Positions 1 through 63,345 of a DNA stretch of 63,345 nt are shown here, piece after piece. The DNA comes from Gemmatimonadaceae bacterium (GTDB lineage Bacteria; Gemmatimonadota; Gemmatimonadetes; Gemmatimonadales; Gemmatimonadaceae). The translations under genes and the position numbers were made by a program. The stretch spans positions 1 to 63,345 of the forward strand of contig JBKJQR010000279.1 in the NCBI GenBank assembly GCA_046593895.1, read 5' to 3'. The notes beneath the pieces are model-generated. The model ran no database searches and was not told the DNA's origin. It was given only the letters and a program-made list of their open reading frames with translations. How positions within the stretch are numbered: position 1 is the first letter of the stretch; the number at the start of each line of letters is the position of its first letter.

Positions 1-277
1 TTTCCATGCAATCGAAAAAAGCAGTTGAACCACCGAGAACTGCCGCGGCGAGAAAGCTCGGGACGCCGAACCTCAAACTGCAACGAGGCACGCCGAACAA
101 AATGATCCTGCACCAGGTCAAAGAATTGACCGCCCGCTCGCGACCGCGAGCCCTCGATCGCCACGGCCGTTCTCGGTGGTTCAAGCAGTTCGCGCCGCGC
201 CGAGACCGGGAAAGGTGCGGCGCGTGGTGCCTCGTCACATATTTCCCGGAGGCTTCGTCAACTCCCGGCACCCACGC

Positions 278-673
278 ATGACGGTTCCCCCGCAAAAACG
301 AGTTCTTGTCGTCGATGACGATCCGGCAATCTGTCGCGCTTACAGCGAAGTGCTGTCGGCCGCTGGTTACGATGTCGTCACCGCGGGCAGTCGGGCCGAT
401 GCGCTCACCGCGGTCGAACGGGTCTCCGGCGCGGTCGACGCGCTCATCCTCGACATCGGCCTGCCCGACGCGGACGGCTCCGAAGTCGCCCGCGATATCG
501 CGGCCCGCATTGGCCAGCGGCCGACGCTCTATGTCAGTGGCTGGTCCGAGGACTTCTGGCAGCTCTCCGAAGCGCCCGGTCGCTGGCGTGTGCGCCAGAA
601 ACCGATCCCGATCCCGTGGCTGCTCGACACGGTGCGCTGGCTCGCCGAAGGCGGGGAGCCACCTCCCGGCTGA
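278..673 (+). CDS. Stand-alone CheY-like response-regulator receiver protein
   Basis: ORF 176..673 trimmed to ATG 278 (MTVPPQKRVLVVDDDPAICRAY...). Receiver hallmarks VLVVDDD and ILDIGLPDADG. No output domain. Confidence 0.8.
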   Translation: MTVPPQKRVLVVDDDPAICRAYSEVLSAAGYDVVTAGSRADALTAVERVSGAVDALILDIGLPDADGSEVARDIAARIGQRPTLYVSGWSEDFWQLSEAPGRWRVRQKPIPIPWLLDTVRWLAEGGEPPPG

Positions 674-690
674 CGTTAGGCAGGCCTCGG

Positions 691-1701
691 CTATTCGACC
701 GGTGCCGCGCCGAGTCGTACCGAGATCGTCGGCCGGCCAGCCATCCGCCCGTTCTCGTCGAGGCGGACCAGCGAGATCCTGATCGTATCGCCCGGCTTCT
801 TCGACCGCAGCACGCGGAGCAATTCGCTCGCGGTGGCCGTTGCCGCGCCGTCGAGCGCGACGATGATGTCGCCGGGCTGCAATCCGGCGCGATCGGCCGG
901 CGTGGCTTGTCCGACCTGCCTGACGATCACGCCTTCGCGCACCGGTAGGCGGAAGCGCTCGACGATTTCCGGTGAAAGATCGGCGGTGTTGATGCCGAGA
1001 AATGGCCGGATGATGTGGCCCGTGGTCAGGACCTGGTTGGCGATGTCCTGCGCGAGGTTGATCGGGATCGCGAAGCCAAGGCCCGTCGTCCCCTGGAGGA
1101 TCGCGCTGTTGATCCCGATGACGCGACCTTGCGAGTCGAGGAGCGGTCCGCCGGAGTTCCCGGGATTGATCGCCGCATCGGTCTGGATCAACCCACCGAG
1201 TTCGAACCCGCGCGGGCTCCGGTTGATCGCCGAGATGATGCCGGTGGTGACCGTACGATCGAGGCCGATCGGATTGCCGATCGCGATCGCCGTCTGGCCG
1301 ACCTCGATCTGGTCGGAGTTGCCTAACGGCGCACTGGGCAGCCCCGTCAGCGCGACGCGGACGACCGCGATGTCGACCACCGGGTCGCGGCCGAGCACCT
1401 GCCCGACGAGCCGGCGTCCGTCGGCCAGGCCGATGTCGACGCGCGTCGCCGTCCCGACGACGTGGGCATTCGTGATGATGATCCCGTCGGACCGGATGAT
1501 CACCCCGGAGCCGAGTCCGACGCCGGGATCGGTGACGCTGACGACCGCCGGCGTCGCCTGCCTGGCAACCCGGATGATCATTGCCTCGTCGGCGAGTCGT
1601 GTCTGCGCCGGCAATGCAAGCGGCGCCGCGAGGAAGAGCGCGGTCGCAAATGTGGTCGGGCCGACGCGGCGGGTCGTCGAGGCGTTGAACATTCTGTTCA
1701 T
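691..1701 (-). CDS. htrA: HtrA/DegP-family (S1C) serine protease with C-terminal PDZ domain
   Basis: ORF 691..1704 (ATG at 1701). Signal-like N-terminus, catalytic-triad contexts TNAHVV, DIAVV and GNSGGPL, and a PDZ-like GLQPGDIIVALDG. Confidence 0.9.
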   Translation of the reverse strand: MNRMFNASTTRRVGPTTFATALFLAAPLALPAQTRLADEAMIIRVARQATPAVVSVTDPGVGLGSGVIIRSDGIIITNAHVVGTATRVDIGLADGRRLVGQVLGRDPVVDIAVVRVALTGLPSAPLGNSDQIEVGQTAIAIGNPIGLDRTVTTGIISAINRSPRGFELGGLIQTDAAINPGNSGGPLLDSQGRVIGINSAILQGTTGLGFAIPINLAQDIANQVLTTGHIIRPFLGINTADLSPEIVERFRLPVREGVIVRQVGQATPADRAGLQPGDIIVALDGAATATASELLRVLRSKKPGDTIRISLVRLDENGRMAGRPTISVRLGAAPVE

Positions 1702-1717
1702 CAAGTTGTGTGTGTTT

Positions 1718-2623
1718 CTACGCCGCGCCGCCGAGGGCGCAGTCGTGCGCGAGATGCCGCTGCTCGATCTGCATCGTCGCGTGCTCGATGCCGAAGCGGT
1801 CGTGCAGCTGCGTGCAGGCGGTGGCGATCAGCGAATCGGTGTTTCCGCCGGCGGGAACGACGAGGTGCGCGGTCAGCGCGACGTGCGTCGTGCTCAACCC
1901 CCAGATGTGCACGTCGTGCACGTCGGTGACGCCGGGCAGCGAGCCGAGATACGCGGTGACGGCCTCGGTGTCGATCCCCGGCGGCACCGCGTCGAGGGCG
2001 AGGTTCATCGAGTCGCGCAGCAGCCCCCAGCTGCCGGCGGTGATCAGCACGACGAGCACGAGGCTGACCACCGGGTCGATCCACGTCCATCCAGTGAACG
2101 CGATCGCCAACGCCGCGATGACGACGCCCGCCGATGCGGCGGCATCGCCGAGCATGTGGAGAAACGCGCCGCGGATGTTGAGGTCTTCATGGCGGCCGCG
2201 CATGAAAGCGAGCGCGGTGCCGATGTTGATGCAGATGCCGACGAGCGCGACGACAATCACCGTCGTCGTGGCGACCGGACCGGGATGACGCACGCGTCGC
2301 ACGGCCTCGACGGCGATCGCCCCGACCGCGATGAGCAGGAAGCCGGCATTGCCGAGCGCGGCGAGAATCGAGAAACGGCGCAGGCCGTAGGTGCGCCGCA
2401 TCGTCGGACGGCGAGCGGCGAGTACGGTCGCCGCCCACGCCAGCCCGAGCCCGAGCACATCGCCGAGGTTGTGCCCGGCGTCGGCGGTGAGCGCGAGCGA
2501 ATGCGCGCGCGCACCGAAGATCAGCTCCGCGATGACGAAGCTGAGGTTGAGCCCGATGCCGACCGTGAACGCGCGGTCGTACCGCGCCGGTCCATGATGA
2601 TGGTGATGATGCGTTCCAGTCAC
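1718..2623 (-). CDS. Cation diffusion facilitator (CDF) family metal efflux transporter
   Basis: GTG start. His-rich N-terminus MTGTHHHHHH, multiple TM helices, CDF-type HSLALTADAGHNLGDV and HMLGDAAAS motifs, and a C-terminal cytoplasmic domain. Confidence 0.9.
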   Translation of the reverse strand: MTGTHHHHHHGPARYDRAFTVGIGLNLSFVIAELIFGARAHSLALTADAGHNLGDVLGLGLAWAATVLAARRPTMRRTYGLRRFSILAALGNAGFLLIAVGAIAVEAVRRVRHPGPVATTTVIVVALVGICINIGTALAFMRGRHEDLNIRGAFLHMLGDAAASAGVVIAALAIAFTGWTWIDPVVSLVLVVLITAGSWGLLRDSMNLALDAVPPGIDTEAVTAYLGSLPGVTDVHDVHIWGLSTTHVALTAHLVVPAGGNTDSLIATACTQLHDRFGIEHATMQIEQRHLAHDCALGGAA

Positions 2624-2735
2624 ATCGAAGCGTACGATGTTGGCAGCGGCGGCGTCAACGCTGATTGATCACGCCGCGACGCACCGCCGCGGAATCACCG
2701 CTTGCCCCGGCGTGTCGCGCCAATGATCGTACAAC

Positions 2736-4649
<1,914 letters not shown>

Positions 4650-4672
4650 GCAGGAACGCCGGCGTCGGACAA

Positions 4673-4701
4673 TTGACAGAAGGTGTCATAACACGTATTA
4701 T
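4673..4701 (+). promoter_or_regulatory. Near-consensus sigma70-type promoter driving a leaderless MarR-family transcript
   Basis: TTGACA (4673-4678), a 17 nt spacer, then TATTAT (4696-4701). The ATG at 4707 starts 6 nt after the -10 hexamer and there is no room for a Shine-Dalgarno. A small GTGT-N4-ACAC dyad lies in the spacer. Confidence 0.6.
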
Positions 4702-4706
4702 CCGGA

Positions 4707-5192
4707 ATGTCCGCTGCCCATGCGTTGCACGAGGAGCTCAAGCAAGCGAAGCCCTTTCGCAGTCTCGAACAGGAGGCGCTGCTCAGCATCGAGCGAACGG
4801 CGGCGGTACTGACGCACGGCGTCGCCGATGCGCTCCGCCGCTACGAGATCACGCCGACGCAGTACAACGTCCTCCGCATCCTGCGCGGTGCCGGTGAGCA
4901 GGGGCTGTGTCGCAACGAGGTCCGCGACCGGCTGGTCGCGCAGGTTCCCGACGTTACCCGGCTGCTCGACCGGATGGAAGAAATGGGATTGGTCGAGCGT
5001 GAACGCGGCGAGGAAGACCGGCGAATGGTGTTGACGCGGCTGACTCGCAAGGGTGGGCAGCTGCTCGCCCGCACAGACGAGCCGGTGGCGCGGCTGCACC
5101 GGCAGCAGCTCGGCCATCTCAGCCCGGCGCGGCTGCGCACATTGATCGACCTGCTTGCCGACGCGCGGCAAGGAGCAGCAGAAAATGTGTGA
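4707..5192 (+). CDS. MarR-family transcriptional regulator
   Basis: Winged-HTH MarR pattern ITPTQYNVLRILRGAGEQGLCRNEVRDRLVAQVPDVTRLLDRMEEMGLVER. Confidence 0.9.
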   Translation: MSAAHALHEELKQAKPFRSLEQEALLSIERTAAVLTHGVADALRRYEITPTQYNVLRILRGAGEQGLCRNEVRDRLVAQVPDVTRLLDRMEEMGLVERERGEEDRRMVLTRLTRKGGQLLARTDEPVARLHRQQLGHLSPARLRTLIDLLADARQGAAENV

Positions 5193-5262
5193 AGCGGCGC
5201 TCCAGCAAATCGCCTCACTCCCGACGTGACACCGTCGCCTCCATTGCACCCTCAGGGTCACC

Positions 5263-5703
5263 ATGCATTCGCGCTACGCCAACTCGACTAACTTCTCGCG
5301 CCGTGTCGACACCGGGCTGCTGGTTCTTCGCGTCGCCATCGGAATCGTCTTCCTCGTCCACGGCGGGCAAAAGCTGTTCGTCTTCGGTTTCGGCGGAGTC
5401 TCCGGCGCCTTCGGCAACATGGGTGTTCCGCTGCCCGGCTTCACCGGGCCGCTGACGGCACTCGTCGAGTTCCTCGCCGGTGGGGCGCTGATCATCGGCC
5501 TGCTCACCCGGCTCGCAGCGTTAGGCCTGGCGATCGACATGCTCGGTGCGATCCTCATCGTCCACCTGAAGGGCGGCTTCTTTGCGCCGACGGGCTACGA
5601 ATATGCGCTGACGCTCCTCGCCGCCAACGTCGCCATCGCAATTGCCGGTGGCGGCTACTACTCGACCGACCGCGTGATGGCCGAGCGTCGCGCTGGCCGC
5701 TGA
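5263..5703 (+). CDS. DoxX-family integral membrane protein
   Basis: 146 aa with four predicted TM helices. DoxX-like N-terminus LLVLRVAIGIVFLVHGGQKLF. Confidence 0.85.
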   Translation: MHSRYANSTNFSRRVDTGLLVLRVAIGIVFLVHGGQKLFVFGFGGVSGAFGNMGVPLPGFTGPLTALVEFLAGGALIIGLLTRLAALGLAIDMLGAILIVHLKGGFFAPTGYEYALTLLAANVAIAIAGGGYYSTDRVMAERRAGR

Positions 5704-6587
5704 TGGAGGACGCGTACGGAATCGCACCGGCAGGCTACCGCCTGCCGGCGGCGACGCGACTCGGGCGCGTGCGGCTGCAGGTCGCCGACCTCGCCCGCTC
5801 GCTGGCGTATTACGAGCGGGTGCTCGGGTTGCGCGTCATCGAGCGCGGGCCAGCGACCGCCACCCTCGGTGCGATCGAGGGAGATGACGTGCTCGTCGAG
5901 CTGCGCGAGCTTGCCGGGGCGACAGCGGTGCCTCACCACGGGCGACTCGGGCTCTACCACGTTGCGATCCTCCTGCCCGGTCGTGCAGCGTTAGGCGCGC
6001 TCATCGCGCACCTCGGCGCGGCCGGCGTACGGGCCGGGATGTCCGATCACCTCGTCAGCGAAGCGATCTACCTGACCGATCCCGACGGACTCGGCATCGA
6101 GGTGTACGCCGACCGACCGCGTGCAGCGTGGCGCCACGAGGCGCGGCAGCTGCTGATGGCGACCGAGCCGCTCGATGTCGGCAGCGTCGTGGCCGCGGCG
6201 GGCGGCGCGCCCTGGCAGGGGATGCCAGCGGGCACGCGGATCGGCCACGTGCACCTGTTCGTGGGCGATCTCGCGGCGGGCGAAGAGTTTTACCACGCCG
6301 GCCTCGGCTTCGACAAGGTCGTCTGGAGCTACCCGGGCGCGCTCTTTCTTTCGGCAGGCGGCTACCACCACCACTTGGGTACGAACACCTGGGCGCGGAA
6401 CGCGGTGCCGGCAACGGGGCGTGACGCCCGGCTTCTCGATTGGGAGATTGTCCTGCCCGGCGCGAGCGATGTGGCCGCCGCTGCGACGAGCCTGGCGGGG
6501 CAGGGTGCCGCGATCGAGTGGGCGGGCGGTGATGCGGCCGTGCTCGATCCGTGGGGCACCACGGTTCGCTTGACCGAAGCGCGCTAG
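5703..6587 (+). CDS. VOC/glyoxalase-fold ring-cleaving dioxygenase (MhqO/CatE-like)
   Basis: Two tandem VOC repeats (GRVRLQVADLARSLAYYERVLGL and IGHVHLFVGDLAAGEEFYHAGLGF) plus GGYHHHLGTNTW. The start overlaps the DoxX stop (TGATG). Confidence 0.8.
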   Translation: MEDAYGIAPAGYRLPAATRLGRVRLQVADLARSLAYYERVLGLRVIERGPATATLGAIEGDDVLVELRELAGATAVPHHGRLGLYHVAILLPGRAALGALIAHLGAAGVRAGMSDHLVSEAIYLTDPDGLGIEVYADRPRAAWRHEARQLLMATEPLDVGSVVAAAGGAPWQGMPAGTRIGHVHLFVGDLAAGEEFYHAGLGFDKVVWSYPGALFLSAGGYHHHLGTNTWARNAVPATGRDARLLDWEIVLPGASDVAAAATSLAGQGAAIEWAGGDAAVLDPWGTTVRLTEAR

Positions 6588-6631
6588 CGTTAGGCGGGCC
6601 AGGCCGCGTCCCGGGAATCACGCTGGCCCGA

Positions 6632-7366
6632 ATGTTGATGCGCAATCGAGGTTTCCCTCGCCCGAATCAACATGACGACGCTGTCGTGACCGCGCGACCG
6701 ACCGTACTCCTGCTGTCCGACGACGCGATGACGCTCGCGCTCGTCGGCATGCTGGTCGAGCTGGCCGGATTCGCGCCGGCCTTCGCCGCCCCGGGGGAGC
6801 AGGCTGACGACGCGATCACTCGTGTCCGGCCGCTGCTCGTCGTCCTGCTCGACGATACGAGCGCTGTCGCCCGCTCGGACCTCTTCTTTGCGCGCGCAGC
6901 GCAGCGGCGCATTGCGCTGGCAGTCTTTCCAGGCAAAGGATCGAGCGGCGCGCTGTTGAAAGTGATGGGCGAGCGCGGAATTCCCTGGTTCGAGCTGCCG
7001 GTAGACGTGGAAAACCTGACTCGCGCCATCAACGCGGCGGCGGCGACGGAGTGGTGGCTGCGCGGCAGCGAGCGGCGCCTGCTGCCGGCGGCCGAGCGGG
7101 CAGAGGGGGGCGGGCTGTGCTTTGTCGATCGTGCCGGGCGGCGCTGGACGGTCTATGATCGCCGGGGCAGCGAACGACGCCACCCGCTGGCGGCGGAGGA
7201 AGAACTGCCTAACGTTGCGGGCGACACGGTGCCAGTGACGCGCCTGTTCGTGCGCGACGATGGTCTCGCGGTCGCCTCGGTGCTGGGATACGACGAAGTC
7301 GCAGCGCTCTCGGCGCACGATCTCGAGCGCCAGTTCCTCCGGGCGCGGCCCTTCGACTCACCCTGA
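6632..7366 (+). CDS. Hypothetical protein with a degenerate receiver-like N-terminal half
   Basis: ORF 6551..7366 trimmed to ATG 6632. TVLLLSDDAMTLALVGMLVELAGFAP...LLVVLLDD resembles a REC fold without clear phospho-acceptor context. Codon usage is gene-like. Confidence 0.5.
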   Translation: MLMRNRGFPRPNQHDDAVVTARPTVLLLSDDAMTLALVGMLVELAGFAPAFAAPGEQADDAITRVRPLLVVLLDDTSAVARSDLFFARAAQRRIALAVFPGKGSSGALLKVMGERGIPWFELPVDVENLTRAINAAAATEWWLRGSERRLLPAAERAEGGGLCFVDRAGRRWTVYDRRGSERRHPLAAEEELPNVAGDTVPVTRLFVRDDGLAVASVLGYDEVAALSAHDLERQFLRARPFDSP

Positions 7367-7439
7367 ACCGTGCCTCTCATTTCCGGCATCGACATTTGGG
7401 TGTCCCCCGGAGCGCGGGCGGCAGGGGCGCGACGAAGAA

Positions 7440-7970
7440 ATGGACAGCGACACATCGCGGCGCATGAAATGCACTGTTCCAGCTGCTCTGACCGCTCGCT
7501 CTCCAGTTCGCCTGATGCAGCTGCTTACCGTCCGACTCGCCGACGGTCGTTTCGCGTTCCGCGCGTCCGACGTTCGTGAGATTGTTCGTGCCGTTTCCAT
7601 CGCACCGCTTCCCGCCGCCGGCTCCATAGTCGAAGGCGCGATCAACGTGCGCGGCCAGGTGGTGCCGGTGCTCGACCTGCGGGCGCGATTCGGCCTGCCC
7701 GCCGAGCCGCTTGCGCTTCACCATCACCTGGTGATCACGAGCAGTGCGGGTCGCGATGCTGCCTTTCGTGTCGACGAGGCGGAGGATCTGATCGAGGTCA
7801 GTGACGCGGACATTGTCGCACCAGCTGCGCTCACCGCTGCGGCCCGCCATGTCGCGGGTGTCGCCGCACTACCCGACGGAGCGGTCGTCATTGCCGATCT
7901 CGAGACCTTTCTCTCGCGATGGGAGTCGGACGCGCTCGACGCCGCGCTGGCCTCGTCGGGCAACGCGTGA
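7440..7970 (+). CDS. cheW: CheW-like coupling protein
   Basis: ORF 7260..7970. CheW domain LLTVRLADGRFAFRASDVREIVRAVSIAPLPAAGSIVEGAINVRGQVVPVLDLRARFGLP. The start is uncertain (ATG 7440 chosen). Confidence 0.8.
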   Translation: MDSDTSRRMKCTVPAALTARSPVRLMQLLTVRLADGRFAFRASDVREIVRAVSIAPLPAAGSIVEGAINVRGQVVPVLDLRARFGLPAEPLALHHHLVITSSAGRDAAFRVDEAEDLIEVSDADIVAPAALTAAARHVAGVAALPDGAVVIADLETFLSRWESDALDAALASSGNA

Positions 7971-9469
7971 CGCTGCTCGATGCGACGACGCCGACTGCAG
8001 CCGCTGCGCCGCGAGGTTGGTCGAGCGCAGAGATGCTGCTGATCGCCGGCGTCGCGCGCGATACGGCCGGCCTGATCTTCTCGCCGAACCGGGTTCCGAG
8101 CGCCGAGCAGGGGATCCGTCGGGCGATGAACGCGTTGCGCATCGAGGACGTCGGTGCATTCCGGCAGGCCGTCGAGGAGCCGGGCCACGCGCGCGACGCG
8201 CTGCTCGCCGAACTCACCATCGGGGAATCGTATTTCTTTCGCGAACCCGCGCAGTTGGAATTCGTCGCGCGCGATCTCATGCCCGCGTGGGCGGAGCAGC
8301 GCCGTACCAGCGCGACGCCGACGGCGCTGCGCATGTGGAGCGCGGGCTGCTCGAACGGCGAAGAGCCGTATTCGCTGGCGATGCTGCTGCGGGAAGCGAG
8401 CTGGCGCCACGGCAGCGAAATCCTCGGCAGCGACATCTCGATTCCGCGGCTGGCTACCGCGCGGCGCGGCCGCTACTCGGAGTGGGCGATGCGAGCCACG
8501 CCGCGCCCGATGGTCGAGCGGTACTTCGAGCAGACGGGCAAGCAGTACCTGATCCGCCGAGAAGTGCGCGACATGGTCCGCTTCCGAGCGGTGAACCTGA
8601 CGTCCGGGTTCGACCTCCCGGCGGCTGGCGCGTCGGCGATGGATCTCGTGCTCTGCCGCAATGTGCTGATCTACTTCTCGATGGAGACGGTGGGCCTGGT
8701 CGCCGAGCGGCTGCTCGCCGCGCTCGCGCCTGACGGTTGGTTGCTGATCAGCGCATCGGATCCACCGCTCACCGATCTCGTACGCTGCGAAACGGTGACG
8801 ACCGCAGCCGGCCTTGCCTACCGGCGGAGCGATCGGCCGGGACGCACGACCCGCGCGGAGCCTGCGGCTGCATGGCCGGCCGATCCATTGCCGGTCGCCG
8901 CCGCGCCAGTGCGCGCGGCGCCACGGGAAGCCGTCGTTGTGCTACCGGCCGCGCCAGCGGCCGCCGACCTTCCGACGCTCGAATCGATTTACGCTGCGGG
9001 CGACTACGATCGCGCCGCCGAGATCGCGACGGCGCGCGCTGCTGCCGGCTCCGACGATGAGCGGACGCGCGTGCTGCACGTCCGCGCGCTCGCCAACCGC
9101 GGCCGTCTCGACGACGCGCGCGCCGCCTGCAAGAACGCGCTCGACGCCTTCGCCGTATCGCCCGAGCTCCACCTGCTGCAGGCGACGCTGCTCGCCCGCG
9201 CTGGCCAGTTCGGCGCCGCGGTCGTCGCGGCGCGTCGCGCACTCTACCTCGATTCGACGATGATCATGGCGCAAATCGTCGGTGCCGACGCGATGACGCG
9301 AATCGGCGACGGGCGCGGCGCCGAGCGCGCGTTACGCGCCGCCGCTGCCTCGCTCGCCGGTCTCCCCGCTGAGGCGACAGTGAGCGCGGCTGATGGTGAG
9401 ACGGCGGGCCGGCTCAGACAGCTGGTCGCCTACCACCTCGCCGCGCTGGCCACAGGCGGCGCCCGATGA
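7967..9469 (+). CDS. cheR: CheR-type MCP methyltransferase with C-terminal TPR-like repeats (WspC-like)
   Basis: ORF 7919..9469. In-frame GTG 7967 overlaps the cheW stop (GTGA). SAM-methyltransferase core LRMWSAGCSNGEEPYSLAMLL...VLCRNVLIYF. Ala-rich helical repeat C-terminus. Confidence 0.85.
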   Translation: MTLLDATTPTAAAAPRGWSSAEMLLIAGVARDTAGLIFSPNRVPSAEQGIRRAMNALRIEDVGAFRQAVEEPGHARDALLAELTIGESYFFREPAQLEFVARDLMPAWAEQRRTSATPTALRMWSAGCSNGEEPYSLAMLLREASWRHGSEILGSDISIPRLATARRGRYSEWAMRATPRPMVERYFEQTGKQYLIRREVRDMVRFRAVNLTSGFDLPAAGASAMDLVLCRNVLIYFSMETVGLVAERLLAALAPDGWLLISASDPPLTDLVRCETVTTAAGLAYRRSDRPGRTTRAEPAAAWPADPLPVAAAPVRAAPREAVVVLPAAPAAADLPTLESIYAAGDYDRAAEIATARAAAGSDDERTRVLHVRALANRGRLDDARAACKNALDAFAVSPELHLLQATLLARAGQFGAAVVAARRALYLDSTMIMAQIVGADAMTRIGDGRGAERALRAAAASLAGLPAEATVSAADGETAGRLRQLVAYHLAALATGGAR

Positions 9470-9951
9470 CCGGCGATCCGGCGACCCTCGTTCGCGCGCG
9501 CCTCGACGAGCGGGCCCGCCTCCTTGCCGTTAGGCCTGACGTCGGAGGAGTGGACGACGGCTCGGGCGCTATCGACTCGATGGTCTTCCGCCGCGGCAGC
9601 GAACGTTTTGCGCTGCCGCTCACCGAAGTGGTCGAGATCTCGCGGCGCGCGCGGGTCACCCCGCTCGCTGGCGCCGCGGCACCGGTGGTCGGCCTCGCCG
9701 GCTGGCGTGGCCGGGTGCTGACGGTGGTCGACCTCAACCCCGAGGCCGGCAGCGACGGGGATCACCTCGTCGTCGCCGGTTCGGGACGCGCCGCGTTCGC
9801 CATCATCGCCGACGAACTCGAAGATGCGCGTCCGCTCTCGGCCGACGGTGACGCGACCGCGGCGAGCCATCGACCGGCCTATGCGACAGGTGTCACCAGC
9901 GACGCGATCACCCTCATCGGCTACAAGCTGCTCCAGGGAAGCCTCGGCTGA
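9466..9951 (+). CDS. cheW: CheW-like coupling protein (second copy, WspD-like)
   Basis: ATGA overlap with the cheR stop. CheW domain MVFRRGSERFALPLTEVVEISRRARVTPLAGAAAPVVGLAGWRGRVLTVVDL. Confidence 0.8.
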   Translation: MTGDPATLVRARLDERARLLAVRPDVGGVDDGSGAIDSMVFRRGSERFALPLTEVVEISRRARVTPLAGAAAPVVGLAGWRGRVLTVVDLNPEAGSDGDHLVVAGSGRAAFAIIADELEDARPLSADGDATAASHRPAYATGVTSDAITLIGYKLLQGSLG

Positions 9952-10026
9952 TGCGCACTGCCGGGCGAAGACCGGATCGTGGGGACGAACATCGAATGAC
10001 AACATCTTCAGCGGAGCGTTGATATC

Positions 10027-11490
10027 GTGTGGACAGTAAATCGACGGATCATCTTCGGGTACGCGGTCTCACTCGCACTGCTGCTTGTCGTTGCCACGAT
10101 CGGATGGCGGGCGATGAGTCGCAGCGAAGTGGCGTACGAAGCGGCGCTGCGCGCCCGGCGCGACGTTCTCGCACCCGCACTGCTGGTCGAATCCGATATC
10201 CGCGCGGCGAATGTCGATAATCTCCGTTTCCAGCTGAATGCGCGCCCCGAATACCTCACGCGCCGCGACAGCCTGATCGCCACCGCCTCGGCGACGCTCG
10301 ACCGGTTGCGGTCCACCGCCGGCGCCGATACTGCCGCAACCGATTGGCTGGCGATCTCGCGCCTGCTGGCCCAGTGGCGCGATGCGAGCGTCGCCGCCGC
10401 GAACGCTGCGGTCGCTGGTAACCGCGTCGAAGCGGACCGCTTGCGGCACGACGTGAACGAACCGCTGCGCGCCCAGCTCGACGCGCAGTTCCGCACGCTG
10501 GCGCTGGAAACGCAGCGGAGGACGGAAGCGATCGCGCGTCAGGGAACGGAGACCGCGCAGGGCGGCCGCACCGGGCTCGCGTTAGGCGCGCTGGTCGCCC
10601 TGCTCGCCGGCATCATCTCGGCGTACCTGCTCAGTCGCGCCGTGAATCGGCCGCTGCAGCAGGCGGCGAGCGGGCTCGCGTCGAGCGCGGCGCAGATTCT
10701 GGCCGCGACGACGGAGCAGGCGGCGGGCACCAACGAATCGATGGCGGCCGTCTCGGAAACGGTGGCCACCGTCGACGAGGTGACGCAGACGGCGAACCAG
10801 GCGGCGCTCCGCGCCCGCGCGGTGTCGGAGACCGCGCAGCGCGCGGCCGAGCGGGGGCGCACCGGCAAGCGCGCGGTGGACGATACGATGACGGCGATCC
10901 GCGCCGTCGAGGCACAGGTCGGCTCGATCGCCGGCAGCATCGTCTCGCTGGCCGAGCAGGCGCAGGCGATCGGTGAAATCATAACGGCGGTCAGCGACAT
11001 CGCCGAACAGACGAAGCTGCTCGCGCTCAACGCGGCGGTCGAGAGCGCACGTGCGGGCGAGCATGGCCGCGGGTTCGCGGTCGTCGCCGCCGAGATCAAG
11101 AGCCTGGCCGGGCAGGCGAAGCAGTCCACCGTGCAGGTCCGCCAGATCCTCGGCGAGATTCAACGCGCCACGAACGCGGCAGTGATGACGACGGAGCAGG
11201 GCACGAAGCAGGTCGCCGCCGCTGGACGACAGGTCACGCAGGCGGGTGAAGTCATCGCCCAGTTGGCTGAGGCCGCCGACGAATCGGCGCAGGCCGCGGC
11301 GCAGATCCAGGCATCGGCCGGACAGCAGGCGATCGGGATGGAGCAGATCCGCCAGGCGATCGCGAACATTCACGACGCGACACAACAGCACCTCGTCGCC
11401 ACGCGTCAGTCGGAAACGGCGGCGCAGGATCTCAACCGGCTCGGCGAGAAGATGGTTGAACTGGTTGGCGCGAAGAGGCGAGGGGTCTGA
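10027..11490 (+). CDS. Methyl-accepting chemotaxis protein
   Basis: GTG start. Two TM segments with a roughly 170 aa periplasmic region. Highly conserved signalling hairpin [35 protein letters not shown]. Confidence 0.9.
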
Positions 11491-11498
11491 CGCCAGCC

Positions 11499-13808
11499 AT
11501 GCGCTCCGACGAGCTCGCGGCGCGCCTCCTCGCCATGTTCGTCGAGGAGCTCGAGGAGCAGCTCCGCGTGATGAACGAGGACCTGCTGACGCTCGAGCGT
11601 ACGCCGGGGGACGCGGAGCGACTGCGATCGTTGTTCCGCAGCGTGCATTCCCTCAAGGGGGCGGCGCGGGCGGCGGGAGTCCTGCCCCTCGAGGAACTCT
11701 GCCACGCACTCGAGGGCGAGCTCGCGCAGGCGCGCGACGGTGAGCATCCGCTGGCGGCGGCGCAGCTGGTTCACGGCTTCGCCGCGGCCGATGCACTGGC
11801 CGATGCGGCGCGGCGACTGCGCGCCGGTGAGACCATCCCGGCCGGTGAGTACGACGCGATGCTGCTCGCCATCCGCAGCGGCACGCCAATGCCGCGGTCG
11901 CCGAGTCGCTTCGCCGAGCCGGCGGGCGACGGGAAAACGGCGACCAGGCGCTCCGGGCCGGTCACCATCGTGACGTCCGACGCGCGGCCACTGCCTAACG
12001 GTGGACCTGGCACAACGGTCCCCGCGGTCCTCGCGGGCGACGCAGTCGCCGCGGCCGATGCCAACGCGCCGACCGCGCCGCTGGCGGTAGTCTCGTCGCC
12101 TGCCGCGACCGCCCACGGCGAGGAAGCGGTTGACGAGCAGGTGCGCATCGGTGTCCGCCGTCTCGATGGATTGACCGCCGCGGTCGCCGAGTTGCGCGAG
12201 ATGTCGGGGACGGTGAGCAACTGGCCCGAGGAACTGCGGCAGATGCGCGCCCAGCTGCTCCGCTGGCGGACCGTGTGGCAGCGCGAGGGAAAAGCCGACA
12301 TCGCGGCGGTCGAGACGCTGCTCACCGAAGTCGCAAAGACCATCGGCGTGCTCGAGCGCGACATCCAGGAGCAGGCGCGTGGAGCGGATACGATCAGCGA
12401 GCGGCTGCTCGAGAGCGCGCGCCACATCCGCCAGCGTCCATTCGGCGACATCGCCCAGCCGCTCACCCGCGTTGGTCGCGACGTGGCCGTGGGCACGGGG
12501 AAGGAAGCGCGCGTCGTCATCGGTGGGGAACGGGTCGAGGCTGACCGGACCGTGCTCGAGGCGCTGCGTGAGCCATTGATGCACCTCGTCCGCAACGCGG
12601 TCGATCACGGGCTCGAGTTGCCGGCGGACCGCGAGCGCGCCGGCAAGCCGCGCGAGGGCACGGTCCGCATCGACGCCGCGCTCCGCGGTGATCGCCTGAC
12701 GGTGACGGTCCGCGACGATGGACGGGGGCTCGACATTCCCGCCATCCGCGCCGCGCTGGCGCGCAAGGGCCGGCCGGTGCCTAACGACGAACTGGGGGTC
12801 GCCCGCTCGCTGCTCGCCGCACAGCTCTCGACGCGGGCCGTGGCGACCGAGATCTCCGGGCGGGGCGTCGGGCTCGACGCGGCCCGCGCGGCGGTCGAGC
12901 GGATCGGCGGATCGCTCGATGTGCGCTGGACGCGCGGAGCGGGCACGGCGTTCATTCTCGACGCGCCGCTCAGCATCGCCACGATGCGCGCGCTGCTCGT
13001 TCGCGTCGGAGGTCACCCGATCGGCGTGCCGACGGCGCTCATCGAGCGCGTCGAGCGCGCGCCGGCGGACCAGACACGTGTCGTCGGTGGAGAACGCGTG
13101 CTCGCCAGCGGCCAGGCGCCACTTCGACTTGCCTCGCTGGCGCGACTGCTCGGCGTCCGCCGCGAGGAGGCGCCTGACGATGGCGAGCCGTTGCAGGTCG
13201 TCGTTGTCGTCGCCGCCGGTACGCGCCTCGCGCTGGTCGTCGACGAGTTGATCGAGGAGCGCGAGGTGATCGTCCGCCCGATCGAGTACGCGCCGAGTGT
13301 GAGTGCGCGCTACGTCGGGGCCGCGCTGCTCGCCAATGGCGAAGTTGCGCCGGTGCTCAACGTGCCCGGCGTGATCGGCGAAGCCGGCGACCGCGGCGCC
13401 GCGCGCGTCAGCGATGATGCAGCTGGCGCGCGACGGTCGCGCATTCTCGTCGCCGATGATTCGCTCACGACGCGCACGCTCGAGGAGAACGTGCTGGCGG
13501 CCGCCGGCTACGACGTCGTCACCGCGCCTGACGGCGCCGAGGCACTGCGCATCGTCGAAGCGGGCGGGATCGACCTCGTCGTCACTGACGTCGAGATGCC
13601 GCGAATGACCGGACTCGAACTATGCGCGCGCATCCGGGCGTCGCGCGCCAACGCATCACTCCCCGTGATCATCGTCTCCTCACTCGATCGCCCCGAACAT
13701 CGCGCCGCCGGAATGGAAGCCGGCGCTGACGCCTACGTCACCAAGTCGAGCTTCGAGCAGGGTGAGCTCATCGCGCTCGTCGAACGGCTGATCGGACGGT
13801 CTGCATGA
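11499..13808 (+). CDS. cheA: Hybrid CheA histidine kinase with C-terminal receiver (WspE-like)
   Basis: Hpt site FRSVHSLKGAARAAG, HATPase region LMHLVRNAVDHGLE...GRGVGLDA, a CheW-like domain, and a C-terminal REC ILVADDSLTTR...DLVVTDVEMPRMTG. Confidence 0.9.
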   Translation: MRSDELAARLLAMFVEELEEQLRVMNEDLLTLERTPGDAERLRSLFRSVHSLKGAARAAGVLPLEELCHALEGELAQARDGEHPLAAAQLVHGFAAADALADAARRLRAGETIPAGEYDAMLLAIRSGTPMPRSPSRFAEPAGDGKTATRRSGPVTIVTSDARPLPNGGPGTTVPAVLAGDAVAAADANAPTAPLAVVSSPAATAHGEEAVDEQVRIGVRRLDGLTAAVAELREMSGTVSNWPEELRQMRAQLLRWRTVWQREGKADIAAVETLLTEVAKTIGVLERDIQEQARGADTISERLLESARHIRQRPFGDIAQPLTRVGRDVAVGTGKEARVVIGGERVEADRTVLEALREPLMHLVRNAVDHGLELPADRERAGKPREGTVRIDAALRGDRLTVTVRDDGRGLDIPAIRAALARKGRPVPNDELGVARSLLAAQLSTRAVATEISGRGVGLDAARAAVERIGGSLDVRWTRGAGTAFILDAPLSIATMRALLVRVGGHPIGVPTALIERVERAPADQTRVVGGERVLASGQAPLRLASLARLLGVRREEAPDDGEPLQVVVVVAAGTRLALVVDELIEEREVIVRPIEYAPSVSARYVGAALLANGEVAPVLNVPGVIGEAGDRGAARVSDDAAGARRSRILVADDSLTTRTLEENVLAAAGYDVVTAPDGAEALRIVEAGGIDLVVTDVEMPRMTGLELCARIRASRANASLPVIIVSSLDRPEHRAAGMEAGADAYVTKSSFEQGELIALVERLIGRSA

Positions 13809-14863
13809 TTCGCGTCCTCGTCGCCGATGATTCGCCGACCGCGCGCACGCTGATCGTCAGCATGCTGGCGAGCGATCCCGAGTTGCAGATCATCGGCGAG
13901 GCGAAGAATGGCGTGGAAGCGGTCGAGATGGCCGAGCGACTGCGCCCCGACCTGATCACGATGGATGTGCAGATGCCGCTGATGGATGGGCTCACCGCGA
14001 CGCAGGCGATCATGTCGCGCTTCCCGACGCCGATCATCATCGTCTCCAGCCAGGCGGACCTCCGCCAGGCCGAGTTGTCGCTCGAGGCGACGCGCGCCGG
14101 TGCGCTGATCGTCCTTCCGAAGCCGGTCGGTCCCGCCTCACCCGGCTTCGCCGCACAGCGCGACCAGCTTGTGACGATGGCGAAGGCGATGTCGAAGGTG
14201 AAAGTGGTGCGCCGCTGGAGCTCGACTGGTGTCGCTACCCCGACACCGCCGTCGGTACCGCGCATATCGGACCGTAAGGATGCACGGAAGCGCAGCGAGA
14301 TCATCGCGATCGGCGCATCGACCGGGGGACCGGCGGCGCTGCGCGATATCCTCGCCGCGCTGCCGAAGACCTTCCCGGCGCCGATTATAGTGGCGCAGCA
14401 CATCGCGAAGGGGTTCGTCGAGGCGCTCGCGCACTGGCTCGATGGCGCCGGCCAGCTTCGGGTCACCGTCGCCACTGAAGGCGATGTCCTCCGACCGGCG
14501 ACCGTGTACATCGCTCCCGACGACCGGCATCTCGGTGTCGTCGCGGGTCGCGGCGGCGCGATCAGCGTCGCGCTGTCGCAGGCACCGGCGATCGGCAGCT
14601 TCCGTCCCTCGGCGACGCACCTCTTCGAATCGGTGGGCCGGGCGGCAGGCGCGGCGGTGACTGCGGTGATCCTCACGGGGATGGGCGACGACGGCGTCCG
14701 CGGACTGTCCGTCGTCCGCAGCACCGGCGGCCGCGTCATCGCCCAGGACGAGGCGAGCTGCGTGATCTACGGGATGCCGCGGGAAGCGGTACGGGCCGGT
14801 GTCGTCGACATCATCGCGCCGTTAGGCGACATCGCCGGGCATCTCATGCAGGTCGTCGCATGA
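13805..14863 (+). CDS. cheB: CheB protein-glutamate methylesterase (REC plus methylesterase)
   Basis: ATGA overlap with the cheA stop. REC MIRVLVADDSPTAR...ITMDVQMPLMDG. Esterase core IIAIGASTGGPAAL and GMGDDG. Confidence 0.9.
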   Translation: MIRVLVADDSPTARTLIVSMLASDPELQIIGEAKNGVEAVEMAERLRPDLITMDVQMPLMDGLTATQAIMSRFPTPIIIVSSQADLRQAELSLEATRAGALIVLPKPVGPASPGFAAQRDQLVTMAKAMSKVKVVRRWSSTGVATPTPPSVPRISDRKDARKRSEIIAIGASTGGPAALRDILAALPKTFPAPIIVAQHIAKGFVEALAHWLDGAGQLRVTVATEGDVLRPATVYIAPDDRHLGVVAGRGGAISVALSQAPAIGSFRPSATHLFESVGRAAGAAVTAVILTGMGDDGVRGLSVVRSTGGRVIAQDEASCVIYGMPREAVRAGVVDIIAPLGDIAGHLMQVVA

Positions 14864-16632
14864 CGGCGTCGCGGTCGCGCACCGACACCGCGGCTCCGCT
14901 GCCCCGCGTGCTCGTCGTCGACGACAGTGCGACGCAGGCCGGCGCGCTGTCGATGCTGCTCGAGGAGCATGGCATCTCGACGCGCATCGCCCGCAGCGGC
15001 GAGCAGGCACTCGACATGGTGCGCGCCGAGGTCCCCGACCTCGTGCTCAGCGACGTCGTCATGCCGGGGATCGACGGCTACGAAGTATGCCGGCGGATCA
15101 AGGTGGACCTCGGGCTCCCGAACCTGCCCGTCGTGCTGCTGACCAGCCTCACCGACCAGATCGCGATCGTCCGCGCGCTGGCCAGTGGCGCCGATCATTA
15201 CGTCACCAAGCCTTACGATGCGGAGCGCCTCGTCGCCCGCGTCCGACAGGTGCTCACGCGCGAAGTGGCGACTCCGTTTCCGCTCAGCGCGCCGGTGGTG
15301 ATCGACCTGTTCGGCACGCCGTTCCAGATCAATGCGAGCAAGGAGAAGATTCTCGACCTTCTCGTCTCGAGCTACGGCGACCTCGTTCGCACGAGCGAGG
15401 CGGTGCGCGCCGCCGAGCAGCGGGCGCGATTCCTCGCCGCCGCCGGCGAACGGCTTTCGGCGTCGCTCGACGTCGAGGGCACGCTGCGCGAACTGGCGCG
15501 GCTCAGCGTCCCGGCGCTCGCCGACATCTGCATGGTCGACATCGTCGATCCGGACGGATCGCTCCGCCGCGTCGACGTGACCCATGGCGATCCGGCGGCG
15601 GCGAGCGCGGTGGGCGCGCTGCGCGCGATCACCCAAGAGATAGGAGTGTCGGCCCTCACCCGCCGCGCTGTGAGCACGGGCGCCCCGGTCTTCATCGGGC
15701 AGATCGACGACACGATTATTCGCGAGCTGGCGCCAACCGACGCGCACTTTGCCGCGGTGCGCGCCCTCAACGCGAGGGCGGTCATCGCTGTGCCCCTCGT
15801 CGCCCGCGCGAAAACGTTAGGCGCGGTCGCCTTCGTCGCGACCAACGCGGCGCGGCCGTACGGCGACGAGGAGCGCGCGCTGGCCGTCGAGCTGGCGCGA
15901 CGGGCGGCACTGGCGATGGACAATGCGCGGCTCTACACCGAGGCCCAGGCCGCGACGAGCGCGCGCGACGATGTCCTCGCGATCGTGTCGCACGACCTGC
16001 GCAACCCGATCCACACGATCCAGATGAGCGCCGCGCTGCTCCAGGAGCTCTACCCCGATCCGGAGGAGCTGCTGATCCGTCAGCTCGCGGTTATTCGCCG
16101 GGCGAGCCGTCGCGCCAACGCGCTGATCCAGGACCTGCTCGACGTCAGCCGGATCGAATCGGGAACGCTTGCCGTCGAACGCGGCGCACTCGATGCACGG
16201 TCAGTGGTCGACGAGGTCATCGTCGAGCTGCGACCGATCGCCGAGGAGAAGCATCTCGTGCTCGAGGGCACCTGGACCGGCGAGCCAGCGCAGGTGCCCG
16301 GCGATCGCGACCGGTTGATTCAGGCGTTCTCGAACCTGATCGGCAACGCGGTGAAATTCACCCCGAGCGGCGGGCGCATCACGATGACCGGTGCCGTCGT
16401 CAACCAGATGGTGGAGTATCGCATCCAGGACAGCGGCGGCGGCATCCCTGCTGAGCACCTGCCGCATCTCTTCGATCGGTTCTGGCAGGCAAAGCGGACG
16501 GGTCGCGCCGGTGCCGGCCTTGGGCTCTTCATCACGAACGGGATCGTCGGGGCACACGGCGGAACGCTGACCGTCGAAAGCGTCGAAGGCGAGGGCGCAA
16601 CCTTCGTCGTCAGGCTACCGCAAACGAGTTAG
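14860..16632 (+). CDS. Hybrid REC-GAF-HisKA-HATPase histidine kinase (terminal gene of the che operon)
   Basis: ATGA overlap with the cheB stop. REC VLVVDDSATQ...LVLSDVVMPGIDG. GAF-like LDVEGTLRELARLSVPALADICMVDIV...LGAVAFV. H-box SHDLRNPIHTI. ATPase boxes NLIGNAVKFTP, DSGGGI, GAGLGLFI. Confidence 0.85.
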   Translation: MTASRSRTDTAAPLPRVLVVDDSATQAGALSMLLEEHGISTRIARSGEQALDMVRAEVPDLVLSDVVMPGIDGYEVCRRIKVDLGLPNLPVVLLTSLTDQIAIVRALASGADHYVTKPYDAERLVARVRQVLTREVATPFPLSAPVVIDLFGTPFQINASKEKILDLLVSSYGDLVRTSEAVRAAEQRARFLAAAGERLSASLDVEGTLRELARLSVPALADICMVDIVDPDGSLRRVDVTHGDPAAASAVGALRAITQEIGVSALTRRAVSTGAPVFIGQIDDTIIRELAPTDAHFAAVRALNARAVIAVPLVARAKTLGAVAFVATNAARPYGDEERALAVELARRAALAMDNARLYTEAQAATSARDDVLAIVSHDLRNPIHTIQMSAALLQELYPDPEELLIRQLAVIRRASRRANALIQDLLDVSRIESGTLAVERGALDARSVVDEVIVELRPIAEEKHLVLEGTWTGEPAQVPGDRDRLIQAFSNLIGNAVKFTPSGGRITMTGAVVNQMVEYRIQDSGGGIPAEHLPHLFDRFWQAKRTGRAGAGLGLFITNGIVGAHGGTLTVESVEGEGATFVVRLPQTS

Positions 16633-16856
16633 GCGCGCCGCTTGTCGTGGCGGCGGTCGCCCTCGCGCCGCTCATGTTTGGTGCGTCGCCGCAGCCACGC
16701 TGCGGAAAACCAGACCGCGACACCAATGAGGATGATGTAGACCGGTGGCAGCAGCGGCTTGTACGCTGGTGACCAGTTGCCGAACCAGCGGAGCGCGAAC
16801 ATCGCTCCCCCGATCAATAGCAGTACGACGGCAAACCTCGTATAGCGCCTGTGCAT
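16629..16856 (-). CDS. Small two-TM membrane protein with a basic C-terminal tail (hypothetical)
   Basis: ORF 16629..16976 trimmed to ATG 16856 (MHRRYTRFAVVLLLIGGAMFAL...). Its stop overlaps the stop of the convergent kinase gene. Confidence 0.5.
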   Translation of the reverse strand: MHRRYTRFAVVLLLIGGAMFALRWFGNWSPAYKPLLPPVYIILIGVAVWFSAAWLRRRTKHERREGDRRHDKRRA

Positions 16857-17012
16857 CCCGGATCCATTGCTGAAGTACTGCCGTTCGCGTGCGCGAAAAC
16901 TAATCCGTGGCCCGTACGCCAGCGGGATAACGCACGAACGGCGTCGAGGGTTGGCACCTCGACGCCGTTCGCTCACAGTCGGACACCGGCAGCGGCGGCG
17001 CGTTGTCCTGCT

Positions 17013-17435
17013 CTACCGCAACACTCCGGCATCGGCGACGGCCGACGTTTCAGCCCTCCGCAGGCGTTCTTCGAGCTCCGCGCGCCGGCGACGTGTATCC
17101 GCGGCCTCATCCTCGACGGCGGTGATGCCGGCGACCTTGCGGTCGTGCTCGGCCTTCACGACGACGAGGCGGGTCTCCAGCGTCACGATCTTTTTATCGT
17201 AGCCATGGAGCTGCGCGGCGAGGCGACGATTCTCCTGCTGCATCGCGACGACCTGTGCACGGTCCTCGTTCATGTGCCAGGCCCGATGGACGATGTTGTT
17301 GCTCGGCGCTTCCGCCGTGACGGTGACGGTCGACAGGACGTTAGGCGGATGGCTGTCTGTACCCTGCGCCTGGGCGCTGGTGCGCACGGCGGTCAGGGGC
17401 AGCGCCATCGCCACGAGCGCGACGGTGCGTGACAT
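17013..17435 (-). CDS. Secreted coiled-coil protein (hypothetical)
   Basis: ORF 17013..17651 trimmed to ATG 17435. Signal peptide MSRTVALVAMALPLTAVRTSAQA followed by a heptad-like charged helix (ENRRLAAQLHGYDKKIVTLETRL...). Confidence 0.5.
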   Translation of the reverse strand: MSRTVALVAMALPLTAVRTSAQAQGTDSHPPNVLSTVTVTAEAPSNNIVHRAWHMNEDRAQVVAMQQENRRLAAQLHGYDKKIVTLETRLVVVKAEHDRKVAGITAVEDEAADTRRRRAELEERLRRAETSAVADAGVLR

Positions 17436-17764
17436 CGGTACTCCTTGCTTCTGGGGCCCCGGGCACGGTGGCAACCGCCACGTCCTCAACCCGGGTCGAA
17501 CGAACTTCGTTCTACAGACGCAGCATTTGATTGTGCCGCAACGTGATCGGTTTTTTGTGGGAATCGCCATTAGGTTTTCGTGATAGCGAAGGCGACAGTT
17601 GTGCGAGCCACGCCCGGGTGCGAGAACATGTGACCCGAGCCACCACACCACGAGTGACCGCGATTACCAGATGGGCCGACCCAGCAGATTCCGCGCGCAG
17701 TCTGTACGCTCACCGCGCGCCCACCGACGCAGCTGACGCATCCCCCTCACCGGAACAGTCACAC

Positions 17765-18757
17765 GTGCAAGCCGCCCCTCTCATTGAATGGCCGGAGCCG
17801 ATTTTTCAGCTCATCGACTTCATCGCGCTCTTCCTCACCGCGGGCGCCGTCGGCTTCCGCTACTCGTCACTGCGGGGCAGGATCGGTCGGCGCGTGGCCG
17901 GCGGAGCGAGACTGGCGAGCGATCGCTCGGACGGCGGGACGAGCGACGCGGCGGTGTACGTAATCGCCGCGCAACGCGCCGCAATGCTCGGCGTCGCCGG
18001 TGCGGCGATCATGCTCGGCCGCGCGCTGCAGAACCTTCCGTCGATGGCAGCACGCGCGCACACGACCACCAGTGCATTGTTGGCGACCGACTTCGGCGCG
18101 CAGCTGCTCGTCGGTTGCGCGGTGCTCGCACTCGGCGGGCTGATCCTGGCGAGCGTCAGGCTGCCCATTGGCTGGCTGCTTGGCGCGATCGGGCTCGTCG
18201 TCGGCACCCTTCGCGGCGCGCTGGTCGGACGATGGGCGCAGTTGATCAACCCGATGCACAAGCTCTCGGCGGGGCTCTGGATCGGGACGCTGCTCGTCAT
18301 CGTCATCGTCGGGCTTTCCCTCGCGCTGCATGGTGACACGCCGGCCGAGCGACGCGGACCGATCGCCGCCGCGCTGATCAACAGCTTCTCGCCGCTGGCC
18401 CTGGCCTGCGGCGGGTTTGTCGTGGTGTTCGGGCTCATCACCGCATGGACGCACCTCAATCCACTGTCGTCGCTCTGGACGACGCCGTATGGCTGGGCGC
18501 TGATGACGAAGCTCGTCGTTGTCGCGCTGGTGTTCGCGCTGGGCGGCTGGAACTGGCGTCGCGTCCGGCCAACGTTAGGCAGCGAGACCGGTGCCTACGC
18601 TGTTCGCCGCTCGGCGAGCGGCGAGCTGGTGGCCGCGGGGATCGTGCTGCTGATCACGGCGATTCTCGTCAGCCTGCCGTCGCCGCGGCGCCCGGGTGGG
18701 CCCGGTGGTCCACCTGGGGCTCCGCCGGCCGCCGCGCCCGCCGCGCCGGGCAACTGA
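17765..18757 (+). CDS. Polytopic membrane protein, CopD-like (putative)
   Basis: ORF 17531..18757. Plausible GTG start at 17765 just before the first TM. About 8 TM helices. C-terminal LNPLSSLWTTPYGWALMTKLVVVALVFALGGWNWRRVRP resembles the CopD family. Pro/Gly-rich tail. Confidence 0.5.
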   Translation: MQAAPLIEWPEPIFQLIDFIALFLTAGAVGFRYSSLRGRIGRRVAGGARLASDRSDGGTSDAAVYVIAAQRAAMLGVAGAAIMLGRALQNLPSMAARAHTTTSALLATDFGAQLLVGCAVLALGGLILASVRLPIGWLLGAIGLVVGTLRGALVGRWAQLINPMHKLSAGLWIGTLLVIVIVGLSLALHGDTPAERRGPIAAALINSFSPLALACGGFVVVFGLITAWTHLNPLSSLWTTPYGWALMTKLVVVALVFALGGWNWRRVRPTLGSETGAYAVRRSASGELVAAGIVLLITAILVSLPSPRRPGGPGGPPGAPPAAAPAAPGN

Positions 18758-20139
18758 TGGACGACGGCACCACGCTTCTCGACGTCTTCACCGCGCGGGT
18801 TTCGCGACATCCCGACCGGCTCGCGCTCGAAGAGCTTGCGGCAGGCGGTGCGCGCCGTGACGTCCGGCTCACCTGGCGTGACTGGCACGAGCTGTCGAGC
18901 CGCGTCGCACGCGCCCTGCTCCGCGACGGCGTGCAGCCCGGCGACGCGGTCGCCATCGTCGCCGGCAATCGCAACATCTGGCCGATCGCCGACGTCGGAG
19001 TGTTGATGGCCGGCGGAGTGAGCGTCGGCGTCGACCCGGCGAGCCCGGTCGAGCAGGTCGTCGCGCAGCTCAGTGATTGCAGCGCGGTCGCGGCGATCGT
19101 CGACAGCACCGAGCACCTCGCGCAGCTGTTCGAGGCGCGCGGTGAACTTCCCGCACTCCAGCTGATCGTGTGCGAAGATGGCCCATCGAACGGCGCCCGG
19201 TGGTGGGGGGAGTGGCTCGGCGACGCAATGGCTGGCGGCGCTCCACTGCCGCGCGCCACTCCCGACGACATCGCGCTCCTCATCTATCCAGGCGGCGCAG
19301 CAGCTGAGCCGCGGGGTGCGCGCATCTCGCATCGTTATCTCTCGGCGAGCACGGCATCGCTGCGCACCGTGGTCGGCCTCGGTGATTCCGATCGTTCGTT
19401 GAGCTTCCTCCCGTATTGCGATGCACGTGAACGTGTCTTCGGACTCTACACGCAAATCCTCTGCGGGATGTCGATCGGTCATGTCGAACGGCGCGAGAAG
19501 ATCGAGTCCGCGGCCCGTGCCTTCGAGCCGACGTTCTTCAGCGGCCGGCCGGAGCAGTTCGCCGGGCTGCACGAGTCGATGCTCGCCCACCATCGCGCGT
19601 TAGGCGACGCCGACCGGGATCGCTGGGATGAAGCGATGACGCTCGGTCGTGAGCGGGCGACCCTTCGCCAGCGCAACGAGCGCGTCCCCGACCTGCTCGA
19701 AGCACGTTGGCGTCTCGCCAGCGCCGGCTGTCGCAACGCGCTATCGCGGCTACTCGGTGGCCGCGTGCGCCTGGCGACCGTGGCTGGCGCCGGTCTGCCC
19801 GCCGACACCGCCGATTACCTCGACGCGGCGGGCCTGACCGTCCTTGCCAGCTACGGCCAGGCGGAGCATCTCTGCATCGCCATGCACCGGCCCGACGATT
19901 ACGACGCGACGACCGCCGGGCCGCCGATGCCGGGAACGGAGCTGCGAATCGCCGATGACGGCGAGCTGCTGGTCCGCCGCGGGGCGCTGACCTTTGCCGG
20001 GTATCACGAAAAGCCTAACGCGAGCCGCGCCGCGTTCACCGCTGACGGCCTCTGGCTGAAGACCGGTGATACCGCCGAGCTCGCACCCACTGGTCGCCTC
20101 CGCCTGACCGGTCAGAAGCACCGGGCGGTCGACGCCTGA
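18757..20139 (+). CDS. AMP-dependent synthetase/ligase-like protein, N-terminal domain only (possibly decayed)
   Basis: ORF 18445..20139 trimmed to ATG 18757 (TGATG overlap with the upstream gene). Adenylate-forming fold with WLKTGDTAEL. The P-loop-like motif is degenerate (YPGGAAAEPRGA). The ORF ends at the hinge (RLTGQKHRAVDA-stop). Confidence 0.7.
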   Translation: MDDGTTLLDVFTARVSRHPDRLALEELAAGGARRDVRLTWRDWHELSSRVARALLRDGVQPGDAVAIVAGNRNIWPIADVGVLMAGGVSVGVDPASPVEQVVAQLSDCSAVAAIVDSTEHLAQLFEARGELPALQLIVCEDGPSNGARWWGEWLGDAMAGGAPLPRATPDDIALLIYPGGAAAEPRGARISHRYLSASTASLRTVVGLGDSDRSLSFLPYCDARERVFGLYTQILCGMSIGHVERREKIESAARAFEPTFFSGRPEQFAGLHESMLAHHRALGDADRDRWDEAMTLGRERATLRQRNERVPDLLEARWRLASAGCRNALSRLLGGRVRLATVAGAGLPADTADYLDAAGLTVLASYGQAEHLCIAMHRPDDYDATTAGPPMPGTELRIADDGELLVRRGALTFAGYHEKPNASRAAFTADGLWLKTGDTAELAPTGRLRLTGQKHRAVDA

Positions 20140-20186
20140 CGATTCCTGCCTAACGCTTGACGCCTGACGCCTCCCGCCTAACGCCC
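20131..20186. repeat. 28-bp tandem duplication carrying four same-orientation GCCTRACG copies at a 14-bp phase
   Basis: gacGCCTGACGattcctGCCTAACGctt / gacGCCTGACGcctcccGCCTAACGccc. Motif starts are at 20134, 20148, 20162 and 20176. It lies between two convergent genes. Confidence 0.85.
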
Positions 20187-21623
20187 GTTGGCGCCGAGGC
20201 TGATGCCCCCCGTCAGCAACCGCCCCCCCACCAACGTCGCAATCTCCTTCCCGGCGCGCTGCACCACGCTCGCGACGTCGCCGAGCAGGCCGCTGATTTC
20301 CACCACCCAGTCGCCGGTCGACCGCGTCGGGAGGTCGCCCTTCAGCGACGTCATGATCCGCCCGCGCAGCCGCAGCGCGATCGGACCGGCGAATTCGATC
20401 GCGTTGAAATGCGGATCGTAGCGCGTGCCCAAACCTTCGATCAGCGATGCGGTGCGCGCGAAGTACACCAGGTCGCTCGGCAGCACGATCGGGGCGTCGA
20501 ACAGCTCGGCGAGCACGCGATCGGCGAGCAGCCGCTCGAGACGCTCGCGGGTGATCGAACGCTCGCCGGCAATCAGCAGGAGCTTGCGCACCAGCTCGAC
20601 GACCACCGCGCGGTCGGAGCCCGGGAGCAGCACGCCTAACGATTCGAACCCGCCAACGATCCCGTCGACGTCGCCGCGGATCGCCGCGAACACCGTCTCG
20701 ACGAGCCGCAGCCGCTGCTCGCGGGGGACGCGCACCGCCATCCCGAAGTCGAGCAGCACGAGTCGCCCATCGGGCGCGACCATCAGGTTGCCCGGATGCG
20801 GATCGGCGTGAAAGAGCCCATCGATCAGCATCATCTGGATGTACATCTCCATTACGGTCGCGACCACCTCGTTGCCGCGCACACGTCCCGACGCGACCCA
20901 GTCGGCGAGCATGTCGATGCGGCGCCCGTCCACGTACTCGAGCACGAGCACCCGCTGCCGCGTCATCTCGTGGTGGACCGCAGGGACGATCACCCGACTG
21001 TTTCCCGCGAAGTTGGCCCGGATCTCGTCGGCGACCGCGGCCTCCTTCCGGAAATCGAGCTCGTCGCCGACGCGCACCGCGAACTCGCCGATCGCCCCCT
21101 GCAGCGCGAGTACATGCCGGTTCGGCCACCGTCTGGCCACCGCGGCGAGAATACGCGACGATGCATGAACATCGATCGCCACCATTTCCTCGACGCGCGG
21201 GCGCAGTACCTTCACGACGACTTCCACACCGCCGAGACTCGCTCGATGCACCTGCCCGAGCGATGCCGCGGCGATCGGAACGCGATCGAATCGCTCGAAC
21301 AGCGTCTCGAGCGGCGCACCGTAGCTTTCGTTGATCGTGCGCTCGATCGCCTCGTACGGGACGGGTGGCACCTGATCGTGCAGTGTACCGAGTGCGGAGA
21401 GGTACGGCTCGGGGACGAGGTCGGCGCGCGCACCGATCACCTGCGCCAGCTTGACGAAGGTCGGGCCGAGGGCGGCGATCAGCGCGACCAGTCGGTCGGC
21501 GCGGCGCTGGTGGAAGAGATGCGAGCGGACGAGCGGGTTGCCTGCTACGATCCAGCGCCGCCGATCGCGCAGAAACGAGAGGACGAAGGGCAGGAGGCGG
21601 AGCGAGACGACGAATGCGCGCAT
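20178..21623 (-). CDS. ubiB: UbiB/ABC1 (AarF-domain) atypical kinase family protein
   Basis: ORF 20178..21656 trimmed to ATG 21623. ABC1 motifs TFVKLAQVIGARADLVPEPY, AAASLGQVHRA and HADPHPGNLMV. Confidence 0.85.
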   Translation of the reverse strand: MRAFVVSLRLLPFVLSFLRDRRRWIVAGNPLVRSHLFHQRRADRLVALIAALGPTFVKLAQVIGARADLVPEPYLSALGTLHDQVPPVPYEAIERTINESYGAPLETLFERFDRVPIAAASLGQVHRASLGGVEVVVKVLRPRVEEMVAIDVHASSRILAAVARRWPNRHVLALQGAIGEFAVRVGDELDFRKEAAVADEIRANFAGNSRVIVPAVHHEMTRQRVLVLEYVDGRRIDMLADWVASGRVRGNEVVATVMEMYIQMMLIDGLFHADPHPGNLMVAPDGRLVLLDFGMAVRVPREQRLRLVETVFAAIRGDVDGIVGGFESLGVLLPGSDRAVVVELVRKLLLIAGERSITRERLERLLADRVLAELFDAPIVLPSDLVYFARTASLIEGLGTRYDPHFNAIEFAGPIALRLRGRIMTSLKGDLPTRSTGDWVVEISGLLGDVASVVQRAGKEIATLVGGRLLTGGISLGANGR

Positions 21624-21649
21624 GATCCTTGAAAGATAGCGACCATCAC

Positions 21650-22252
21650 ATGGCACTCACTCATCTGTTCTTCGACATCGGCGGTGTCCTCGGCAGCAAT
21701 GGCTGGGACCACGAGCAGCGCGCGCGCGCCGACGACCGCTTCGCACTCGGCCCCGAGTTCGAGGCGCGCCACCAGGAGCTGGTTGGCGACTGGGAAATCG
21801 GCCGCCTGACGCTCGACGAATATCTCGACAGCGCGGTCTTCTTTGCGCCACGCTCCTTCACGAAGGCGGAGTTCACCGCCTTCATGTTCGACGAGAGCGA
21901 GCCGTTCGTCGGAACGATCGCCATCGTCGGCGAGGTTGCGGTGCGCGGGAAGGTGACGCTCATGACGCTCAACAACGAGGCGGATGAGCTCAACCGGCAC
22001 CGGATCGCGAAGTTCGGTCTCGAAGGATTGTTCTCCGCCTTTCTGTCGTCCTGCTGGCTCGGGGTGCGCAAGCCGTCGCGGATGATCTTCGAGCGCGCAC
22101 TGGCGATCGCCGGTGCGGAAGCGGCCAACGTGCTGTTCATCGACGACCGCCAGCAGAATCTCGTTCCCGCCGCGGCAGCGGGCTGGGAGACGCACCACTT
22201 CATCGACGCGGCCGGGCTTCGCCGCGATCTCGAAGAATGGGGAATTCTCTGA
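21650..22252 (+). CDS. HAD-superfamily hydrolase
   Basis: Trimmed to ATG 21650. Motif I LFFDIGGVL and a late FIDDRQQN motif. Confidence 0.8.
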   Translation: MALTHLFFDIGGVLGSNGWDHEQRARADDRFALGPEFEARHQELVGDWEIGRLTLDEYLDSAVFFAPRSFTKAEFTAFMFDESEPFVGTIAIVGEVAVRGKVTLMTLNNEADELNRHRIAKFGLEGLFSAFLSSCWLGVRKPSRMIFERALAIAGAEAANVLFIDDRQQNLVPAAAAGWETHHFIDAAGLRRDLEEWGIL

Positions 22253-23088
22253 CGCACGCCGCCGACTCGCTACGACGGCGCTGGCGCGCGACTGCGATCG
22301 CGCTTGTCACGCTCCTCGCGATCGTGCCTAACGCGTGCGTCGTCGTCAGTGGCGATGCAAACGATTCGTCGGCCGCGGCGGTCGCGGTGGTCGACCTCGA
22401 CAGCGCGAACCGCGCCGACAGGGCGCCAGCCGATTCGGCGGCGACCGCGCGCGCCGCGATGCAACTCGCCCGCGACTCGGCCGCGGTGCAGCGGATGAGC
22501 GACTCGGTGCGCAAGGCGATGGCGATGGACTCGATCGCCCCGATCACCCCCGACGAGGTCGCGGCGGTGGCACCGCGAATCGACGATCGGCCCGGTCGGC
22601 GCGACCTGGCCCCCGTCGCAGCCACGCCCGTCGAGATCGCAGCGTTAGGCGCGGCGCTGATGATCCCGGTGCAGGGGATACCGGCCTCCGCCCTCCGCGA
22701 CAGCTACAGCGAGCCGCGCGGCGGCGGTGCGCGCAGCCATCAGGCGATCGACATCCCGGCGCCCCGCGGGACACCGGTGCTCTCGGCCACCGATGGCCAC
22801 GTGCTGCGGAAATATTCGAGCAAGGACGGCGGCCTGATGATCTACGCCGCTGACGCCGGTGAGAAATTCATCCTCATGTATGCGCATCTCGACCGCTACG
22901 CCGACGGACTCACCGACAGCCTGACGCTGCGAAAGGGGGAGATCATCGGCTACGTCGGCACCACCGGCAACGCCCCGCCTGACGTGCCACACCTGCACTT
23001 CGCGCTGGCCCGCGCCGCCGACATCCGCGACTGGTGGAAGGGAACGCCGATCAACCCGTTCCCGCTGCTGGCCGCGCACGGCAGGTGA
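22237..23088 (+). CDS. M23-family metallopeptidase (LytM-type) with N-terminal membrane anchor or lipoprotein signal
   Basis: HQAIDIPAPRGTPVLSATDGHV...YAHL...GTTGNAPPDVPHLHFAL (HxxxD / HxH zinc ligand pattern). Confidence 0.85.
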   Translation: MGNSLTHAADSLRRRWRATAIALVTLLAIVPNACVVVSGDANDSSAAAVAVVDLDSANRADRAPADSAATARAAMQLARDSAAVQRMSDSVRKAMAMDSIAPITPDEVAAVAPRIDDRPGRRDLAPVAATPVEIAALGAALMIPVQGIPASALRDSYSEPRGGGARSHQAIDIPAPRGTPVLSATDGHVLRKYSSKDGGLMIYAADAGEKFILMYAHLDRYADGLTDSLTLRKGEIIGYVGTTGNAPPDVPHLHFALARAADIRDWWKGTPINPFPLLAAHGR

Positions 23089-23182
23089 GCGTTGAGCCCC
23101 GCGTGAACTGCTGTTGAACCGCGCGTAACCACGGCCCGGGTCGTTCGTTGTGCTGTCAGCATCCCGGCAGAGGCGTGGTTGT

Positions 23183-23381
23183 CTGGGGAGGCACCGAGGT
23201 CTGGAGACACCGAGGACTGCTCTTCGAGCGACCACCGCTCCGGCCTGGCCGTGAACTGCATTGGGGCAAGCGGGGCAAGACGATCTCGCCTACTTACCCC
23301 CCACCAGTTCGACCATGGTGCGAAAAACTCAGCTTCACGGGCAGTCCTCGGTGTCTCGGTAGTACTCGGTGATCTCCCCAG
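23183..23381. repeat. About 200-bp element bounded by about 40-nt imperfect inverted repeats (candidate structured RNA or MITE-like remnant)
   Basis: Arm 23183-23220 (ctggggag gcaccgag ... gagacaccgaggactgc) pairs with arm 23341-23381. It includes a perfect 17-nt block and an 8-nt terminal block. CACCGAG/CTCGGTG is reiterated 5 times. It lies in a 370-bp gap between convergent genes. Confidence 0.5.
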
Positions 23382-23439
23382 GCAGCAGTTGCACCATCTC
23401 CCCTGCTCACTCAGCCGTCATTCGCCAAACGACGTCAAA

Positions 23440-23467
23440 CGTAAGGCAGCAGCGCCGCTGCCTAACG
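23440..23467 (-). terminator. Hairpin built from an inverted pair of the octamer at the 3-prime end of the ligase gene
   Basis: CGTaAGGCAGC - agcgcc - GCTGCCTAACG gives 10 of 11 bp pairing. The right arm contains the ligase stop codon (23462-23464). No clear U-tract. Confidence 0.4.
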
Positions 23468-24493
23468 GAGCAACTTCATCGCCGAGCGGCCTTCCTGTTC
23501 GAGCTGGGCGATGGTGCACTGGCGCGGGGCCTTGTCGGGACGCCAGCGGAGGAACGACGTTCCGTGCCGGAAGCGCCCGCCGGAGAAATGATCGTAGCGC
23601 ACCTCGAGCACGAGCTTCGGCGCCAGGGGCTGCCATTCGCTGCTGCGCTCAGTGCTCCATCGGCTCGGCCCGCCCGGCGCCTGGCCGGTGAACCCCGGTG
23701 CCTTGACCAGCTTCTCGAGCTTCGCGGTCAGTGGCTTTTTCTCGTCGGCCGGGATGTTCGAGGTGAAACCGACGTGGTGCAGCAGGCCACCGTCGTCGTA
23801 GAGGCCGAGCAGCAGCGAGCCGACGACCTTTCCCTTCGATGCGTAGCGAAAGCCGCCGACCACGCATTCGGCGGTGCGATGGTGTTTCATCTTCTCCATC
23901 CCCACACGCGTGCCGCTCTGGTACGGAAGGTCGAGCCGCTTCGCGATGACACCGTCGAGCCCACCGCCCACCGAGCGAAACCACTTCTTCACCGTCGCCA
24001 TCGACGATGTCGATGGCGACAGGCGAAGCCGACCACCCTTTGTGACGAGCGGCGTCATGAACGCCTCGAGCGCGTTGCGCCGCTCGTCGCGCGTCAGGCC
24101 GGTGAGCGACTTGCCGCGGGCGTCGACGAGCAGGTCGAAGGCGATGAAGGTGGCCGGGTGCGAAGCGGCCAGCATCTCGACGCGGCTCTTCGCCGGGTGG
24201 ATGCGCTGCAGCAACTGGTCGAAGTCGATCGCGCCGTCGACGGTCACGACGATCTCACCGTCGAGCACGAAGCGCTTCGCCTTCAGCGACTGCAGTAGCG
24301 CGACGACGTCGGGGAAATAGCGGGCGAGCGGTTTCCCCGCCTTCGACATCAGCTCCACCTTGTCGCCGTCGCGAAAGGCGAGACAGCGGAAACCATCCCA
24401 CTTCGGCTCGTACTGCCATTGCTTGCCGGTGGGCAGCGCCTCGACGAGGCGCGCTTCCATCGGCGGATAGCTCCGCGGAATCGGAAGACTCAT
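23462..24493 (-). CDS. ATP-dependent DNA ligase (ligase domain only, LigC/LigD-lig type)
   Basis: Adenylation motif I in YEPKWDGFRCLAFRDG, plus further nucleotidyltransferase and OB-fold motifs (LDGEIVV, FDLL, EGVIAKR-like DGVIAKRL, LLLGLYD). Confidence 0.9.
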   Translation of the reverse strand: MSLPIPRSYPPMEARLVEALPTGKQWQYEPKWDGFRCLAFRDGDKVELMSKAGKPLARYFPDVVALLQSLKAKRFVLDGEIVVTVDGAIDFDQLLQRIHPAKSRVEMLAASHPATFIAFDLLVDARGKSLTGLTRDERRNALEAFMTPLVTKGGRLRLSPSTSSMATVKKWFRSVGGGLDGVIAKRLDLPYQSGTRVGMEKMKHHRTAECVVGGFRYASKGKVVGSLLLGLYDDGGLLHHVGFTSNIPADEKKPLTAKLEKLVKAPGFTGQAPGGPSRWSTERSSEWQPLAPKLVLEVRYDHFSGGRFRHGTSFLRWRPDKAPRQCTIAQLEQEGRSAMKLLR

Positions 24494-24593
24494 CGGATCC
24501 GTTCCAGCTGTGTGGGACGCTTGCCGCTCGCTGCGCCCTCGATCGGGATGTACTCGAGTGCCGTGCCTTGCCGGCTATTCGCCGGTCGCGACG

Positions 24594-24806
24594 TCAGTGG
24601 CCGGCGATCGGGACGATGCGCGCGAGCATGACACGCGCTTCGTTGCGCTCGTCGTCGGCGAACAGCTCGTGTGCCTTGGCGGCGCGATACGAGGCGAGCA
24701 CTTCGTCGCACAGTTCACGCAGGTGGTGACGGGTGCGACGATTGTCAGGAACGGCGCGCGGCCCGTTGCTGCTTCCGTCGGCAGGCGAAACGATGAGTAT
24801 GGACAT
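24594..24806 (-). CDS. Small hypothetical protein upstream of the ligase
   Basis: ORF 24594..24842 trimmed to ATG 24806 (MSILIVSPADGSSNG...). I recognise no family. It is on the same strand, 100 nt upstream of the ligase. Confidence 0.35.
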   Translation of the reverse strand: MSILIVSPADGSSNGPRAVPDNRRTRHHLRELCDEVLASYRAAKAHELFADDERNEARVMLARIVPIAGH

Positions 24807-24964
24807 CGGTGTGCGATTCGGTTGATGAGCGTTCGAAGGCAATCGAGCACGCCGGCCCCGGCGCGCTGGTGGCGCCGATGTAAGGCACGCCGCGTGCCGC
24901 TCCGCATTCCCCCATCCTGCGGCTCGCGGGAACGCCCGACAGTCGCGTTACATTCAACCGCCTG

Positions 24965-26188
24965 ATGGCAGACACCGCGAACAGTTCGTCCAACCGCGCC
25001 CGCAGCAGCACCGCACCGGCACCGCGCCCGGGACGTTTCGGCCAGCGGTTTCTCACCTACCAGATCGCGGCCTGGCTGACGCTGCTCGCGCTGACCATCA
25101 GGCGCCCGCTCGCGACAATTGGCGTGCTGCTGCTCTGCGCGTACGTGACGGTTCCGGCGGTACTCCTTTTCCGCTGGCGCGGCTGGCCGTTCTATCCCCG
25201 CGCGTTGTTCCGGATCCTTGTCGTGCGCGCCGTGATCTACGCGCAACTCCTGCTGCCGATCGTGTCAGGCGCCGCGCTGCTCGGCATTGCCGCTGGCGCG
25301 CTGGTCCACGCGCCGCTGGCCGGTGGACGATGGGCCGCTGCCGTCGCATTCGCGCTCGCCGCGATCATCCTGATTGCCGGCTACATCGGGTCGCTCACCC
25401 TCGCCGTACGCGAGATCGAGGCGTGCATCGAGTCGCTCCCCGAGGGACTCGACGGGCTGCGCATCGTGCAGATCTCCGATCTCCACGTCGGACCGCAGAC
25501 CCCGCGCTGGTTTCTCGCGCGCGTGCGTCGGGCAGTGGACGCGCTCCGCGCCGACCTGATCGCCGCGACCGGTGACCTGATCGACGACCGCTCGGAGGAC
25601 GTCGTGCACTACGCCGCTGCGTTCGGATCGTTGCGCGCGCCGCTCGGCGTCTTCGCGATCGCGGGGAATCACGACGTGTACGCCGGTCTGGAGGCCGTCG
25701 AGCGCGAGCTGCGCGGCCAGACCGGGATGATCGTGCTGGTGAACGAGTCGCGCGTCGTCGAGCGAAACGGCGCGCGCCTAACGGTAGCCGGTGTCGGCGA
25801 CCCGGCCGGTCGCGGGCGGCGACCCGGTGGCGGTGGGATGTCGCGCGTCGCGCCCGACGTCCCGCGGGCCCTCTCCGCCGCGCCGCGCGACGTGCCGGTG
25901 CTGGCGCTCGCCCACAACCCCGCGCTCTGGCCCGAGCTCGCCGCGGCCGGCGTCGCCCTCACGCTCAGCGGACACACACACTGGGGACAGTTCGCCCTTC
26001 CCGGCTTCGGCTGGAGCCTGGTCACCCCGTTCCTGAAGCACGCGATGGGCGCGTATCGTGAGGGCACGTCGCTGCTCTACGTCCATCCGGGAACGGGCTA
26101 CTGGGGAATACCATTCCGGATCGGCGCCCGGCCCGCGGTCACGGCGATCGTGCTCCGGCGTTCCACCGAAACCGCCATCGTCGAATGA
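24965..26188 (+). CDS. Membrane-anchored metallophosphoesterase
   Basis: N-terminal TM helices followed by calcineurin-like motifs IVQISDLHVGP, ATGDLID, GNHD and GHTH. Confidence 0.85.
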   Translation: MADTANSSSNRARSSTAPAPRPGRFGQRFLTYQIAAWLTLLALTIRRPLATIGVLLLCAYVTVPAVLLFRWRGWPFYPRALFRILVVRAVIYAQLLLPIVSGAALLGIAAGALVHAPLAGGRWAAAVAFALAAIILIAGYIGSLTLAVREIEACIESLPEGLDGLRIVQISDLHVGPQTPRWFLARVRRAVDALRADLIAATGDLIDDRSEDVVHYAAAFGSLRAPLGVFAIAGNHDVYAGLEAVERELRGQTGMIVLVNESRVVERNGARLTVAGVGDPAGRGRRPGGGGMSRVAPDVPRALSAAPRDVPVLALAHNPALWPELAAAGVALTLSGHTHWGQFALPGFGWSLVTPFLKHAMGAYREGTSLLYVHPGTGYWGIPFRIGARPAVTAIVLRRSTETAIVE

Positions 26189-26469
26189 CCACACCAGCAA
26201 TCCATCACGACGCCGCGCAATCCCGATTCGCGACCAGCACCGACGCCGGCGAGGCGGTGCTCGAGTATATCCGCAACGGACAGCGCATCACCTTCACCCA
26301 CACCGGCGTCCCCCCCGAGGCGGAGGGAAGGGGAGTGGGAAGCGCACTCGCCAAGGTGGGACTGGACTACGCCCGCAGCGAAGGCCTGCGTGTCCGGGCG
26401 GCCTGTCCGTTCGTCGCCGCCTTCGTGAAAAACCATCCGGAGTATCAGGACCTCATCGAAGCGCGTTAG
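26185..26469 (+). CDS. Small GNAT-like acetyltransferase-fold protein (YjdJ-like)
   Basis: ATGA overlap with the upstream gene. 94 aa. FTHTGVPPEAEGRGVGSALAKVGLDYARSEGLRVRAACPFV is typical of the short GNAT-like family. Confidence 0.7.
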   Translation: MTTPAIHHDAAQSRFATSTDAGEAVLEYIRNGQRITFTHTGVPPEAEGRGVGSALAKVGLDYARSEGLRVRAACPFVAAFVKNHPEYQDLIEAR

Positions 26470-26581
26470 CGCCGCGTCACGCAGCGATGCTGTAGCGAGC
26501 CGAGCACTGTCGCGTGTACGCTTCTTGCCCCCTGTCACCGGGCTGGACCCACCAACCCCGGATCCCCGCAGGAGGTACGAA

Positions 26582-27196
26582 ATGCTCAGCACCCGAATGA
26601 ATCGCCTTGCCCTGGTCGGCGGCGCCCTCGCGATGATGGCGTGCGCGAAGGAGAAGAGCACGACCACCGACAGCGCGGCTGGCGCGATGACTCCGACCGA
26701 CTCGTCGGCGATGATGGCGAACAAGCCCGCCGCCACTCCCGCGATGGCCGACGCGAACATCGTAGCCTATCTCGATGCCGTGAACATGGCCGACAGCTCC
26801 GGCGGCAAGGTCGCGTCGACGAAGGGGACGAACAAGGCGGTACGCGATTACGGGATGATGATGGTGCGCGACCACCACGCATGGCGCATGGACGGAATGG
26901 CGCTGGCGAAGAAGGAGAACATCACCCCGGCGCCCGCCGCCAGCGACACGACGAAGCAGATGGCCGAGCACATGATGTCGTCGATGGCATCAATGGCCAA
27001 GGGAGCCGCGTGGGACAAGGCGTACATCGACGCTGAAGTTGCCGATCATCAGGAAGTGCTCAACAACGCAAAGGCAGCGCACGATGAGACCCAGAACGCT
27101 GCGCTCAAGGCGTTGATCGAGAAGGCGACCCCCGGCGTCCAGAAGCACCTCGATCGGGCGAAGGACATCCAGAAGATGCTGACTCCGGCGACCTGA
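26582..27196 (+). CDS. DUF4142-family lipoprotein
   Basis: Trimmed to ATG 26582, preceded by AGGAGG. Lipobox ALAMMAC. Repeated four-helix-like units with DHHAW and VADHQEVL patterns. Confidence 0.75.
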   Translation: MLSTRMNRLALVGGALAMMACAKEKSTTTDSAAGAMTPTDSSAMMANKPAATPAMADANIVAYLDAVNMADSSGGKVASTKGTNKAVRDYGMMMVRDHHAWRMDGMALAKKENITPAPAASDTTKQMAEHMMSSMASMAKGAAWDKAYIDAEVADHQEVLNNAKAAHDETQNAALKALIEKATPGVQKHLDRAKDIQKMLTPAT

Positions 27197-27250
27197 CCGC
27201 GGCGCGCCGACCATCACGTTACGCATGTCGAGCGTGGAGCCCGTCGACGG

Positions 27251-27925
27251 ATGATCAGCACCGTGCTGCTCGACGTCGACGGGACCCTGATCGACAGCAA
27301 CGAGGCGCATGCCCGGGCATGGGCCGACACCTTGCGCGCGCACGGCTGGAACGAGGTGACTTGGCAGGCGATCCTCCCGCTGATCGGGATGGGTGGTGAC
27401 AAGCTCCTGCCGAAGGTCATCGGGATCGAGGCCGACTCGGCGCGCGGCAAGGCGTTGAGCACCGAGCGCAGCGAGCATTTCCTCACCGCGTATGCGCCGA
27501 CCATCCGCGCCTTCCCGAAGACGCGGGAGTTGCTCGAGATCTTTCGCGATCGCGGCTTGAAGCGCGTGATCGCGACCTCGGCCGGTGAAGACGAACTGGC
27601 CGTATTGCTCGAGCGCGCCGGGGTGGCCGACCTGATCACCCGCGCGACGACCAGCGACGACGCAAAGGGCAAGTCCAAGCCCGATCCGAACATCATTCTC
27701 GCCGCGCTGGCCAAGGCGCATTCGGCACCCGGCGACGCGATCATGATCGGCGACACGCCCTACGACGTCGAGGCCGCGCGAAAGGCTGGCGTCGGCACGA
27801 TTGCGCTCCGCTGCGGCGGCTGGGGCGACGAGCCCCTGGGCGGCGCGCTGGCGATTTACGCCAACCCGGCGGAGCTGCTGGCCCGCCTCGATGACTCGCC
27901 GTTAGGCGACAAGAGCAGCTACTAG
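27251..27925 (+). CDS. HAD-superfamily phosphatase (PGP-like)
   Basis: Motif I VLLDVDGTLIDS, motif II ATSAG, and motif III/IV KGKSKPDP...IGDTPYDVEAA. Confidence 0.85.
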   Translation: MISTVLLDVDGTLIDSNEAHARAWADTLRAHGWNEVTWQAILPLIGMGGDKLLPKVIGIEADSARGKALSTERSEHFLTAYAPTIRAFPKTRELLEIFRDRGLKRVIATSAGEDELAVLLERAGVADLITRATTSDDAKGKSKPDPNIILAALAKAHSAPGDAIMIGDTPYDVEAARKAGVGTIALRCGGWGDEPLGGALAIYANPAELLARLDDSPLGDKSSY

Positions 27926-27950
27926 CCATTAGCGGTCAGCCATTAGCGGT
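27924..27950. repeat. Direct repeat AGCCATTAGCGGT x2 (14-bp period)
   Basis: Copies at 27924-27936 and 27938-27950. They overlap the stop of the HAD gene and lie about 175 bp upstream of the Gly-zipper protein gene. Confidence 0.7.
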
Positions 27951-28122
27951 ACACGCTGCTCGGCGGCGCTCGGTGTCGCAACGCCCGCCGTTGCTCAACG
28001 CCAACGGCTGAAGGCTGACGGCTTCGGACTTATCGATATGAGAGGAGCACGCTGGCACGGCGACTGCCTTATAACGGGGAGGATTCACCCAGACGGACAA
28101 CCCGAAGGCGGAGGAGCAGCAC

Positions 28123-28620
28123 ATGGACAGCTTCGAGAAGAGCGAACGCGGCGACAAGACGATCGGCAGTTCGCATAGCGACGCGAATCGCGATCCGATC
28201 AGCGGCGCGCCGGGTGCGCATCCCGTAGGGACAGGGCTTGGCGCTGGGGGCGGCGCGGCGGCCGGCGCGGCGATCGGCGCGATCGGGGGGCCGGTCGGTG
28301 CGCTGGTCGGCGGTGCGATCGGCGCGGTGGCCGGCGGTCTCGCCGGAAAGGGCGCGGCCGAAGCAATCAATCCGACCATCGAAGACGGATTCTGGCGCGA
28401 GAACTACGCAAAGCGCTCCTACGCCGCCGCCGATCGCGGCTACGAGTACTACCAGCCCGCCTACAAGTACGGCTGGGAATCCCGCGCCAGGCATGGCGGC
28501 AAGGAATTCGATTCCGTGGTCGGCGACCTGCAGAAGGGCTGGGACAAGGCGCGCGGTGCCTCGAAGATGGAATGGAACGAAGCGCGCAGCCCTGTAAGCG
28601 ACGCCTGGCACCGCACCTAG
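28123..28620 (+). CDS. Glycine-zipper, Tyr/Trp-rich stress-type protein (hypothetical)
   Basis: GGAGGAG RBS 7 nt upstream. Gly/Ala zipper GAGGGAAAGAAIGAIGGPVGALVGGAIGAVAGGLAG, then an aromatic-rich C-terminal domain. Confidence 0.6.
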   Translation: MDSFEKSERGDKTIGSSHSDANRDPISGAPGAHPVGTGLGAGGGAAAGAAIGAIGGPVGALVGGAIGAVAGGLAGKGAAEAINPTIEDGFWRENYAKRSYAAADRGYEYYQPAYKYGWESRARHGGKEFDSVVGDLQKGWDKARGASKMEWNEARSPVSDAWHRT

Positions 28621-28842
28621 CGGCCGTCCCTGACCGTCAGGCCGATCGCCCACCGTTAGGCGGGCGGAAGCGCCAGCAGGGCAGCAGTCAGCGAGCGGCA
28701 TCGAGGGTGGACCCCGCGATGCCGTTTCGCCGTTTTTCCGGTTCGTTCATCGAGCACGCCCCATCTCCTACTCTCGTTACCCCGTTCCTTGCTGTTTCGA
28801 GTCCGTCGTGCATCCCGCCCCCGTCATAAACAGATGGAGTAT

Positions 28843-28883
28843 GTAAGTACCTACTTGCTTGAATCGCCCGCCGGTAGTAGCAT
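28843..28883 (+). promoter_or_regulatory. Candidate TetR operator overlapping a promoter for a leaderless tetR transcript
   Basis: Dyad GTAAGTA-CC-TACTTGC (28843-28858) overlaps TTGCTT (28855-28860), a 17 nt spacer and TAGCAT (28878-28883). The ATG at 28891 starts 8 nt after the -10. Confidence 0.45.
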
Positions 28884-28890
28884 TCGCGCC

Positions 28891-29547
28891 ATGGACAGCC
28901 GAACAAAGATCCTCGACGCGGCGCAGCGCGTCTACGCCGAGCACGGGTTCCGCGGCGCGACGACCCGTCGCATCGCCGAGACAGCCGGGGTCAACGAAGT
29001 CACCATCTTCCGGATCTTCGGCAGCAAGGAGTCGCTCCTCGAGCAGGCCGTCAGGCCTAACGCGGCACGGCGCGAGGTCTGCGTCCTCACTGACCAACCG
29101 GTCGATCCCGAGGCCGAGCTCACCGCCTGGGTCAGTGCCCAACTCGAGTTCCTCCGCGGGCGACGCTCGCTGATCCGGCGGACGATGAGCGAGATCGAGG
29201 AGCGGCCGCAACTCCTCGAGTGCATTCGCGAAGGGCCACAGTGCGCGCACCGCGAGCTCAAGCGCTACCTCTCGGCACTCGTCAAGCGGCGCTGGATCGA
29301 CGTCAAGACCGACATCGATACCGGGATCGCGATGCTGATGGGCGCCATCTTCAGCGACGCCATGGGCCGCGAGATGATGCCCGAGAACTTCCCGCGCCCG
29401 GTCGCCACTGCCGGCTGCGCCTATGCCCGCTTCTTCCTCCGCGCCGCCGGACTGCGAAAACCGCACCCCGCAAAGGCGTCAGCAACCGCAGCGGACGCGC
29501 CTAACGGCCGCCGGACCACGAACAAACCAGGCATCACCACTCGATGA
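28891..29547 (+). CDS. TetR/AcrR-family transcriptional regulator
   Basis: Trimmed to ATG 28891. HTH ILDAAQRVYAEHGFRGATTRRIAETAGVNEVTIFRIFGSKESLL. Confidence 0.9.
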   Translation: MDSRTKILDAAQRVYAEHGFRGATTRRIAETAGVNEVTIFRIFGSKESLLEQAVRPNAARREVCVLTDQPVDPEAELTAWVSAQLEFLRGRRSLIRRTMSEIEERPQLLECIREGPQCAHRELKRYLSALVKRRWIDVKTDIDTGIAMLMGAIFSDAMGREMMPENFPRPVATAGCAYARFFLRAAGLRKPHPAKASATAADAPNGRRTTNKPGITTR

Positions 29548-31127
29548 CACAGAGATTCCCCCCGCACCGCTGGCTGTCCGTCGCCACCGCCACCGCCACC
29601 GCCACCGCGCTGCTCGGCGCCGTGCTCGGCGTCGCTCCAGCGCTCGCCGCGCAGGCAACCGCGGCCACGCCGACCGCAACGCCCGCCGCGCGCCCGCTCG
29701 CCCTCGATGAAGCGCTCCGCATCGCCGAGGAGCGAAGCGAAGGTGTGCGCATCGCGCGCGCTGGCGTGCTCCGCGCCCGCGGGCAACAGTTCCAGGCACG
29801 CAGCCAGTATCTCCCGCAGTTCAATGGCTCGGTCGCCTTCGTCAAGACGATCCAGTCCCAGTTCGACGCGCTGTCGAAACTGGGCGGCGGAGGTCGAGAC
29901 ACCAGCTCGAACAGCCTCGCCAACAGCCCGATCGCCAAGATCTTTGCCGCGCGGCAAACGCTGACGCTCGGCGTCAACGGGCAGTGGAACCTCTTCGCCG
30001 GCGGACGGCTGCTCGCCGCCAATCGCATCGCCGGCGCCGCTCGCCGCTCCGCCGAGATCGGGCTGGCCAGCGCGCTGGCCTCCCTCAAGCTGCAGGTGAC
30101 CGAGGCCTACTACGACGCCGGCCTCGCCGACCAGCTGGCGACCATCGCCGACTCGTCGCTCGCGCAAAGCGAGCGCACGCTCACGCAGGTGACACTGGCG
30201 AAGAACGTCGGCAACACATCGGAGTTCGAGCTGCTCCGCGCGCAGGTCACCCGTGACAACCAGCGCCCATCCGTCATCCAGCGCCGCACGCAGCGCGACA
30301 TCGCGCTGCTCCGGCTCAAGCAGCTGCTCGACATTCCCGCCGACGAGCCGATCGCCCTCGCCAGCGCGCTCACCGACAGCACGATCGCCGGCGTCGCCAT
30401 GGCCGACGTCGCGCTGCCTGACGCGCAACTCGCCGACACCAGCGCCGACGGTCGTGCCCAGGTTCGCCAGGTCGCCGAAGCGGTGACCGTGCAGCGAAAC
30501 CAGTTCCGGATCGCCCGCGCCCAGCGGCTGCCCGCGCTGTCGCTCAGCACGCAGTACGGAAAGATCGCCTACCCGACGGCCGGCATTCCCGCCTTCAATG
30601 CCTTCTATCCGAATTGGACGGTCACCGCGACTGTGTCGGTGCCACTGTTCACGGGCGGCCGGATCACCGGCGACGAGATGGTGGCCCGCGCGAACCTCAC
30701 CGAGGCGCGCGAGAACTATCAGCAGACGAAGGAGCTCGCCGCGCTCGATGCACGCTCGGCGACCGCCGATCTCGAGCAGGCGGTCGCTGCCTGGCGCGCC
30801 AGTTCGGGAACGTCGGAGCAGGCGGCAAAGGCGTACCGCATCGCCGAGGTGCGCTACCGCGAAGGGATCTCGACGCAGCTCGAGCTCGCCGAGTCGCGAC
30901 TGCTGCTCGAGCAGGCGGCCGCCAACCGGGCGAGCGCGGCGCGCAACCTCAAGGTCGCGCAGGTCCGCCTCGCGCTCATTCGCGACCTGCCGTTAGGCAC
31001 GGTGCAGGGAACGAGTGCCGGGGCGGGCAGCAGCAGCGGTCAACCACAGGCGCAGCAATCATCGTCGCAGGCGCAGGGCGCGCGCGGCGCGAACACTACG
31101 AACTCGACCGGGGGACAGCAGGAATGA
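29544..31127 (+). CDS. TolC-family outer membrane efflux protein
   Basis: ATGA overlap with tetR. Signal peptide and two OEP repeats (LDEALRIAEERSEGVRIARAG...; ...AKAYRIAEVRYREGISTQLELAESRLLLEQA). Confidence 0.9.
   Translation: MTQRFPPHRWLSVATATATATALLGAVLGVAPALAAQATAATPTATPAARPLALDEALRIAEERSEGVRIARAGVLRARGQQFQARSQYLPQFNGSVAFVKTIQSQFDALSKLGGGGRDTSSNSLANSPIAKIFAARQTLTLGVNGQWNLFAGGRLLAANRIAGAARRSAEIGLASALASLKLQVTEAYYDAGLADQLATIADSSLAQSERTLTQVTLAKNVGNTSEFELLRAQVTRDNQRPSVIQRRTQRDIALLRLKQLLDIPADEPIALASALTDSTIAGVAMADVALPDAQLADTSADGRAQVRQVAEAVTVQRNQFRIARAQRLPALSLSTQYGKIAYPTAGIPAFNAFYPNWTVTATVSVPLFTGGRITGDEMVARANLTEARENYQQTKELAALDARSATADLEQAVAAWRASSGTSEQAAKAYRIAEVRYREGISTQLELAESRLLLEQAAANRASAARNLKVAQVRLALIRDLPLGTVQGTSAGAGSSSGQPQAQQSSSQAQGARGANTTNSTGGQQE
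29583..29606 (+). repeat. Hexanucleotide microsatellite (GCCACC)x4 inside the TolC signal peptide
   Basis: Encodes (Ala-Thr)4. The unit length keeps the frame. Confidence 0.9.
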
Positions 31128-32266
31128 TCACGAAGAGGATTGTGTCGCACCGCGCGGCGATCGGATTGCTGCTGTTCGCCGGCTCGCTCGCCACCACCGC
31201 CGCCTGCAAGAAGAAGGACGCGTCGGCCGAGACACTCGGCGCCGAGAAGGCGATCGTCATCGGCCCGCAGGAGATCACGGTCATCAGCGAGCGCCGCATC
31301 GAGACCGGACCTTCGATGTCCGGCTCGCTCGCCCCCGATCGCGATGCGACGATCCGCGCCGAGGTGAGTGGTGCAGTGCTCCAGACCTACGTCGATCAGG
31401 GCACGCGCGTAAGCGCGGGCACTGTGCTCGCCCGCCTCGACGACACCGCGATCCGCGACGCGTTTCTCTCGGCGCGTTCAGGTGTGACCTCGGCGCAGAC
31501 CTCGGCCGATGTCGCGAAGCGTGAGCCCGAGCGCGCGCAGAAGCTCGTCGCTGCCGGCGCGATCGCCGACCGCGACGTCGAGAACGCAAGGCGCGCCAGC
31601 ATCGCCGCCGAGTCACAGCTGGCCGACGCGCGGGCCCGTTTCTCGGCGGCCGAACAGCAGCTCGCGAAGACGACCATCAGGGCGCCGTTCGCCGGCGTGG
31701 TCAGCGTGCGTTCGGTGAGCGCGGGCGATCTCGCGTCGCCGGGCGCGCCGCTGTTCACCGTCGTCGATCCGACGAGCATGCGGCTCGAGGGGTCCGTGCC
31801 CGCCGAGCAGGTCTCCTCCGTACGGTTAGGCATGCCGGTCACCTTCACCGTACAGGGTTATCCCGGCCGGTCGTTCACCGGGCACATCACCCGCATCAAC
31901 CCGGTCGCCGACCCGACGACGCGACAGGTGCGCATCCTCGCCTCGATCCCCAACGATGGCAATGCGCTCGTCGGCGGACTGTTCGCCGACGGACACGTCG
32001 CCAGCGAGGCGCGGACGGGCATCATCATTCCGGCGAGCGCGGTCAACCAGCATGACTTCGTGCCGACGGTGACGCGCATCCGCCAGGGCCGCACCGAGAA
32101 GGCCGCGGTCGGGATCGGACTGCAGGACAGCGGCAACGAAACAATCGAGATCACAAAGGGGTTGGCTGTCGGCGACACGGTCCTCGTCGGTGGCGCGCAG
32201 GGAATCGCGCCGAACACGGTGATCCAGGTGCGCGCGATCAGCGACCAGCCCTCGCAGTCGGAGTGA
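31124..32266 (+). CDS. RND efflux periplasmic adaptor (membrane fusion protein)
   Basis: ORF 30614..32266 trimmed to ATG 31124 (ATGA overlap with the TolC stop). Lipobox LATTAAC. HlyD/biotinyl-lipoyl-like and beta-barrel segments. Confidence 0.9.
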   Translation: MITKRIVSHRAAIGLLLFAGSLATTAACKKKDASAETLGAEKAIVIGPQEITVISERRIETGPSMSGSLAPDRDATIRAEVSGAVLQTYVDQGTRVSAGTVLARLDDTAIRDAFLSARSGVTSAQTSADVAKREPERAQKLVAAGAIADRDVENARRASIAAESQLADARARFSAAEQQLAKTTIRAPFAGVVSVRSVSAGDLASPGAPLFTVVDPTSMRLEGSVPAEQVSSVRLGMPVTFTVQGYPGRSFTGHITRINPVADPTTRQVRILASIPNDGNALVGGLFADGHVASEARTGIIIPASAVNQHDFVPTVTRIRQGRTEKAAVGIGLQDSGNETIEITKGLAVGDTVLVGGAQGIAPNTVIQVRAISDQPSQSE

Positions 32267-32273
32267 GATAACC

Positions 32274-35200
32274 ATGTTCATCTCGGATTTTGCGATCAAG
32301 CGGCCACTCGTCACCATCGTGGCGATGGTGGCGCTGGTCATCTTCGGCATCTTCGCGCTGCTCAAGCTGAAGACCGACGAATTCCCGGAAGTGGTGCCGC
32401 CGCTCGCCTCGGTCGGCCTGATCTATCCCGGCGCCTCGCCTGACGGTGTCGAGAAGGAAGTGCTCGATCCCGTCGAGGAGGCGATCACCGCGATCAGCGG
32501 CGTGAAGACGGTGCATGGCAAGGCCTACGACGGCTACGGCTTCGTCATCATCGAGTTCACCTTTGGCACGAACATGAGCGACGCAACGCAGGAGATCCGC
32601 GACAAGATCTCCTCCATTCGCGCCGACCTGCCCGTCGAGCTGAAGGAACCGGTCATCACGAAGGTGAGCGACACCGATCGGCCGATCGTCTCGCTCGCCC
32701 TGACGTCGTCGAACCTGACGCAGGCCGATCTCACCAGGCTCGCCGACCCGAAGATCACGCGCGAGCTCCGATCGTTAGGCGGTGTCGCCGAGGTGCAGGT
32801 GTTCGGCAAGGTGGAGCGCGAGATGACAGTCGAGCTGCAGCCCGACCGGCTCCAGTCGGCGGGAGTGAGCGTCGCCCAGGTCGTGCAATCGCTGCAGGCG
32901 CAGAACCTGGCGACACCAGTCGGCCGCGTCACCGGCGCCCTCGACGAGCGCTCGATCCGTCTCAAGGGTCGGCTCCAGAACGCCGAGGACTTCATGCAGA
33001 TGGTCGTCGCCGAGCGCGGTGGACAGCTCGTCCGCCTCGGCCAGGTGGCTGTTGCCCGCGACGGGACGGCGGAACCACGTTCGCTCGCCCTCTACAACAA
33101 CACCGACGCGGTCGGCATCGAGATCAAGAAGTCGCCCGGCTACAGCACGACCGATGTGAGCGACCGCATTCGCGCCAAGGTCGGCGACCTGCAGAAGGGA
33201 CTGCCGAAGGGCACCGAGATCAAGGTCGTAAAGGACGCCGGCGTCAAGGTGACGGCCGCGGTGAGGAACGTCGAGGAAGCGCTGATCGAGGGCGCGCTGC
33301 TGACGGTTCTCGTCGTCTTCCTCTTCCTCAATTCCTGGCGCTCGACGGTGATCACCGGGCTCGCACTCCCGGTGTCGGTGCTGGCGAGCTTCATCATGGT
33401 GCTCGTGCTCGGCTTCAAGCTCGAGACGATGTCGCTGTTAGGCCTGTCGCTGGCGATCGGGATATTGATCGACGACGCCATCGTGGTCCGCGAGAACATC
33501 GTCAGGCACGTCGAGATGGGGAAGGATCATTTGCGGGCGGCGCACGAGGGCACCGACGAGATCGGGCTCGCCGTCGCGGCGACGACCTTCTCGATCCTCG
33601 CCGTGTTCGTCCCGATCGGCTTCATGCCCGGTGTCGGGGGACAGTGGTTCAAGCCGTTCGCCCTGACGATTGCCAGCTCGGTGCTCGTCTCGCTGTTCGT
33701 CTCCTTCTCGCTCGACCCGATGCTTTCGGCGTACTGGCCCGATCCGCACCGGCCGGAAGACCAGAAGTGGTGGATCACGAAGAAGCTCGACCAGTTCAAC
33801 CACTGGTTCAACCGTCAGGCACAGAATTACAAGAAGGTGATTGCCTGGGCGCTCGATCACCGCGCGGCGATGATGGTGATCGCAATCGGTACTTTTCTCG
33901 CGTCATTCACGATTCCGAGCAAGGGGTTGACCGGGCTCGCGGTCGCGCTGCTGCTGCTGGCGATTGTCGTCTGGGCAATGGTGCATCGCGGGCTGGCGCA
34001 GCCTGTCCGGGTAGTGGTGGGCGTGCTTGGCGCAATTGCGTTCTTCGTCGCGCCGCGGATGATTCCGCAATCGGCATCCTTCCGCAACGTCGGCTTCGGA
34101 TTCTTCCCGGTCGACGACCGCGGAGAGTTCATCATCGCGATCGAGACACCGGCTGGCTCGAACCTCGAGTACACCCGGCAGAAAGCCGCCGAGATCGATC
34201 GCGTCGTCAAGCGGCACAAGGAAGTCCGCTACACCTACGCAACGTTAGGCGATGCCGCATCCGGCTCGGTGGACGTCGGCAACATGTATGTCCGCACGGT
34301 CCCGCGCGGCGAGCGGAGCAAGAGCATCGAGACGATCGCCGGCGAGTTGCGCGGCGAGTTGCGCACGATCGCCGGCGTTACGCCGTCGGTGTTCACCACC
34401 GACTTCGGCGGCGGCCGGAAGCAGCTCCAGTTCCAGCTCCGCGGCGGCGACATCGCGACGCTCACCCGGGCCGCCGACCTCGTCATGGCTGAGGTGAACA
34501 AGGTGCCCGGCGCGGTCGATGTCGGCCTGTCGACGAAGGGACAGAAGCCGGAGCTGACGGTCGAGCTCAATCGCGGCGTCGCCGGAACGTTAGGGATCAC
34601 TGCCGGGCAAGTCGCCCAGTCGCTGCGCCCGGCGTTCGCCGGGATCGACGCTGGCGACTGGGTCGATCCGACCGGCGAGACCCGCAACGTCGAGGTCCGT
34701 CTCGCGCCCGAGGCGCGACGCAACATCGCCAACCTCGAGCAACTCCCACTGGTCATGCAGGGACCGGCCGGCGCGCCGACCACCATCCCGCTCGGGCAGG
34801 TCGCGTCGATCGAGCGCGGCACCGGTCCGGCGATCATCGACCACCTCGATCGCGATCTCGTGGTCACGGTCGAGGCGAACACCGCCGGCCGAGCGAGCGG
34901 CGACGTCGTTGCCGACATCATGAAGCGGCTCGCCAAGGTCGCGCTTCCCGGCGGCGTTCGGGTGACCATTGGCGGCGAGTCGAAGGACCAGAATGAGGTA
35001 TTCGGGCAGATCTTCACCGCGTTAGGCACGGCCGTGCTGCTGATGTACCTGATCCTCGTCCTCCAGTTCGGCTCGTTCGTCGATCCGCTGGCGATTCTCG
35101 TCTCGCTGCCACTGTCGCTGATCGGCGTGATGCTGTCGCTGTCGATCGCCGGCCAGACGATCAACATCATGAGCATGATCGCGATCATCCTGCTCGCCGG

Positions 35201-35594
35201 CATCGTCGCCAAGAACGCCATCCTCCTCATCGACTTCGCCAAGTGGGCGCGGGAGAAAGCCGGGATGCCGCTCCGCGAGGCACTGATCGAGGCCGGGGCG
35301 ATCCGCTTGCGCCCGATCCTGATGACCACCTTCGCCCTCATCGCCGGGATGATCCCGGTCGCCCTCGGCCGCGGCGAGGGGGCCCAGTTCCGGCAACCGT
35401 TAGGCGTGGCCGTCATCGGCGGCGTGCTGACTTCGACCATGCTCACCCTGATCGTCATCCCGACGGTCTACGAGATCATGGACGACATGCGGGAGAAGGT
35501 TGCGCACCTGTTCGGCCGCAAGCCGTCGCAGAAGACCGCCGAGCATCGGATCCCGGTCACCGGCACGGCCGCGCTTGGCGAGTCGGGCGACTGA
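32274..35594 (+). CDS. RND-superfamily inner membrane efflux transporter (AcrB/HAE-type)
   Basis: 1106 aa with 12-TM architecture and two large periplasmic loops. Conserved LSLAIGILIDDAIVVRENI and AKNAILLIDFA motifs. Confidence 0.95.
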   Translation: MFISDFAIKRPLVTIVAMVALVIFGIFALLKLKTDEFPEVVPPLASVGLIYPGASPDGVEKEVLDPVEEAITAISGVKTVHGKAYDGYGFVIIEFTFGTNMSDATQEIRDKISSIRADLPVELKEPVITKVSDTDRPIVSLALTSSNLTQADLTRLADPKITRELRSLGGVAEVQVFGKVEREMTVELQPDRLQSAGVSVAQVVQSLQAQNLATPVGRVTGALDERSIRLKGRLQNAEDFMQMVVAERGGQLVRLGQVAVARDGTAEPRSLALYNNTDAVGIEIKKSPGYSTTDVSDRIRAKVGDLQKGLPKGTEIKVVKDAGVKVTAAVRNVEEALIEGALLTVLVVFLFLNSWRSTVITGLALPVSVLASFIMVLVLGFKLETMSLLGLSLAIGILIDDAIVVRENIVRHVEMGKDHLRAAHEGTDEIGLAVAATTFSILAVFVPIGFMPGVGGQWFKPFALTIASSVLVSLFVSFSLDPMLSAYWPDPHRPEDQKWWITKKLDQFNHWFNRQAQNYKKVIAWALDHRAAMMVIAIGTFLASFTIPSKGLTGLAVALLLLAIVVWAMVHRGLAQPVRVVVGVLGAIAFFVAPRMIPQSASFRNVGFGFFPVDDRGEFIIAIETPAGSNLEYTRQKAAEIDRVVKRHKEVRYTYATLGDAASGSVDVGNMYVRTVPRGERSKSIETIAGELRGELRTIAGVTPSVFTTDFGGGRKQLQFQLRGGDIATLTRAADLVMAEVNKVPGAVDVGLSTKGQKPELTVELNRGVAGTLGITAGQVAQSLRPAFAGIDAGDWVDPTGETRNVEVRLAPEARRNIANLEQLPLVMQGPAGAPTTIPLGQVASIERGTGPAIIDHLDRDLVVTVEANTAGRASGDVVADIMKRLAKVALPGGVRVTIGGESKDQNEVFGQIFTALGTAVLLMYLILVLQFGSFVDPLAILVSLPLSLIGVMLSLSIAGQTINIMSMIAIILLAGIVAKNAILLIDFAKWAREKAGMPLREALIEAGAIRLRPILMTTFALIAGMIPVALGRGEGAQFRQPLGVAVIGGVLTSTMLTLIVIPTVYEIMDDMREKVAHLFGRKPSQKTAEHRIPVTGTAALGESGD

Positions 35595-35661
35595 CCGCAC
35601 GATCGGGGCGGATGATCTCCCCGACCCCGGCGCCAACATTTCGGGGGCTTGTGGGTAATTT

Positions 35662-35694
35662 GACGGGGGCCGGCGATGACCGCCGGCCCCCGTC
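35662..35694 (+). terminator. Strong GC hairpin after the RND operon
   Basis: GACGGGGGCCGGCG - atgac - CGCCGGCCCCCGTC (14 bp perfect stem) followed by gtcttcg. The loop contains the ATG at 35676 that the ORF track uses as a start. Confidence 0.55.
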
Positions 35695-35711
35695 GTCTTC
35701 GCCACCCGCCC

Positions 35712-36731
35712 ATGCGACCCACGCTTCGCTCGCTCGCACCCGCCGCCGCCGCCGCACTGCTCGCTGGCTGTGCCAGCTTCGGCTCGATGTTTCCCTCGCA
35801 CGAGGATGTCTTCACCCCGATCGGGCCGACCGTTGGCGTGGCACGCATCGAGGGGAAGGACACCAGCTGGGCGCTCACCGGTCCCGGCTACGAGTTGACC
35901 AGCACCAGGCGTGCGTTGCTCCCGAGCGTGCAGGTCGCGCTCGACGGTGCGGCGGCCGACTTTCGCGCCTACTTCGTCGGCGACCCACCGACCGTGAACA
36001 TCGTCGCATTGCAGGCGAAGCGCGGGCAGCGTCCGGACACTGCGCTCCTCGCGCGCATCAAGGCGACCGGCGCGATTCCGGTCTTCGTCCGCCTCGGCGA
36101 CCAGGGGCGTGGCATGAGTGTCGGCCAGTCCGCGCCCGATCTCGTCTCGGTCGCGCCGGTGGTGCGGGCGTGGGTCAGTGCGATGGCCAGTGCCCCGCTG
36201 GCGGGGAGCGCCGCAGCCAGTACATCGAGCGCTGGCGTCCCGCGCTGGCTCGAAGTGTCGATCCCGGCGCTCATCGGCGGCTGGAGCGACGCCGATATCG
36301 TGTCGGCGCAGATCGGGATGCACCCCGATCGGATCATCGGACTCCGCTCGGTATTTTCCGGGCAGCGGCCAGCAACTGATTCGAGCGCCGGCCGCGATCG
36401 CCGCGCCGACGATCCGCTGAACGAGAACTTCGGTCGGGACGACCGCGGCAACCGGCGCGACGCTCCTGCCGCGCGGCGGAATCCGAAGGACATTCCCGCG
36501 CTGAGCGGCGGCGCGCTCTGGGACGCCGAAGCGTTGAGCATCACCAACTACCTCGCGACGCGCGAGGGCCGCCCCTTCGTCGGCAGCGCGACGCGCGCCC
36601 TGACGGGCGGCGCGTCGATGGACGAAGTGCTGGCTGGCGCGCGGATGGTGCCGCGCGACATCGACACCCTGGACCGCAGCTGGCGCGAGTGGCTCGCGAC
36701 GCAGGCCCAGGCGATCCGGGACGCGCGCTGA
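35712..36731 (+). CDS. Lipoprotein of unknown function
   Basis: ORF 35676..36731 trimmed to ATG 35712. This gives a canonical lipoprotein signal MRPTLRSLAPAAAAALLAGC. Confidence 0.6.
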   Translation: MRPTLRSLAPAAAAALLAGCASFGSMFPSHEDVFTPIGPTVGVARIEGKDTSWALTGPGYELTSTRRALLPSVQVALDGAAADFRAYFVGDPPTVNIVALQAKRGQRPDTALLARIKATGAIPVFVRLGDQGRGMSVGQSAPDLVSVAPVVRAWVSAMASAPLAGSAAASTSSAGVPRWLEVSIPALIGGWSDADIVSAQIGMHPDRIIGLRSVFSGQRPATDSSAGRDRRADDPLNENFGRDDRGNRRDAPAARRNPKDIPALSGGALWDAEALSITNYLATREGRPFVGSATRALTGGASMDEVLAGARMVPRDIDTLDRSWREWLATQAQAIRDAR

Positions 36732-36819
36732 CCAACGCCCGGCGCGGGGTGGCTGTACGGACACACGGGAGGCGACACTCGTTGCGGGGGAATGGTGACC
36801 CGATCGAGGACCGCGCTGC

Positions 36820-37380
36820 GTGACCGCTGATGACGCGGTGGATGCGGCTCTGGTCGAGCGCGTCCGTACCGGCGATGTCGCCGCGTACGATGAGCTTGTG
36901 CAACGGCACATGCGCCGCGCGCACGCTGTCGCGTTTCGTCTGCTCGGCCATCGTGAGGACGCGGAGGATCTCGTGCAGGACGCTTTCATCCAGGCACTCG
37001 ACAAGATCGACCGCTTCGATCCACAGCGCCCGTTCGCGCCGTGGTTCTTCCGCATCCTGACGAATCGCGGGCTGAACGCACGGCAGTCGCGCGCCCTGCG
37101 CACCGTCTCGGAGATCCCCGACGATACGGCGACAGCGGACGAGTCCCCGGCTGTATCGGCCGAGCGTGCCGACCTGCGGTCGCGGCTGCGCGGAGCGGTG
37201 GCCGCGCTGCCCGAGCGCCAGCAGCTGATCGTGCAGCTGTTCGAGATCGACGGATGGACGAGCAACGAGATCGCCGCAGCGTTAGGAATCGCCGATGGCA
37301 CGGTCCGCTGGCACGTGCACGAGGCGCGGCGGATACTCCGCGAAGCGTTAGGGCCGCTCCGGCGGCAGGAGCAGGGTTGA
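36820..37380 (+). CDS. ECF-type RNA polymerase sigma-70 factor
   Basis: GTG start. Region 2 (YDELVQRHMRRAHAVAFRLLGHREDAEDLVQDAFI) and region 4 (LPERQQLIVQLFEIDGWTSNEIAAALGIADGTVRWHV). Confidence 0.9.
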   Translation: MTADDAVDAALVERVRTGDVAAYDELVQRHMRRAHAVAFRLLGHREDAEDLVQDAFIQALDKIDRFDPQRPFAPWFFRILTNRGLNARQSRALRTVSEIPDDTATADESPAVSAERADLRSRLRGAVAALPERQQLIVQLFEIDGWTSNEIAAALGIADGTVRWHVHEARRILREALGPLRRQEQG

Positions 37381-37829
37381 TGACCGACGATCGCGAGGTG
37401 CACTCCGAGCCAATGCCCGATCCGCTGTTGCGCGCCGCGCTGGTCGACGCGTTCGGCGAGCTGCCGCCGGTCGACTGGGCGGCGATGAGCCAGCGGGGGC
37501 GCTCGGCAGCACTCTTCCGGCTTCGCGCTGCGTCGCGCGTCGCGCCGTGGTGGGAGCAGGTCACGCCATGGGCGAGCCGCCTCCTGCCGCTCGGCGCACT
37601 GGCTGCTGCCGCCGCGCTCGCGCTGGCGATGGTGACTCCGCGCCAGTCGCCGACCAGCGCCACCGCGGCCACGACCGTGTCGACGGCCGCCACCGACAGT
37701 CGCGACGCGGTCGCCGACGCGATCGTCGCGCCTAACGGCAGCGGCGCGGCTGCCGCGGTCGCCGGACCGGTGGACGATGATTGGTTCTGGAACGCGACCG
37801 CCGCGGCGCACCTGTCGGAGTCGCGATGA
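37380..37829 (+). CDS. Putative anti-sigma factor (single-pass membrane protein)
   Basis: ORF 37041..37829 trimmed to ATG 37380 (TGATG overlap with the sigma gene). Central hydrophobic segment LLPLGALAAAAALALAMV. The assignment is based on position only. Confidence 0.5.
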   Translation: MTDDREVHSEPMPDPLLRAALVDAFGELPPVDWAAMSQRGRSAALFRLRAASRVAPWWEQVTPWASRLLPLGALAAAAALALAMVTPRQSPTSATAATTVSTAATDSRDAVADAIVAPNGSGAAAAVAGPVDDDWFWNATAAAHLSESR

Positions 37830-38308
37830 CCGACGCGACGCGCACCCCGGGCGACGATCCGGAGATCGCCCCGCTGCGGCGGCCTGGCCGTCGCCGCGTG
37901 ATCGCTCTCCTCGTTACCGGCCTGGCATTTGTCGCCGCGGCCGGTGTTGCCAGTGGCATCGTGCTCGAGCGACGCGTCCTCGCGCGCCACTGGGAGCACG
38001 GGCACGGCGGACCGCGCGGATACAGCGGCCGGCATGGCCCGATGCACGCGCGGTTCGGGCGTGATCTCGGACTGACGCCGCGGCAGGAGCTGGCGATCGA
38101 TTCGATCTTCGCCCGCCATCGGCCCGCCATCGACTCGGCGCGCGTTGCATCCGGACCGGCGATCCGCGCGATCATCGACCAGACGCGACGCCAGATCGAT
38201 TCCGTGCTGACTCCGGAGCAGCGTGCGAAGATGCACGCCCGCATGCTGCGCGAACATCCGCCAGGGGATTCGATGCCCCACGACGGAATGCGACCGTCTC
38301 GGTTCTAG
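37826..38308 (+). CDS. Spy/CpxP-like periplasmic protein with LTXXQ motifs
   Basis: Trimmed to ATG 37826 (ATGA overlap). N-terminal TM or signal segment. LTPRQ and LTPEQ motifs within helical repeats. Confidence 0.65.
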   Translation: MTDATRTPGDDPEIAPLRRPGRRRVIALLVTGLAFVAAAGVASGIVLERRVLARHWEHGHGGPRGYSGRHGPMHARFGRDLGLTPRQELAIDSIFARHRPAIDSARVASGPAIRAIIDQTRRQIDSVLTPEQRAKMHARMLREHPPGDSMPHDGMRPSRF

Positions 38309-38370
38309 GCCAGCGCAACTGCACGTCGGCGCGACCCAGCGTTTGCGTCGGGCAATCCGTAGTAGCTGTC

Positions 38371-39771
38371 GTGCATCCGACTCCAATGACATTCGCAATC
38401 ACCGCGCTCGAACGCGCCGCTCTCCGCGTGTGCTACGCGGCGCTCGTCATCGCGGCGCCTCTCGGCGCCCGCGCGCAGGCACCCGCGACAGCGGCCGACT
38501 CGGCGGTCCCGATCACGATCGATGAGGCGATTCGCCGGGCGCGCCAGAGCGCGCCGGCGTCGATTCAGGCGCGCGGCAGCGAGCGCTCGAATCGCGCCGC
38601 GGTGCGCTCGGCGTATGGCGCGCTCCTGCCTAACGTCAGCGTCAACATCGGCGGGGCGCGCCAGTTCACCGACCCGAACAGCCGGACGCGGATCAATCCG
38701 CAGACCGGCGCCACCGAGACGCTGGCCCTCTCGCCCTGGTCGTACAGCGACGGCTTGTCGCTCAACATGACGCTGTTCAACGGTGGCCAGAGCCTCTACG
38801 ACATCCAGATCGCCAAGGCGAACGTGCGGGCGTCGGAAGCAAGCGCTGTCTCGCAGGACTTTCAGGTCGCGCTCGACGTGAGCCAGCAGTTCTACAACGC
38901 GCTCGCCGCCCGTGAGTCCGAGGATGCCGCCCGCGCCCAGCTCGCGCTCGCCGTGCAACAGCTCCGCTATTCCGGGATCAGGGTGCGGAGCGGTGTCGCG
39001 ACGAAATCCGATTCACTGCGGTCGCTCATCCAGCTCGGCAACGCGCAGCTCGCGCTGCTCACCGCGCAGACGAACCTCCGGTCCGCCGACGCCGCGCTCA
39101 CTCGCATCATTGGCTCCGACGTCACGGTGACCGCCGCGCCCGCCGACACGATCCTCCCTCCGCTCGACTCGATCGCGCTCGACACCGCCTCGCTCGCCCG
39201 GCTCGCCGAGAACGGTCCCGCCGTTAGGCAGTCGCAGGCAACGCTGGCCGCGGCGCGGGCGACTCGCCGCTCATCACGCGCGCCCTACCTGCCGACGGTG
39301 ACCGCCGGCTACTCGCGCTCCGGCAGCGGCGTCGCCCAGTTCGGCTTCGGCAGCGACCCGTACACCTATGGCGGGCGACTCAACTTCGCGCTCTCCTATC
39401 CGCTGTTCAACGGCTTCGCGCGCGAGACCCAGGTCGTTCGCGCTGATGTCGCCGCCGAAAACGCGAGCGCCGCGCTGCGCGATGCCACGCTCGCTGCCCG
39501 CCAGCTGCTCGTCCAGAACGTCGACCTCCTCCGCACCGCAGAGCAGCGCACGAGTGTGCAGTCGGTCTCGGTCATCGCCGCCGAGGAAGACCTTCGCGTC
39601 CAGCAGCTCCGCTACAACGCCGGTGCGTCGACGCTGCTCGACGTGCTGACCTCGCAGAATCAGCTCAGCCAGGCGCAGACCGCGCTGATCCAGGCGCGGT
39701 ACGACTCGCGCGTCGCCCGTGCCCGGCTCGAAGCGCTCATCGGCCAGCGCCTGTCGCCAGCCGCCCGATGA
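38371..39771 (+). CDS. TolC-family outer membrane efflux protein (second copy)
   Basis: GTG 38371 (alternative ATG at 38386). Signal peptide ending APLGARAQA. Two OEP repeats. Confidence 0.9.
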   Translation: MHPTPMTFAITALERAALRVCYAALVIAAPLGARAQAPATAADSAVPITIDEAIRRARQSAPASIQARGSERSNRAAVRSAYGALLPNVSVNIGGARQFTDPNSRTRINPQTGATETLALSPWSYSDGLSLNMTLFNGGQSLYDIQIAKANVRASEASAVSQDFQVALDVSQQFYNALAARESEDAARAQLALAVQQLRYSGIRVRSGVATKSDSLRSLIQLGNAQLALLTAQTNLRSADAALTRIIGSDVTVTAAPADTILPPLDSIALDTASLARLAENGPAVRQSQATLAAARATRRSSRAPYLPTVTAGYSRSGSGVAQFGFGSDPYTYGGRLNFALSYPLFNGFARETQVVRADVAAENASAALRDATLAARQLLVQNVDLLRTAEQRTSVQSVSVIAAEEDLRVQQLRYNAGASTLLDVLTSQNQLSQAQTALIQARYDSRVARARLEALIGQRLSPAAR

Positions 39772-41216
39772 TGCGCCATCACGAACCAACTCCGTCTTCA
39801 ATGCTACGCACTGCCCGCATTTTGTCCTCCGTCGCGCTCGCGCTGTTCGTCGCGATCGCCGGAAGCGCCTGCCAGAAAGCGCCGGCCGCGGTGATCGCGA
39901 TCCAGACGGCACCCGTCGAGCGGCGTGACATCGTCGCCAACGCCGAAGCAACGGGGACGGTCGAACCGGTCAACGTCGTCGAGGTGAAATCGAAGGCGTC
40001 GGGACTGATCACCGCGATGCCGGTGGACATCGGCAGTGTCGTCAGCAAGGGCCAGCTCCTCGTCCAGATCGATACGCGCGACGTGCGCAACCAATACGAC
40101 CAGACCGTCGCCGCGCAGCAGGCAGCGCAGGCATCACTGAGCGTCGCGTCGGCGCAGAAGAAACGCTCCGACGATCTGTTTGGACAGGAAGTGATCACGC
40201 CGCAGGAACACGAGACCGCAGCGCTCGCCTACGCAAATGCGCAATCGCAACTGGTGAAGGCGCGTACTGACATGGACCTGGCGCGGCAACGGCTCGAGGA
40301 CGCAACCGTGAAGGCGCCAGTCGCCGGCACCATCATCGCCAAGCCGGTGTCGCTCGGCCAGGTGATCACCTCGGCGACATCGGGCCCGAGCGGCGGCACA
40401 ACGATTCTGCAGATGGCCGACCTGAGCAAGGTGCGGATGCGTGCGCTCGTCAACGAGACCGACATCGGGAACGTGCAGGCGGGGCAGGCGGCGACGGTCG
40501 TGGTCGACGCGTTTCCCGACCGCCGGTTTCAGGGCGTCGTCGAGAAGGTCGAGCCGCAGGCGGTCGTGCAGCAGAGCGTGACGATGTTTCCGGTTCTCGT
40601 GTCGCTCGACAACAAGGAAGGCAAGCTGCTTCCCGGGATGAACGGTCAGGTGACGATGACCGTGCAGAACAAGACGGGTGTGCTCGCGATTCCGGCCGAT
40701 GCAGTCCGGGCGATGAAGGATCTCGCCGTCTCGGCGCGCGCGTTAGGGATGAACCCCGACACCGTGCAGGCCCAGCTCAAGACGGCGATGGCTGCCCGCC
40801 GGGCGAGCGCGGGCCAGCGCGACAGCGCCGCCGGGGATGTCGCCGTCGGCGGGCGCCGGTCGCGCTCGGCATCCGCGCCTAACGGCAACGCGGGCGGTGG
40901 TGCTGGTGGCGGTGGCTTCGGTGGCAGTGGCGGCTTCGGTGGCGGCGCATCGACTGGTGGCCGCGGCGGCGCGCAGCTGGTATTCGTCAAGGACGGCACC
41001 GGCTACACGCCACGGATGGTCCGTCTCGGTGTCACCAACTACGACTACACCGAGGTGCTCGGCGGGCTCAAGGAAGGGGAACAGGTCGCGCTGCTCGCAT
41101 CGGCCAACCTCCAGCAGCAGCGCACCGACCAGCAGGCGCGCATTCGCAGTGCGACGACCGGGCCGCTCACCTCGGGCGGTGGCGCACCGCGTGGCGGCGG
41201 CGGGCGAGGGCCGTGA
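39768..41216 (+). CDS. Efflux periplasmic adaptor (MacA-like) with a Gly-rich C-terminal tail
   Basis: ATGA overlap with TolC. Lipobox IAGSAC. Coiled-coil hairpin and barrel domains. GNAGGGAGGGGFGGSGGFGGG tract. Confidence 0.9.
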   Translation: MMRHHEPTPSSMLRTARILSSVALALFVAIAGSACQKAPAAVIAIQTAPVERRDIVANAEATGTVEPVNVVEVKSKASGLITAMPVDIGSVVSKGQLLVQIDTRDVRNQYDQTVAAQQAAQASLSVASAQKKRSDDLFGQEVITPQEHETAALAYANAQSQLVKARTDMDLARQRLEDATVKAPVAGTIIAKPVSLGQVITSATSGPSGGTTILQMADLSKVRMRALVNETDIGNVQAGQAATVVVDAFPDRRFQGVVEKVEPQAVVQQSVTMFPVLVSLDNKEGKLLPGMNGQVTMTVQNKTGVLAIPADAVRAMKDLAVSARALGMNPDTVQAQLKTAMAARRASAGQRDSAAGDVAVGGRRSRSASAPNGNAGGGAGGGGFGGSGGFGGGASTGGRGGAQLVFVKDGTGYTPRMVRLGVTNYDYTEVLGGLKEGEQVALLASANLQQQRTDQQARIRSATTGPLTSGGGAPRGGGGRGP

Positions 41217-41217
41217 G

Positions 41218-42435
<1,218 letters not shown>

Positions 42436-42495
42436 AGCTTGGCGCCGGGACTGGCTTGCGACAGGGCGACGTGGGACGTGGGAGACACCAAGCGT

Positions 42496-44001
42496 CTACT
42501 GCGCCGGTCGCTCGGCGAGCGATGCCTCCAGCTCCTCGAACGCAGCGAGCGCGGCACGCAGGTCCTCGACGATCTCCGCCGCGATTACGGACGGAGCGGG
42601 GAGATTCGCCGACGCCTCGAGCGCTTCGTCCTTCAGCCAGAAGATATCAAGGCTGGCTTTGTCACGGGCGACGAGCTCGTCGTACGAGTACGCGCGCCAG
42701 CGGCCATCCGCGTTCTTCTTCTCGCTCCACGTTGCCTTGCGCGAGTGGCGGTCGGCTGGGCTGTAGCACTTCACGAACTCGTCGAGATCGGAGCGCTTGA
42801 GCGGGTTTGCCTTGAGGGTGAAGTGCGCGTTGGTGCGCAGGTCGTAGATCCAGAGCTTCGACGTCTGCGCCTGGTCGCTCCCCGATCGCTTGTCAAAGAA
42901 AAGGACGTTGGCTTTCACCCCTTGGGCATAGAAGATCCCGGTCGGCAGCCGGAGGAGGGTATGGACGTCGCACTCGTGGAGCAGCTTCCGCCTGACGACT
43001 TCCCCGGCGCCCCCTTCGAACAACACGTTGTCCGGGACGACTACGGCAGCACGCCCATTCACTTTCAGCAGCGTCTTCACATGCTGAACAAAAGCGAGCT
43101 GCTTGTTGCTCGTGCTCACCCAGAAATCATCGCGGACCACGGTGAGGTCCTGTCGCTCCTCGTCGCCCTCGGTGTTGACCATCCGTACGCTCGACTTGCG
43201 GCCGAATGGCGGGTTCGTGAGGACGATGTCATAACGATCCTTCGGGTCGGACTTGAGCGCGTCGTTGACTTCCACCGGCGGCTCGACGTCCTCACCTCCG
43301 GTCGGTCCGATGCCGTGCAGCATCAGGTTCATCGCGCAGAGTCGGGCAACGCCGTCCACCAGCTCGACTCCGTGCAGCGACTCGAGCTTGAGCTGGCGGT
43401 TCTGCTTCGGGCTCCGGTTCGGATGTGCCCTGATGATCTGCTCGTAGGCGGCGAGGAGGAATCCCCCGGTCCCGCAGGCCGGATCGCAGATCGTCTCACC
43501 CGGACAGGGCGCGACGCATTCGACAATTGCCCGAATCAGCGGGCGCGGAGTGAAGTACTGTCCGGCACCGCCCTTGGTGTCCTGCGCGTTCTTTTCGAGC
43601 AGTCCTTCGTAGGCATCGCCCTTCACGTCGGCGTCAAGTGAGACCCACTGCTCGCGGCCGATCAGGTCCGCGACCAGTCGGCGAAGCTTGGCCGGGTCCT
43701 GCACCTTGTTCTGGGCTTTGCGGAAGATGAGTCCGAGCATTCCGCTCTCCCTGCCTAACGCCTCGAGTGTCCGACGATACTGCACCTCGAGCTCGTCGCC
43801 CTCCTTCGCGAGCAGTGCCGGCCAGTCGTAGCCGCGAGGAATGATCGACTTCTCCTTCCACGGCGCCTGCGTCCGCTCGTGGGCCATCTTGAGAAAGAGC
43901 AGGTAGGTGAGCTGCTCGACGTAGTCTCCGTAGGAGAGTCCGTCATCGCGCAAGATGTTGCAGTAGTTCCAGAGCTTCTGGACGATTTGCTGGGCGGTCA
44001 T
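42496..44001 (-). CDS. hsdM: Type I restriction-modification system methyltransferase subunit
   Basis: HsdM N-terminal domain (LWNYCNILRDDGLSYGDYVEQLTYLLFLK). SAM motif ICDPACGTGGFL. Catalytic NPPFG (VLTNPPFGRKS). Confidence 0.95.
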   Translation of the reverse strand: MTAQQIVQKLWNYCNILRDDGLSYGDYVEQLTYLLFLKMAHERTQAPWKEKSIIPRGYDWPALLAKEGDELEVQYRRTLEALGRESGMLGLIFRKAQNKVQDPAKLRRLVADLIGREQWVSLDADVKGDAYEGLLEKNAQDTKGGAGQYFTPRPLIRAIVECVAPCPGETICDPACGTGGFLLAAYEQIIRAHPNRSPKQNRQLKLESLHGVELVDGVARLCAMNLMLHGIGPTGGEDVEPPVEVNDALKSDPKDRYDIVLTNPPFGRKSSVRMVNTEGDEERQDLTVVRDDFWVSTSNKQLAFVQHVKTLLKVNGRAAVVVPDNVLFEGGAGEVVRRKLLHECDVHTLLRLPTGIFYAQGVKANVLFFDKRSGSDQAQTSKLWIYDLRTNAHFTLKANPLKRSDLDEFVKCYSPADRHSRKATWSEKKNADGRWRAYSYDELVARDKASLDIFWLKDEALEASANLPAPSVIAAEIVEDLRAALAAFEELEASLAERPAQ

Positions 44002-44156
44002 TCGATCCTTTCGGGATGATTCGGGGTATGACTCATCGTGTGTTACCTGCGACCTTGCGTACAGAGGCGCGGAAGTCGAGATTCCCGCAGTTGCCCGTGC
44101 TCCAGGTGAACGTCGGCTTCATGCCGTGTGTTCAGGGTTTCGGCCCAGAACCTAGC

Positions 44157-45038
44157 CTAGAGTACGGGCATCAGTTTTTCGAGGGTCAGCGGATTCTTGG
44201 AGCTGTAGTAGGCGCCGTAGGGCGCGGTGCGAACGTCATCGCGATCGAGCACGAGCCGATAGTTGGGTGCCAGCAGCGCAAAGTATCTATCCTCGCGCCG
44301 CTCGACCATCCGCTGCAGAGCCCACAAGTAGTAGTCGATGACTTGCAGGCACGTTGCCTCAGTGGGCGTGGAGGAGCCGATTGTGGTCGGACGGTCGATC
44401 CCTTTCTTCCATTTCGCCTCGAAGCGCGCCTTCGCTTGGCCGATGGCGTAAGACAGCGCAACGTTTCGTGTTGACTTGCCGCGTCGCGCAAACACGATGT
44501 GATTCTCGTCCGCGAGATGAAGCCGCTCCTCGAAGAGACGCTTCACGAGATCGCTGTAGATCGCGTGCTGAGATTGTTTTTGTCCTGTTCGCGCAAAACT
44601 GGCGCTGTACTCCTCAGCTAGCCGCCGCTTGCGCCGAAGCCCGACGATAACGGTCGCGGGTTGGCTTGCGAGGTATGCAAAGACTTCGCGCCGGATCTCG
44701 GGCAGGTCGTTCTTCGCGTGGAAGCCTGACGCAGTCTTCCCGCCTTCTGGACGCATTGAGGGAACGCCGCGGAAGTACGGGTCCTCCATTAATCTCGCTC
44801 TCAGTTCGTCGAGATCGCGAGCGACCGCGAAGGGGTCCGGCAATTCGGCGACGCCGAGCATGAAGGTGTGCGATACACCTTCCTCGCCGACGATTATGCG
44901 TCCCCGTCCATCGAACAGGGTGAGATCACCCGATTCGTCGACAAAAAAATGAGCAACCTTCGTGGGCGCTCGCTCGTCGGACACGGCGACTCGATTGGGG
45001 AGCGGTAAATCGAGCCTCGCGTTTAGCGCAACGGGCAT
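44157..45038 (-). CDS. DUF3800-family protein
   Basis: N-terminal FFVDESGD and C-terminal LQVIDYYLWAL motifs are typical of DUF3800. 293 aa. Confidence 0.65.
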   Translation of the reverse strand: MPVALNARLDLPLPNRVAVSDERAPTKVAHFFVDESGDLTLFDGRGRIIVGEEGVSHTFMLGVAELPDPFAVARDLDELRARLMEDPYFRGVPSMRPEGGKTASGFHAKNDLPEIRREVFAYLASQPATVIVGLRRKRRLAEEYSASFARTGQKQSQHAIYSDLVKRLFEERLHLADENHIVFARRGKSTRNVALSYAIGQAKARFEAKWKKGIDRPTTIGSSTPTEATCLQVIDYYLWALQRMVERREDRYFALLAPNYRLVLDRDDVRTAPYGAYYSSKNPLTLEKLMPVL

Positions 45039-45070
45039 AGCGCGCGATGCGTTCCGAGGCTCGATATCCA

Positions 45071-45098
45071 GTCCATTATTATTGACGACGGTCCATTA
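45071..45098. promoter_or_regulatory. Direct repeats GTCCATTA-N12-GTCCATTA in the divergent promoter region
   Basis: Copies at 45071-45078 and 45091-45098 (20-bp phase), in the AT-rich 112-bp gap between the DUF3800 gene and the divergent unknown gene. Confidence 0.4.
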
Positions 45099-45150
45099 CA
45101 ATGGGCGAGCCAATTGGTGCGCTCGTACGCGAACTCACGCAGCGTTCGAC

Positions 45151-45711
45151 ATGGAGGGCTCGATGGGCATTGTCGACTGGGCAGCGCTTCAGGCCGAGTT
45201 TCAAGCACTCAGCGCACCGCTCCGCTTCGAACGCCTGGATTTTCAAGGGGGCGCCGCCGGTGAATACTGGCGACTCGCGGGCGGAGCCGATCCCGTTGTG
45301 CTCCGTCAGTTCGAAGCGATTGCAGAGCTTGCAGGCGCTGCGCTGCTCGAATCCCTTGCAACGCGCGACCATCCGGAACTCGCCGCCGAGAGATGCGCGC
45401 GCGATCGATGGTACCGCGCGCTGAAGGAACGCACGGGGCTTTACCAAGTGCGCTTGATCAGCGAACAAACCGCTGCAGGCGGAGAAGCCGCGCTCATCTA
45501 CGCCGGTTCGATCGACCGCGTCATTGATGCATCGATACTTCTTTGCCAGATGTTGCGTGCGGTCCCGAACGTGCCGACGGAAATCGCCCCGCCTGACGCA
45601 GCGTCTACTGACGAGAAAATCTTCGAGCTTAAGCCAAGCGTATGGGGGATTAGCATCGACCTGCGAGCATTCTGGAGATGGCTGCGTCGGGCGAAGGTTG
45701 ACACGAAGTAA
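45151..45711 (+). CDS. Hypothetical protein (no family recognised)
   Basis: ORF 44962..45711 trimmed to ATG 45151 (MEGSMGIVDWAALQAEFQAL...). Protein-like composition. The antisense ORF 45079..45468 looks like a shadow ORF. Confidence 0.45.
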   Translation: MEGSMGIVDWAALQAEFQALSAPLRFERLDFQGGAAGEYWRLAGGADPVVLRQFEAIAELAGAALLESLATRDHPELAAERCARDRWYRALKERTGLYQVRLISEQTAAGGEAALIYAGSIDRVIDASILLCQMLRAVPNVPTEIAPPDAASTDEKIFELKPSVWGISIDLRAFWRWLRRAKVDTK

Positions 45712-45758
45712 CCTGAGTCAGATCGATGTTTGTCGAACAAGCGGCCCAATCTGACTGG

Positions 45759-46208
45759 CTAGCCCAGCCGGAGACGCTGTGCTTCCGCCGTAAGCTCGTT
45801 CATGATCTGCTGCCGCTTGGCGTCGTCACGGCGTTTGTGAGCGAAGATCGCCTGGGCCGAAACGCGGCGGTGTGAGCCCACCTTCCGAAAAGGAATTTCC
45901 CCTTTCTCCAACAGGCTGACGAGATGTGGTCGCGACACGTTGAGCAGCTCGGCCGCCTGCTGCGTCGTCAGCTCGGCCTGCACCGGAACGATTGTCACAG
46001 CGTTTCCGTTCGCGAGCTGGCCGAGGATCTCGAGCAGCAGATCGAAAGCCTGACGTGGGATGGTGGCATCACGTTCCCGGCGGCCACGCTTCGCGTGCAT
46101 CCGCACGCGCTCGGACAGATCGTCCTGCGCGAGCGGAGCGAGATCGCGCAATGCTTCGCGCGCCTGCTCGGCGGCCTCTGGGGTTGGTAGATCCTGGAGT
46201 GCAGTCAT
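45759..46208 (-). CDS. Excisionase/MerR-type HTH DNA-binding protein (antitoxin-like, orphan)
   Basis: Trimmed to ATG 46208. LTTQQAAELLNVSRPHLVSLLEKGEIPFRKVGSHRRV is a classic excisionase-family HTH of the type seen in antitoxins paired with PIN toxins. No toxin gene follows. Confidence 0.7.
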   Translation of the reverse strand: MTALQDLPTPEAAEQAREALRDLAPLAQDDLSERVRMHAKRGRRERDATIPRQAFDLLLEILGQLANGNAVTIVPVQAELTTQQAAELLNVSRPHLVSLLEKGEIPFRKVGSHRRVSAQAIFAHKRRDDAKRQQIMNELTAEAQRLRLG

Positions 46209-46227
46209 TGTGCAGTCAAGACGAGTG

Positions 46228-46263
46228 AACGCAATATACGCAACAAACGAAATAAACGCAACC
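46228..46263. repeat. Four 9-bp tandem repeats (AACGCAAnn) upstream of the HTH gene
   Basis: ACGCAA at 46229, 46238 and 46256, and ACGAAA at 46247, with an exact 9-bp period. They lie 20-55 nt upstream of the HTH start on the minus strand. Confidence 0.6.
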
Positions 46264-46301
46264 CTGAGGGGCCAACGGAAGGACGCAGCGCGCGGAAGGA
46301 T

Positions 46302-46336
46302 GCGAACTATCAATTTGAGACGAATTGATAGTTCGC
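46302..46336. promoter_or_regulatory. Perfect 14-bp inverted repeat (candidate operator or mrr terminator)
   Basis: GCGAACTATCAATT - tgagacg - AATTGATAGTTCGC, followed by a third TGATAGTT half-site (46337-46344). It lies between the mrr stop and the HTH gene start. Confidence 0.5.
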
Positions 46337-46372
46337 TGATAGTTGGGCGTTGTTCCGGTTCAATTACCCCGC

Positions 46373-47263
46373 CTACGCCTCGAGCGCGAGAAAATGAATG
46401 GGCTGCAACGGGAGCAGCCGGCGGCTCGCCTCATCGAGACGCGCGTAGTGCTCCTTCCAGAGATCGACGAGCCGCCCGAGGCTGATCAGCGTAATCCGTC
46501 GCGTATGCTGTGTGCGCGCCTCGTCCTCGGCGTCCTTCGTGAAGCCGCCCGCGTTCACGAAGATTCCGACATCATCGGCGCCGAGCACCGCCATGAACGA
46601 TCGGAGCCCGTCGACTGACACCTTCGCCTCCTGCCGCTTCACTTGCACCTTGATACGCGGCGGACGTGTGCCAAGCGGATCGTTGTAGGCGACGATGTCC
46701 GTGCCGAAGTCTTTTCCCGGCGGTGCGATCCACGCGACGTGGTATCCCATCGCGCTGAGCAGCGCCGCGACGAGCTTCTGAAATTCATACGGCTCGATCG
46801 CGTGGAGGTATCGTTCGATTTCGGCCCACGCCTGCTCGTCTGCGGTTTCGAGGGTAATCGTGGCCGACGCGCGTTCCTCCGGGACGTCGATGCTTTCCTC
46901 ATCGTCGATCCCGACAGGCCGCCCCTTCTTCCACTCGTTGTACAGCGCAACGGAGCGGCGCACCAGCTCTTCCGTCTCACGATACTGTTTGTGCGCCTGC
47001 CACCCTGCATCGGTGAGGAACCACCGGCCGCGCTCCTTCACCAGCCGGCCCGCTTTCACGCAGCTGATCGTTGCGAAGCGAATAATCTTTACGAAGCGCC
47101 GGACACCGTTGGGGTAGAGTCCCGCTTCGTGTGGCGTGAGCGTGACCCGTTCTTCGACGCGTTGAATTGCCTGAGCGGCGGGGACGCCGTCCGAGTGGTC
47201 GTGGAGAATTTCGAACAGTGAATGGAGCAGTTCACCGTTTCGGCGCCAGGTAACGTCAGGCAT
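46373..47263 (-). CDS. mrr: Mrr-family Type IV (modification-dependent) restriction endonuclease
   Basis: N-terminal winged-helix (Mrr_N-like) plus catalytic core YEFQKLVAALLSAMGY...GKDFGTDIVAY...IKVQVKRQ (D-(D/E)xK fold). Confidence 0.85.
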   Translation of the reverse strand: MPDVTWRRNGELLHSLFEILHDHSDGVPAAQAIQRVEERVTLTPHEAGLYPNGVRRFVKIIRFATISCVKAGRLVKERGRWFLTDAGWQAHKQYRETEELVRRSVALYNEWKKGRPVGIDDEESIDVPEERASATITLETADEQAWAEIERYLHAIEPYEFQKLVAALLSAMGYHVAWIAPPGKDFGTDIVAYNDPLGTRPPRIKVQVKRQEAKVSVDGLRSFMAVLGADDVGIFVNAGGFTKDAEDEARTQHTRRITLISLGRLVDLWKEHYARLDEASRRLLPLQPIHFLALEA

Positions 47264-47281
47264 GTGTCGTTCGGGTGCGGG

Positions 47282-48652
47282 TCATCGCGGGATTTTGCGA
47301 CGAGTGGGCCTGCGCGCTGGTGTAGCGGGCGCGTTCGCGCGCTCTTGCCGAATTCGCTCGAGGAGCACAGCAGCCGGTTCGTCGTCCGGGTGCTGCGCGA
47401 CGAGTTTTCCCTCGAAGGCGTGTTTGAGGATTGACTGACGCAGACGAGTGGCGCGGGCGAGTTGGACGTCGATGTCAGCTGCGGCGCGATCAGTCGCGTG
47501 CCACGATTCATCAACGCGCTGTTCGATGTTACGCTGCGAATCGAGCGACGGTACGGGAATGCGGAGGTCGAGGAAACGTTCCTGCGTCAGATTGACGCCG
47601 CTGTCGCTGATGCCCGTCTTGAGTTCATCGAGAATTCGCAGATAGAAAGGCGAGTTAAGGACGAGTGCAACAAACTGTGGCCTAGCAACGCGAGTGTTCA
47701 ATCGGACGCGGTAAACCTTGTCGCAAGCCATAAGCTGCGCGTAGTTCTCCGGCACCACACACGAAATACCAACCCGACCCCGCGGGCCGGCGCGCGTGAT
47801 GAGAATATCTCCCGCTTCCAAACCAAGAGCGGGGCGCGGTCTCAGCAGGCTTGGAAGCGCCTTGTTCTCGTGCGGAAGAAAGGTCAATCCTTGAACCGCG
47901 GTTGTCTTGATTACCGCCCACTCGCCATCTCCCGCCGGTCGCTTCTCACACCGCGGGCTCCATCCTTGGTCCAATGAGGCTACGACATCCCCGAGGCGGG
48001 GTTGATGCGGCTCGCCGACCGACTTCAAATCGGTAATCACAGCGTCGAGCAGCGCGCGCCGATAATGTGCAATTTTCGCTCGTGCCGTCACCAGCGCGCC
48101 GAGAGCCGCGTCGAGATCCGAGAGGCGCTCGTCCAGCGCGGCGACGATGCGGCGCTGCTCGGCGAGCGGCGGAACCGCGATTGGAATCTCTCCAGCTCGG
48201 CGACCAGAAAGTTCTGGAAATGTCGTCCCGCTTGCGAGTGAGGCGAGCAACTCTCGATTCCCGAAGAGAAACCAGTAGAGATACTCTGGCAGGGCGGCGC
48301 CGCGCAGTACAAAACTCTTGAAGCCTTGGTTTGTTGCGAGTGGGTTCGCCGCCACCGCGACGTAGCCAACCGGCGCGCGCGACGACATCAACACGGCACT
48401 CGCTGGTAGCACTTTCGCGCCCGATTGAGCGAGTCCCTTCTCGGTGATATTTCTCGAGCCGCGACCGATTCGCTTCTCCGTGTAACCCGAAAGGTCGGCA
48501 GGCGTGACCCACGGGATTGCCCCCTCCGTCCAATATTCGGCCCTGGTCGTATCCGGCGTGCCGCCGCCGACGATATCCGCGATGTCCGCTGCCTTCACCC
48601 ACTGCCATGACGATGGGACGGGCCAGCGACCCGTCGATGCCTCCCCATTCAC
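47282..48652 (-). CDS. hsdS: Type I restriction-modification specificity subunit (two target-recognition domains)
   Basis: GTG start overlapping the hsdR stop (GTGA). Duplicated TRD plus conserved helix pattern (PLAEQRRIVAALDERLSDLDA and SLDSQRNIEQRVDES...ARATRLRQSILKHAFEGKL). Confidence 0.9.
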   Translation of the reverse strand: MNGEASTGRWPVPSSWQWVKAADIADIVGGGTPDTTRAEYWTEGAIPWVTPADLSGYTEKRIGRGSRNITEKGLAQSGAKVLPASAVLMSSRAPVGYVAVAANPLATNQGFKSFVLRGAALPEYLYWFLFGNRELLASLASGTTFPELSGRRAGEIPIAVPPLAEQRRIVAALDERLSDLDAALGALVTARAKIAHYRRALLDAVITDLKSVGEPHQPRLGDVVASLDQGWSPRCEKRPAGDGEWAVIKTTAVQGLTFLPHENKALPSLLRPRPALGLEAGDILITRAGPRGRVGISCVVPENYAQLMACDKVYRVRLNTRVARPQFVALVLNSPFYLRILDELKTGISDSGVNLTQERFLDLRIPVPSLDSQRNIEQRVDESWHATDRAAADIDVQLARATRLRQSILKHAFEGKLVAQHPDDEPAAVLLERIRQERANAPATPARRPTRRKIPR

Positions 48653-51483
48653 GCCGCCACCACCCCCGCCACTTCATCCACGATCGCCATCAGCCTCTCC
48701 CCGAAAATCTTGTACGCTCCACCCAACCCGCCCCTCATCACGAACGGCGGATACTCGAAATCGTCCTTCGTCATCTCCACGTTTGCCGCCAGATACTCGG
48801 CGATCAGGTCCAGCCATTCGCGCTCGTCCGGATTGAACCGACGACCGCTAGTTTCGCACTCACCGAGCCACTTCTCGTAACGCGCACGCCCGATCTGCGT
48901 CCACGGCGCGAGCTCGTCGCGCTGATGCGAGGCGAAGCGCACGAGCGACACCATGTCGGTCAGTACCTTCGCCGCGGCGCCGCGCACATGCGGACGGTCG
49001 AGCAGCTCGTACGCGCGCCACACCTCATCAGTCGCAAGCGGCGGCCGCTGCTCGAGCAACTTCACCCGCAGCTCCTCCAGTGCCTCACGTGTGATCCGCC
49101 GCCCGGTCGGTGATCCGTAGAGCAGCCGCAGCGCGACGAACTCGTCGCGGTGCGCGGCGAGGAACTGCTCGAAACTTGTTGCCAGTGACGCCGCACGGTC
49201 GCGCGCCTCCTTCGACAATCCCGACTCGAGCAGCTCATCCACGCTCACCGCGTCGATGGTCTGCTCCTTCGAGCGTTTGAGATCAATGAGCACCCGGCGC
49301 AGGTCTGGCCGCGTCGCGATCGGCACAAGCGCCTCGCGGATCGCCGCATGGCGCTGCTCATCGCTGGTCGCGTCGGGATCGAGCGCGTGCACGATCTGAC
49401 CAGCGATCGATCGCAGCGACTGCCCACCGGCCGCGTCGGCGACCGTTAGGCGCTCCTCGCGTCCGAGCTGTGAGTCAAGTCGCGTCAGGCGACTCGCGAC
49501 CGACGACGCCACGTCCGGCTCGGTGTTCCCCATCGCCACCGCCTGGAGCAGCTTCTCCAGCGAGACGGTCGGCTGCTTCTCGAGCGGCCGGGAGTCCGAC
49601 AGGTCTTCCTCGCAGACGCCGACGCAATCGACGATCACGAACCGCGTCTTCGCCGAGGCGTCGGGAGTCGCGCCCTTCAGGTCGTCGGCGCCGATGACGC
49701 GAACGCCGCGCCCCTTCATCTGCTCGAACAGCGTCCGGCTCTTCACAGACCGCATGAACCAGAGAATCTCGAGGGGCTTCACATCCGTGCCCGTGGCGAT
49801 CATGTCCACGGTCACCGCGATCCGCGGGTTGAAGGAATTGCGGAAGCTCTGCAGCAGGTCCTCCGGTCGCACACCGCTGCTCTTGTAGGTGATGCGCTCG
49901 ATCTCCCGGCCCTCGGCGTCCAGCGCCCGCTCGGAGATGCGGGCCGTCCCGGTGCGGTAAGTGATCTTCTGTACCGCATCGTTGCCTAACGCGAGCTCGT
50001 CGCGGATGATCTTGACGATGTCCTCCGCGTGCGAGTCGTCCTTGGCAAAGATCAGCGTCTTCGGAATGTGTTTGCGTTCGGGAAACACCTCCTTGAGGAA
50101 GCGGTCGCGGAAGGCGCGCACCACCGTGCGGATCTGGTCGGGCGCGACGACCGAGCGATCGAGCGCCGCCGAGTCATAGCTCAGGTCCTCGTCGAGCCGC
50201 TCCCAGCGGCGGGCGCGCGTCTCACGATCGCGGCGGTCCACCCACGCGCCGGCATCGACGCTCGATCCCTGCTCGGTGATCTTCGTCCGGATGCGATAGA
50301 CGTCGAAGTCGACGTTCACTCCGTCGGCGACCGCGGCCTCATGTCCGTACTCGGCGACGAGATTGCCATGGAAAAAGCCGTACGTCTGCTTCGACGGCGT
50401 CGCCGTGAGGCCGACGAGAAACGCATCCCAGTACTCGACCACCTGCCGCCAGAGTGTGTAGATCGAGCGGTGCGCCTCGTCGATGAAGACGACGTCGAAC
50501 AGCTCAAGCGGCAGCGCCGGGTTGTAGACGACTGGGAGCGGCTCCTTGCGCAGCGCGTCGAGGCCGCCGGCCGAGAGCTCGTCAGCGTCAGGCGCGAGCT
50601 CCGGTTCCCCTTTGAGAATCGAGTAGAGCCGTTGCACTGTCCCGATCACGACGTTCGCCACCGGGTCAACATGGTTGCTGCTCAGCAGCTGGACGTTGTA
50701 CAGCTCCGTGAACAGCCGCCCATCGTCGGGTGCGCGATAGCTCTGGAATTCCTTTAGCGCTTGGCGCCCGAGATTGGCCCGGTCGACGAGGAAGAGCACC
50801 TTCTTCGCGCCGGCGAACTTGAGCAGGCGGTAGATGCTCGTGACGGCGGTGAACGTCTTGCCGCTCCCCGTCGCCATCTGGATGAGCGCGCGTGGTCTGT
50901 TCGCGGCGAACGAAGTCTCGAGCGATCGCACGGCGCCGAGCTGCGCCGGCCAGAGCCCGCGCTCGTCGACCGATGGCATCGCCGTCAGGCGGGTGCGGAA
51001 ATTAGCAGGACGTTGCGACGCGGGTTGTGGCCGACCATCGAGCTGCGGCAGCCATAGCGGATCAGCCGCGACCCAACCGGCGAGCGCCGCCGGCTGATGA
51101 AAAGCAAAGATCTCGCGACTCTTCGGCGTCGGATCGAGGCGGTTCGTGAAGCGCGTCTCGACGCCGGTGGATTGATAGAGCAATGGAAGCGGCCGGATCG
51201 GCGCCGGCACTCCCGACGGCAGCCCCGCCCCATACTTCTCGCTCTGCAGCTCGACACTCGTGAGTGTCGACCCCTGCTTCTTCGCTTCGATCACGCCGAC
51301 CGCCTGACCGTCGGCGTAGAGGAGATAATCGGCGAATCCGTGCCCGGTCGCGAGTGGGAATTCACGCACCGCGATTCCGCGCCCGGCCTGCAGGTTGATC
51401 GCATCGACGTCATGCACCACCCAACCAGCCAGGTTGAGAGCGCGATCGATCTCGACGCGGGCGAGGGCTTCGGGGGCTGGCAT
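48649..51483 (-). CDS. hsdR: Type I restriction enzyme R subunit (nuclease, SF2 helicase, EcoEI_R_C-like tail)
   Basis: ORF 48649..51669 trimmed to ATG 51483. N-terminal HSDR_N-like nuclease (FADYLLY...VIEAK). Helicase motifs MATGSGKT, DEAH-like FIDEAH, TATP and QMKGRGVR. Confidence 0.9.
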   Translation of the reverse strand: MPAPEALARVEIDRALNLAGWVVHDVDAINLQAGRGIAVREFPLATGHGFADYLLYADGQAVGVIEAKKQGSTLTSVELQSEKYGAGLPSGVPAPIRPLPLLYQSTGVETRFTNRLDPTPKSREIFAFHQPAALAGWVAADPLWLPQLDGRPQPASQRPANFRTRLTAMPSVDERGLWPAQLGAVRSLETSFAANRPRALIQMATGSGKTFTAVTSIYRLLKFAGAKKVLFLVDRANLGRQALKEFQSYRAPDDGRLFTELYNVQLLSSNHVDPVANVVIGTVQRLYSILKGEPELAPDADELSAGGLDALRKEPLPVVYNPALPLELFDVVFIDEAHRSIYTLWRQVVEYWDAFLVGLTATPSKQTYGFFHGNLVAEYGHEAAVADGVNVDFDVYRIRTKITEQGSSVDAGAWVDRRDRETRARRWERLDEDLSYDSAALDRSVVAPDQIRTVVRAFRDRFLKEVFPERKHIPKTLIFAKDDSHAEDIVKIIRDELALGNDAVQKITYRTGTARISERALDAEGREIERITYKSSGVRPEDLLQSFRNSFNPRIAVTVDMIATGTDVKPLEILWFMRSVKSRTLFEQMKGRGVRVIGADDLKGATPDASAKTRFVIVDCVGVCEEDLSDSRPLEKQPTVSLEKLLQAVAMGNTEPDVASSVASRLTRLDSQLGREERLTVADAAGGQSLRSIAGQIVHALDPDATSDEQRHAAIREALVPIATRPDLRRVLIDLKRSKEQTIDAVSVDELLESGLSKEARDRAASLATSFEQFLAAHRDEFVALRLLYGSPTGRRITREALEELRVKLLEQRPPLATDEVWRAYELLDRPHVRGAAAKVLTDMVSLVRFASHQRDELAPWTQIGRARYEKWLGECETSGRRFNPDEREWLDLIAEYLAANVEMTKDDFEYPPFVMRGGLGGAYKIFGERLMAIVDEVAGVVAA

Positions 51484-51565
51484 GTGAAGCGCCAAGTTGC
51501 CGCCTAACCGTGGTGCAGGCAAGGCGGCACGCGCTACGGATTCCCGCTGCGAGCACGATTCCCAG

Positions 51566-53068
51566 CTATTGCTGGGCCCTCGCCGCCTCCCGCAACAACC
51601 GCCACGCCTCGGCCACATGCCGGCGTTCGGTACGGATGTTCCCGATCGCCAGCCGCAGCACGTACACACCGTTGAGCTTCGTGTGCGAAATGAACGCCTT
51701 GCCTGACGCGTTCACGCGCTCGAGGATCGTCGCGTTCAACGCCTCACGCTCCGCTTCGCTCGTCCCGGTCGGCGCATAACGGTAGCAGACCGTCGAGAAA
51801 GGCACCGGCGCCATCACCGCCCAATCGCGCTCGGCACTCACCCACGCGGCGAATTCGCGCGCCAGCTCGCACTGCGCCCGGATCCGATCGGCCAGCCCCT
51901 CGGCGCCGAAGGCGCGAATCACCATCCAGAGCTTGAGTGCGCGGAAGCGACGACCGAGTTGTACGCCGTAATCCATCAGGTTCACGGCGTCGGTGTGATC
52001 GCGCGCGGTGAGATACTCGGGCACGAGCGAGAACGCCCGCTTCAGAATGTTCGGCTGCTTTACGTACAGCACCGAGCAATCGACGGGCGTGAACAACCAC
52101 TTGTGCGGATTGACCACCAGCGAATCGGCGAGATCGGCGCCATCGAGCACGCCGCGCATCTCGGGGACGACTGCTGCACTGCCGCCATACGCCGCGTCAA
52201 CGTGCAGCCACGGCTTCACTCCGCTCGTCGCGGCTTGGTCGCCGAGCACCGCCGCGATCTCGCGCACCGGGTCAATGCTCGTCGTGCTCGTCGTTCCGAC
52301 GGTTGCGACGACCGCGAGCGGGCGCATCCCGGCCGCAGTGTCCGCCGCAATGCGTTCGCGGAGCAGCGCCGGCCGCATCTGGAATTCTGCGTCAGCCGGG
52401 ATGTGCACGACGTTCTGGTGCCCCATGCCTAACGTGATCGCCGCCTTGTCAACGCTCGAATGCGCGTGTTCGGAGCAGTAGACGCGGAGCACCGGCAGGT
52501 CGGCGCGCCCAGCCATCCCGCGCTCGCGAACATCCAGTGCCGCTGCCTCCCGCGCCGCGGCCAACGCGAGCATCGTCGAGATGGACGCGGTGTCGTTGAT
52601 GTGCCCGTGCCAGCCGTCCCCAAGTCCCATCAGCTGGCGCAGCCAGTCGGTGCTCCGCAGCTCGAGCTCCGTCGCCGCCGGCGAGGTCCGCCAGAGCATC
52701 GCGTTGACGTTGAGTGCAGCCGTCAGTAGTTCGGCCAGGATCCCCGGCACCGAGGCGCTGTTCGCGAAGTAGGCGAAGAAGCCGGGGTGATTCCAGTGCG
52801 TGATCCCCGGCATGATCACCCGCTCGAAATCGCTCAGGATCGCGTCGAGCGATTCCGCCGCGTCAGGCGGCGCCATGGGCAGCGCCGCCGAGATCTCGCC
52901 CGGCGCGACCCGTGAGAGCACCGGGTACTGCTCGGCGTTCGCCAGGTACTCGCCGATCCAGTCGACGAGCTGCTTCCCGTAGCGGACAAACGCCTCCGGC
53001 GGCAGGTCGACCAACCCGCCATCGGCGTCGGTCAGGGTGGGGGCACCCGCCGGCTGCCTAACGTTCAT
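51566..53068 (-). CDS. Pyridoxal-phosphate-dependent group II decarboxylase (aromatic-L-amino-acid / L-2,4-DAB type)
   Basis: HVDAAYGGSA and PLP-lysine context SLVVNPHKWLF. About 500 aa. Confidence 0.9.
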   Translation of the reverse strand: MNVRQPAGAPTLTDADGGLVDLPPEAFVRYGKQLVDWIGEYLANAEQYPVLSRVAPGEISAALPMAPPDAAESLDAILSDFERVIMPGITHWNHPGFFAYFANSASVPGILAELLTAALNVNAMLWRTSPAATELELRSTDWLRQLMGLGDGWHGHINDTASISTMLALAAAREAAALDVRERGMAGRADLPVLRVYCSEHAHSSVDKAAITLGMGHQNVVHIPADAEFQMRPALLRERIAADTAAGMRPLAVVATVGTTSTTSIDPVREIAAVLGDQAATSGVKPWLHVDAAYGGSAAVVPEMRGVLDGADLADSLVVNPHKWLFTPVDCSVLYVKQPNILKRAFSLVPEYLTARDHTDAVNLMDYGVQLGRRFRALKLWMVIRAFGAEGLADRIRAQCELAREFAAWVSAERDWAVMAPVPFSTVCYRYAPTGTSEAEREALNATILERVNASGKAFISHTKLNGVYVLRLAIGNIRTERRHVAEAWRLLREAARAQQ

Positions 53069-53113
53069 CGCTCCCGCCCGCCGTCGCTGCGTGCAGCATC
53101 GGTGAGCGCAGCG

Positions 53114-54529
53114 TCACTGCGCGTAGCGGAGGATGTCGTAGAGGAAGTGCACGCCGAAGCCCGCGTTGGTCGCCGAAAGGCGCTCGTCGTTGCCGTGCAC
53201 CCCCTTCTGCCCGTCAGCCGCGTCGGTCATGAAGGGATCGAGACCGTAGGTAATGATCCCGATCTTCCGGTAGGTCGGCCGGTCGGTCGCGCCGGTCAAC
53301 ATCGGGGTCGTCACCAGCGCGTGCGGGTCACGGTCGTGCGCCGCCCGCTCGATCGCGTGAAAGAGGTCGGTGTTGATCGGGCTTTCGAGCGGCGCCTTCG
53401 GCGCGAGCTCGTTCTCGAAATGCACCGAGGTGTCGTTGACCACGCGCTTCAGCGCGGCCAGCATGTCGGCCGGATCCTGGTCGGGGAGCAGCCGGATGTC
53501 GAGCTTCGCCGATGCCTCGGGCGGGATGACGTTGGTCTTGTTCGACCCCTGCAGCCCGGTGAGCGAGATCGTGTTCCGCAGCGTCGCATTCCAGTAAACA
53601 TCGTTGGTTATCCAAGTGCGTGCGCGCGGATTCTTCAGTGCCGTCTCGACGTCGGCCAGCCACTTCCGCTGCTCGCCCTTGTAGTTCGCCGAAATGTCGC
53701 GGAAATACTTCGCGACCCCGGGCGTCACGTGCAGCGGCGTCTCGTAGTCGGCGATCTTCGCCAACGCGCGCACGAGGCGCGGCACCGGGTTCAGCTTCGT
53801 CGGACGCGAGCCATGCGACGGCGTCCCCTTCACGGTGACGCTCTGCCAGAACGTGCGCTTCTCGGCGACGCCGACCCCCCAGTACTCGAGCTTCCCGTTT
53901 TGCACCGAATTGTCGCCACCCTCGGTGATCAGGAACTCGACGTCCTTGAGAAGATCCGGATGCTTCTCGACGAACTGGAATGCACCGGTCGAACCCAGCT
54001 CCTCGTCCGAATTGCCGATGAAGACGATGTCGCGGTTGAGCACCGCGCCGCTCCGCTTCAGCTCGATCATCGCCATCAGGTGCGCGATCCCCTCGCCCTT
54101 CATGTCGAGCGCACCACGGCCGTAGATGAATCCGTCTGCAATCTCCGACGCGAAGGGCGGGTGCGACCAGTATGCCGGATTCGCCGGGACGACGTCCATG
54201 TGGTGCACGAGCGCGATCGCCTTCTTGCTCCCATTCCCCTTGAGCCGCGCATAGAAATTCGCCCGCCCCGCGCCTAACGATACGGTGTCGAGAATCTGCG
54301 TCTCGAAGCCCTCCTTCTCGAGCACGGTCTTGAGCCAGTGCGCAGTCTGCAACTCGTTGCCCGGCGGGTTGGTCGTGTTGATCCGGAAGTACTGCTGCAT
54401 CATCCCGACGGTCTCGTCGCGGACGGCATTCCAGTCGATCGGCGCCGAGGATGGCGCGCGGGCGACCGGTTGCTGCGCGACCGCGGTCGAGGCGGAGAGG
54501 GCGAGCGATAGCACGAGGAGGCGACGCAT
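53114..54529 (-). CDS. Secreted M20-family metallopeptidase
   Basis: ORF 53114..54679 trimmed to ATG 54529 (signal peptide MRRLLVLSLALSASTAVA). M20 motifs LVHHMDVVP, RGALDMKG and NSDEELGS. Confidence 0.85.
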   Translation of the reverse strand: MRRLLVLSLALSASTAVAQQPVARAPSSAPIDWNAVRDETVGMMQQYFRINTTNPPGNELQTAHWLKTVLEKEGFETQILDTVSLGAGRANFYARLKGNGSKKAIALVHHMDVVPANPAYWSHPPFASEIADGFIYGRGALDMKGEGIAHLMAMIELKRSGAVLNRDIVFIGNSDEELGSTGAFQFVEKHPDLLKDVEFLITEGGDNSVQNGKLEYWGVGVAEKRTFWQSVTVKGTPSHGSRPTKLNPVPRLVRALAKIADYETPLHVTPGVAKYFRDISANYKGEQRKWLADVETALKNPRARTWITNDVYWNATLRNTISLTGLQGSNKTNVIPPEASAKLDIRLLPDQDPADMLAALKRVVNDTSVHFENELAPKAPLESPINTDLFHAIERAAHDRDPHALVTTPMLTGATDRPTYRKIGIITYGLDPFMTDAADGQKGVHGNDERLSATNAGFGVHFLYDILRYAQ

Positions 54530-54590
54530 CGGGAGACGGCTGGAGGCGACCAACAAAACGGAGCGAAACGGAAGGGTATACAATGGCGAA

Positions 54591-54624
54591 CATGCAGCCA
54601 AGCCACCGCTGGCCTGGCTGCATG
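54591..54624 (-). terminator. Hairpin downstream of the ADH gene
   Basis: CATGCAGCCA - 14 nt - TGGCTGCATG. The stem is extendable by GCCA/TGGC around a CCGC tetraloop. It starts about 80 nt after the ADH stop on the minus strand. Confidence 0.5.
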
Positions 54625-54705
54625 TCAATCGCGATTCACCTGACGCGCCCCCGCGTGTCGCGAGTCGCGCTACCCGCATATCAAGCCGACGGACGCCGCG
54701 GTCGT

Positions 54706-55710
54706 TCAGGCCTCGAGGACGGCGCGGTATCTCACGGTCTGATCGCGTAACGTGGCGATCGCGTCATTCACCCGCGTCATCGGATATCGCTGAATGGTCG
54801 GAACGATCCGGTGCTGCGCCGCGAACTTGAGCATCTTCTCCATCATCTTCCGGTTTCCGGTGTTGCTGCCGACCAGCTTCTTGTGCCCCGCGAGGAGGGG
54901 GAACGCAGCGATGCTCACCTGACTCTGCGGAACGCCGAGTACGCAGAGCACGCCGGTCGGGCGCAACGCTCCGATGAGAGCGTCCCACGGCAGGTCGGCC
55001 GACGCGGTGGTGAGGATGAGATCCTGAGAATTCGCCGATCCGGCGACTGCGGCAGCATCACGCATGTCGACGAAACGCTCCGCGCCGAATGTCCGCGCTT
55101 CGTCGCGCTTCGACTTCGATGTCGAGAACGCCGTGACGTCAGCGCCCATCGCACGCGCGAATTGCACGGCGAGATGACCGAGCCCGCCAACGCTGACCAC
55201 GCCGACTTTTTTCCCCTTGCCCGCGCCGTAATCAACCAGCGGGGTGAACACCGTGATTCCCGCGCAGAGAAGCGGCGCCGCCTCAGCCGAAGAAATCTCG
55301 TCCGGGATTGCGAAGGCCCATCGCGCATCCGCTCGCACCCGATTGGCGAAGCCCCCCGGGCGACCAATACATGTCGGCTGCCACATCGAGCAGAGGTTCT
55401 CCATTCCCGCCTTGCACCACTCGCAGGTCATGCAAGTCCCCGCCAGCCAGCCGATGCCGACGCGCTGGCCGATCTTGAAGCTGCCGGCCGACGCGCCGAG
55501 TGCAGCGACGGTCCCGACAATCTCGTGCCCGGGGATGAGCGGGTAGGCACTCAGTCCCCAGTCGTTGTCGATGAGATGAACGTCGGAGTGGCAGATACCG
55601 CAATGAGTGACGGTGACTTCGACGTCGTTGGCGCCGAGCGGGCCGGGCTCGTACGAGTACGGTTCGAGTTGCGCGCCCTTCTTGTCCGCAGCAAATCCGT
55701 TGACCGGCAT
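54706..55710 (-). CDS. Zinc-dependent NAD(P) alcohol dehydrogenase (cinnamyl-ADH-like MDR)
   Basis: GICHSDVH catalytic zinc motif, structural-zinc Cys cluster CMTCEWCKAGMENLC, and Rossmann GVVSVGGLGHLAVQFA. Confidence 0.9.
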   Translation of the reverse strand: MPVNGFAADKKGAQLEPYSYEPGPLGANDVEVTVTHCGICHSDVHLIDNDWGLSAYPLIPGHEIVGTVAALGASAGSFKIGQRVGIGWLAGTCMTCEWCKAGMENLCSMWQPTCIGRPGGFANRVRADARWAFAIPDEISSAEAAPLLCAGITVFTPLVDYGAGKGKKVGVVSVGGLGHLAVQFARAMGADVTAFSTSKSKRDEARTFGAERFVDMRDAAAVAGSANSQDLILTTASADLPWDALIGALRPTGVLCVLGVPQSQVSIAAFPLLAGHKKLVGSNTGNRKMMEKMLKFAAQHRIVPTIQRYPMTRVNDAIATLRDQTVRYRAVLEA

Positions 55711-55878
55711 CGGTCCCCCACTGGAATGAGTTCCGGATCTTACGGCAACCGGGATGCAGCCGCCAGCAGGAGGCGCCGGCGAGACTGCACAAAGTCCAGG
55801 AACACCGAAAGTCGAGAAACACCGAAACCGATCAACGGTAGAGTCGTACGGCCGTGACTACCCCGTCCCCCCGCGCAC

Positions 55879-58326
55879 ATGCTCTCACCACTCCTCGCCC
55901 TCCTCGTCCTCGCGGCTCAACAGCCGGCCGCAGCGCCAGCGCGCGACAGCGTTCCCCCGGCGCGGGCAGACACGGCGAAGAAAGGTCGGAGCGTCAGCTT
56001 CAGCATCCGGGCCCACGGCGATACGGCAACCGTCGCCCAGGGAGACTCGGCGCGGCGCGCAGCGAAGCGGATTCGCGTCACCCCCGCGCATCTCGCGACG
56101 GCGTACGCGAACGATGCCACCCGCCAGCTCGTCCTCCGCGCTCGCGACGCGCGGCTCGCGGTGGATTCGACGCTGCGTTCGTACGAAGGGCTCACCTATC
56201 AGCGACTCTCGCTCGGCATCGCATTGCGGGCGCTCGCCCGCGAAAGGCTCGCCGCGCGCGGCGAACAATCAGCGCACATCGCCTGGGACCGCGACCGCGG
56301 TGCGCTCCTTCGCATCACCGGAGCGCGCGTGGTCGCGCCGATCGCCGGCGATGATGATGACGACGATCCCGCGTCGCCGGAGACGATCGAGCTGCCTTAC
56401 GCTCCGGGCGAGGACCGGCTCTGGCCGGTCGGGCGATTCAAGTTCGACGTCAACGACGAGGAGATCATCCACCCGTTAGGCGCCGGCGCCGAGGCGTACT
56501 ACAGCTACGCGATGGGCGACTCGGTGGTCATCCGGATCGCCCGCGGAACCGAGTATCACCTCGTCGAGCTGCGGGTGCGCCCGCGCAGCGAACGATGGAA
56601 CGCCGTCATCGGATCGCTCTGGCTCGACCGCGAGAGCGCGCAGATCGTCCGCGCCGCCTACCGGCTCTCGGCACCGCTCGACGTCTGGCTGGCGGTCAGC
56701 GCCGAGGCCGCGGCCGACACGATGCCTGACGGCAAGCGCCGCAAGAAGCACGATGACGACGAGATTCCCTTCTGGCTCAAGCCGGCGCTGCAGCCGATGC
56801 GGCTGTCGCTCACCGCGGTCACCCAGGAGTTTGCGCTGCAGGGCGGCCGCTGGTGGCTGCCGACCTCGCGCACTGCTGAGGGCCTGTTCGAGATGGGGCC
56901 GATTCACAGCCCGATCACCTGGGAGGAGCGGTTCACCTACGACGCCGTCCGCGGCACGGCCATGCCTAACGCGACGCTGGATTCGCTCGACGTCCGCTAC
57001 CGCGACCGACTGGCCATGCTCGATTCGGTCGCCGTGCTCCGGAAGACGCTCGGCGATTCCGCGGCGCGTCACTACCGGAAAGGGCTCGACTCCCTCGAGC
57101 ACGGTGAGCGCGACCAGTGCCGGAAGACGATGCACGGATCGCGGCTCCAGGTCATTCGCCGCGATGGAGTGCGCAGCTTCGTCGTCGTGCCCTGCGACAC
57201 CGCGCTCCTCGTCCACTCCGCTGACCTCCCCCCGTCGATCTACGCGTCGAGCGACGAAGTCTTCGGCACTACCGACCGTGACGAGCTGCGGGCGTGGGCA
57301 ATGTCGGTGCAGGCAATGAGTGACGAGGGCCGGCTCGCACCGCCGAAGGTCCTCTTCGGCATCGGGGGCGGGTTGCTGCGCTACAACCGCGTGGAGGGAC
57401 TCTCGCTCGGTGCGCGGGTCGAGCAGCGGCTGCACCGTGGCTACAGCGCGCACGCGCTCGCCCGTCTCGGCTTCGCCGACCTCAATCCCGGCGTCGAGAT
57501 CGGCGTCGCTCGCGCCGATGCCCAGCGGGTGTACGACGTGACTGGCTACCACCGACTGGCCGTCGCCGGCGACTACAGCGAGCCGTTCAGCATCGGCGCA
57601 TCGTTAGGCGCACTGCTCTGGGGTCGCGACGACGGCTTCTACTACCGCGCCTCCGGCGTCGAGTTGACCCGCGCTGCGATTGCCGGTGAGCGCGTGCGCT
57701 GGCGGGTGTTCGCCGAGCACGAGGGCGACGCGACGGCGAAAACCAACATTTCACTGGCGCACCTCGGCAACGGACAGTTTGCGCCGAACATCGTCGCCGA
57801 GCGCGGGAACGTCGGCGGTGTTGGCGCATCCCTGGCGCGCACGTTCGGGGAGGATCCGCGCGGCTGGCGGCTGCTCAGCGATTCGCGCCTCGAGGCGGCC
57901 GCCGGAAGCTTCGACTACACGCGCGCGCTGTTCGACCTGACCGTATCGCACCCGCTCGCGTTAGGCACGACCGGCTCGCTGACTGCGGTCGCCGGCGCGG
58001 CCGGCGGGCGTCCGCCGGTGCAGAAGCTGTTCTTCGTCGGCGGTCCGCAGACGGTGCGCGGGATCGATCCGGGGAGCGCGATCGGCGATGCGTTCTGGGT
58101 CGGCCGCGGGGAGCTGGGCTTCGGCCGGCGGCTGGCCCGGCCAGTGGTGTTCGGTGATCTCGGGTGGGCGGGCAGCCGCGATGACTGGCGCCACCCCGGC
58201 CGCCCGCTCGCCGGCGTCGGCGTCGGCGGGTCCTTCCTCGATGGCCTGGTCCGGGCCGACATCGCGAAGGGGATCAGGCCGTCCGGCGGGGTGCGCGTCT
58301 ACCTCTACGTGGACGCTCGTTTCTGA
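55879..58326 (+). CDS. Large outer-membrane protein with an Omp85/surface-antigen-like C-terminal beta-barrel (hypothetical)
   Basis: Short signal peptide. The C-terminal roughly 300 aa have alternating beta-strand pattern, FFVGGPQTVRGI, and a terminal aromatic residue (YLYVDARF-stop). Confidence 0.6.
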   Translation: MLSPLLALLVLAAQQPAAAPARDSVPPARADTAKKGRSVSFSIRAHGDTATVAQGDSARRAAKRIRVTPAHLATAYANDATRQLVLRARDARLAVDSTLRSYEGLTYQRLSLGIALRALARERLAARGEQSAHIAWDRDRGALLRITGARVVAPIAGDDDDDDPASPETIELPYAPGEDRLWPVGRFKFDVNDEEIIHPLGAGAEAYYSYAMGDSVVIRIARGTEYHLVELRVRPRSERWNAVIGSLWLDRESAQIVRAAYRLSAPLDVWLAVSAEAAADTMPDGKRRKKHDDDEIPFWLKPALQPMRLSLTAVTQEFALQGGRWWLPTSRTAEGLFEMGPIHSPITWEERFTYDAVRGTAMPNATLDSLDVRYRDRLAMLDSVAVLRKTLGDSAARHYRKGLDSLEHGERDQCRKTMHGSRLQVIRRDGVRSFVVVPCDTALLVHSADLPPSIYASSDEVFGTTDRDELRAWAMSVQAMSDEGRLAPPKVLFGIGGGLLRYNRVEGLSLGARVEQRLHRGYSAHALARLGFADLNPGVEIGVARADAQRVYDVTGYHRLAVAGDYSEPFSIGASLGALLWGRDDGFYYRASGVELTRAAIAGERVRWRVFAEHEGDATAKTNISLAHLGNGQFAPNIVAERGNVGGVGASLARTFGEDPRGWRLLSDSRLEAAAGSFDYTRALFDLTVSHPLALGTTGSLTAVAGAAGGRPPVQKLFFVGGPQTVRGIDPGSAIGDAFWVGRGELGFGRRLARPVVFGDLGWAGSRDDWRHPGRPLAGVGVGGSFLDGLVRADIAKGIRPSGGVRVYLYVDARF

Positions 58327-58434
58327 CTTGGCCGGGCGGAAATCGGTTGCGCGAACAGCTCTGAGGAACGAAAGTTGTCGCGAGCCGATTGATACGTGAC
58401 CTCCGTCGCGACCCCCGCCCGCCCCATCCCTGCC

Positions 58435-59349
58435 ATGAAAGCCAACTCGATTCTCGACACCATCGGCAACACGCCACACGTCAGGCTGAGCCGGCTTTTT
58501 CCAAAGAACGAAGTGTGGATGAAGCTCGAGCGCGCGAATCCCGGCGGAAGCATCAAGGACCGCATCGGCTTCGCGATGATCGAAGACGCCGAGCGCCGCG
58601 GAGTCCTCAAGCCGGGGATGACGATCATCGAACCGACGTCGGGCAACACCGGCATCGGGCTGGCGATGACCGCGGTGGTCAAGGGATACAAGCTGATCCT
58701 GGTGATGCCCGAGTCGATGTCCGTCGAGCGACGACGGATTCTCGCGGCGTACGGCGCGCGCGTCGAGCTGACGCCGCGCGAAGGCGGAATCAAGGCATCG
58801 ATCGCCCGCGCCGAAGAGCTGATTGCCAGCACGCCGGGGTCGTGGATGCCACAGCAGTTCGAGAATCCGGCCAACATCGCGATCCACAGATCGACGACGG
58901 CCGAGGAGATCCTGCGCGATTTCCCCGAGGGACTCGACTACCTGATCACCGGAGTCGGCACCGGCGGGCACATCACGGGCGTCGGCGAGGTGCTCAAGAA
59001 AGCGATGCCGAAGCTCAAGGTACTCGCCGTCGAGCCGGCGAAATCGGCGGTGCTCAACGGCGGCCAGCACAGCCCACACAAGCTCCAGGGGATCGGAACC
59101 GGCATGATCCCGGCGAACCTCGACCGCGCGGTGCTCGACGGGGCGGTGGACGTGAGCGAGGAAGATGCGTTCGCCTGGGCGGTCCGCGCGGCGAAGGAAG
59201 AGGCAATCTTCATCGGTCCATCATCGGGGGCATCGCTGGCGGCGGTCGCGCAGACGCTGCCTAACGTTCCAGCGGACAGCCGGATCCTCACCTTCTGCTA
59301 CGACACCGGCGAGCGCTATCTCTCGGTTGACGGCCTGTTCGTCGCCTGA
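58435..59349 (+). CDS. cysK: Cysteine synthase A (O-acetylserine sulfhydrylase)
   Basis: Trimmed to ATG 58435. [12 protein letters not shown]-lysine context [21 protein letters not shown] and [10 protein letters not shown]. Confidence 0.9.
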
Positions 59350-59463
59350 TCGTCCCGTTCACTCGAGTATCTTGCACTACCGGCCCGAATTCGTCGGGCG
59401 GATCTGGGCGTGCGCGGAATGGCAACCGCCGCGGCGCCGTCACTCTACCGGAGAGGTTCCAGC

Positions 59464-60516
59464 ATGAAGCCGATCGCGATCTACCACGAGCACCCCGACT
59501 GGTTCCGCCCGCTCTTCGCTGAGCTCGACCGTCGCCAGCTCCCCTACGTACGCCTTGACGCATCCGCGCACGCGTACGACCCCGCCGAGAGCGAAGTCCC
59601 CTGGTCCGTTGTCGTGAACCGCGCTTCGCCGTCGGCGTACCTCCGCGGCCACGCGCAGTCCACTTTCCATACGCTCAACTTCCTGCGCCACCTCGAGCGG
59701 CTCGGCGTGCCCGTCATCAACGGGTCGAAGCCGTACGAGACCGAGATCTCCAAGGCGCTGCAGCTCGACATCCTCACCTCGCTCGGCCTGCCATTCCCGA
59801 AGAGCTTCGTCGTCAACTCGGCCGAACGCGTCGCCGAGGCGGCGTCGAAGCTTCGCTATCCGGTGCTGGTGAAGGCGAACATCGGTGGCAGCGGCGCCGG
59901 CATCGTGAAGTATGACGACAAGGCCGCGCTGCGCGACGCACTGGCCGCAGGCCGCCTGACGTTAGGCATCGACGGGGTGGCGCTCGTCCAGGAGGCGGCT
60001 CCGCTCCGCGATGGGCACATCACCCGCGTCGAGCTCCTCGGCGGAAAGTTTCTCTACGCGATCGACGTCTTCCCGGCCGCGGGCTCGTTCGACCTCTGCC
60101 CGGCTGACATCTGCCAGACGACGCGCGGCGAATCGCTCGCTCGCGCCGCCTGCGCGATCGATGCTCCGAAGAACGGGATGACTGTCGAGGGCGCAACGCC
60201 GCCGGCCGCGATCATCGCCGGCGCCGAGCGCATCGCGCAGGCGATCGGTCTCGACATCGGCGGGATCGAGTACCTCGTCGACGATCGCGACGGCAAGCAC
60301 TACTTCTACGACGTGAATGCGTTGTCGAACTTCGTCGCCGACGCGCCGCGCGTGATCGGCTTCGACCCCTGGCAGCCGTTCGTCGACTTCATCGAAGCGC
60401 GGGCCGGTGCACGTCCAACGCCGCGGCGAAGCAGCGCGAGTGGCATGTCCCGCGTCTCGCACGAGCCGGCGTCGAGCGGTGCGTACGCCGCGGCGCGCGC
60501 CCGCGGGGAGGAGTGA
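59464..60516 (+). CDS. ATP-grasp (RimK-like) ligase family protein
   Basis: Trimmed to ATG 59464. ATP-grasp core YPVLVKANIGGSGAGIV...ALVQE...GGIEYLVDDRDGKHYFYDVNALSNF. Confidence 0.8.
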   Translation: MKPIAIYHEHPDWFRPLFAELDRRQLPYVRLDASAHAYDPAESEVPWSVVVNRASPSAYLRGHAQSTFHTLNFLRHLERLGVPVINGSKPYETEISKALQLDILTSLGLPFPKSFVVNSAERVAEAASKLRYPVLVKANIGGSGAGIVKYDDKAALRDALAAGRLTLGIDGVALVQEAAPLRDGHITRVELLGGKFLYAIDVFPAAGSFDLCPADICQTTRGESLARAACAIDAPKNGMTVEGATPPAAIIAGAERIAQAIGLDIGGIEYLVDDRDGKHYFYDVNALSNFVADAPRVIGFDPWQPFVDFIEARAGARPTPRRSSASGMSRVSHEPASSGAYAAARARGEE

Positions 60517-61571
60517 CCGTGAGCGACAAGCTTCGCTACGGCTACTGGCTCCCCGTGTTCGGGGGCTGGCTGCGCAACGTGCCCGACGAAGGGATGGATG
60601 CGTCGTGGGAGTACGTGAAGCGGCTCGCCCAGCGCAGCGAGCAGCTGGGCTACGATCTCACGCTCATCGCCGAGCTCTTTCTCAACGACATCAAGGGAAT
60701 CGACGCGCCCTCGCTTGACGCCTGGAGCACAGCGGCCGCACTGGCCGCGGTGACCGAGACGCTCGAGCTGATGGTCGCGGTCCGTCCGACCTTTCACAAC
60801 CCCGCGATCCTCGCGAAGCAGGCGGCGAACATCGACCGCATCGCGAACGGGCGACTGTCGCTCAACGTCGTCTCGAGCTGGTGGAAGGACGAGGCGCGCC
60901 GTTATGGCGTCCGCTTCGACGAGCACGACGACCGCTATGCGCGCACCGCCGAGTGGCTGACGGTGCTCGATGGCGCCTGGACGCAGCGCGAGTTCTCGCA
61001 CCGTGGCGAGTACTACGAGGTGAACGAGACGATTCTCGAGCCGAAGCCGCTGCGCCGTCCACGGCCGACGATCTACGCCGGCGGGGAGAGCGAGACCGCA
61101 AAGAATCTGATCGCGACGCGCTGCGATGCGTATGTGATGCACGGCGATCCGCCGGAGCGGATCGCCGCCAAGATCTCCGACATGCGCCGCCGCCGTGAGG
61201 CGGCCGGGCTGCCGGAGATGGAATACGGTGTCGCCGCGTACACGATCGTCCGTGACAGCGAGCGTGAGGCAAAGCGCGAACTCGAGCGGATCACCAACGT
61301 GACGCCCGGCTCGCCGGGCTATGGAAACTATCAGGACTGGATCGCCAACACGCAGCTCGAGTCGCGTGTCACGCTCGAAGATTACTCGGTGTCCAACCGC
61401 GGCCTGCGTGCGGGGCTCGTCGGCACCCCGGAGCAGGTGGCCGAGCAGGTGCAGGCGTTCGAGGATGCCGGCGTCGGGCTGCTGTTGCTGCAATGCAGCC
61501 CGCAGATCGAGGAGATGGAGCGATTCTCGGAAGCGGTGATCCGTCCGCTGGCGTCGGTCGGGGCTGCCTGA
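60513..61571 (+). CDS. Luciferase-like (LLM class) flavin-dependent monooxygenase, SfnG-like
   Basis: GTGA overlap with the ATP-grasp stop. N-terminal YGYWLPVFGGWLRNV and RLSLNVVSSWW resemble the SfnG/dimethylsulfone monooxygenase subgroup. Confidence 0.8.
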   Translation: MTVSDKLRYGYWLPVFGGWLRNVPDEGMDASWEYVKRLAQRSEQLGYDLTLIAELFLNDIKGIDAPSLDAWSTAAALAAVTETLELMVAVRPTFHNPAILAKQAANIDRIANGRLSLNVVSSWWKDEARRYGVRFDEHDDRYARTAEWLTVLDGAWTQREFSHRGEYYEVNETILEPKPLRRPRPTIYAGGESETAKNLIATRCDAYVMHGDPPERIAAKISDMRRRREAAGLPEMEYGVAAYTIVRDSEREAKRELERITNVTPGSPGYGNYQDWIANTQLESRVTLEDYSVSNRGLRAGLVGTPEQVAEQVQAFEDAGVGLLLLQCSPQIEEMERFSEAVIRPLASVGAA

Positions 61572-61590
61572 CGCTCGCTTCCGGTGATCG

Positions 61591-62052
61591 ATGCCTGACA
61601 GTTATCGCCTAACGCTGGAGACTGCGCCGGAGCCCGCCGAGGAGCAGGTGGTCCTCGACGGGCTCCGCGCCTTCAACGTCGCGGTGATCGGTCCGCCGAA
61701 CATCCGGCCGGTAGCGGTGTTCGTCCGCGACGATGCTGGCGATGTCAGCGGCGGGTTGCTCGGCGAGATCAAGTGGCGCTGGCTGTACGTGGACAAGCTC
61801 TGGCTGCCGAAAACGCTGCGCGGGTCGGGCATGGGCACGAAGCTGATGCGCATCGTCGAGCAGCACGCCTGGGCCGAGGACTGTCTTGGTGTGCACCTGA
61901 GCACCTTCGAGTATCAGGCGCTGCCATTCTATCAGAAGCTGGGATACGAGCTGTTCGGGACGTTCGACGGATTTCCGCCGGGGTACAAGCAGTTCTACCT
62001 GAAGAAGGAGCGGCCGGCGGGCGCCGAATTAAACACAAAGGCTACTAAATAA
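61591..62052 (+). CDS. GNAT-family N-acetyltransferase
   Basis: Acetyl-CoA binding motif LRGSGMGTKLMRIVEQHA. 153 aa. Confidence 0.85.
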   Translation: MPDSYRLTLETAPEPAEEQVVLDGLRAFNVAVIGPPNIRPVAVFVRDDAGDVSGGLLGEIKWRWLYVDKLWLPKTLRGSGMGTKLMRIVEQHAWAEDCLGVHLSTFEYQALPFYQKLGYELFGTFDGFPPGYKQFYLKKERPAGAELNTKATK

Positions 62053-62342
62053 CCACGGAGCACTGCCGTGGCGCACTTGAGCTCGCGGTCGCTGGCGGGC
62101 AAAAGCATTATTGGGCGTACGGCGAGATGGATTCGCCCCGCTTGCCCCCAGGCAGTTCGAGATCCGCCACCCCGACCCCATCCCTCGCGGCATTTCTCTG
62201 TGGTTCAATGTCGTTGCGGTCGGGCAGATCTTTTGACAAGCTCTCCCTCCGGCCACGCGCTATCAGCTGATCGCCGCCGTTCTCGCCCACGGAACGATCC
62301 TCGCACTCCTCACACTCCTCGACGACCCCCAAGGGGAATTCC

Positions 62343-63345
62343 TTGAAAAGAGCAGTTCAGCACGGAGCCTCGACACGGCGACGGATCGGTCTCGCGGTGC
62401 GGTTACTCATCGCGATCTCGGTCTGTGGAGCCGCCGCCTGCGTTCGCACGCGAACGAAGATCATCGAACCGCTGACCACCACCGCGACGGAATCGATGCC
62501 GGTCGTCACGGAGCCGGAGAGTGCGCGCCGTGAGGCTGAGGGACCGACCGCGCTCCGGATGCATGGGGTGGATCTCCGCGTCGCGCCCGGTGTCGTGCTG
62601 CACGTCAGGCAGCTCGAGGGCGAGATCGCGAGCCTGACTCCGGGCCAGCCGGTGATCCTCGAGGACAAGCGATCGTACGTCATCCGGATCGGAACCGCCG
62701 ATGCCGGGCTGACGACGGAGGACCTGAGTCGCGTACTCAACCGCAACGTGTTCGCGTACGAGAAGACCCCGCTCAGTGACATCAAGTTGACCGCGACGGG
62801 TAGCAAGCTTCGACTGCGCGCGACGCTGCACAAGGGAGGCGACGTCCCCGTCGAGATCATCGGCGACGTATCCGCGACGGCGGAGGGTGAGGTGCGGGTG
62901 CGCCCGACGTCAATCAAGGTCGCAAGAATTCCAGCTGGCCCGGTTCTCCGGCTCGTCGGGCTCAAGCTGGACAAGCTGGTCAGCCTGCGCGGTGCGCGGG
63001 GGGCACGGCTCAAGGGAAACGACATCTTTCTGCAGCCGGACAGCATCCTGCCGCCGCCGCGCATTCATGGGCATGTCACGCACGTCCGGGTCGAGGGCGA
63101 CGAGCTGCGCCTGACGTTTGCCGAGCCGTCAGGCAAACCGATCGCGCCGATCGCCGCTGCCGCGGACGCCCCGCCCGACACGTCAGGCAACTATCTCTAC
63201 TTCAGGAAAGGGACGCTTCGGATCGGAAAACTGTTCATGGTCCACGCCGATCTCGAGATCATGGACGCGAACCCGGCTGACCCGTTCGACTTCAGCGCCG
63301 ATGATTTTCCGAAGCAGCTCGTCGCCGGCTACGTGAAGAACACGG
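62343..63345 (+). CDS. Lipoprotein of unknown function, 3-prime partial (runs off the window)
   Basis: Not in the supplied ORF track because it has no stop. My translation from TTG 62343 gives LKRAVQHGASTRRRIGLAVRLLIAISVCGAAAC... and stays open for 334 codons with gene-like codon usage. The antisense ORF 62357..63064 is a shadow ORF. Confidence 0.6.
   Translation, partial: MKRAVQHGASTRRRIGLAVRLLIAISVCGAAACVRTRTKIIEPLTTTATESMPVVTEPESARREAEGPTALRMHGVDLRVAPGVVLHVRQLEGEIASLTPGQPVILEDKRSYVIRIGTADAGLTTEDLSRVLNRNVFAYEKTPLSDIKLTATGSKLRLRATLHKGGDVPVEIIGDVSATAEGEVRVRPTSIKVARIPAGPVLRLVGLKLDKLVSLRGARGARLKGNDIFLQPDSILPPPRIHGHVTHVRVEGDELRLTFAEPSGKPIAPIAAAADAPPDTSGNYLYFRKGTLRIGKLFMVHADLEIMDANPADPFDFSADDFPKQLVAGYVKNT

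What the first reader, a model, noticed from the sequence alone, without database searches (positions are those of the whole stretch)
1..63345. Hyper-abundant non-palindromic octamer CGTYAGGC / GCCTRACG (about 95 copies, about 1 per 0.67 kb) written into genes with rare codons
COUNTS: Reading both strands by eye, I count 54 exact copies of CGTTAGGC/GCCTAACG, 29 as CGTTAGGC and 25 as GCCTAACG on the + strand. Their starts are 674, 1321, 3047, 4644, 5519, 5989, 6588, 7207, 9528, 10580, 11993, 12779, 14820, 15815, 17339, 18573, 19598, 20013, 20148, 20176, 20634, 22326, 22643, 23460, 25776, 27900, 28654, 29055, 29499, 30991, 32773, 34243, 35020, 35398, 37730, 38628, 39222, 40877, 41246, 42029, 42170, 43753, 49444, 49984, 52427, 53056, 54272, 56474, 56964, 57602, 57959, 59259, 59960 and 61607. 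I also count 41 exact copies of the one-base variant CGTCAGGC/GCCTGACG, for example at 918, 3538, 4309, 8728, 12694, 13172, 13526, 16608, 18154, 21804, 22919, 22977, 24092, 30416, 32447, 33500, 33813, 41459, 56724, 58479, 61566, 62613, 63108, 63127 and 63181. EXPECTATION: From base composition alone, assuming about 68% G+C, my rough expectation is 2-3 and about 5 copies respectively, so enrichment is about 20-fold and 8-fold. The other fourth-position variants (CGTGAGGC, CGTAAGGC) occur only a handful of times. DISTRIBUTION: Orientation is balanced (46 versus 49), and copies occur in almost every gene regardless of function or strand. CODON CONTEXT: In coding sequence the word sits in two preferred frames. 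One is NCG-TTA-GGC or NCG-TCA-GGC (Leu-Gly or Ser-Gly). The other is G-CCT-AAC-G or G-CCT-GAC-G (Pro-Asn or Pro-Asp). These frames force TTA, TCA and CCT codons that this GC-rich genome otherwise avoids. Most TTA codons I could find lie in the word, in its 7-nt core GTTAGGC (31825, 33437), or in a one-mismatch relative (CGTTAGGG at 34588, 37346 and 40741; CGTTAGGA at 37280; CGTTACGC at 9339). One clear exception is CGG-TTA-CTC at about 62400. This argues for selection on the DNA word rather than on the protein. INTERPRETATION: The density, the orientation balance, tolerance inside genes and use in hairpins all resemble DNA uptake sequences (Neisseria DUS, Pasteurellaceae USS). An alternative is a half-site for an abundant DNA-binding protein. 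I do not recognise this word as a described element.
Basis: seen in the sequence. Interest (0 to 1): 0.85.

Follow-up and report, generated by a model that had tools for sequence, protein, structure and literature searches.

The report
Hyper-abundant genome word in Gemmatimonadaceae
A soil-bacterium family (Gemmatimonadaceae) has written the 8-base word CGTTAGGC into its genes about once per kilobase, much as a few other bacteria carry DNA-uptake tags. The word is unreported in the literature searched and is identical to the classical integron recombination core site.

Summary
CGTTAGGC/GCCTAACG occurs 54 times and CGTCAGGC/GCCTGACG 41 times in 63 kb. Dinucleotide shuffles give 1.0 and 5.8; synonymous-codon shuffles give 1.3 and 5.1.

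The window comes from a Gemmatimonadaceae bacterium. The same word is the top 8-mer in 14 related genomes. It is also the top 8-mer on a 1.1-Mb replicon of the cultured Gemmatirosa kalamazoonensis (778 copies against about 4 expected). It is absent from other Gemmatimonadota and from outgroups.

Words show no strand or replichore skew and sit in two preferred reading frames. They are made by multi-step synonymous rewriting (CTC-GGC to TTA-GGC). They are about twice as conserved as background 8-mers, yet they turn over. The published methylome shows no 6mA motif matching the word (5mC untested).

This anatomy best fits a DNA-uptake-sequence-like signal kept up by molecular drive (confidence about 0.4). 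Uptake itself is untested.

One link is unexplained. The word equals the canonical integron core site C-GTTAGGC (GTTRRRY), and it forms both ends of about 42 attC sites in Gemmatirosa's own integron. However, the genome-wide specificity differs from what the attC boxes tolerate.

The parts
1..63345 (.). Field of 54 exact CGTTAGGC/GCCTAACG words (T variant), one per 1.17 kb.
   Evidence: Plus-strand starts: 674, 4644, 5519, 5989, 6588, 9528, 10580, 14820, 15815, 17339, 18573, 19598, 22643, 27900, 28654, 30991, 32773, 34243, 35020, 35398, 39222, 41246, 42029, 42170, 49444, 56474, 57602, 57959, 59960. Minus-strand starts: 1321, 3047, 7207, 11993, 12779, 20013, 20148, 20176, 20634, 22326, 23460, 25776, 29055, 29499, 37730, 38628, 40877, 43753, 49984, 52427, 53056, 54272, 56964, 59259, 61607. 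Expectations: 1.0 (dinucleotide shuffles), 1.3 (synonymous shuffles), 0.22 (word-masked Markov).
918..63188 (.). Field of 41 exact CGTCAGGC/GCCTGACG words (C variant).
   Evidence: Plus-strand starts: 4309, 16608, 18154, 24092, 28635, 29049, 33500, 33813, 47254, 49483, 50586, 50983, 52861, 58479, 62603, 63127, 63181. Minus-strand starts: 918, 3538, 8728, 9534, 12694, 13172, 13526, 20134, 20162, 21804, 22919, 22977, 30416, 32438, 41459, 42990, 44724, 45591, 46048, 51701, 56724, 59954, 61566, 63109. Expected 5.8 (dinucleotide shuffles) or 3.85 (masked Markov). The variant interchanges with the T variant at orthologous sites. Its enrichment depends on lineage: about 10x here, 2-3x in distant relatives and in Gemmatirosa.
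20131..20184 (-). 28-nt tandem duplication giving four direct words at 14-nt spacing (C, T, C, T variants). It lies in the 38-bp spacer between convergent genes.
   Evidence: The first word supplies the TGA stop of gene 18445-20139(+). The last word supplies the TAG stop of gene 20178-21656(-).
9528..9541 (.). Overlapping palindromic dimer CGTTAGGCCTGACG.
29049..29062 (.). Overlapping palindromic dimer CGTCAGGCCTAACG. It is conserved in L003 and L020.
59954..59967 (.). Overlapping dimer in the opposite arrangement, GCCTGACGTTAGGC.
63109..63134 (.). Inverted pair GCCTGACG-N10-CGTCAGGC (8-bp stem). This is the only clear hairpin-type pair in the window.
   Evidence: No T-run follows it.
4644..4651 (+). 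Word whose TAG is the stop codon of the histidine-kinase gene 2736-4649.
   Evidence: Six genes in all take their stop codon from a word: word starts 4644, 5989, 20134, 20176, 23460 and 61566.
35020..35027 (+). Recently written word inside the conserved AcrB-family gene (xCG-TTA-GGC).
   Evidence: Only the window, L001 and L002 have CGTTAGGC here; most other orthologues with aligned sequence here, word-bearing or not, have CGCTCGGC (Leu CTC-Gly) and the rest carry close variants (e.g. CGCTCGGG, CCCTCGGC), none with the word. The gain needed two synonymous substitutions.
33500..33507 (+). Word written through three synonymous changes (GTG-CGN to GTC/GTT-AGG) in AcrB. It is the C variant here and the T variant in the L008-L019 clade.
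42448..51581 (.). Strain-specific 9.1-kb island (Type I hsdM, DUF3800, Mrr, hsdS, hsdR; GC 63%). It is poorer in the T variant but still word-bearing.
   Evidence: The island is absent from L001, L002 and L021. It holds 3 T words (expected 0.12) and 8 C words (expected 0.76). T density is 0.33/kb against 0.97/kb in the rest of the window.

Best explanation
CGTTAGGC, with a lineage-specific tolerated variant CGTCAGGC, is a genome-wide 'signature word' of a clade of Gemmatimonadaceae. It is maintained by a directional force that acts on the double-stranded DNA word itself, not on proteins, transcripts or replication strands.

Most likely mechanism: it works like the DNA uptake sequences of Neisseriaceae (DUS) and Pasteurellaceae (USS).
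1. A surface DNA receptor of the transformation machinery binds DNA carrying the word preferentially.
2. Fragments from relatives that carry the word are therefore imported and recombined more often than alleles that lack it.
3. This molecular drive steadily converts tolerant positions into words until protein constraints balance it. Such positions include Leu-Gly codon pairs, Pro-Asn pairs, Val-Arg pairs and gene ends.

SHOWN: the hyper-abundance, the sharp specificity, the orientation neutrality, the writing by synonymous multi-step substitutions, conservation above background with turnover, the clade distribution including a cultured strain, and the absence of a matching 6mA motif in the published methylome.

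For: 1. ENRICHMENT CANNOT COME FROM COMPOSITION, CODONS OR PEPTIDES. The window has 54 T words against 1.0 (dinucleotide shuffles), 1.3 (synonymous shuffles) or 0.22 (masked Markov). It has 41 C words against 5.8, 5.1 or 3.85.

2. REPLICON-SCALE CONFIRMATION IN A CULTURED TYPE STRAIN. Gemmatirosa kalamazoonensis plasmid 1 (1,106,233 bp) holds 778 copies, 404 on + and 374 on -, or 0.70/kb. About 4.2 are expected, and it is the top 8-mer.

3. NO STRAND BIAS. Orientation is balanced in 13 loci. The two replichores of the Gemmatirosa replicon give 250:251 and 154:123. Sense to antisense in the window is 39:40.

4. CLADE DISTRIBUTION WITH DIALECT-LIKE VARIATION. The word is the top 8-mer in 14 Gemmatimonadaceae loci with GC 62-71%. 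It is at chance in 143 kb of other Gemmatimonadota and 237 kb of Oxalobacteraceae. The C variant is about 10x enriched in the window lineage, 6.8x in close relatives and 2-3x elsewhere. Gemmatirosa instead tolerates T at position 1 (TGTTAGGC, 77 against 1.8).

5. WRITTEN INTO CONSERVED GENES BY SYNONYMOUS AND SOMETIMES NON-SYNONYMOUS CHANGES. Examples are CGCTCGGC to CGTTAGGC and GTG-CGN to GTY-AGG. Words are identical in orthologues about twice as often as background 8-mers: 53% against 24% at 80% identity, and 23% against 10% at 72% identity. In word-free relatives the figure is 0 of 43. Positions nevertheless turn over. Density, not position, is what is maintained.

6. OTHER DUS/USS-LIKE TRAITS (comparison from my own knowledge of DUS/USS).
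- The same two preferred reading frames occur in the window and in Gemmatirosa.
- There is a mild excess at gene ends and non-coding DNA: 14 of 95 words against 9% non-coding.
- Spacing is slightly more even than random: CV 0.80 against 0.98 (P=0.014) in the window, and 0.88 against 1.00+-0.036 on the Gemmatirosa replicon.

7. METHYLATION. The Gemmatirosa SMRT methylome reports only the 6mA motifs RGATCY, ATGCAC and CCAGN7TCA (PMC3974934). A 6mA-based reader is therefore unlikely.

8. PILIN. A canonical type IV pilin gene is present on the Gemmatirosa replicon.

9. HIP1 PRECEDENT. HIP1, the other hyper-abundant octamer, is now reported to enhance transformation and is proposed as an uptake signal (bioRxiv 10.64898/2026.06.24.733823).
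Against: - No uptake or transformation data exist for any Gemmatimonadota; literature searches found none.
- Competence genes (comEA, comEC, dprA, pilQ, minor pilins) could not be surveyed, because no whole chromosome was accessible.
- Inverted pairs acting as terminators, common for the Neisseria DUS, are rare here.
- The strain-specific restriction-modification island still carries words at 10-25x expectation. This needs a word-bearing donor or long residence.
- The word equals the canonical integron core site, including the preceding C. A pure uptake-sequence model does not predict this.
- In the 63-kb window, one-mismatch variants are barely enriched. A graded uptake bias would predict more, although at replicon scale they are enriched (1014 against 548).
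Confidence: 0.4

Rival explanations
1. Integron-related site. The words are double-stranded recognition or recombination sites (attI- or attG-like core sites) for the integron integrase or for a domesticated relative. Alternatively, the reader of the word evolved from, or for, recognition of integron cassette ends. A hybrid version holds that the uptake machinery recognises the universal cassette core site and the genome-wide copies are a by-product of that bias.
For: - CGTTAGGC contains GTTAGGC, an instance of the attC/attI core site GTTRRRY. Its complement contains the inverse core RYYYAAC (PMC3053210).
- In G. kalamazoonensis plasmid 1, about 42 attC sites of a sedentary integron begin with GCCTAACG and end with CGTTAGGC. 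A bona fide integron integrase lies beside them (TIGR02249, 423 bits).
- In metagenomic IntI loci without solitary words, CGTTAGGC is still 23% of attC boxes. It is therefore a general cassette-end sequence.
- A random 8-mer would match GTTRRRY only about 0.4% of the time.
- Natural transformation feeds cassette capture in Vibrio (PMC12614218).
Against: - Only GTTAGGC is enriched among the 16 GTTRRRY words. The other 15 together give 48 against 37 in the window and 558 against 385 in Gemmatirosa.
- The organism's own attC boxes freely use GTTAGAC, GTTGGGC and GTTAGGT.
- The window's C variant (GTC instead of GTT) is enriched about 10x, although it breaks the triplet that is invariant in the GTTRRRY consensus.
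- Words arise by point substitution inside conserved genes, not by insertion.
- The window has no attC or intI.
- Genome insertion sites of IntI need only GWT (bioRxiv 10.1101/2022.09.11.507474).
- Thousands of good insertion sites inside genes should be harmful.
Confidence: 0.12
2. Binding site of an abundant sequence-specific DNA-binding protein, such as a nucleoid-organising or genome-maintenance factor. Selection keeps a minimum density of sites along the chromosome.
For: - Specificity is a sharp 8 bp.
- Orientation is neutral.
- Spacing is more even than random, and the largest gap in the window is 2.3 kb.
- Overlapping palindromic dimers occur about 15x more often than chance would give (my rough estimate).
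- Density is maintained while positions turn over.
Against: - To my knowledge, no nucleoid protein requires an exact non-palindromic 8-mer at about 1/kb inside genes.
- Site-by-site selection on thousands of individually dispensable sites is weak compared with a drive.
- Lineage-specific variants and complete absence in sister lineages with similar biology (L007, L017) fit an arbitrary recognition code better than a core chromosome function.
Confidence: 0.12
3. HIP1-like element. The word is tied to a DNA modification (for example 5mC at its CpG) and to a repair or recombination bias that converts near-matches into matches.
For: - The phenomenology matches HIP1: a hyper-abundant octamer that is conserved beyond codon expectation, with quasi-regular spacing (PMC5861425 and PMC4390886).
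- The T/C alternation at position 4 is a transition.
- The word starts with CpG.
Against: - The word is not palindromic.
- The SMRT methylome of word-rich G. kalamazoonensis lists three 6mA motifs, and none overlaps the word.
- The only methyltransferase in the window is a strain-specific Type I HsdM. Type I recognition sites are bipartite (my knowledge).
- Known repair biases (Vsr type) give about 2-fold effects, not 50-250-fold (my knowledge).
Confidence: 0.1
4. Chi-like or KOPS-like polar motif that guides RecBCD/AddAB or FtsK.
For: It is the most over-represented 8-mer of the genome, as Chi often is (PMC4390886).
Against: - There is no strand skew in 13 loci or on either replichore of a complete 1.1-Mb replicon (250:251 and 154:123).
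- Enrichment of 50-250x far exceeds that of known Chi sites (my knowledge).
Confidence: 0.03
5. By-product of codon usage, dipeptide content or base composition, or an assembly artefact.
For: None beyond the partial explanation of the C variant in the NGC-CTG-ACG frame, which uses common codons.
Against: - Dinucleotide, codon-order and synonymous shuffles never exceed 5 T words or 13 C words.
- Word-free relatives encode the same Leu-Gly as CTC-GGC.
- The word appears in many independent metagenome-assembled genomes and in a finished PacBio genome.
Confidence: 0.01

Closest known systems
DNA uptake sequences: DUS of Neisseriaceae (GCCGTCTGAA core) and USS of Pasteurellaceae (AAGTGCGGT core)
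   Same: - A short non-palindromic word at about 1 per kb.
- Both orientations are equally frequent.
- Mostly inside genes, in a few reading frames that encode tolerable peptides.
- A family-level distribution with lineage 'dialects'.
- Conservation above background, with turnover.
- Rarer in some foreign DNA.
   Different: - The phylum is different (Gemmatimonadota, soil).
- The word is 8 bp with almost no flanking information (+1 R, 0.35 bit).
- Few inverted-pair terminators.
- Uptake bias, receptor and competence are all untested.
- The word coincides with the integron core site.
HIP1 (GCGATCGC) of cyanobacteria
   Same: A hyper-abundant octamer (15-300x) written into genes, conserved beyond codon expectation and quasi-regularly spaced. 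Its function was long unknown and is now proposed to be transformation-related (PMC5861425; bioRxiv 10.64898/2026.06.24.733823).
   Different: HIP1 is a palindrome that embeds the sites of two orphan methyltransferases and is methylated. The word here is asymmetric and matches none of the three 6mA motifs reported for Gemmatirosa (PMC3974934).
Integron core site / attC R box (GTTRRRY; inverse core RYYYAAC)
   Same: The sequence is identical (C-GTTAGGC). In Gemmatirosa's own integron the word forms the 8-bp outer stem of about 42 attC hairpins.
   Different: - The window's words are solitary. They have no partner box, no folded palindrome and no integrase nearby.
- They are created by point substitution inside conserved genes.
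- Only one of the 16 GTTRRRY words is enriched.
- A GTC variant is also enriched.
Chi (RecBCD/AddAB) and KOPS (FtsK) motifs
   Same: Over-represented 7-8-mers spread along the chromosome.
   Different: Those motifs are strand-polar with respect to replication and only a few-fold enriched. This word shows no skew and far higher enrichment.

Membership tests
DNA uptake sequences (DUS/USS) | Short specific word present hundreds to thousands of times per genome (about 1 per kb), far above any compositional expectation. | tested here: met
   The window has 54 T and 41 C words in 63 kb, against 1.0 and 5.8 expected. Gemmatirosa plasmid 1 has 778 in 1.1 Mb against about 4 expected.
DNA uptake sequences (DUS/USS) | Non-palindromic, with both orientations equally frequent and no replication-strand polarity. 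| tested here: met
   Window 46:49. Thirteen loci are balanced. The two replichores give 250:251 and 154:123.
DNA uptake sequences (DUS/USS) | Tolerated inside genes in preferred reading frames, with coevolution with the proteome. | tested here: met
   The frames NCG-TTA-GGC and NNG-CCT-AAC-G dominate in the window and in Gemmatirosa. Rewriting is synonymous and occasionally non-synonymous.
DNA uptake sequences (DUS/USS) | Shared by a family-level clade with dialects, and absent from outgroups. | tested here: met
   The C-variant and position-1 variants differ by lineage.
DNA uptake sequences (DUS/USS) | Frequent inverted pairs forming transcription terminators (Neisseria). | tested here: not met
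   The window has only one hairpin-type pair and three overlapping dimers. Such pairs are rare in Gemmatirosa outside attC sites.
DNA uptake sequences (DUS/USS) | Depletion in recently acquired DNA. | tested here: inconclusive
   The restriction-modification island has 0.33 T words per kb against 0.97 elsewhere, but it is still 10-25x enriched. The largest word-free gaps in Gemmatirosa are mostly low-GC. Integron cassette bodies hold 0.45/kb against 0.67/kb on the rest of the replicon.
DNA uptake sequences (DUS/USS) | Competent cells preferentially bind or take up DNA carrying the word. | not testable with these tools
   This needs uptake or transformation assays. No literature exists on competence in Gemmatimonadota.
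DNA uptake sequences (DUS/USS) | Type IV pilus and Com machinery with a sequence-specific receptor (ComP-like minor pilin). | not tested
   Only one type IV pilin gene was found (Gemmatirosa plasmid 1, 631,067-631,567). No whole chromosome was accessible.
HIP1-type iterated palindromes | Palindromic octamer. | tested here: not met
   CGTTAGGC is not its own reverse complement.
HIP1-type iterated palindromes | Word embeds the sites of resident methyltransferases and is methylated. | tested here: inconclusive
   The published SMRT methylome of word-rich G. kalamazoonensis reports only the 6mA motifs RGATCY, ATGCAC and CCAGN7TCA. 5mC is not excluded.
Chi / KOPS polar motifs | Strong orientation bias relative to the direction of replication. 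| tested here: not met
Integron recombination sites (attC / attI core) | Core sequence GTTRRRY. | tested here: inconclusive
   The T variant matches exactly (GTTAGGC). The C variant (GTCAGGC, 41 copies) does not. The other 15 GTTRRRY words are not enriched.
Integron recombination sites (attC / attI core) | Paired with an inverse core across a 57-141-nt imperfect palindrome with extrahelical bases (attC), or adjacent to intI (attI). | tested here: not met
   The window has no such pairs and no intI. The feature is met only in the Gemmatirosa integron at 810-857 kb.

The most novel reading that the evidence does not exclude
The word is a transformation or recombination signal derived from the integron cassette end. 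Under this reading, a DNA reader in these bacteria (an uptake receptor or a recombinase-derived binder) recognises the near-universal attC core C-GTTAGGC. This originally favoured the capture of gene cassettes from environmental DNA. Molecular drive then spread the same 8-mer through the whole genome. It would be the first uptake-type signal outside Proteobacteria (apart from HIP1 of cyanobacteria, recently proposed as one), and a direct mechanistic bridge between natural transformation and integrons.
Probability: 0.12. Interest if true: 0.92.

Novelty: new member of a known kind. Interest (0 to 1): 0.78.

Why it matters
- Sequence-specific DNA uptake is established only in Neisseriaceae and Pasteurellaceae. 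HIP1 of cyanobacteria is the only other well-known hyper-abundant octamer.
- A third case would change how gene flow and species cohesion are viewed in uncultivated soil bacteria. Gemmatimonadota is an abundant but poorly cultured soil phylum, and this word is conserved across genera.
- The case is directly testable. The type strain Gemmatirosa kalamazoonensis KBS708 carries the word at 0.7/kb on its 1.1-Mb replicon.
- The word is also a practical taxonomic and binning marker for this clade, and a probe for foreign DNA within its genomes.
- Its identity with the integron core site raises a new question: are cassette ends and genome-wide signature words read by related machinery?

Tried and rejected
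1. A SECOND 'DIALECT'. GTTGTAGA/CGTTGTAG looked mildly enriched in the word-free Gemmatimonadota loci L032 and L035. All copies lie on one strand and read as Tyr-Asn codons. This is a codon effect, not a signal.

2. VIRAL CONTIGS. I scanned for the 14-mer dimer CGTTAGGCCTGACG and got 42 hits. None was word-dense, so nothing could be learned about phages of this clade.

3. SOURCE CONTIG. Exact-protein look-ups for the window's own contig failed three times.

4. LONGER OR BIPARTITE MOTIF. Nothing was found within +-40 nt except R at +1 (0.35 bit) and 'not T' at -2 (0.19 bit).

5. RNA EXPLANATION. The window has no tRNA and no Rfam hits.

6. PILIN MOTIF SEARCH. Nothing was found in the window or in the 35 loci. 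There was one hit on the Gemmatirosa megaplasmid, but its neighbours are not pilus genes.

7. UNAVAILABLE RECORDS. The Gemmatirosa chromosome and its 21-kb phage-like element are not in the accessible collections.

8. 'WORD-IZATION' OF attC BOXES. I considered that attC boxes in Gemmatirosa had simply been converted to the word by the genome-wide drive. This cannot be the whole story, because IntI-linked attC candidates from word-free metagenomic contigs also use CGTTAGGC in 23% of boxes.

9. attG SITES. IntI genome insertion sites need only GWT, so they do not explain an exact 8-mer.

Full report
CHECKING THE OBSERVATION

The window is 63,345 bp with 67.4% G+C. It contains exactly 54 copies of CGTTAGGC/GCCTAACG (29 on +, 25 on -). 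It contains 41 copies of CGTCAGGC/GCCTGACG (17 on +, 24 on -). The G and A variants at position 4 occur 6 and 3 times. Every start coordinate listed for the T variant is correct. Four example coordinates for other words are off by 1-10 nt.

Expected counts are far below what is observed:
- Dinucleotide-preserving shuffles give 1.01+-1.03 (max 4) and 5.77+-2.26 (max 13).
- A 2nd-order Markov model gives 0.8 for the T variant.
- A 3rd-order model trained with the words masked gives 0.22 and 3.85.
- In 50 kb of called coding sequence, shuffling synonymous codons within each gene gives 1.3+-1.1 against 45 observed, and 5.1+-2.0 against 34 observed. This shuffle keeps the protein and the gene's own codon usage, including the TTA and CCT codons that the word itself contributes.

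The word is sharply bounded. Of 63 TTAGG pentamers, 54 lie in the octamer. All other one-mismatch octamers together are near expectation (30 against 22.3). Flanks carry almost no information within +-40 nt: R at +1 (0.35 bit) and 'not T' at -2.

The codon claims are right. 24 of 33 TTA codons and 24 of 51 CCT codons sit in the word.

Frame use of the T variant:

| Orientation and frame | Copies |
|---|---|
| NCG-TTA-GGC | 24 |
| NNG-CCT-AAC-G | 14 |
| NNC-GTT-AGG-C | 3 |
| NGC-CTA-ACG | 4 |
| Frames that would read TAG or TAA | 0 |

. Six genes actually use a word as their stop codon. Hairpin use is marginal.

WHERE IT COMES FROM AND WHO ELSE HAS IT

An AcrB-family protein of the window (32274-35594) is 96% identical to one in a Gemmatimonadaceae metagenome-assembled genome. 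That search returned 35 loci. CGTTAGGC is the single most over-represented 8-mer in 14 Gemmatimonadaceae loci with GC from 62% to 71%.

Pooled counts, observed/expected:

| Group | T variant | C variant |
|---|---|---|
| Close relatives (L001-5, L020) | 65 / 0.35 | 31 / 4.5 |
| Intermediate group (L021, L031, L006) | 17 / 0.07 | 10 / 2.8 |
| Distant word-bearing clade, including a Gemmatimonas sp. genome (L008-12, L016, L019) | 79 / 0.65 | 18 / 7.9 |
| Other Gemmatimonadota, 143 kb | 1 / 0.4 | 5 / 8.3 |
| Oxalobacteraceae, 237 kb | 2 / 1.6 | 8 / 18 |

I then found a cultured representative. The 1,106,233-bp 'plasmid 1' of the type strain Gemmatirosa kalamazoonensis KBS708 (NZ_CP007129) was fetched whole.
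- CGTTAGGC is again the top 8-mer: 778 copies (404 on +, 374 on -), or 0.70/kb, against about 4.2 expected.
- The first 50 kb of plasmid 2 has 20 copies.
- In Gemmatirosa the C variant is only weakly enriched (132 against 51). A position-1 variant is strongly enriched instead (TGTTAGGC, 77 against 1.8).

The permitted variants therefore differ between lineages, in the way DUS dialects do.

ANATOMY AND EVOLUTIONARY BEHAVIOUR

Orientation is balanced in all loci with enough copies. On the complete Gemmatirosa replicon I defined the two arms by cumulative GC skew. They hold 250:251 and 154:123 copies. In the window, words lie on the sense and antisense strands of genes 39:40. This excludes Chi- or KOPS-type functions, transcription signals and translation signals.

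Spacing is slightly more even than random. In the window CV is 0.80 against 0.98 (P=0.014) and the largest gap is 2.3 kb. On the replicon CV is 0.88 against 1.00+-0.036.

Orthologous comparison is the most telling result.

| Comparison | Words identical in orthologue | Background 8-mers identical |
|---|---|---|
| 93% nucleotide identity | 87% | 63% |
| About 80% identity | 53% | 24% |
| About 72% identity, word-bearing genomes | 23% | 10% |
| Word-free relatives | 0 of 43 | 12% |

New words appear elsewhere in each lineage, so density is kept while positions turn over.

In the conserved AcrB gene, word-free genomes read xCG-CTC-GGC or GTG-CGN-C where the window reads xCG-TTA-GGC or GTC-AGG-C. 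Words are built by two or three synonymous substitutions toward rare codons. Occasionally the change is non-synonymous (Ser to Gly at 32773, Ile to Leu at 34243). T and C variants swap at orthologous sites (22977, 29055, 30416, 33500, 37730).

A strain-specific 9.1-kb restriction-modification island (42448-51581) is absent from three relatives. It has a three-fold lower T-word density but is still 10-25x enriched. This suggests a word-bearing donor.

WHAT IT MOST LIKELY IS

Elhai's review names three classes of hyper-frequent oligomers: Chi sites, uptake sequences and HIP1 (PMC4390886).
- Chi-type polarity is absent.
- HIP1 is a methylated palindrome. This word is asymmetric, and the SMRT methylome of word-rich G. 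kalamazoonensis shows only the 6mA motifs RGATCY, ATGCAC and CCAGN7TCA (PMC3974934). 5mC remains possible.
- The remaining class, DNA uptake sequences, matches on every in-silico criterion except terminator pairing (see the membership table).

I therefore commit to an uptake-sequence-like signal maintained by molecular drive: biased uptake of word-bearing DNA from relatives, followed by homologous recombination. My confidence is about 0.4.

The steps from 'directional DNA-level force' to 'uptake receptor' are inference. No competence data exist for this phylum. I could find only a lone type IV pilin gene on the Gemmatirosa replicon. Recent work proposing that HIP1 itself enhances transformation (bioRxiv 10.64898/2026.06.24.733823) raises the prior that such words are linked to gene exchange.

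AN UNEXPECTED LINK: THE INTEGRON CORE SITE

On the Gemmatirosa replicon, 810-857 kb holds about 42 same-strand copies of a roughly 97-nt imperfect palindrome. It reads GCCTAACG...CAGCTGCGGAGCCGC...GCGGCTCCG-T-CAGCTGCAACGATTCGTTAGGC. The copies are separated by single small ORFs.
- One copy, tested as single-stranded DNA, folds as an attC site. The two words form the 8-bp outer stem. Inside lie an unpaired spacer, an inner stem with extrahelical bases and a variable tip (z = -4.1).
- Adjacent to it is an integron integrase (TIGR02249, 423 bits against a cut-off of 265).
- This large integron is already known (IntegronFinder 2.0, PMC9024848).

The point for this finding is that GTTAGGC and GCCTAAC are instances of the attC core and inverse-core consensus GTTRRRY and RYYYAAC (PMC3053210). 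I recall GTTAGGC as the historical class 1 consensus; that is my own knowledge.

Metagenomic loci with IntI homologues (54-65% identity) gave a control. In 69 loci (299 kb) with no solitary word, attC candidates still use GTTAGGC in 32% of boxes and CGTTAGGC in 23%. The 8-mer is therefore a general cassette-end sequence, not something Gemmatirosa's drive imposed. A random 8-mer would match GTTRRRY about 0.4% of the time, so a real connection is plausible.

Yet the genome-wide reader is not behaving like IntI:
- Only GTTAGGC of the 16 GTTRRRY words is enriched. It scores 58 against 0.4 in the window and 801 against 1.5 in Gemmatirosa outside the integron. The other 15 together score 48 against 37 and 558 against 385.
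- Gemmatirosa's own attC boxes freely use GTTAGAC, GTTGGGC and GTTAGGT.
- The window lineage also enriches GTCAGGC, which lacks the GTT triplet that is invariant in the consensus.
- Known genome insertion sites of IntI need only GWT.

Cassette bodies carry solitary words at 0.45/kb against 0.67/kb elsewhere on the replicon.

I keep 'integron-related reader' as a rival (0.12). As the most novel reading, I propose a hybrid: an uptake or recombination reader tuned to cassette ends, with genome-wide spread as the by-product. Natural transformation is known to feed cassette capture in Vibrio (PMC12614218).

NOVELTY AND VERDICT

Full-text searches found no paper linking Gemmatimonadota to uptake sequences or to this word.

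The phenomenon belongs to a known kind: hyper-abundant, orientation-neutral signature oligomers such as DUS, USS and HIP1. It is a new member of that kind. It lies in a new phylum, has a cultured host available for experiments, and shows an unexplained identity to the integron core site.

Interest is high (0.78), because the function is experimentally testable and bears on gene flow in a dominant but little-known soil phylum.

Noticed in passing
window 42448-51581: Strain-specific defence island with GC 63%. It carries Type I hsdM (42496-44001), a DUF3800 protein (44157-45038), Mrr (46373-47263), hsdS (47282-48652) and hsdR (48649-51669). At this locus relatives have 70 bp (L002), about 1.3 kb (L021) or about 1.6 kb (L001) of other sequence.
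   Followed up: partly
window 20131-20184: A 28-nt tandem duplication fills the spacer between convergent genes (AMP-binding enzyme 18445-20139 and ABC1 kinase 20178-21656). It supplies both stop codons from words.
   Followed up: partly
window 23462-24493 (-): ATP-dependent DNA ligase gene (DNA_ligase_A_M plus DNA_ligase_A_C). Its TAG stop lies inside a word. It sits next to a metallophosphoesterase gene (24965-26188).
   Followed up: no
window 7919-16632: Chemotaxis-type cluster: CheR-TPR, MCP, CheA-CheW-receiver fusion, CheB and a receiver-GAF histidine kinase. It is densely seeded with words like every other gene.
   Followed up: no
window, whole: CGTTCGGC (xCG-TTC-GGC, Phe-Gly) is depleted: 2 observed against 9.5 expected in the word-masked model. 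This is the only notable deficit among the one-mismatch neighbours. It is not depleted in Gemmatirosa (341 against 275).
   Followed up: no
L094-L095 (NZ_CP007129 810,000-857,800; outlying copies near 879 and 882 kb): Sedentary integron of G. kalamazoonensis: about 42 homogeneous attC sites, cassette ORFs all on the minus strand, and intI at 856,827-857,786 on the same strand as the cassettes. It was already reported by IntegronFinder 2.0 as one of the largest integrons on a 'plasmid'.
   Followed up: yes
NZ_CP007129 (L078-L100), about 40 loci: Repeated intergenic element with three tandem GGACTGAAG units. These are preceded by CTCCACGTACG-N-GTTTCT and followed by GACCAACAACAC plus an inverted repeat. 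That gives 120 copies of GGACTGAA against 6.5 expected. It could be a regulatory or small-RNA element. It is absent from the window.
   Followed up: no
L090:31067-31567 (+) (NZ_CP007129 631,067-631,567): Stand-alone type IV pilin gene (N_methyl motif, N-terminus KGFTLIELLIVVVIIGILAAIAIP). Its neighbours are histidine kinases, a TonB-dependent receptor and a radical-SAM protein, not pilus assembly genes.
   Followed up: partly
L008 about 2860-2970, 13315-13430, 15025-15170: Three intergenic copies of an element made of tandem AGTTATC units and their inverted complement (CTGATAAC), about 100 nt across. One lies just downstream of the AcrB homologue.
   Followed up: no
NZ_CP007129 12,143-18,188 and 65,203-71,248: Two identical word-free 6,045-bp gaps with GC 64.7%. 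They reflect the 53-kb tandem repeat described in the genome paper. Each is probably a foreign or mobile segment inside one repeat copy.
   Followed up: no
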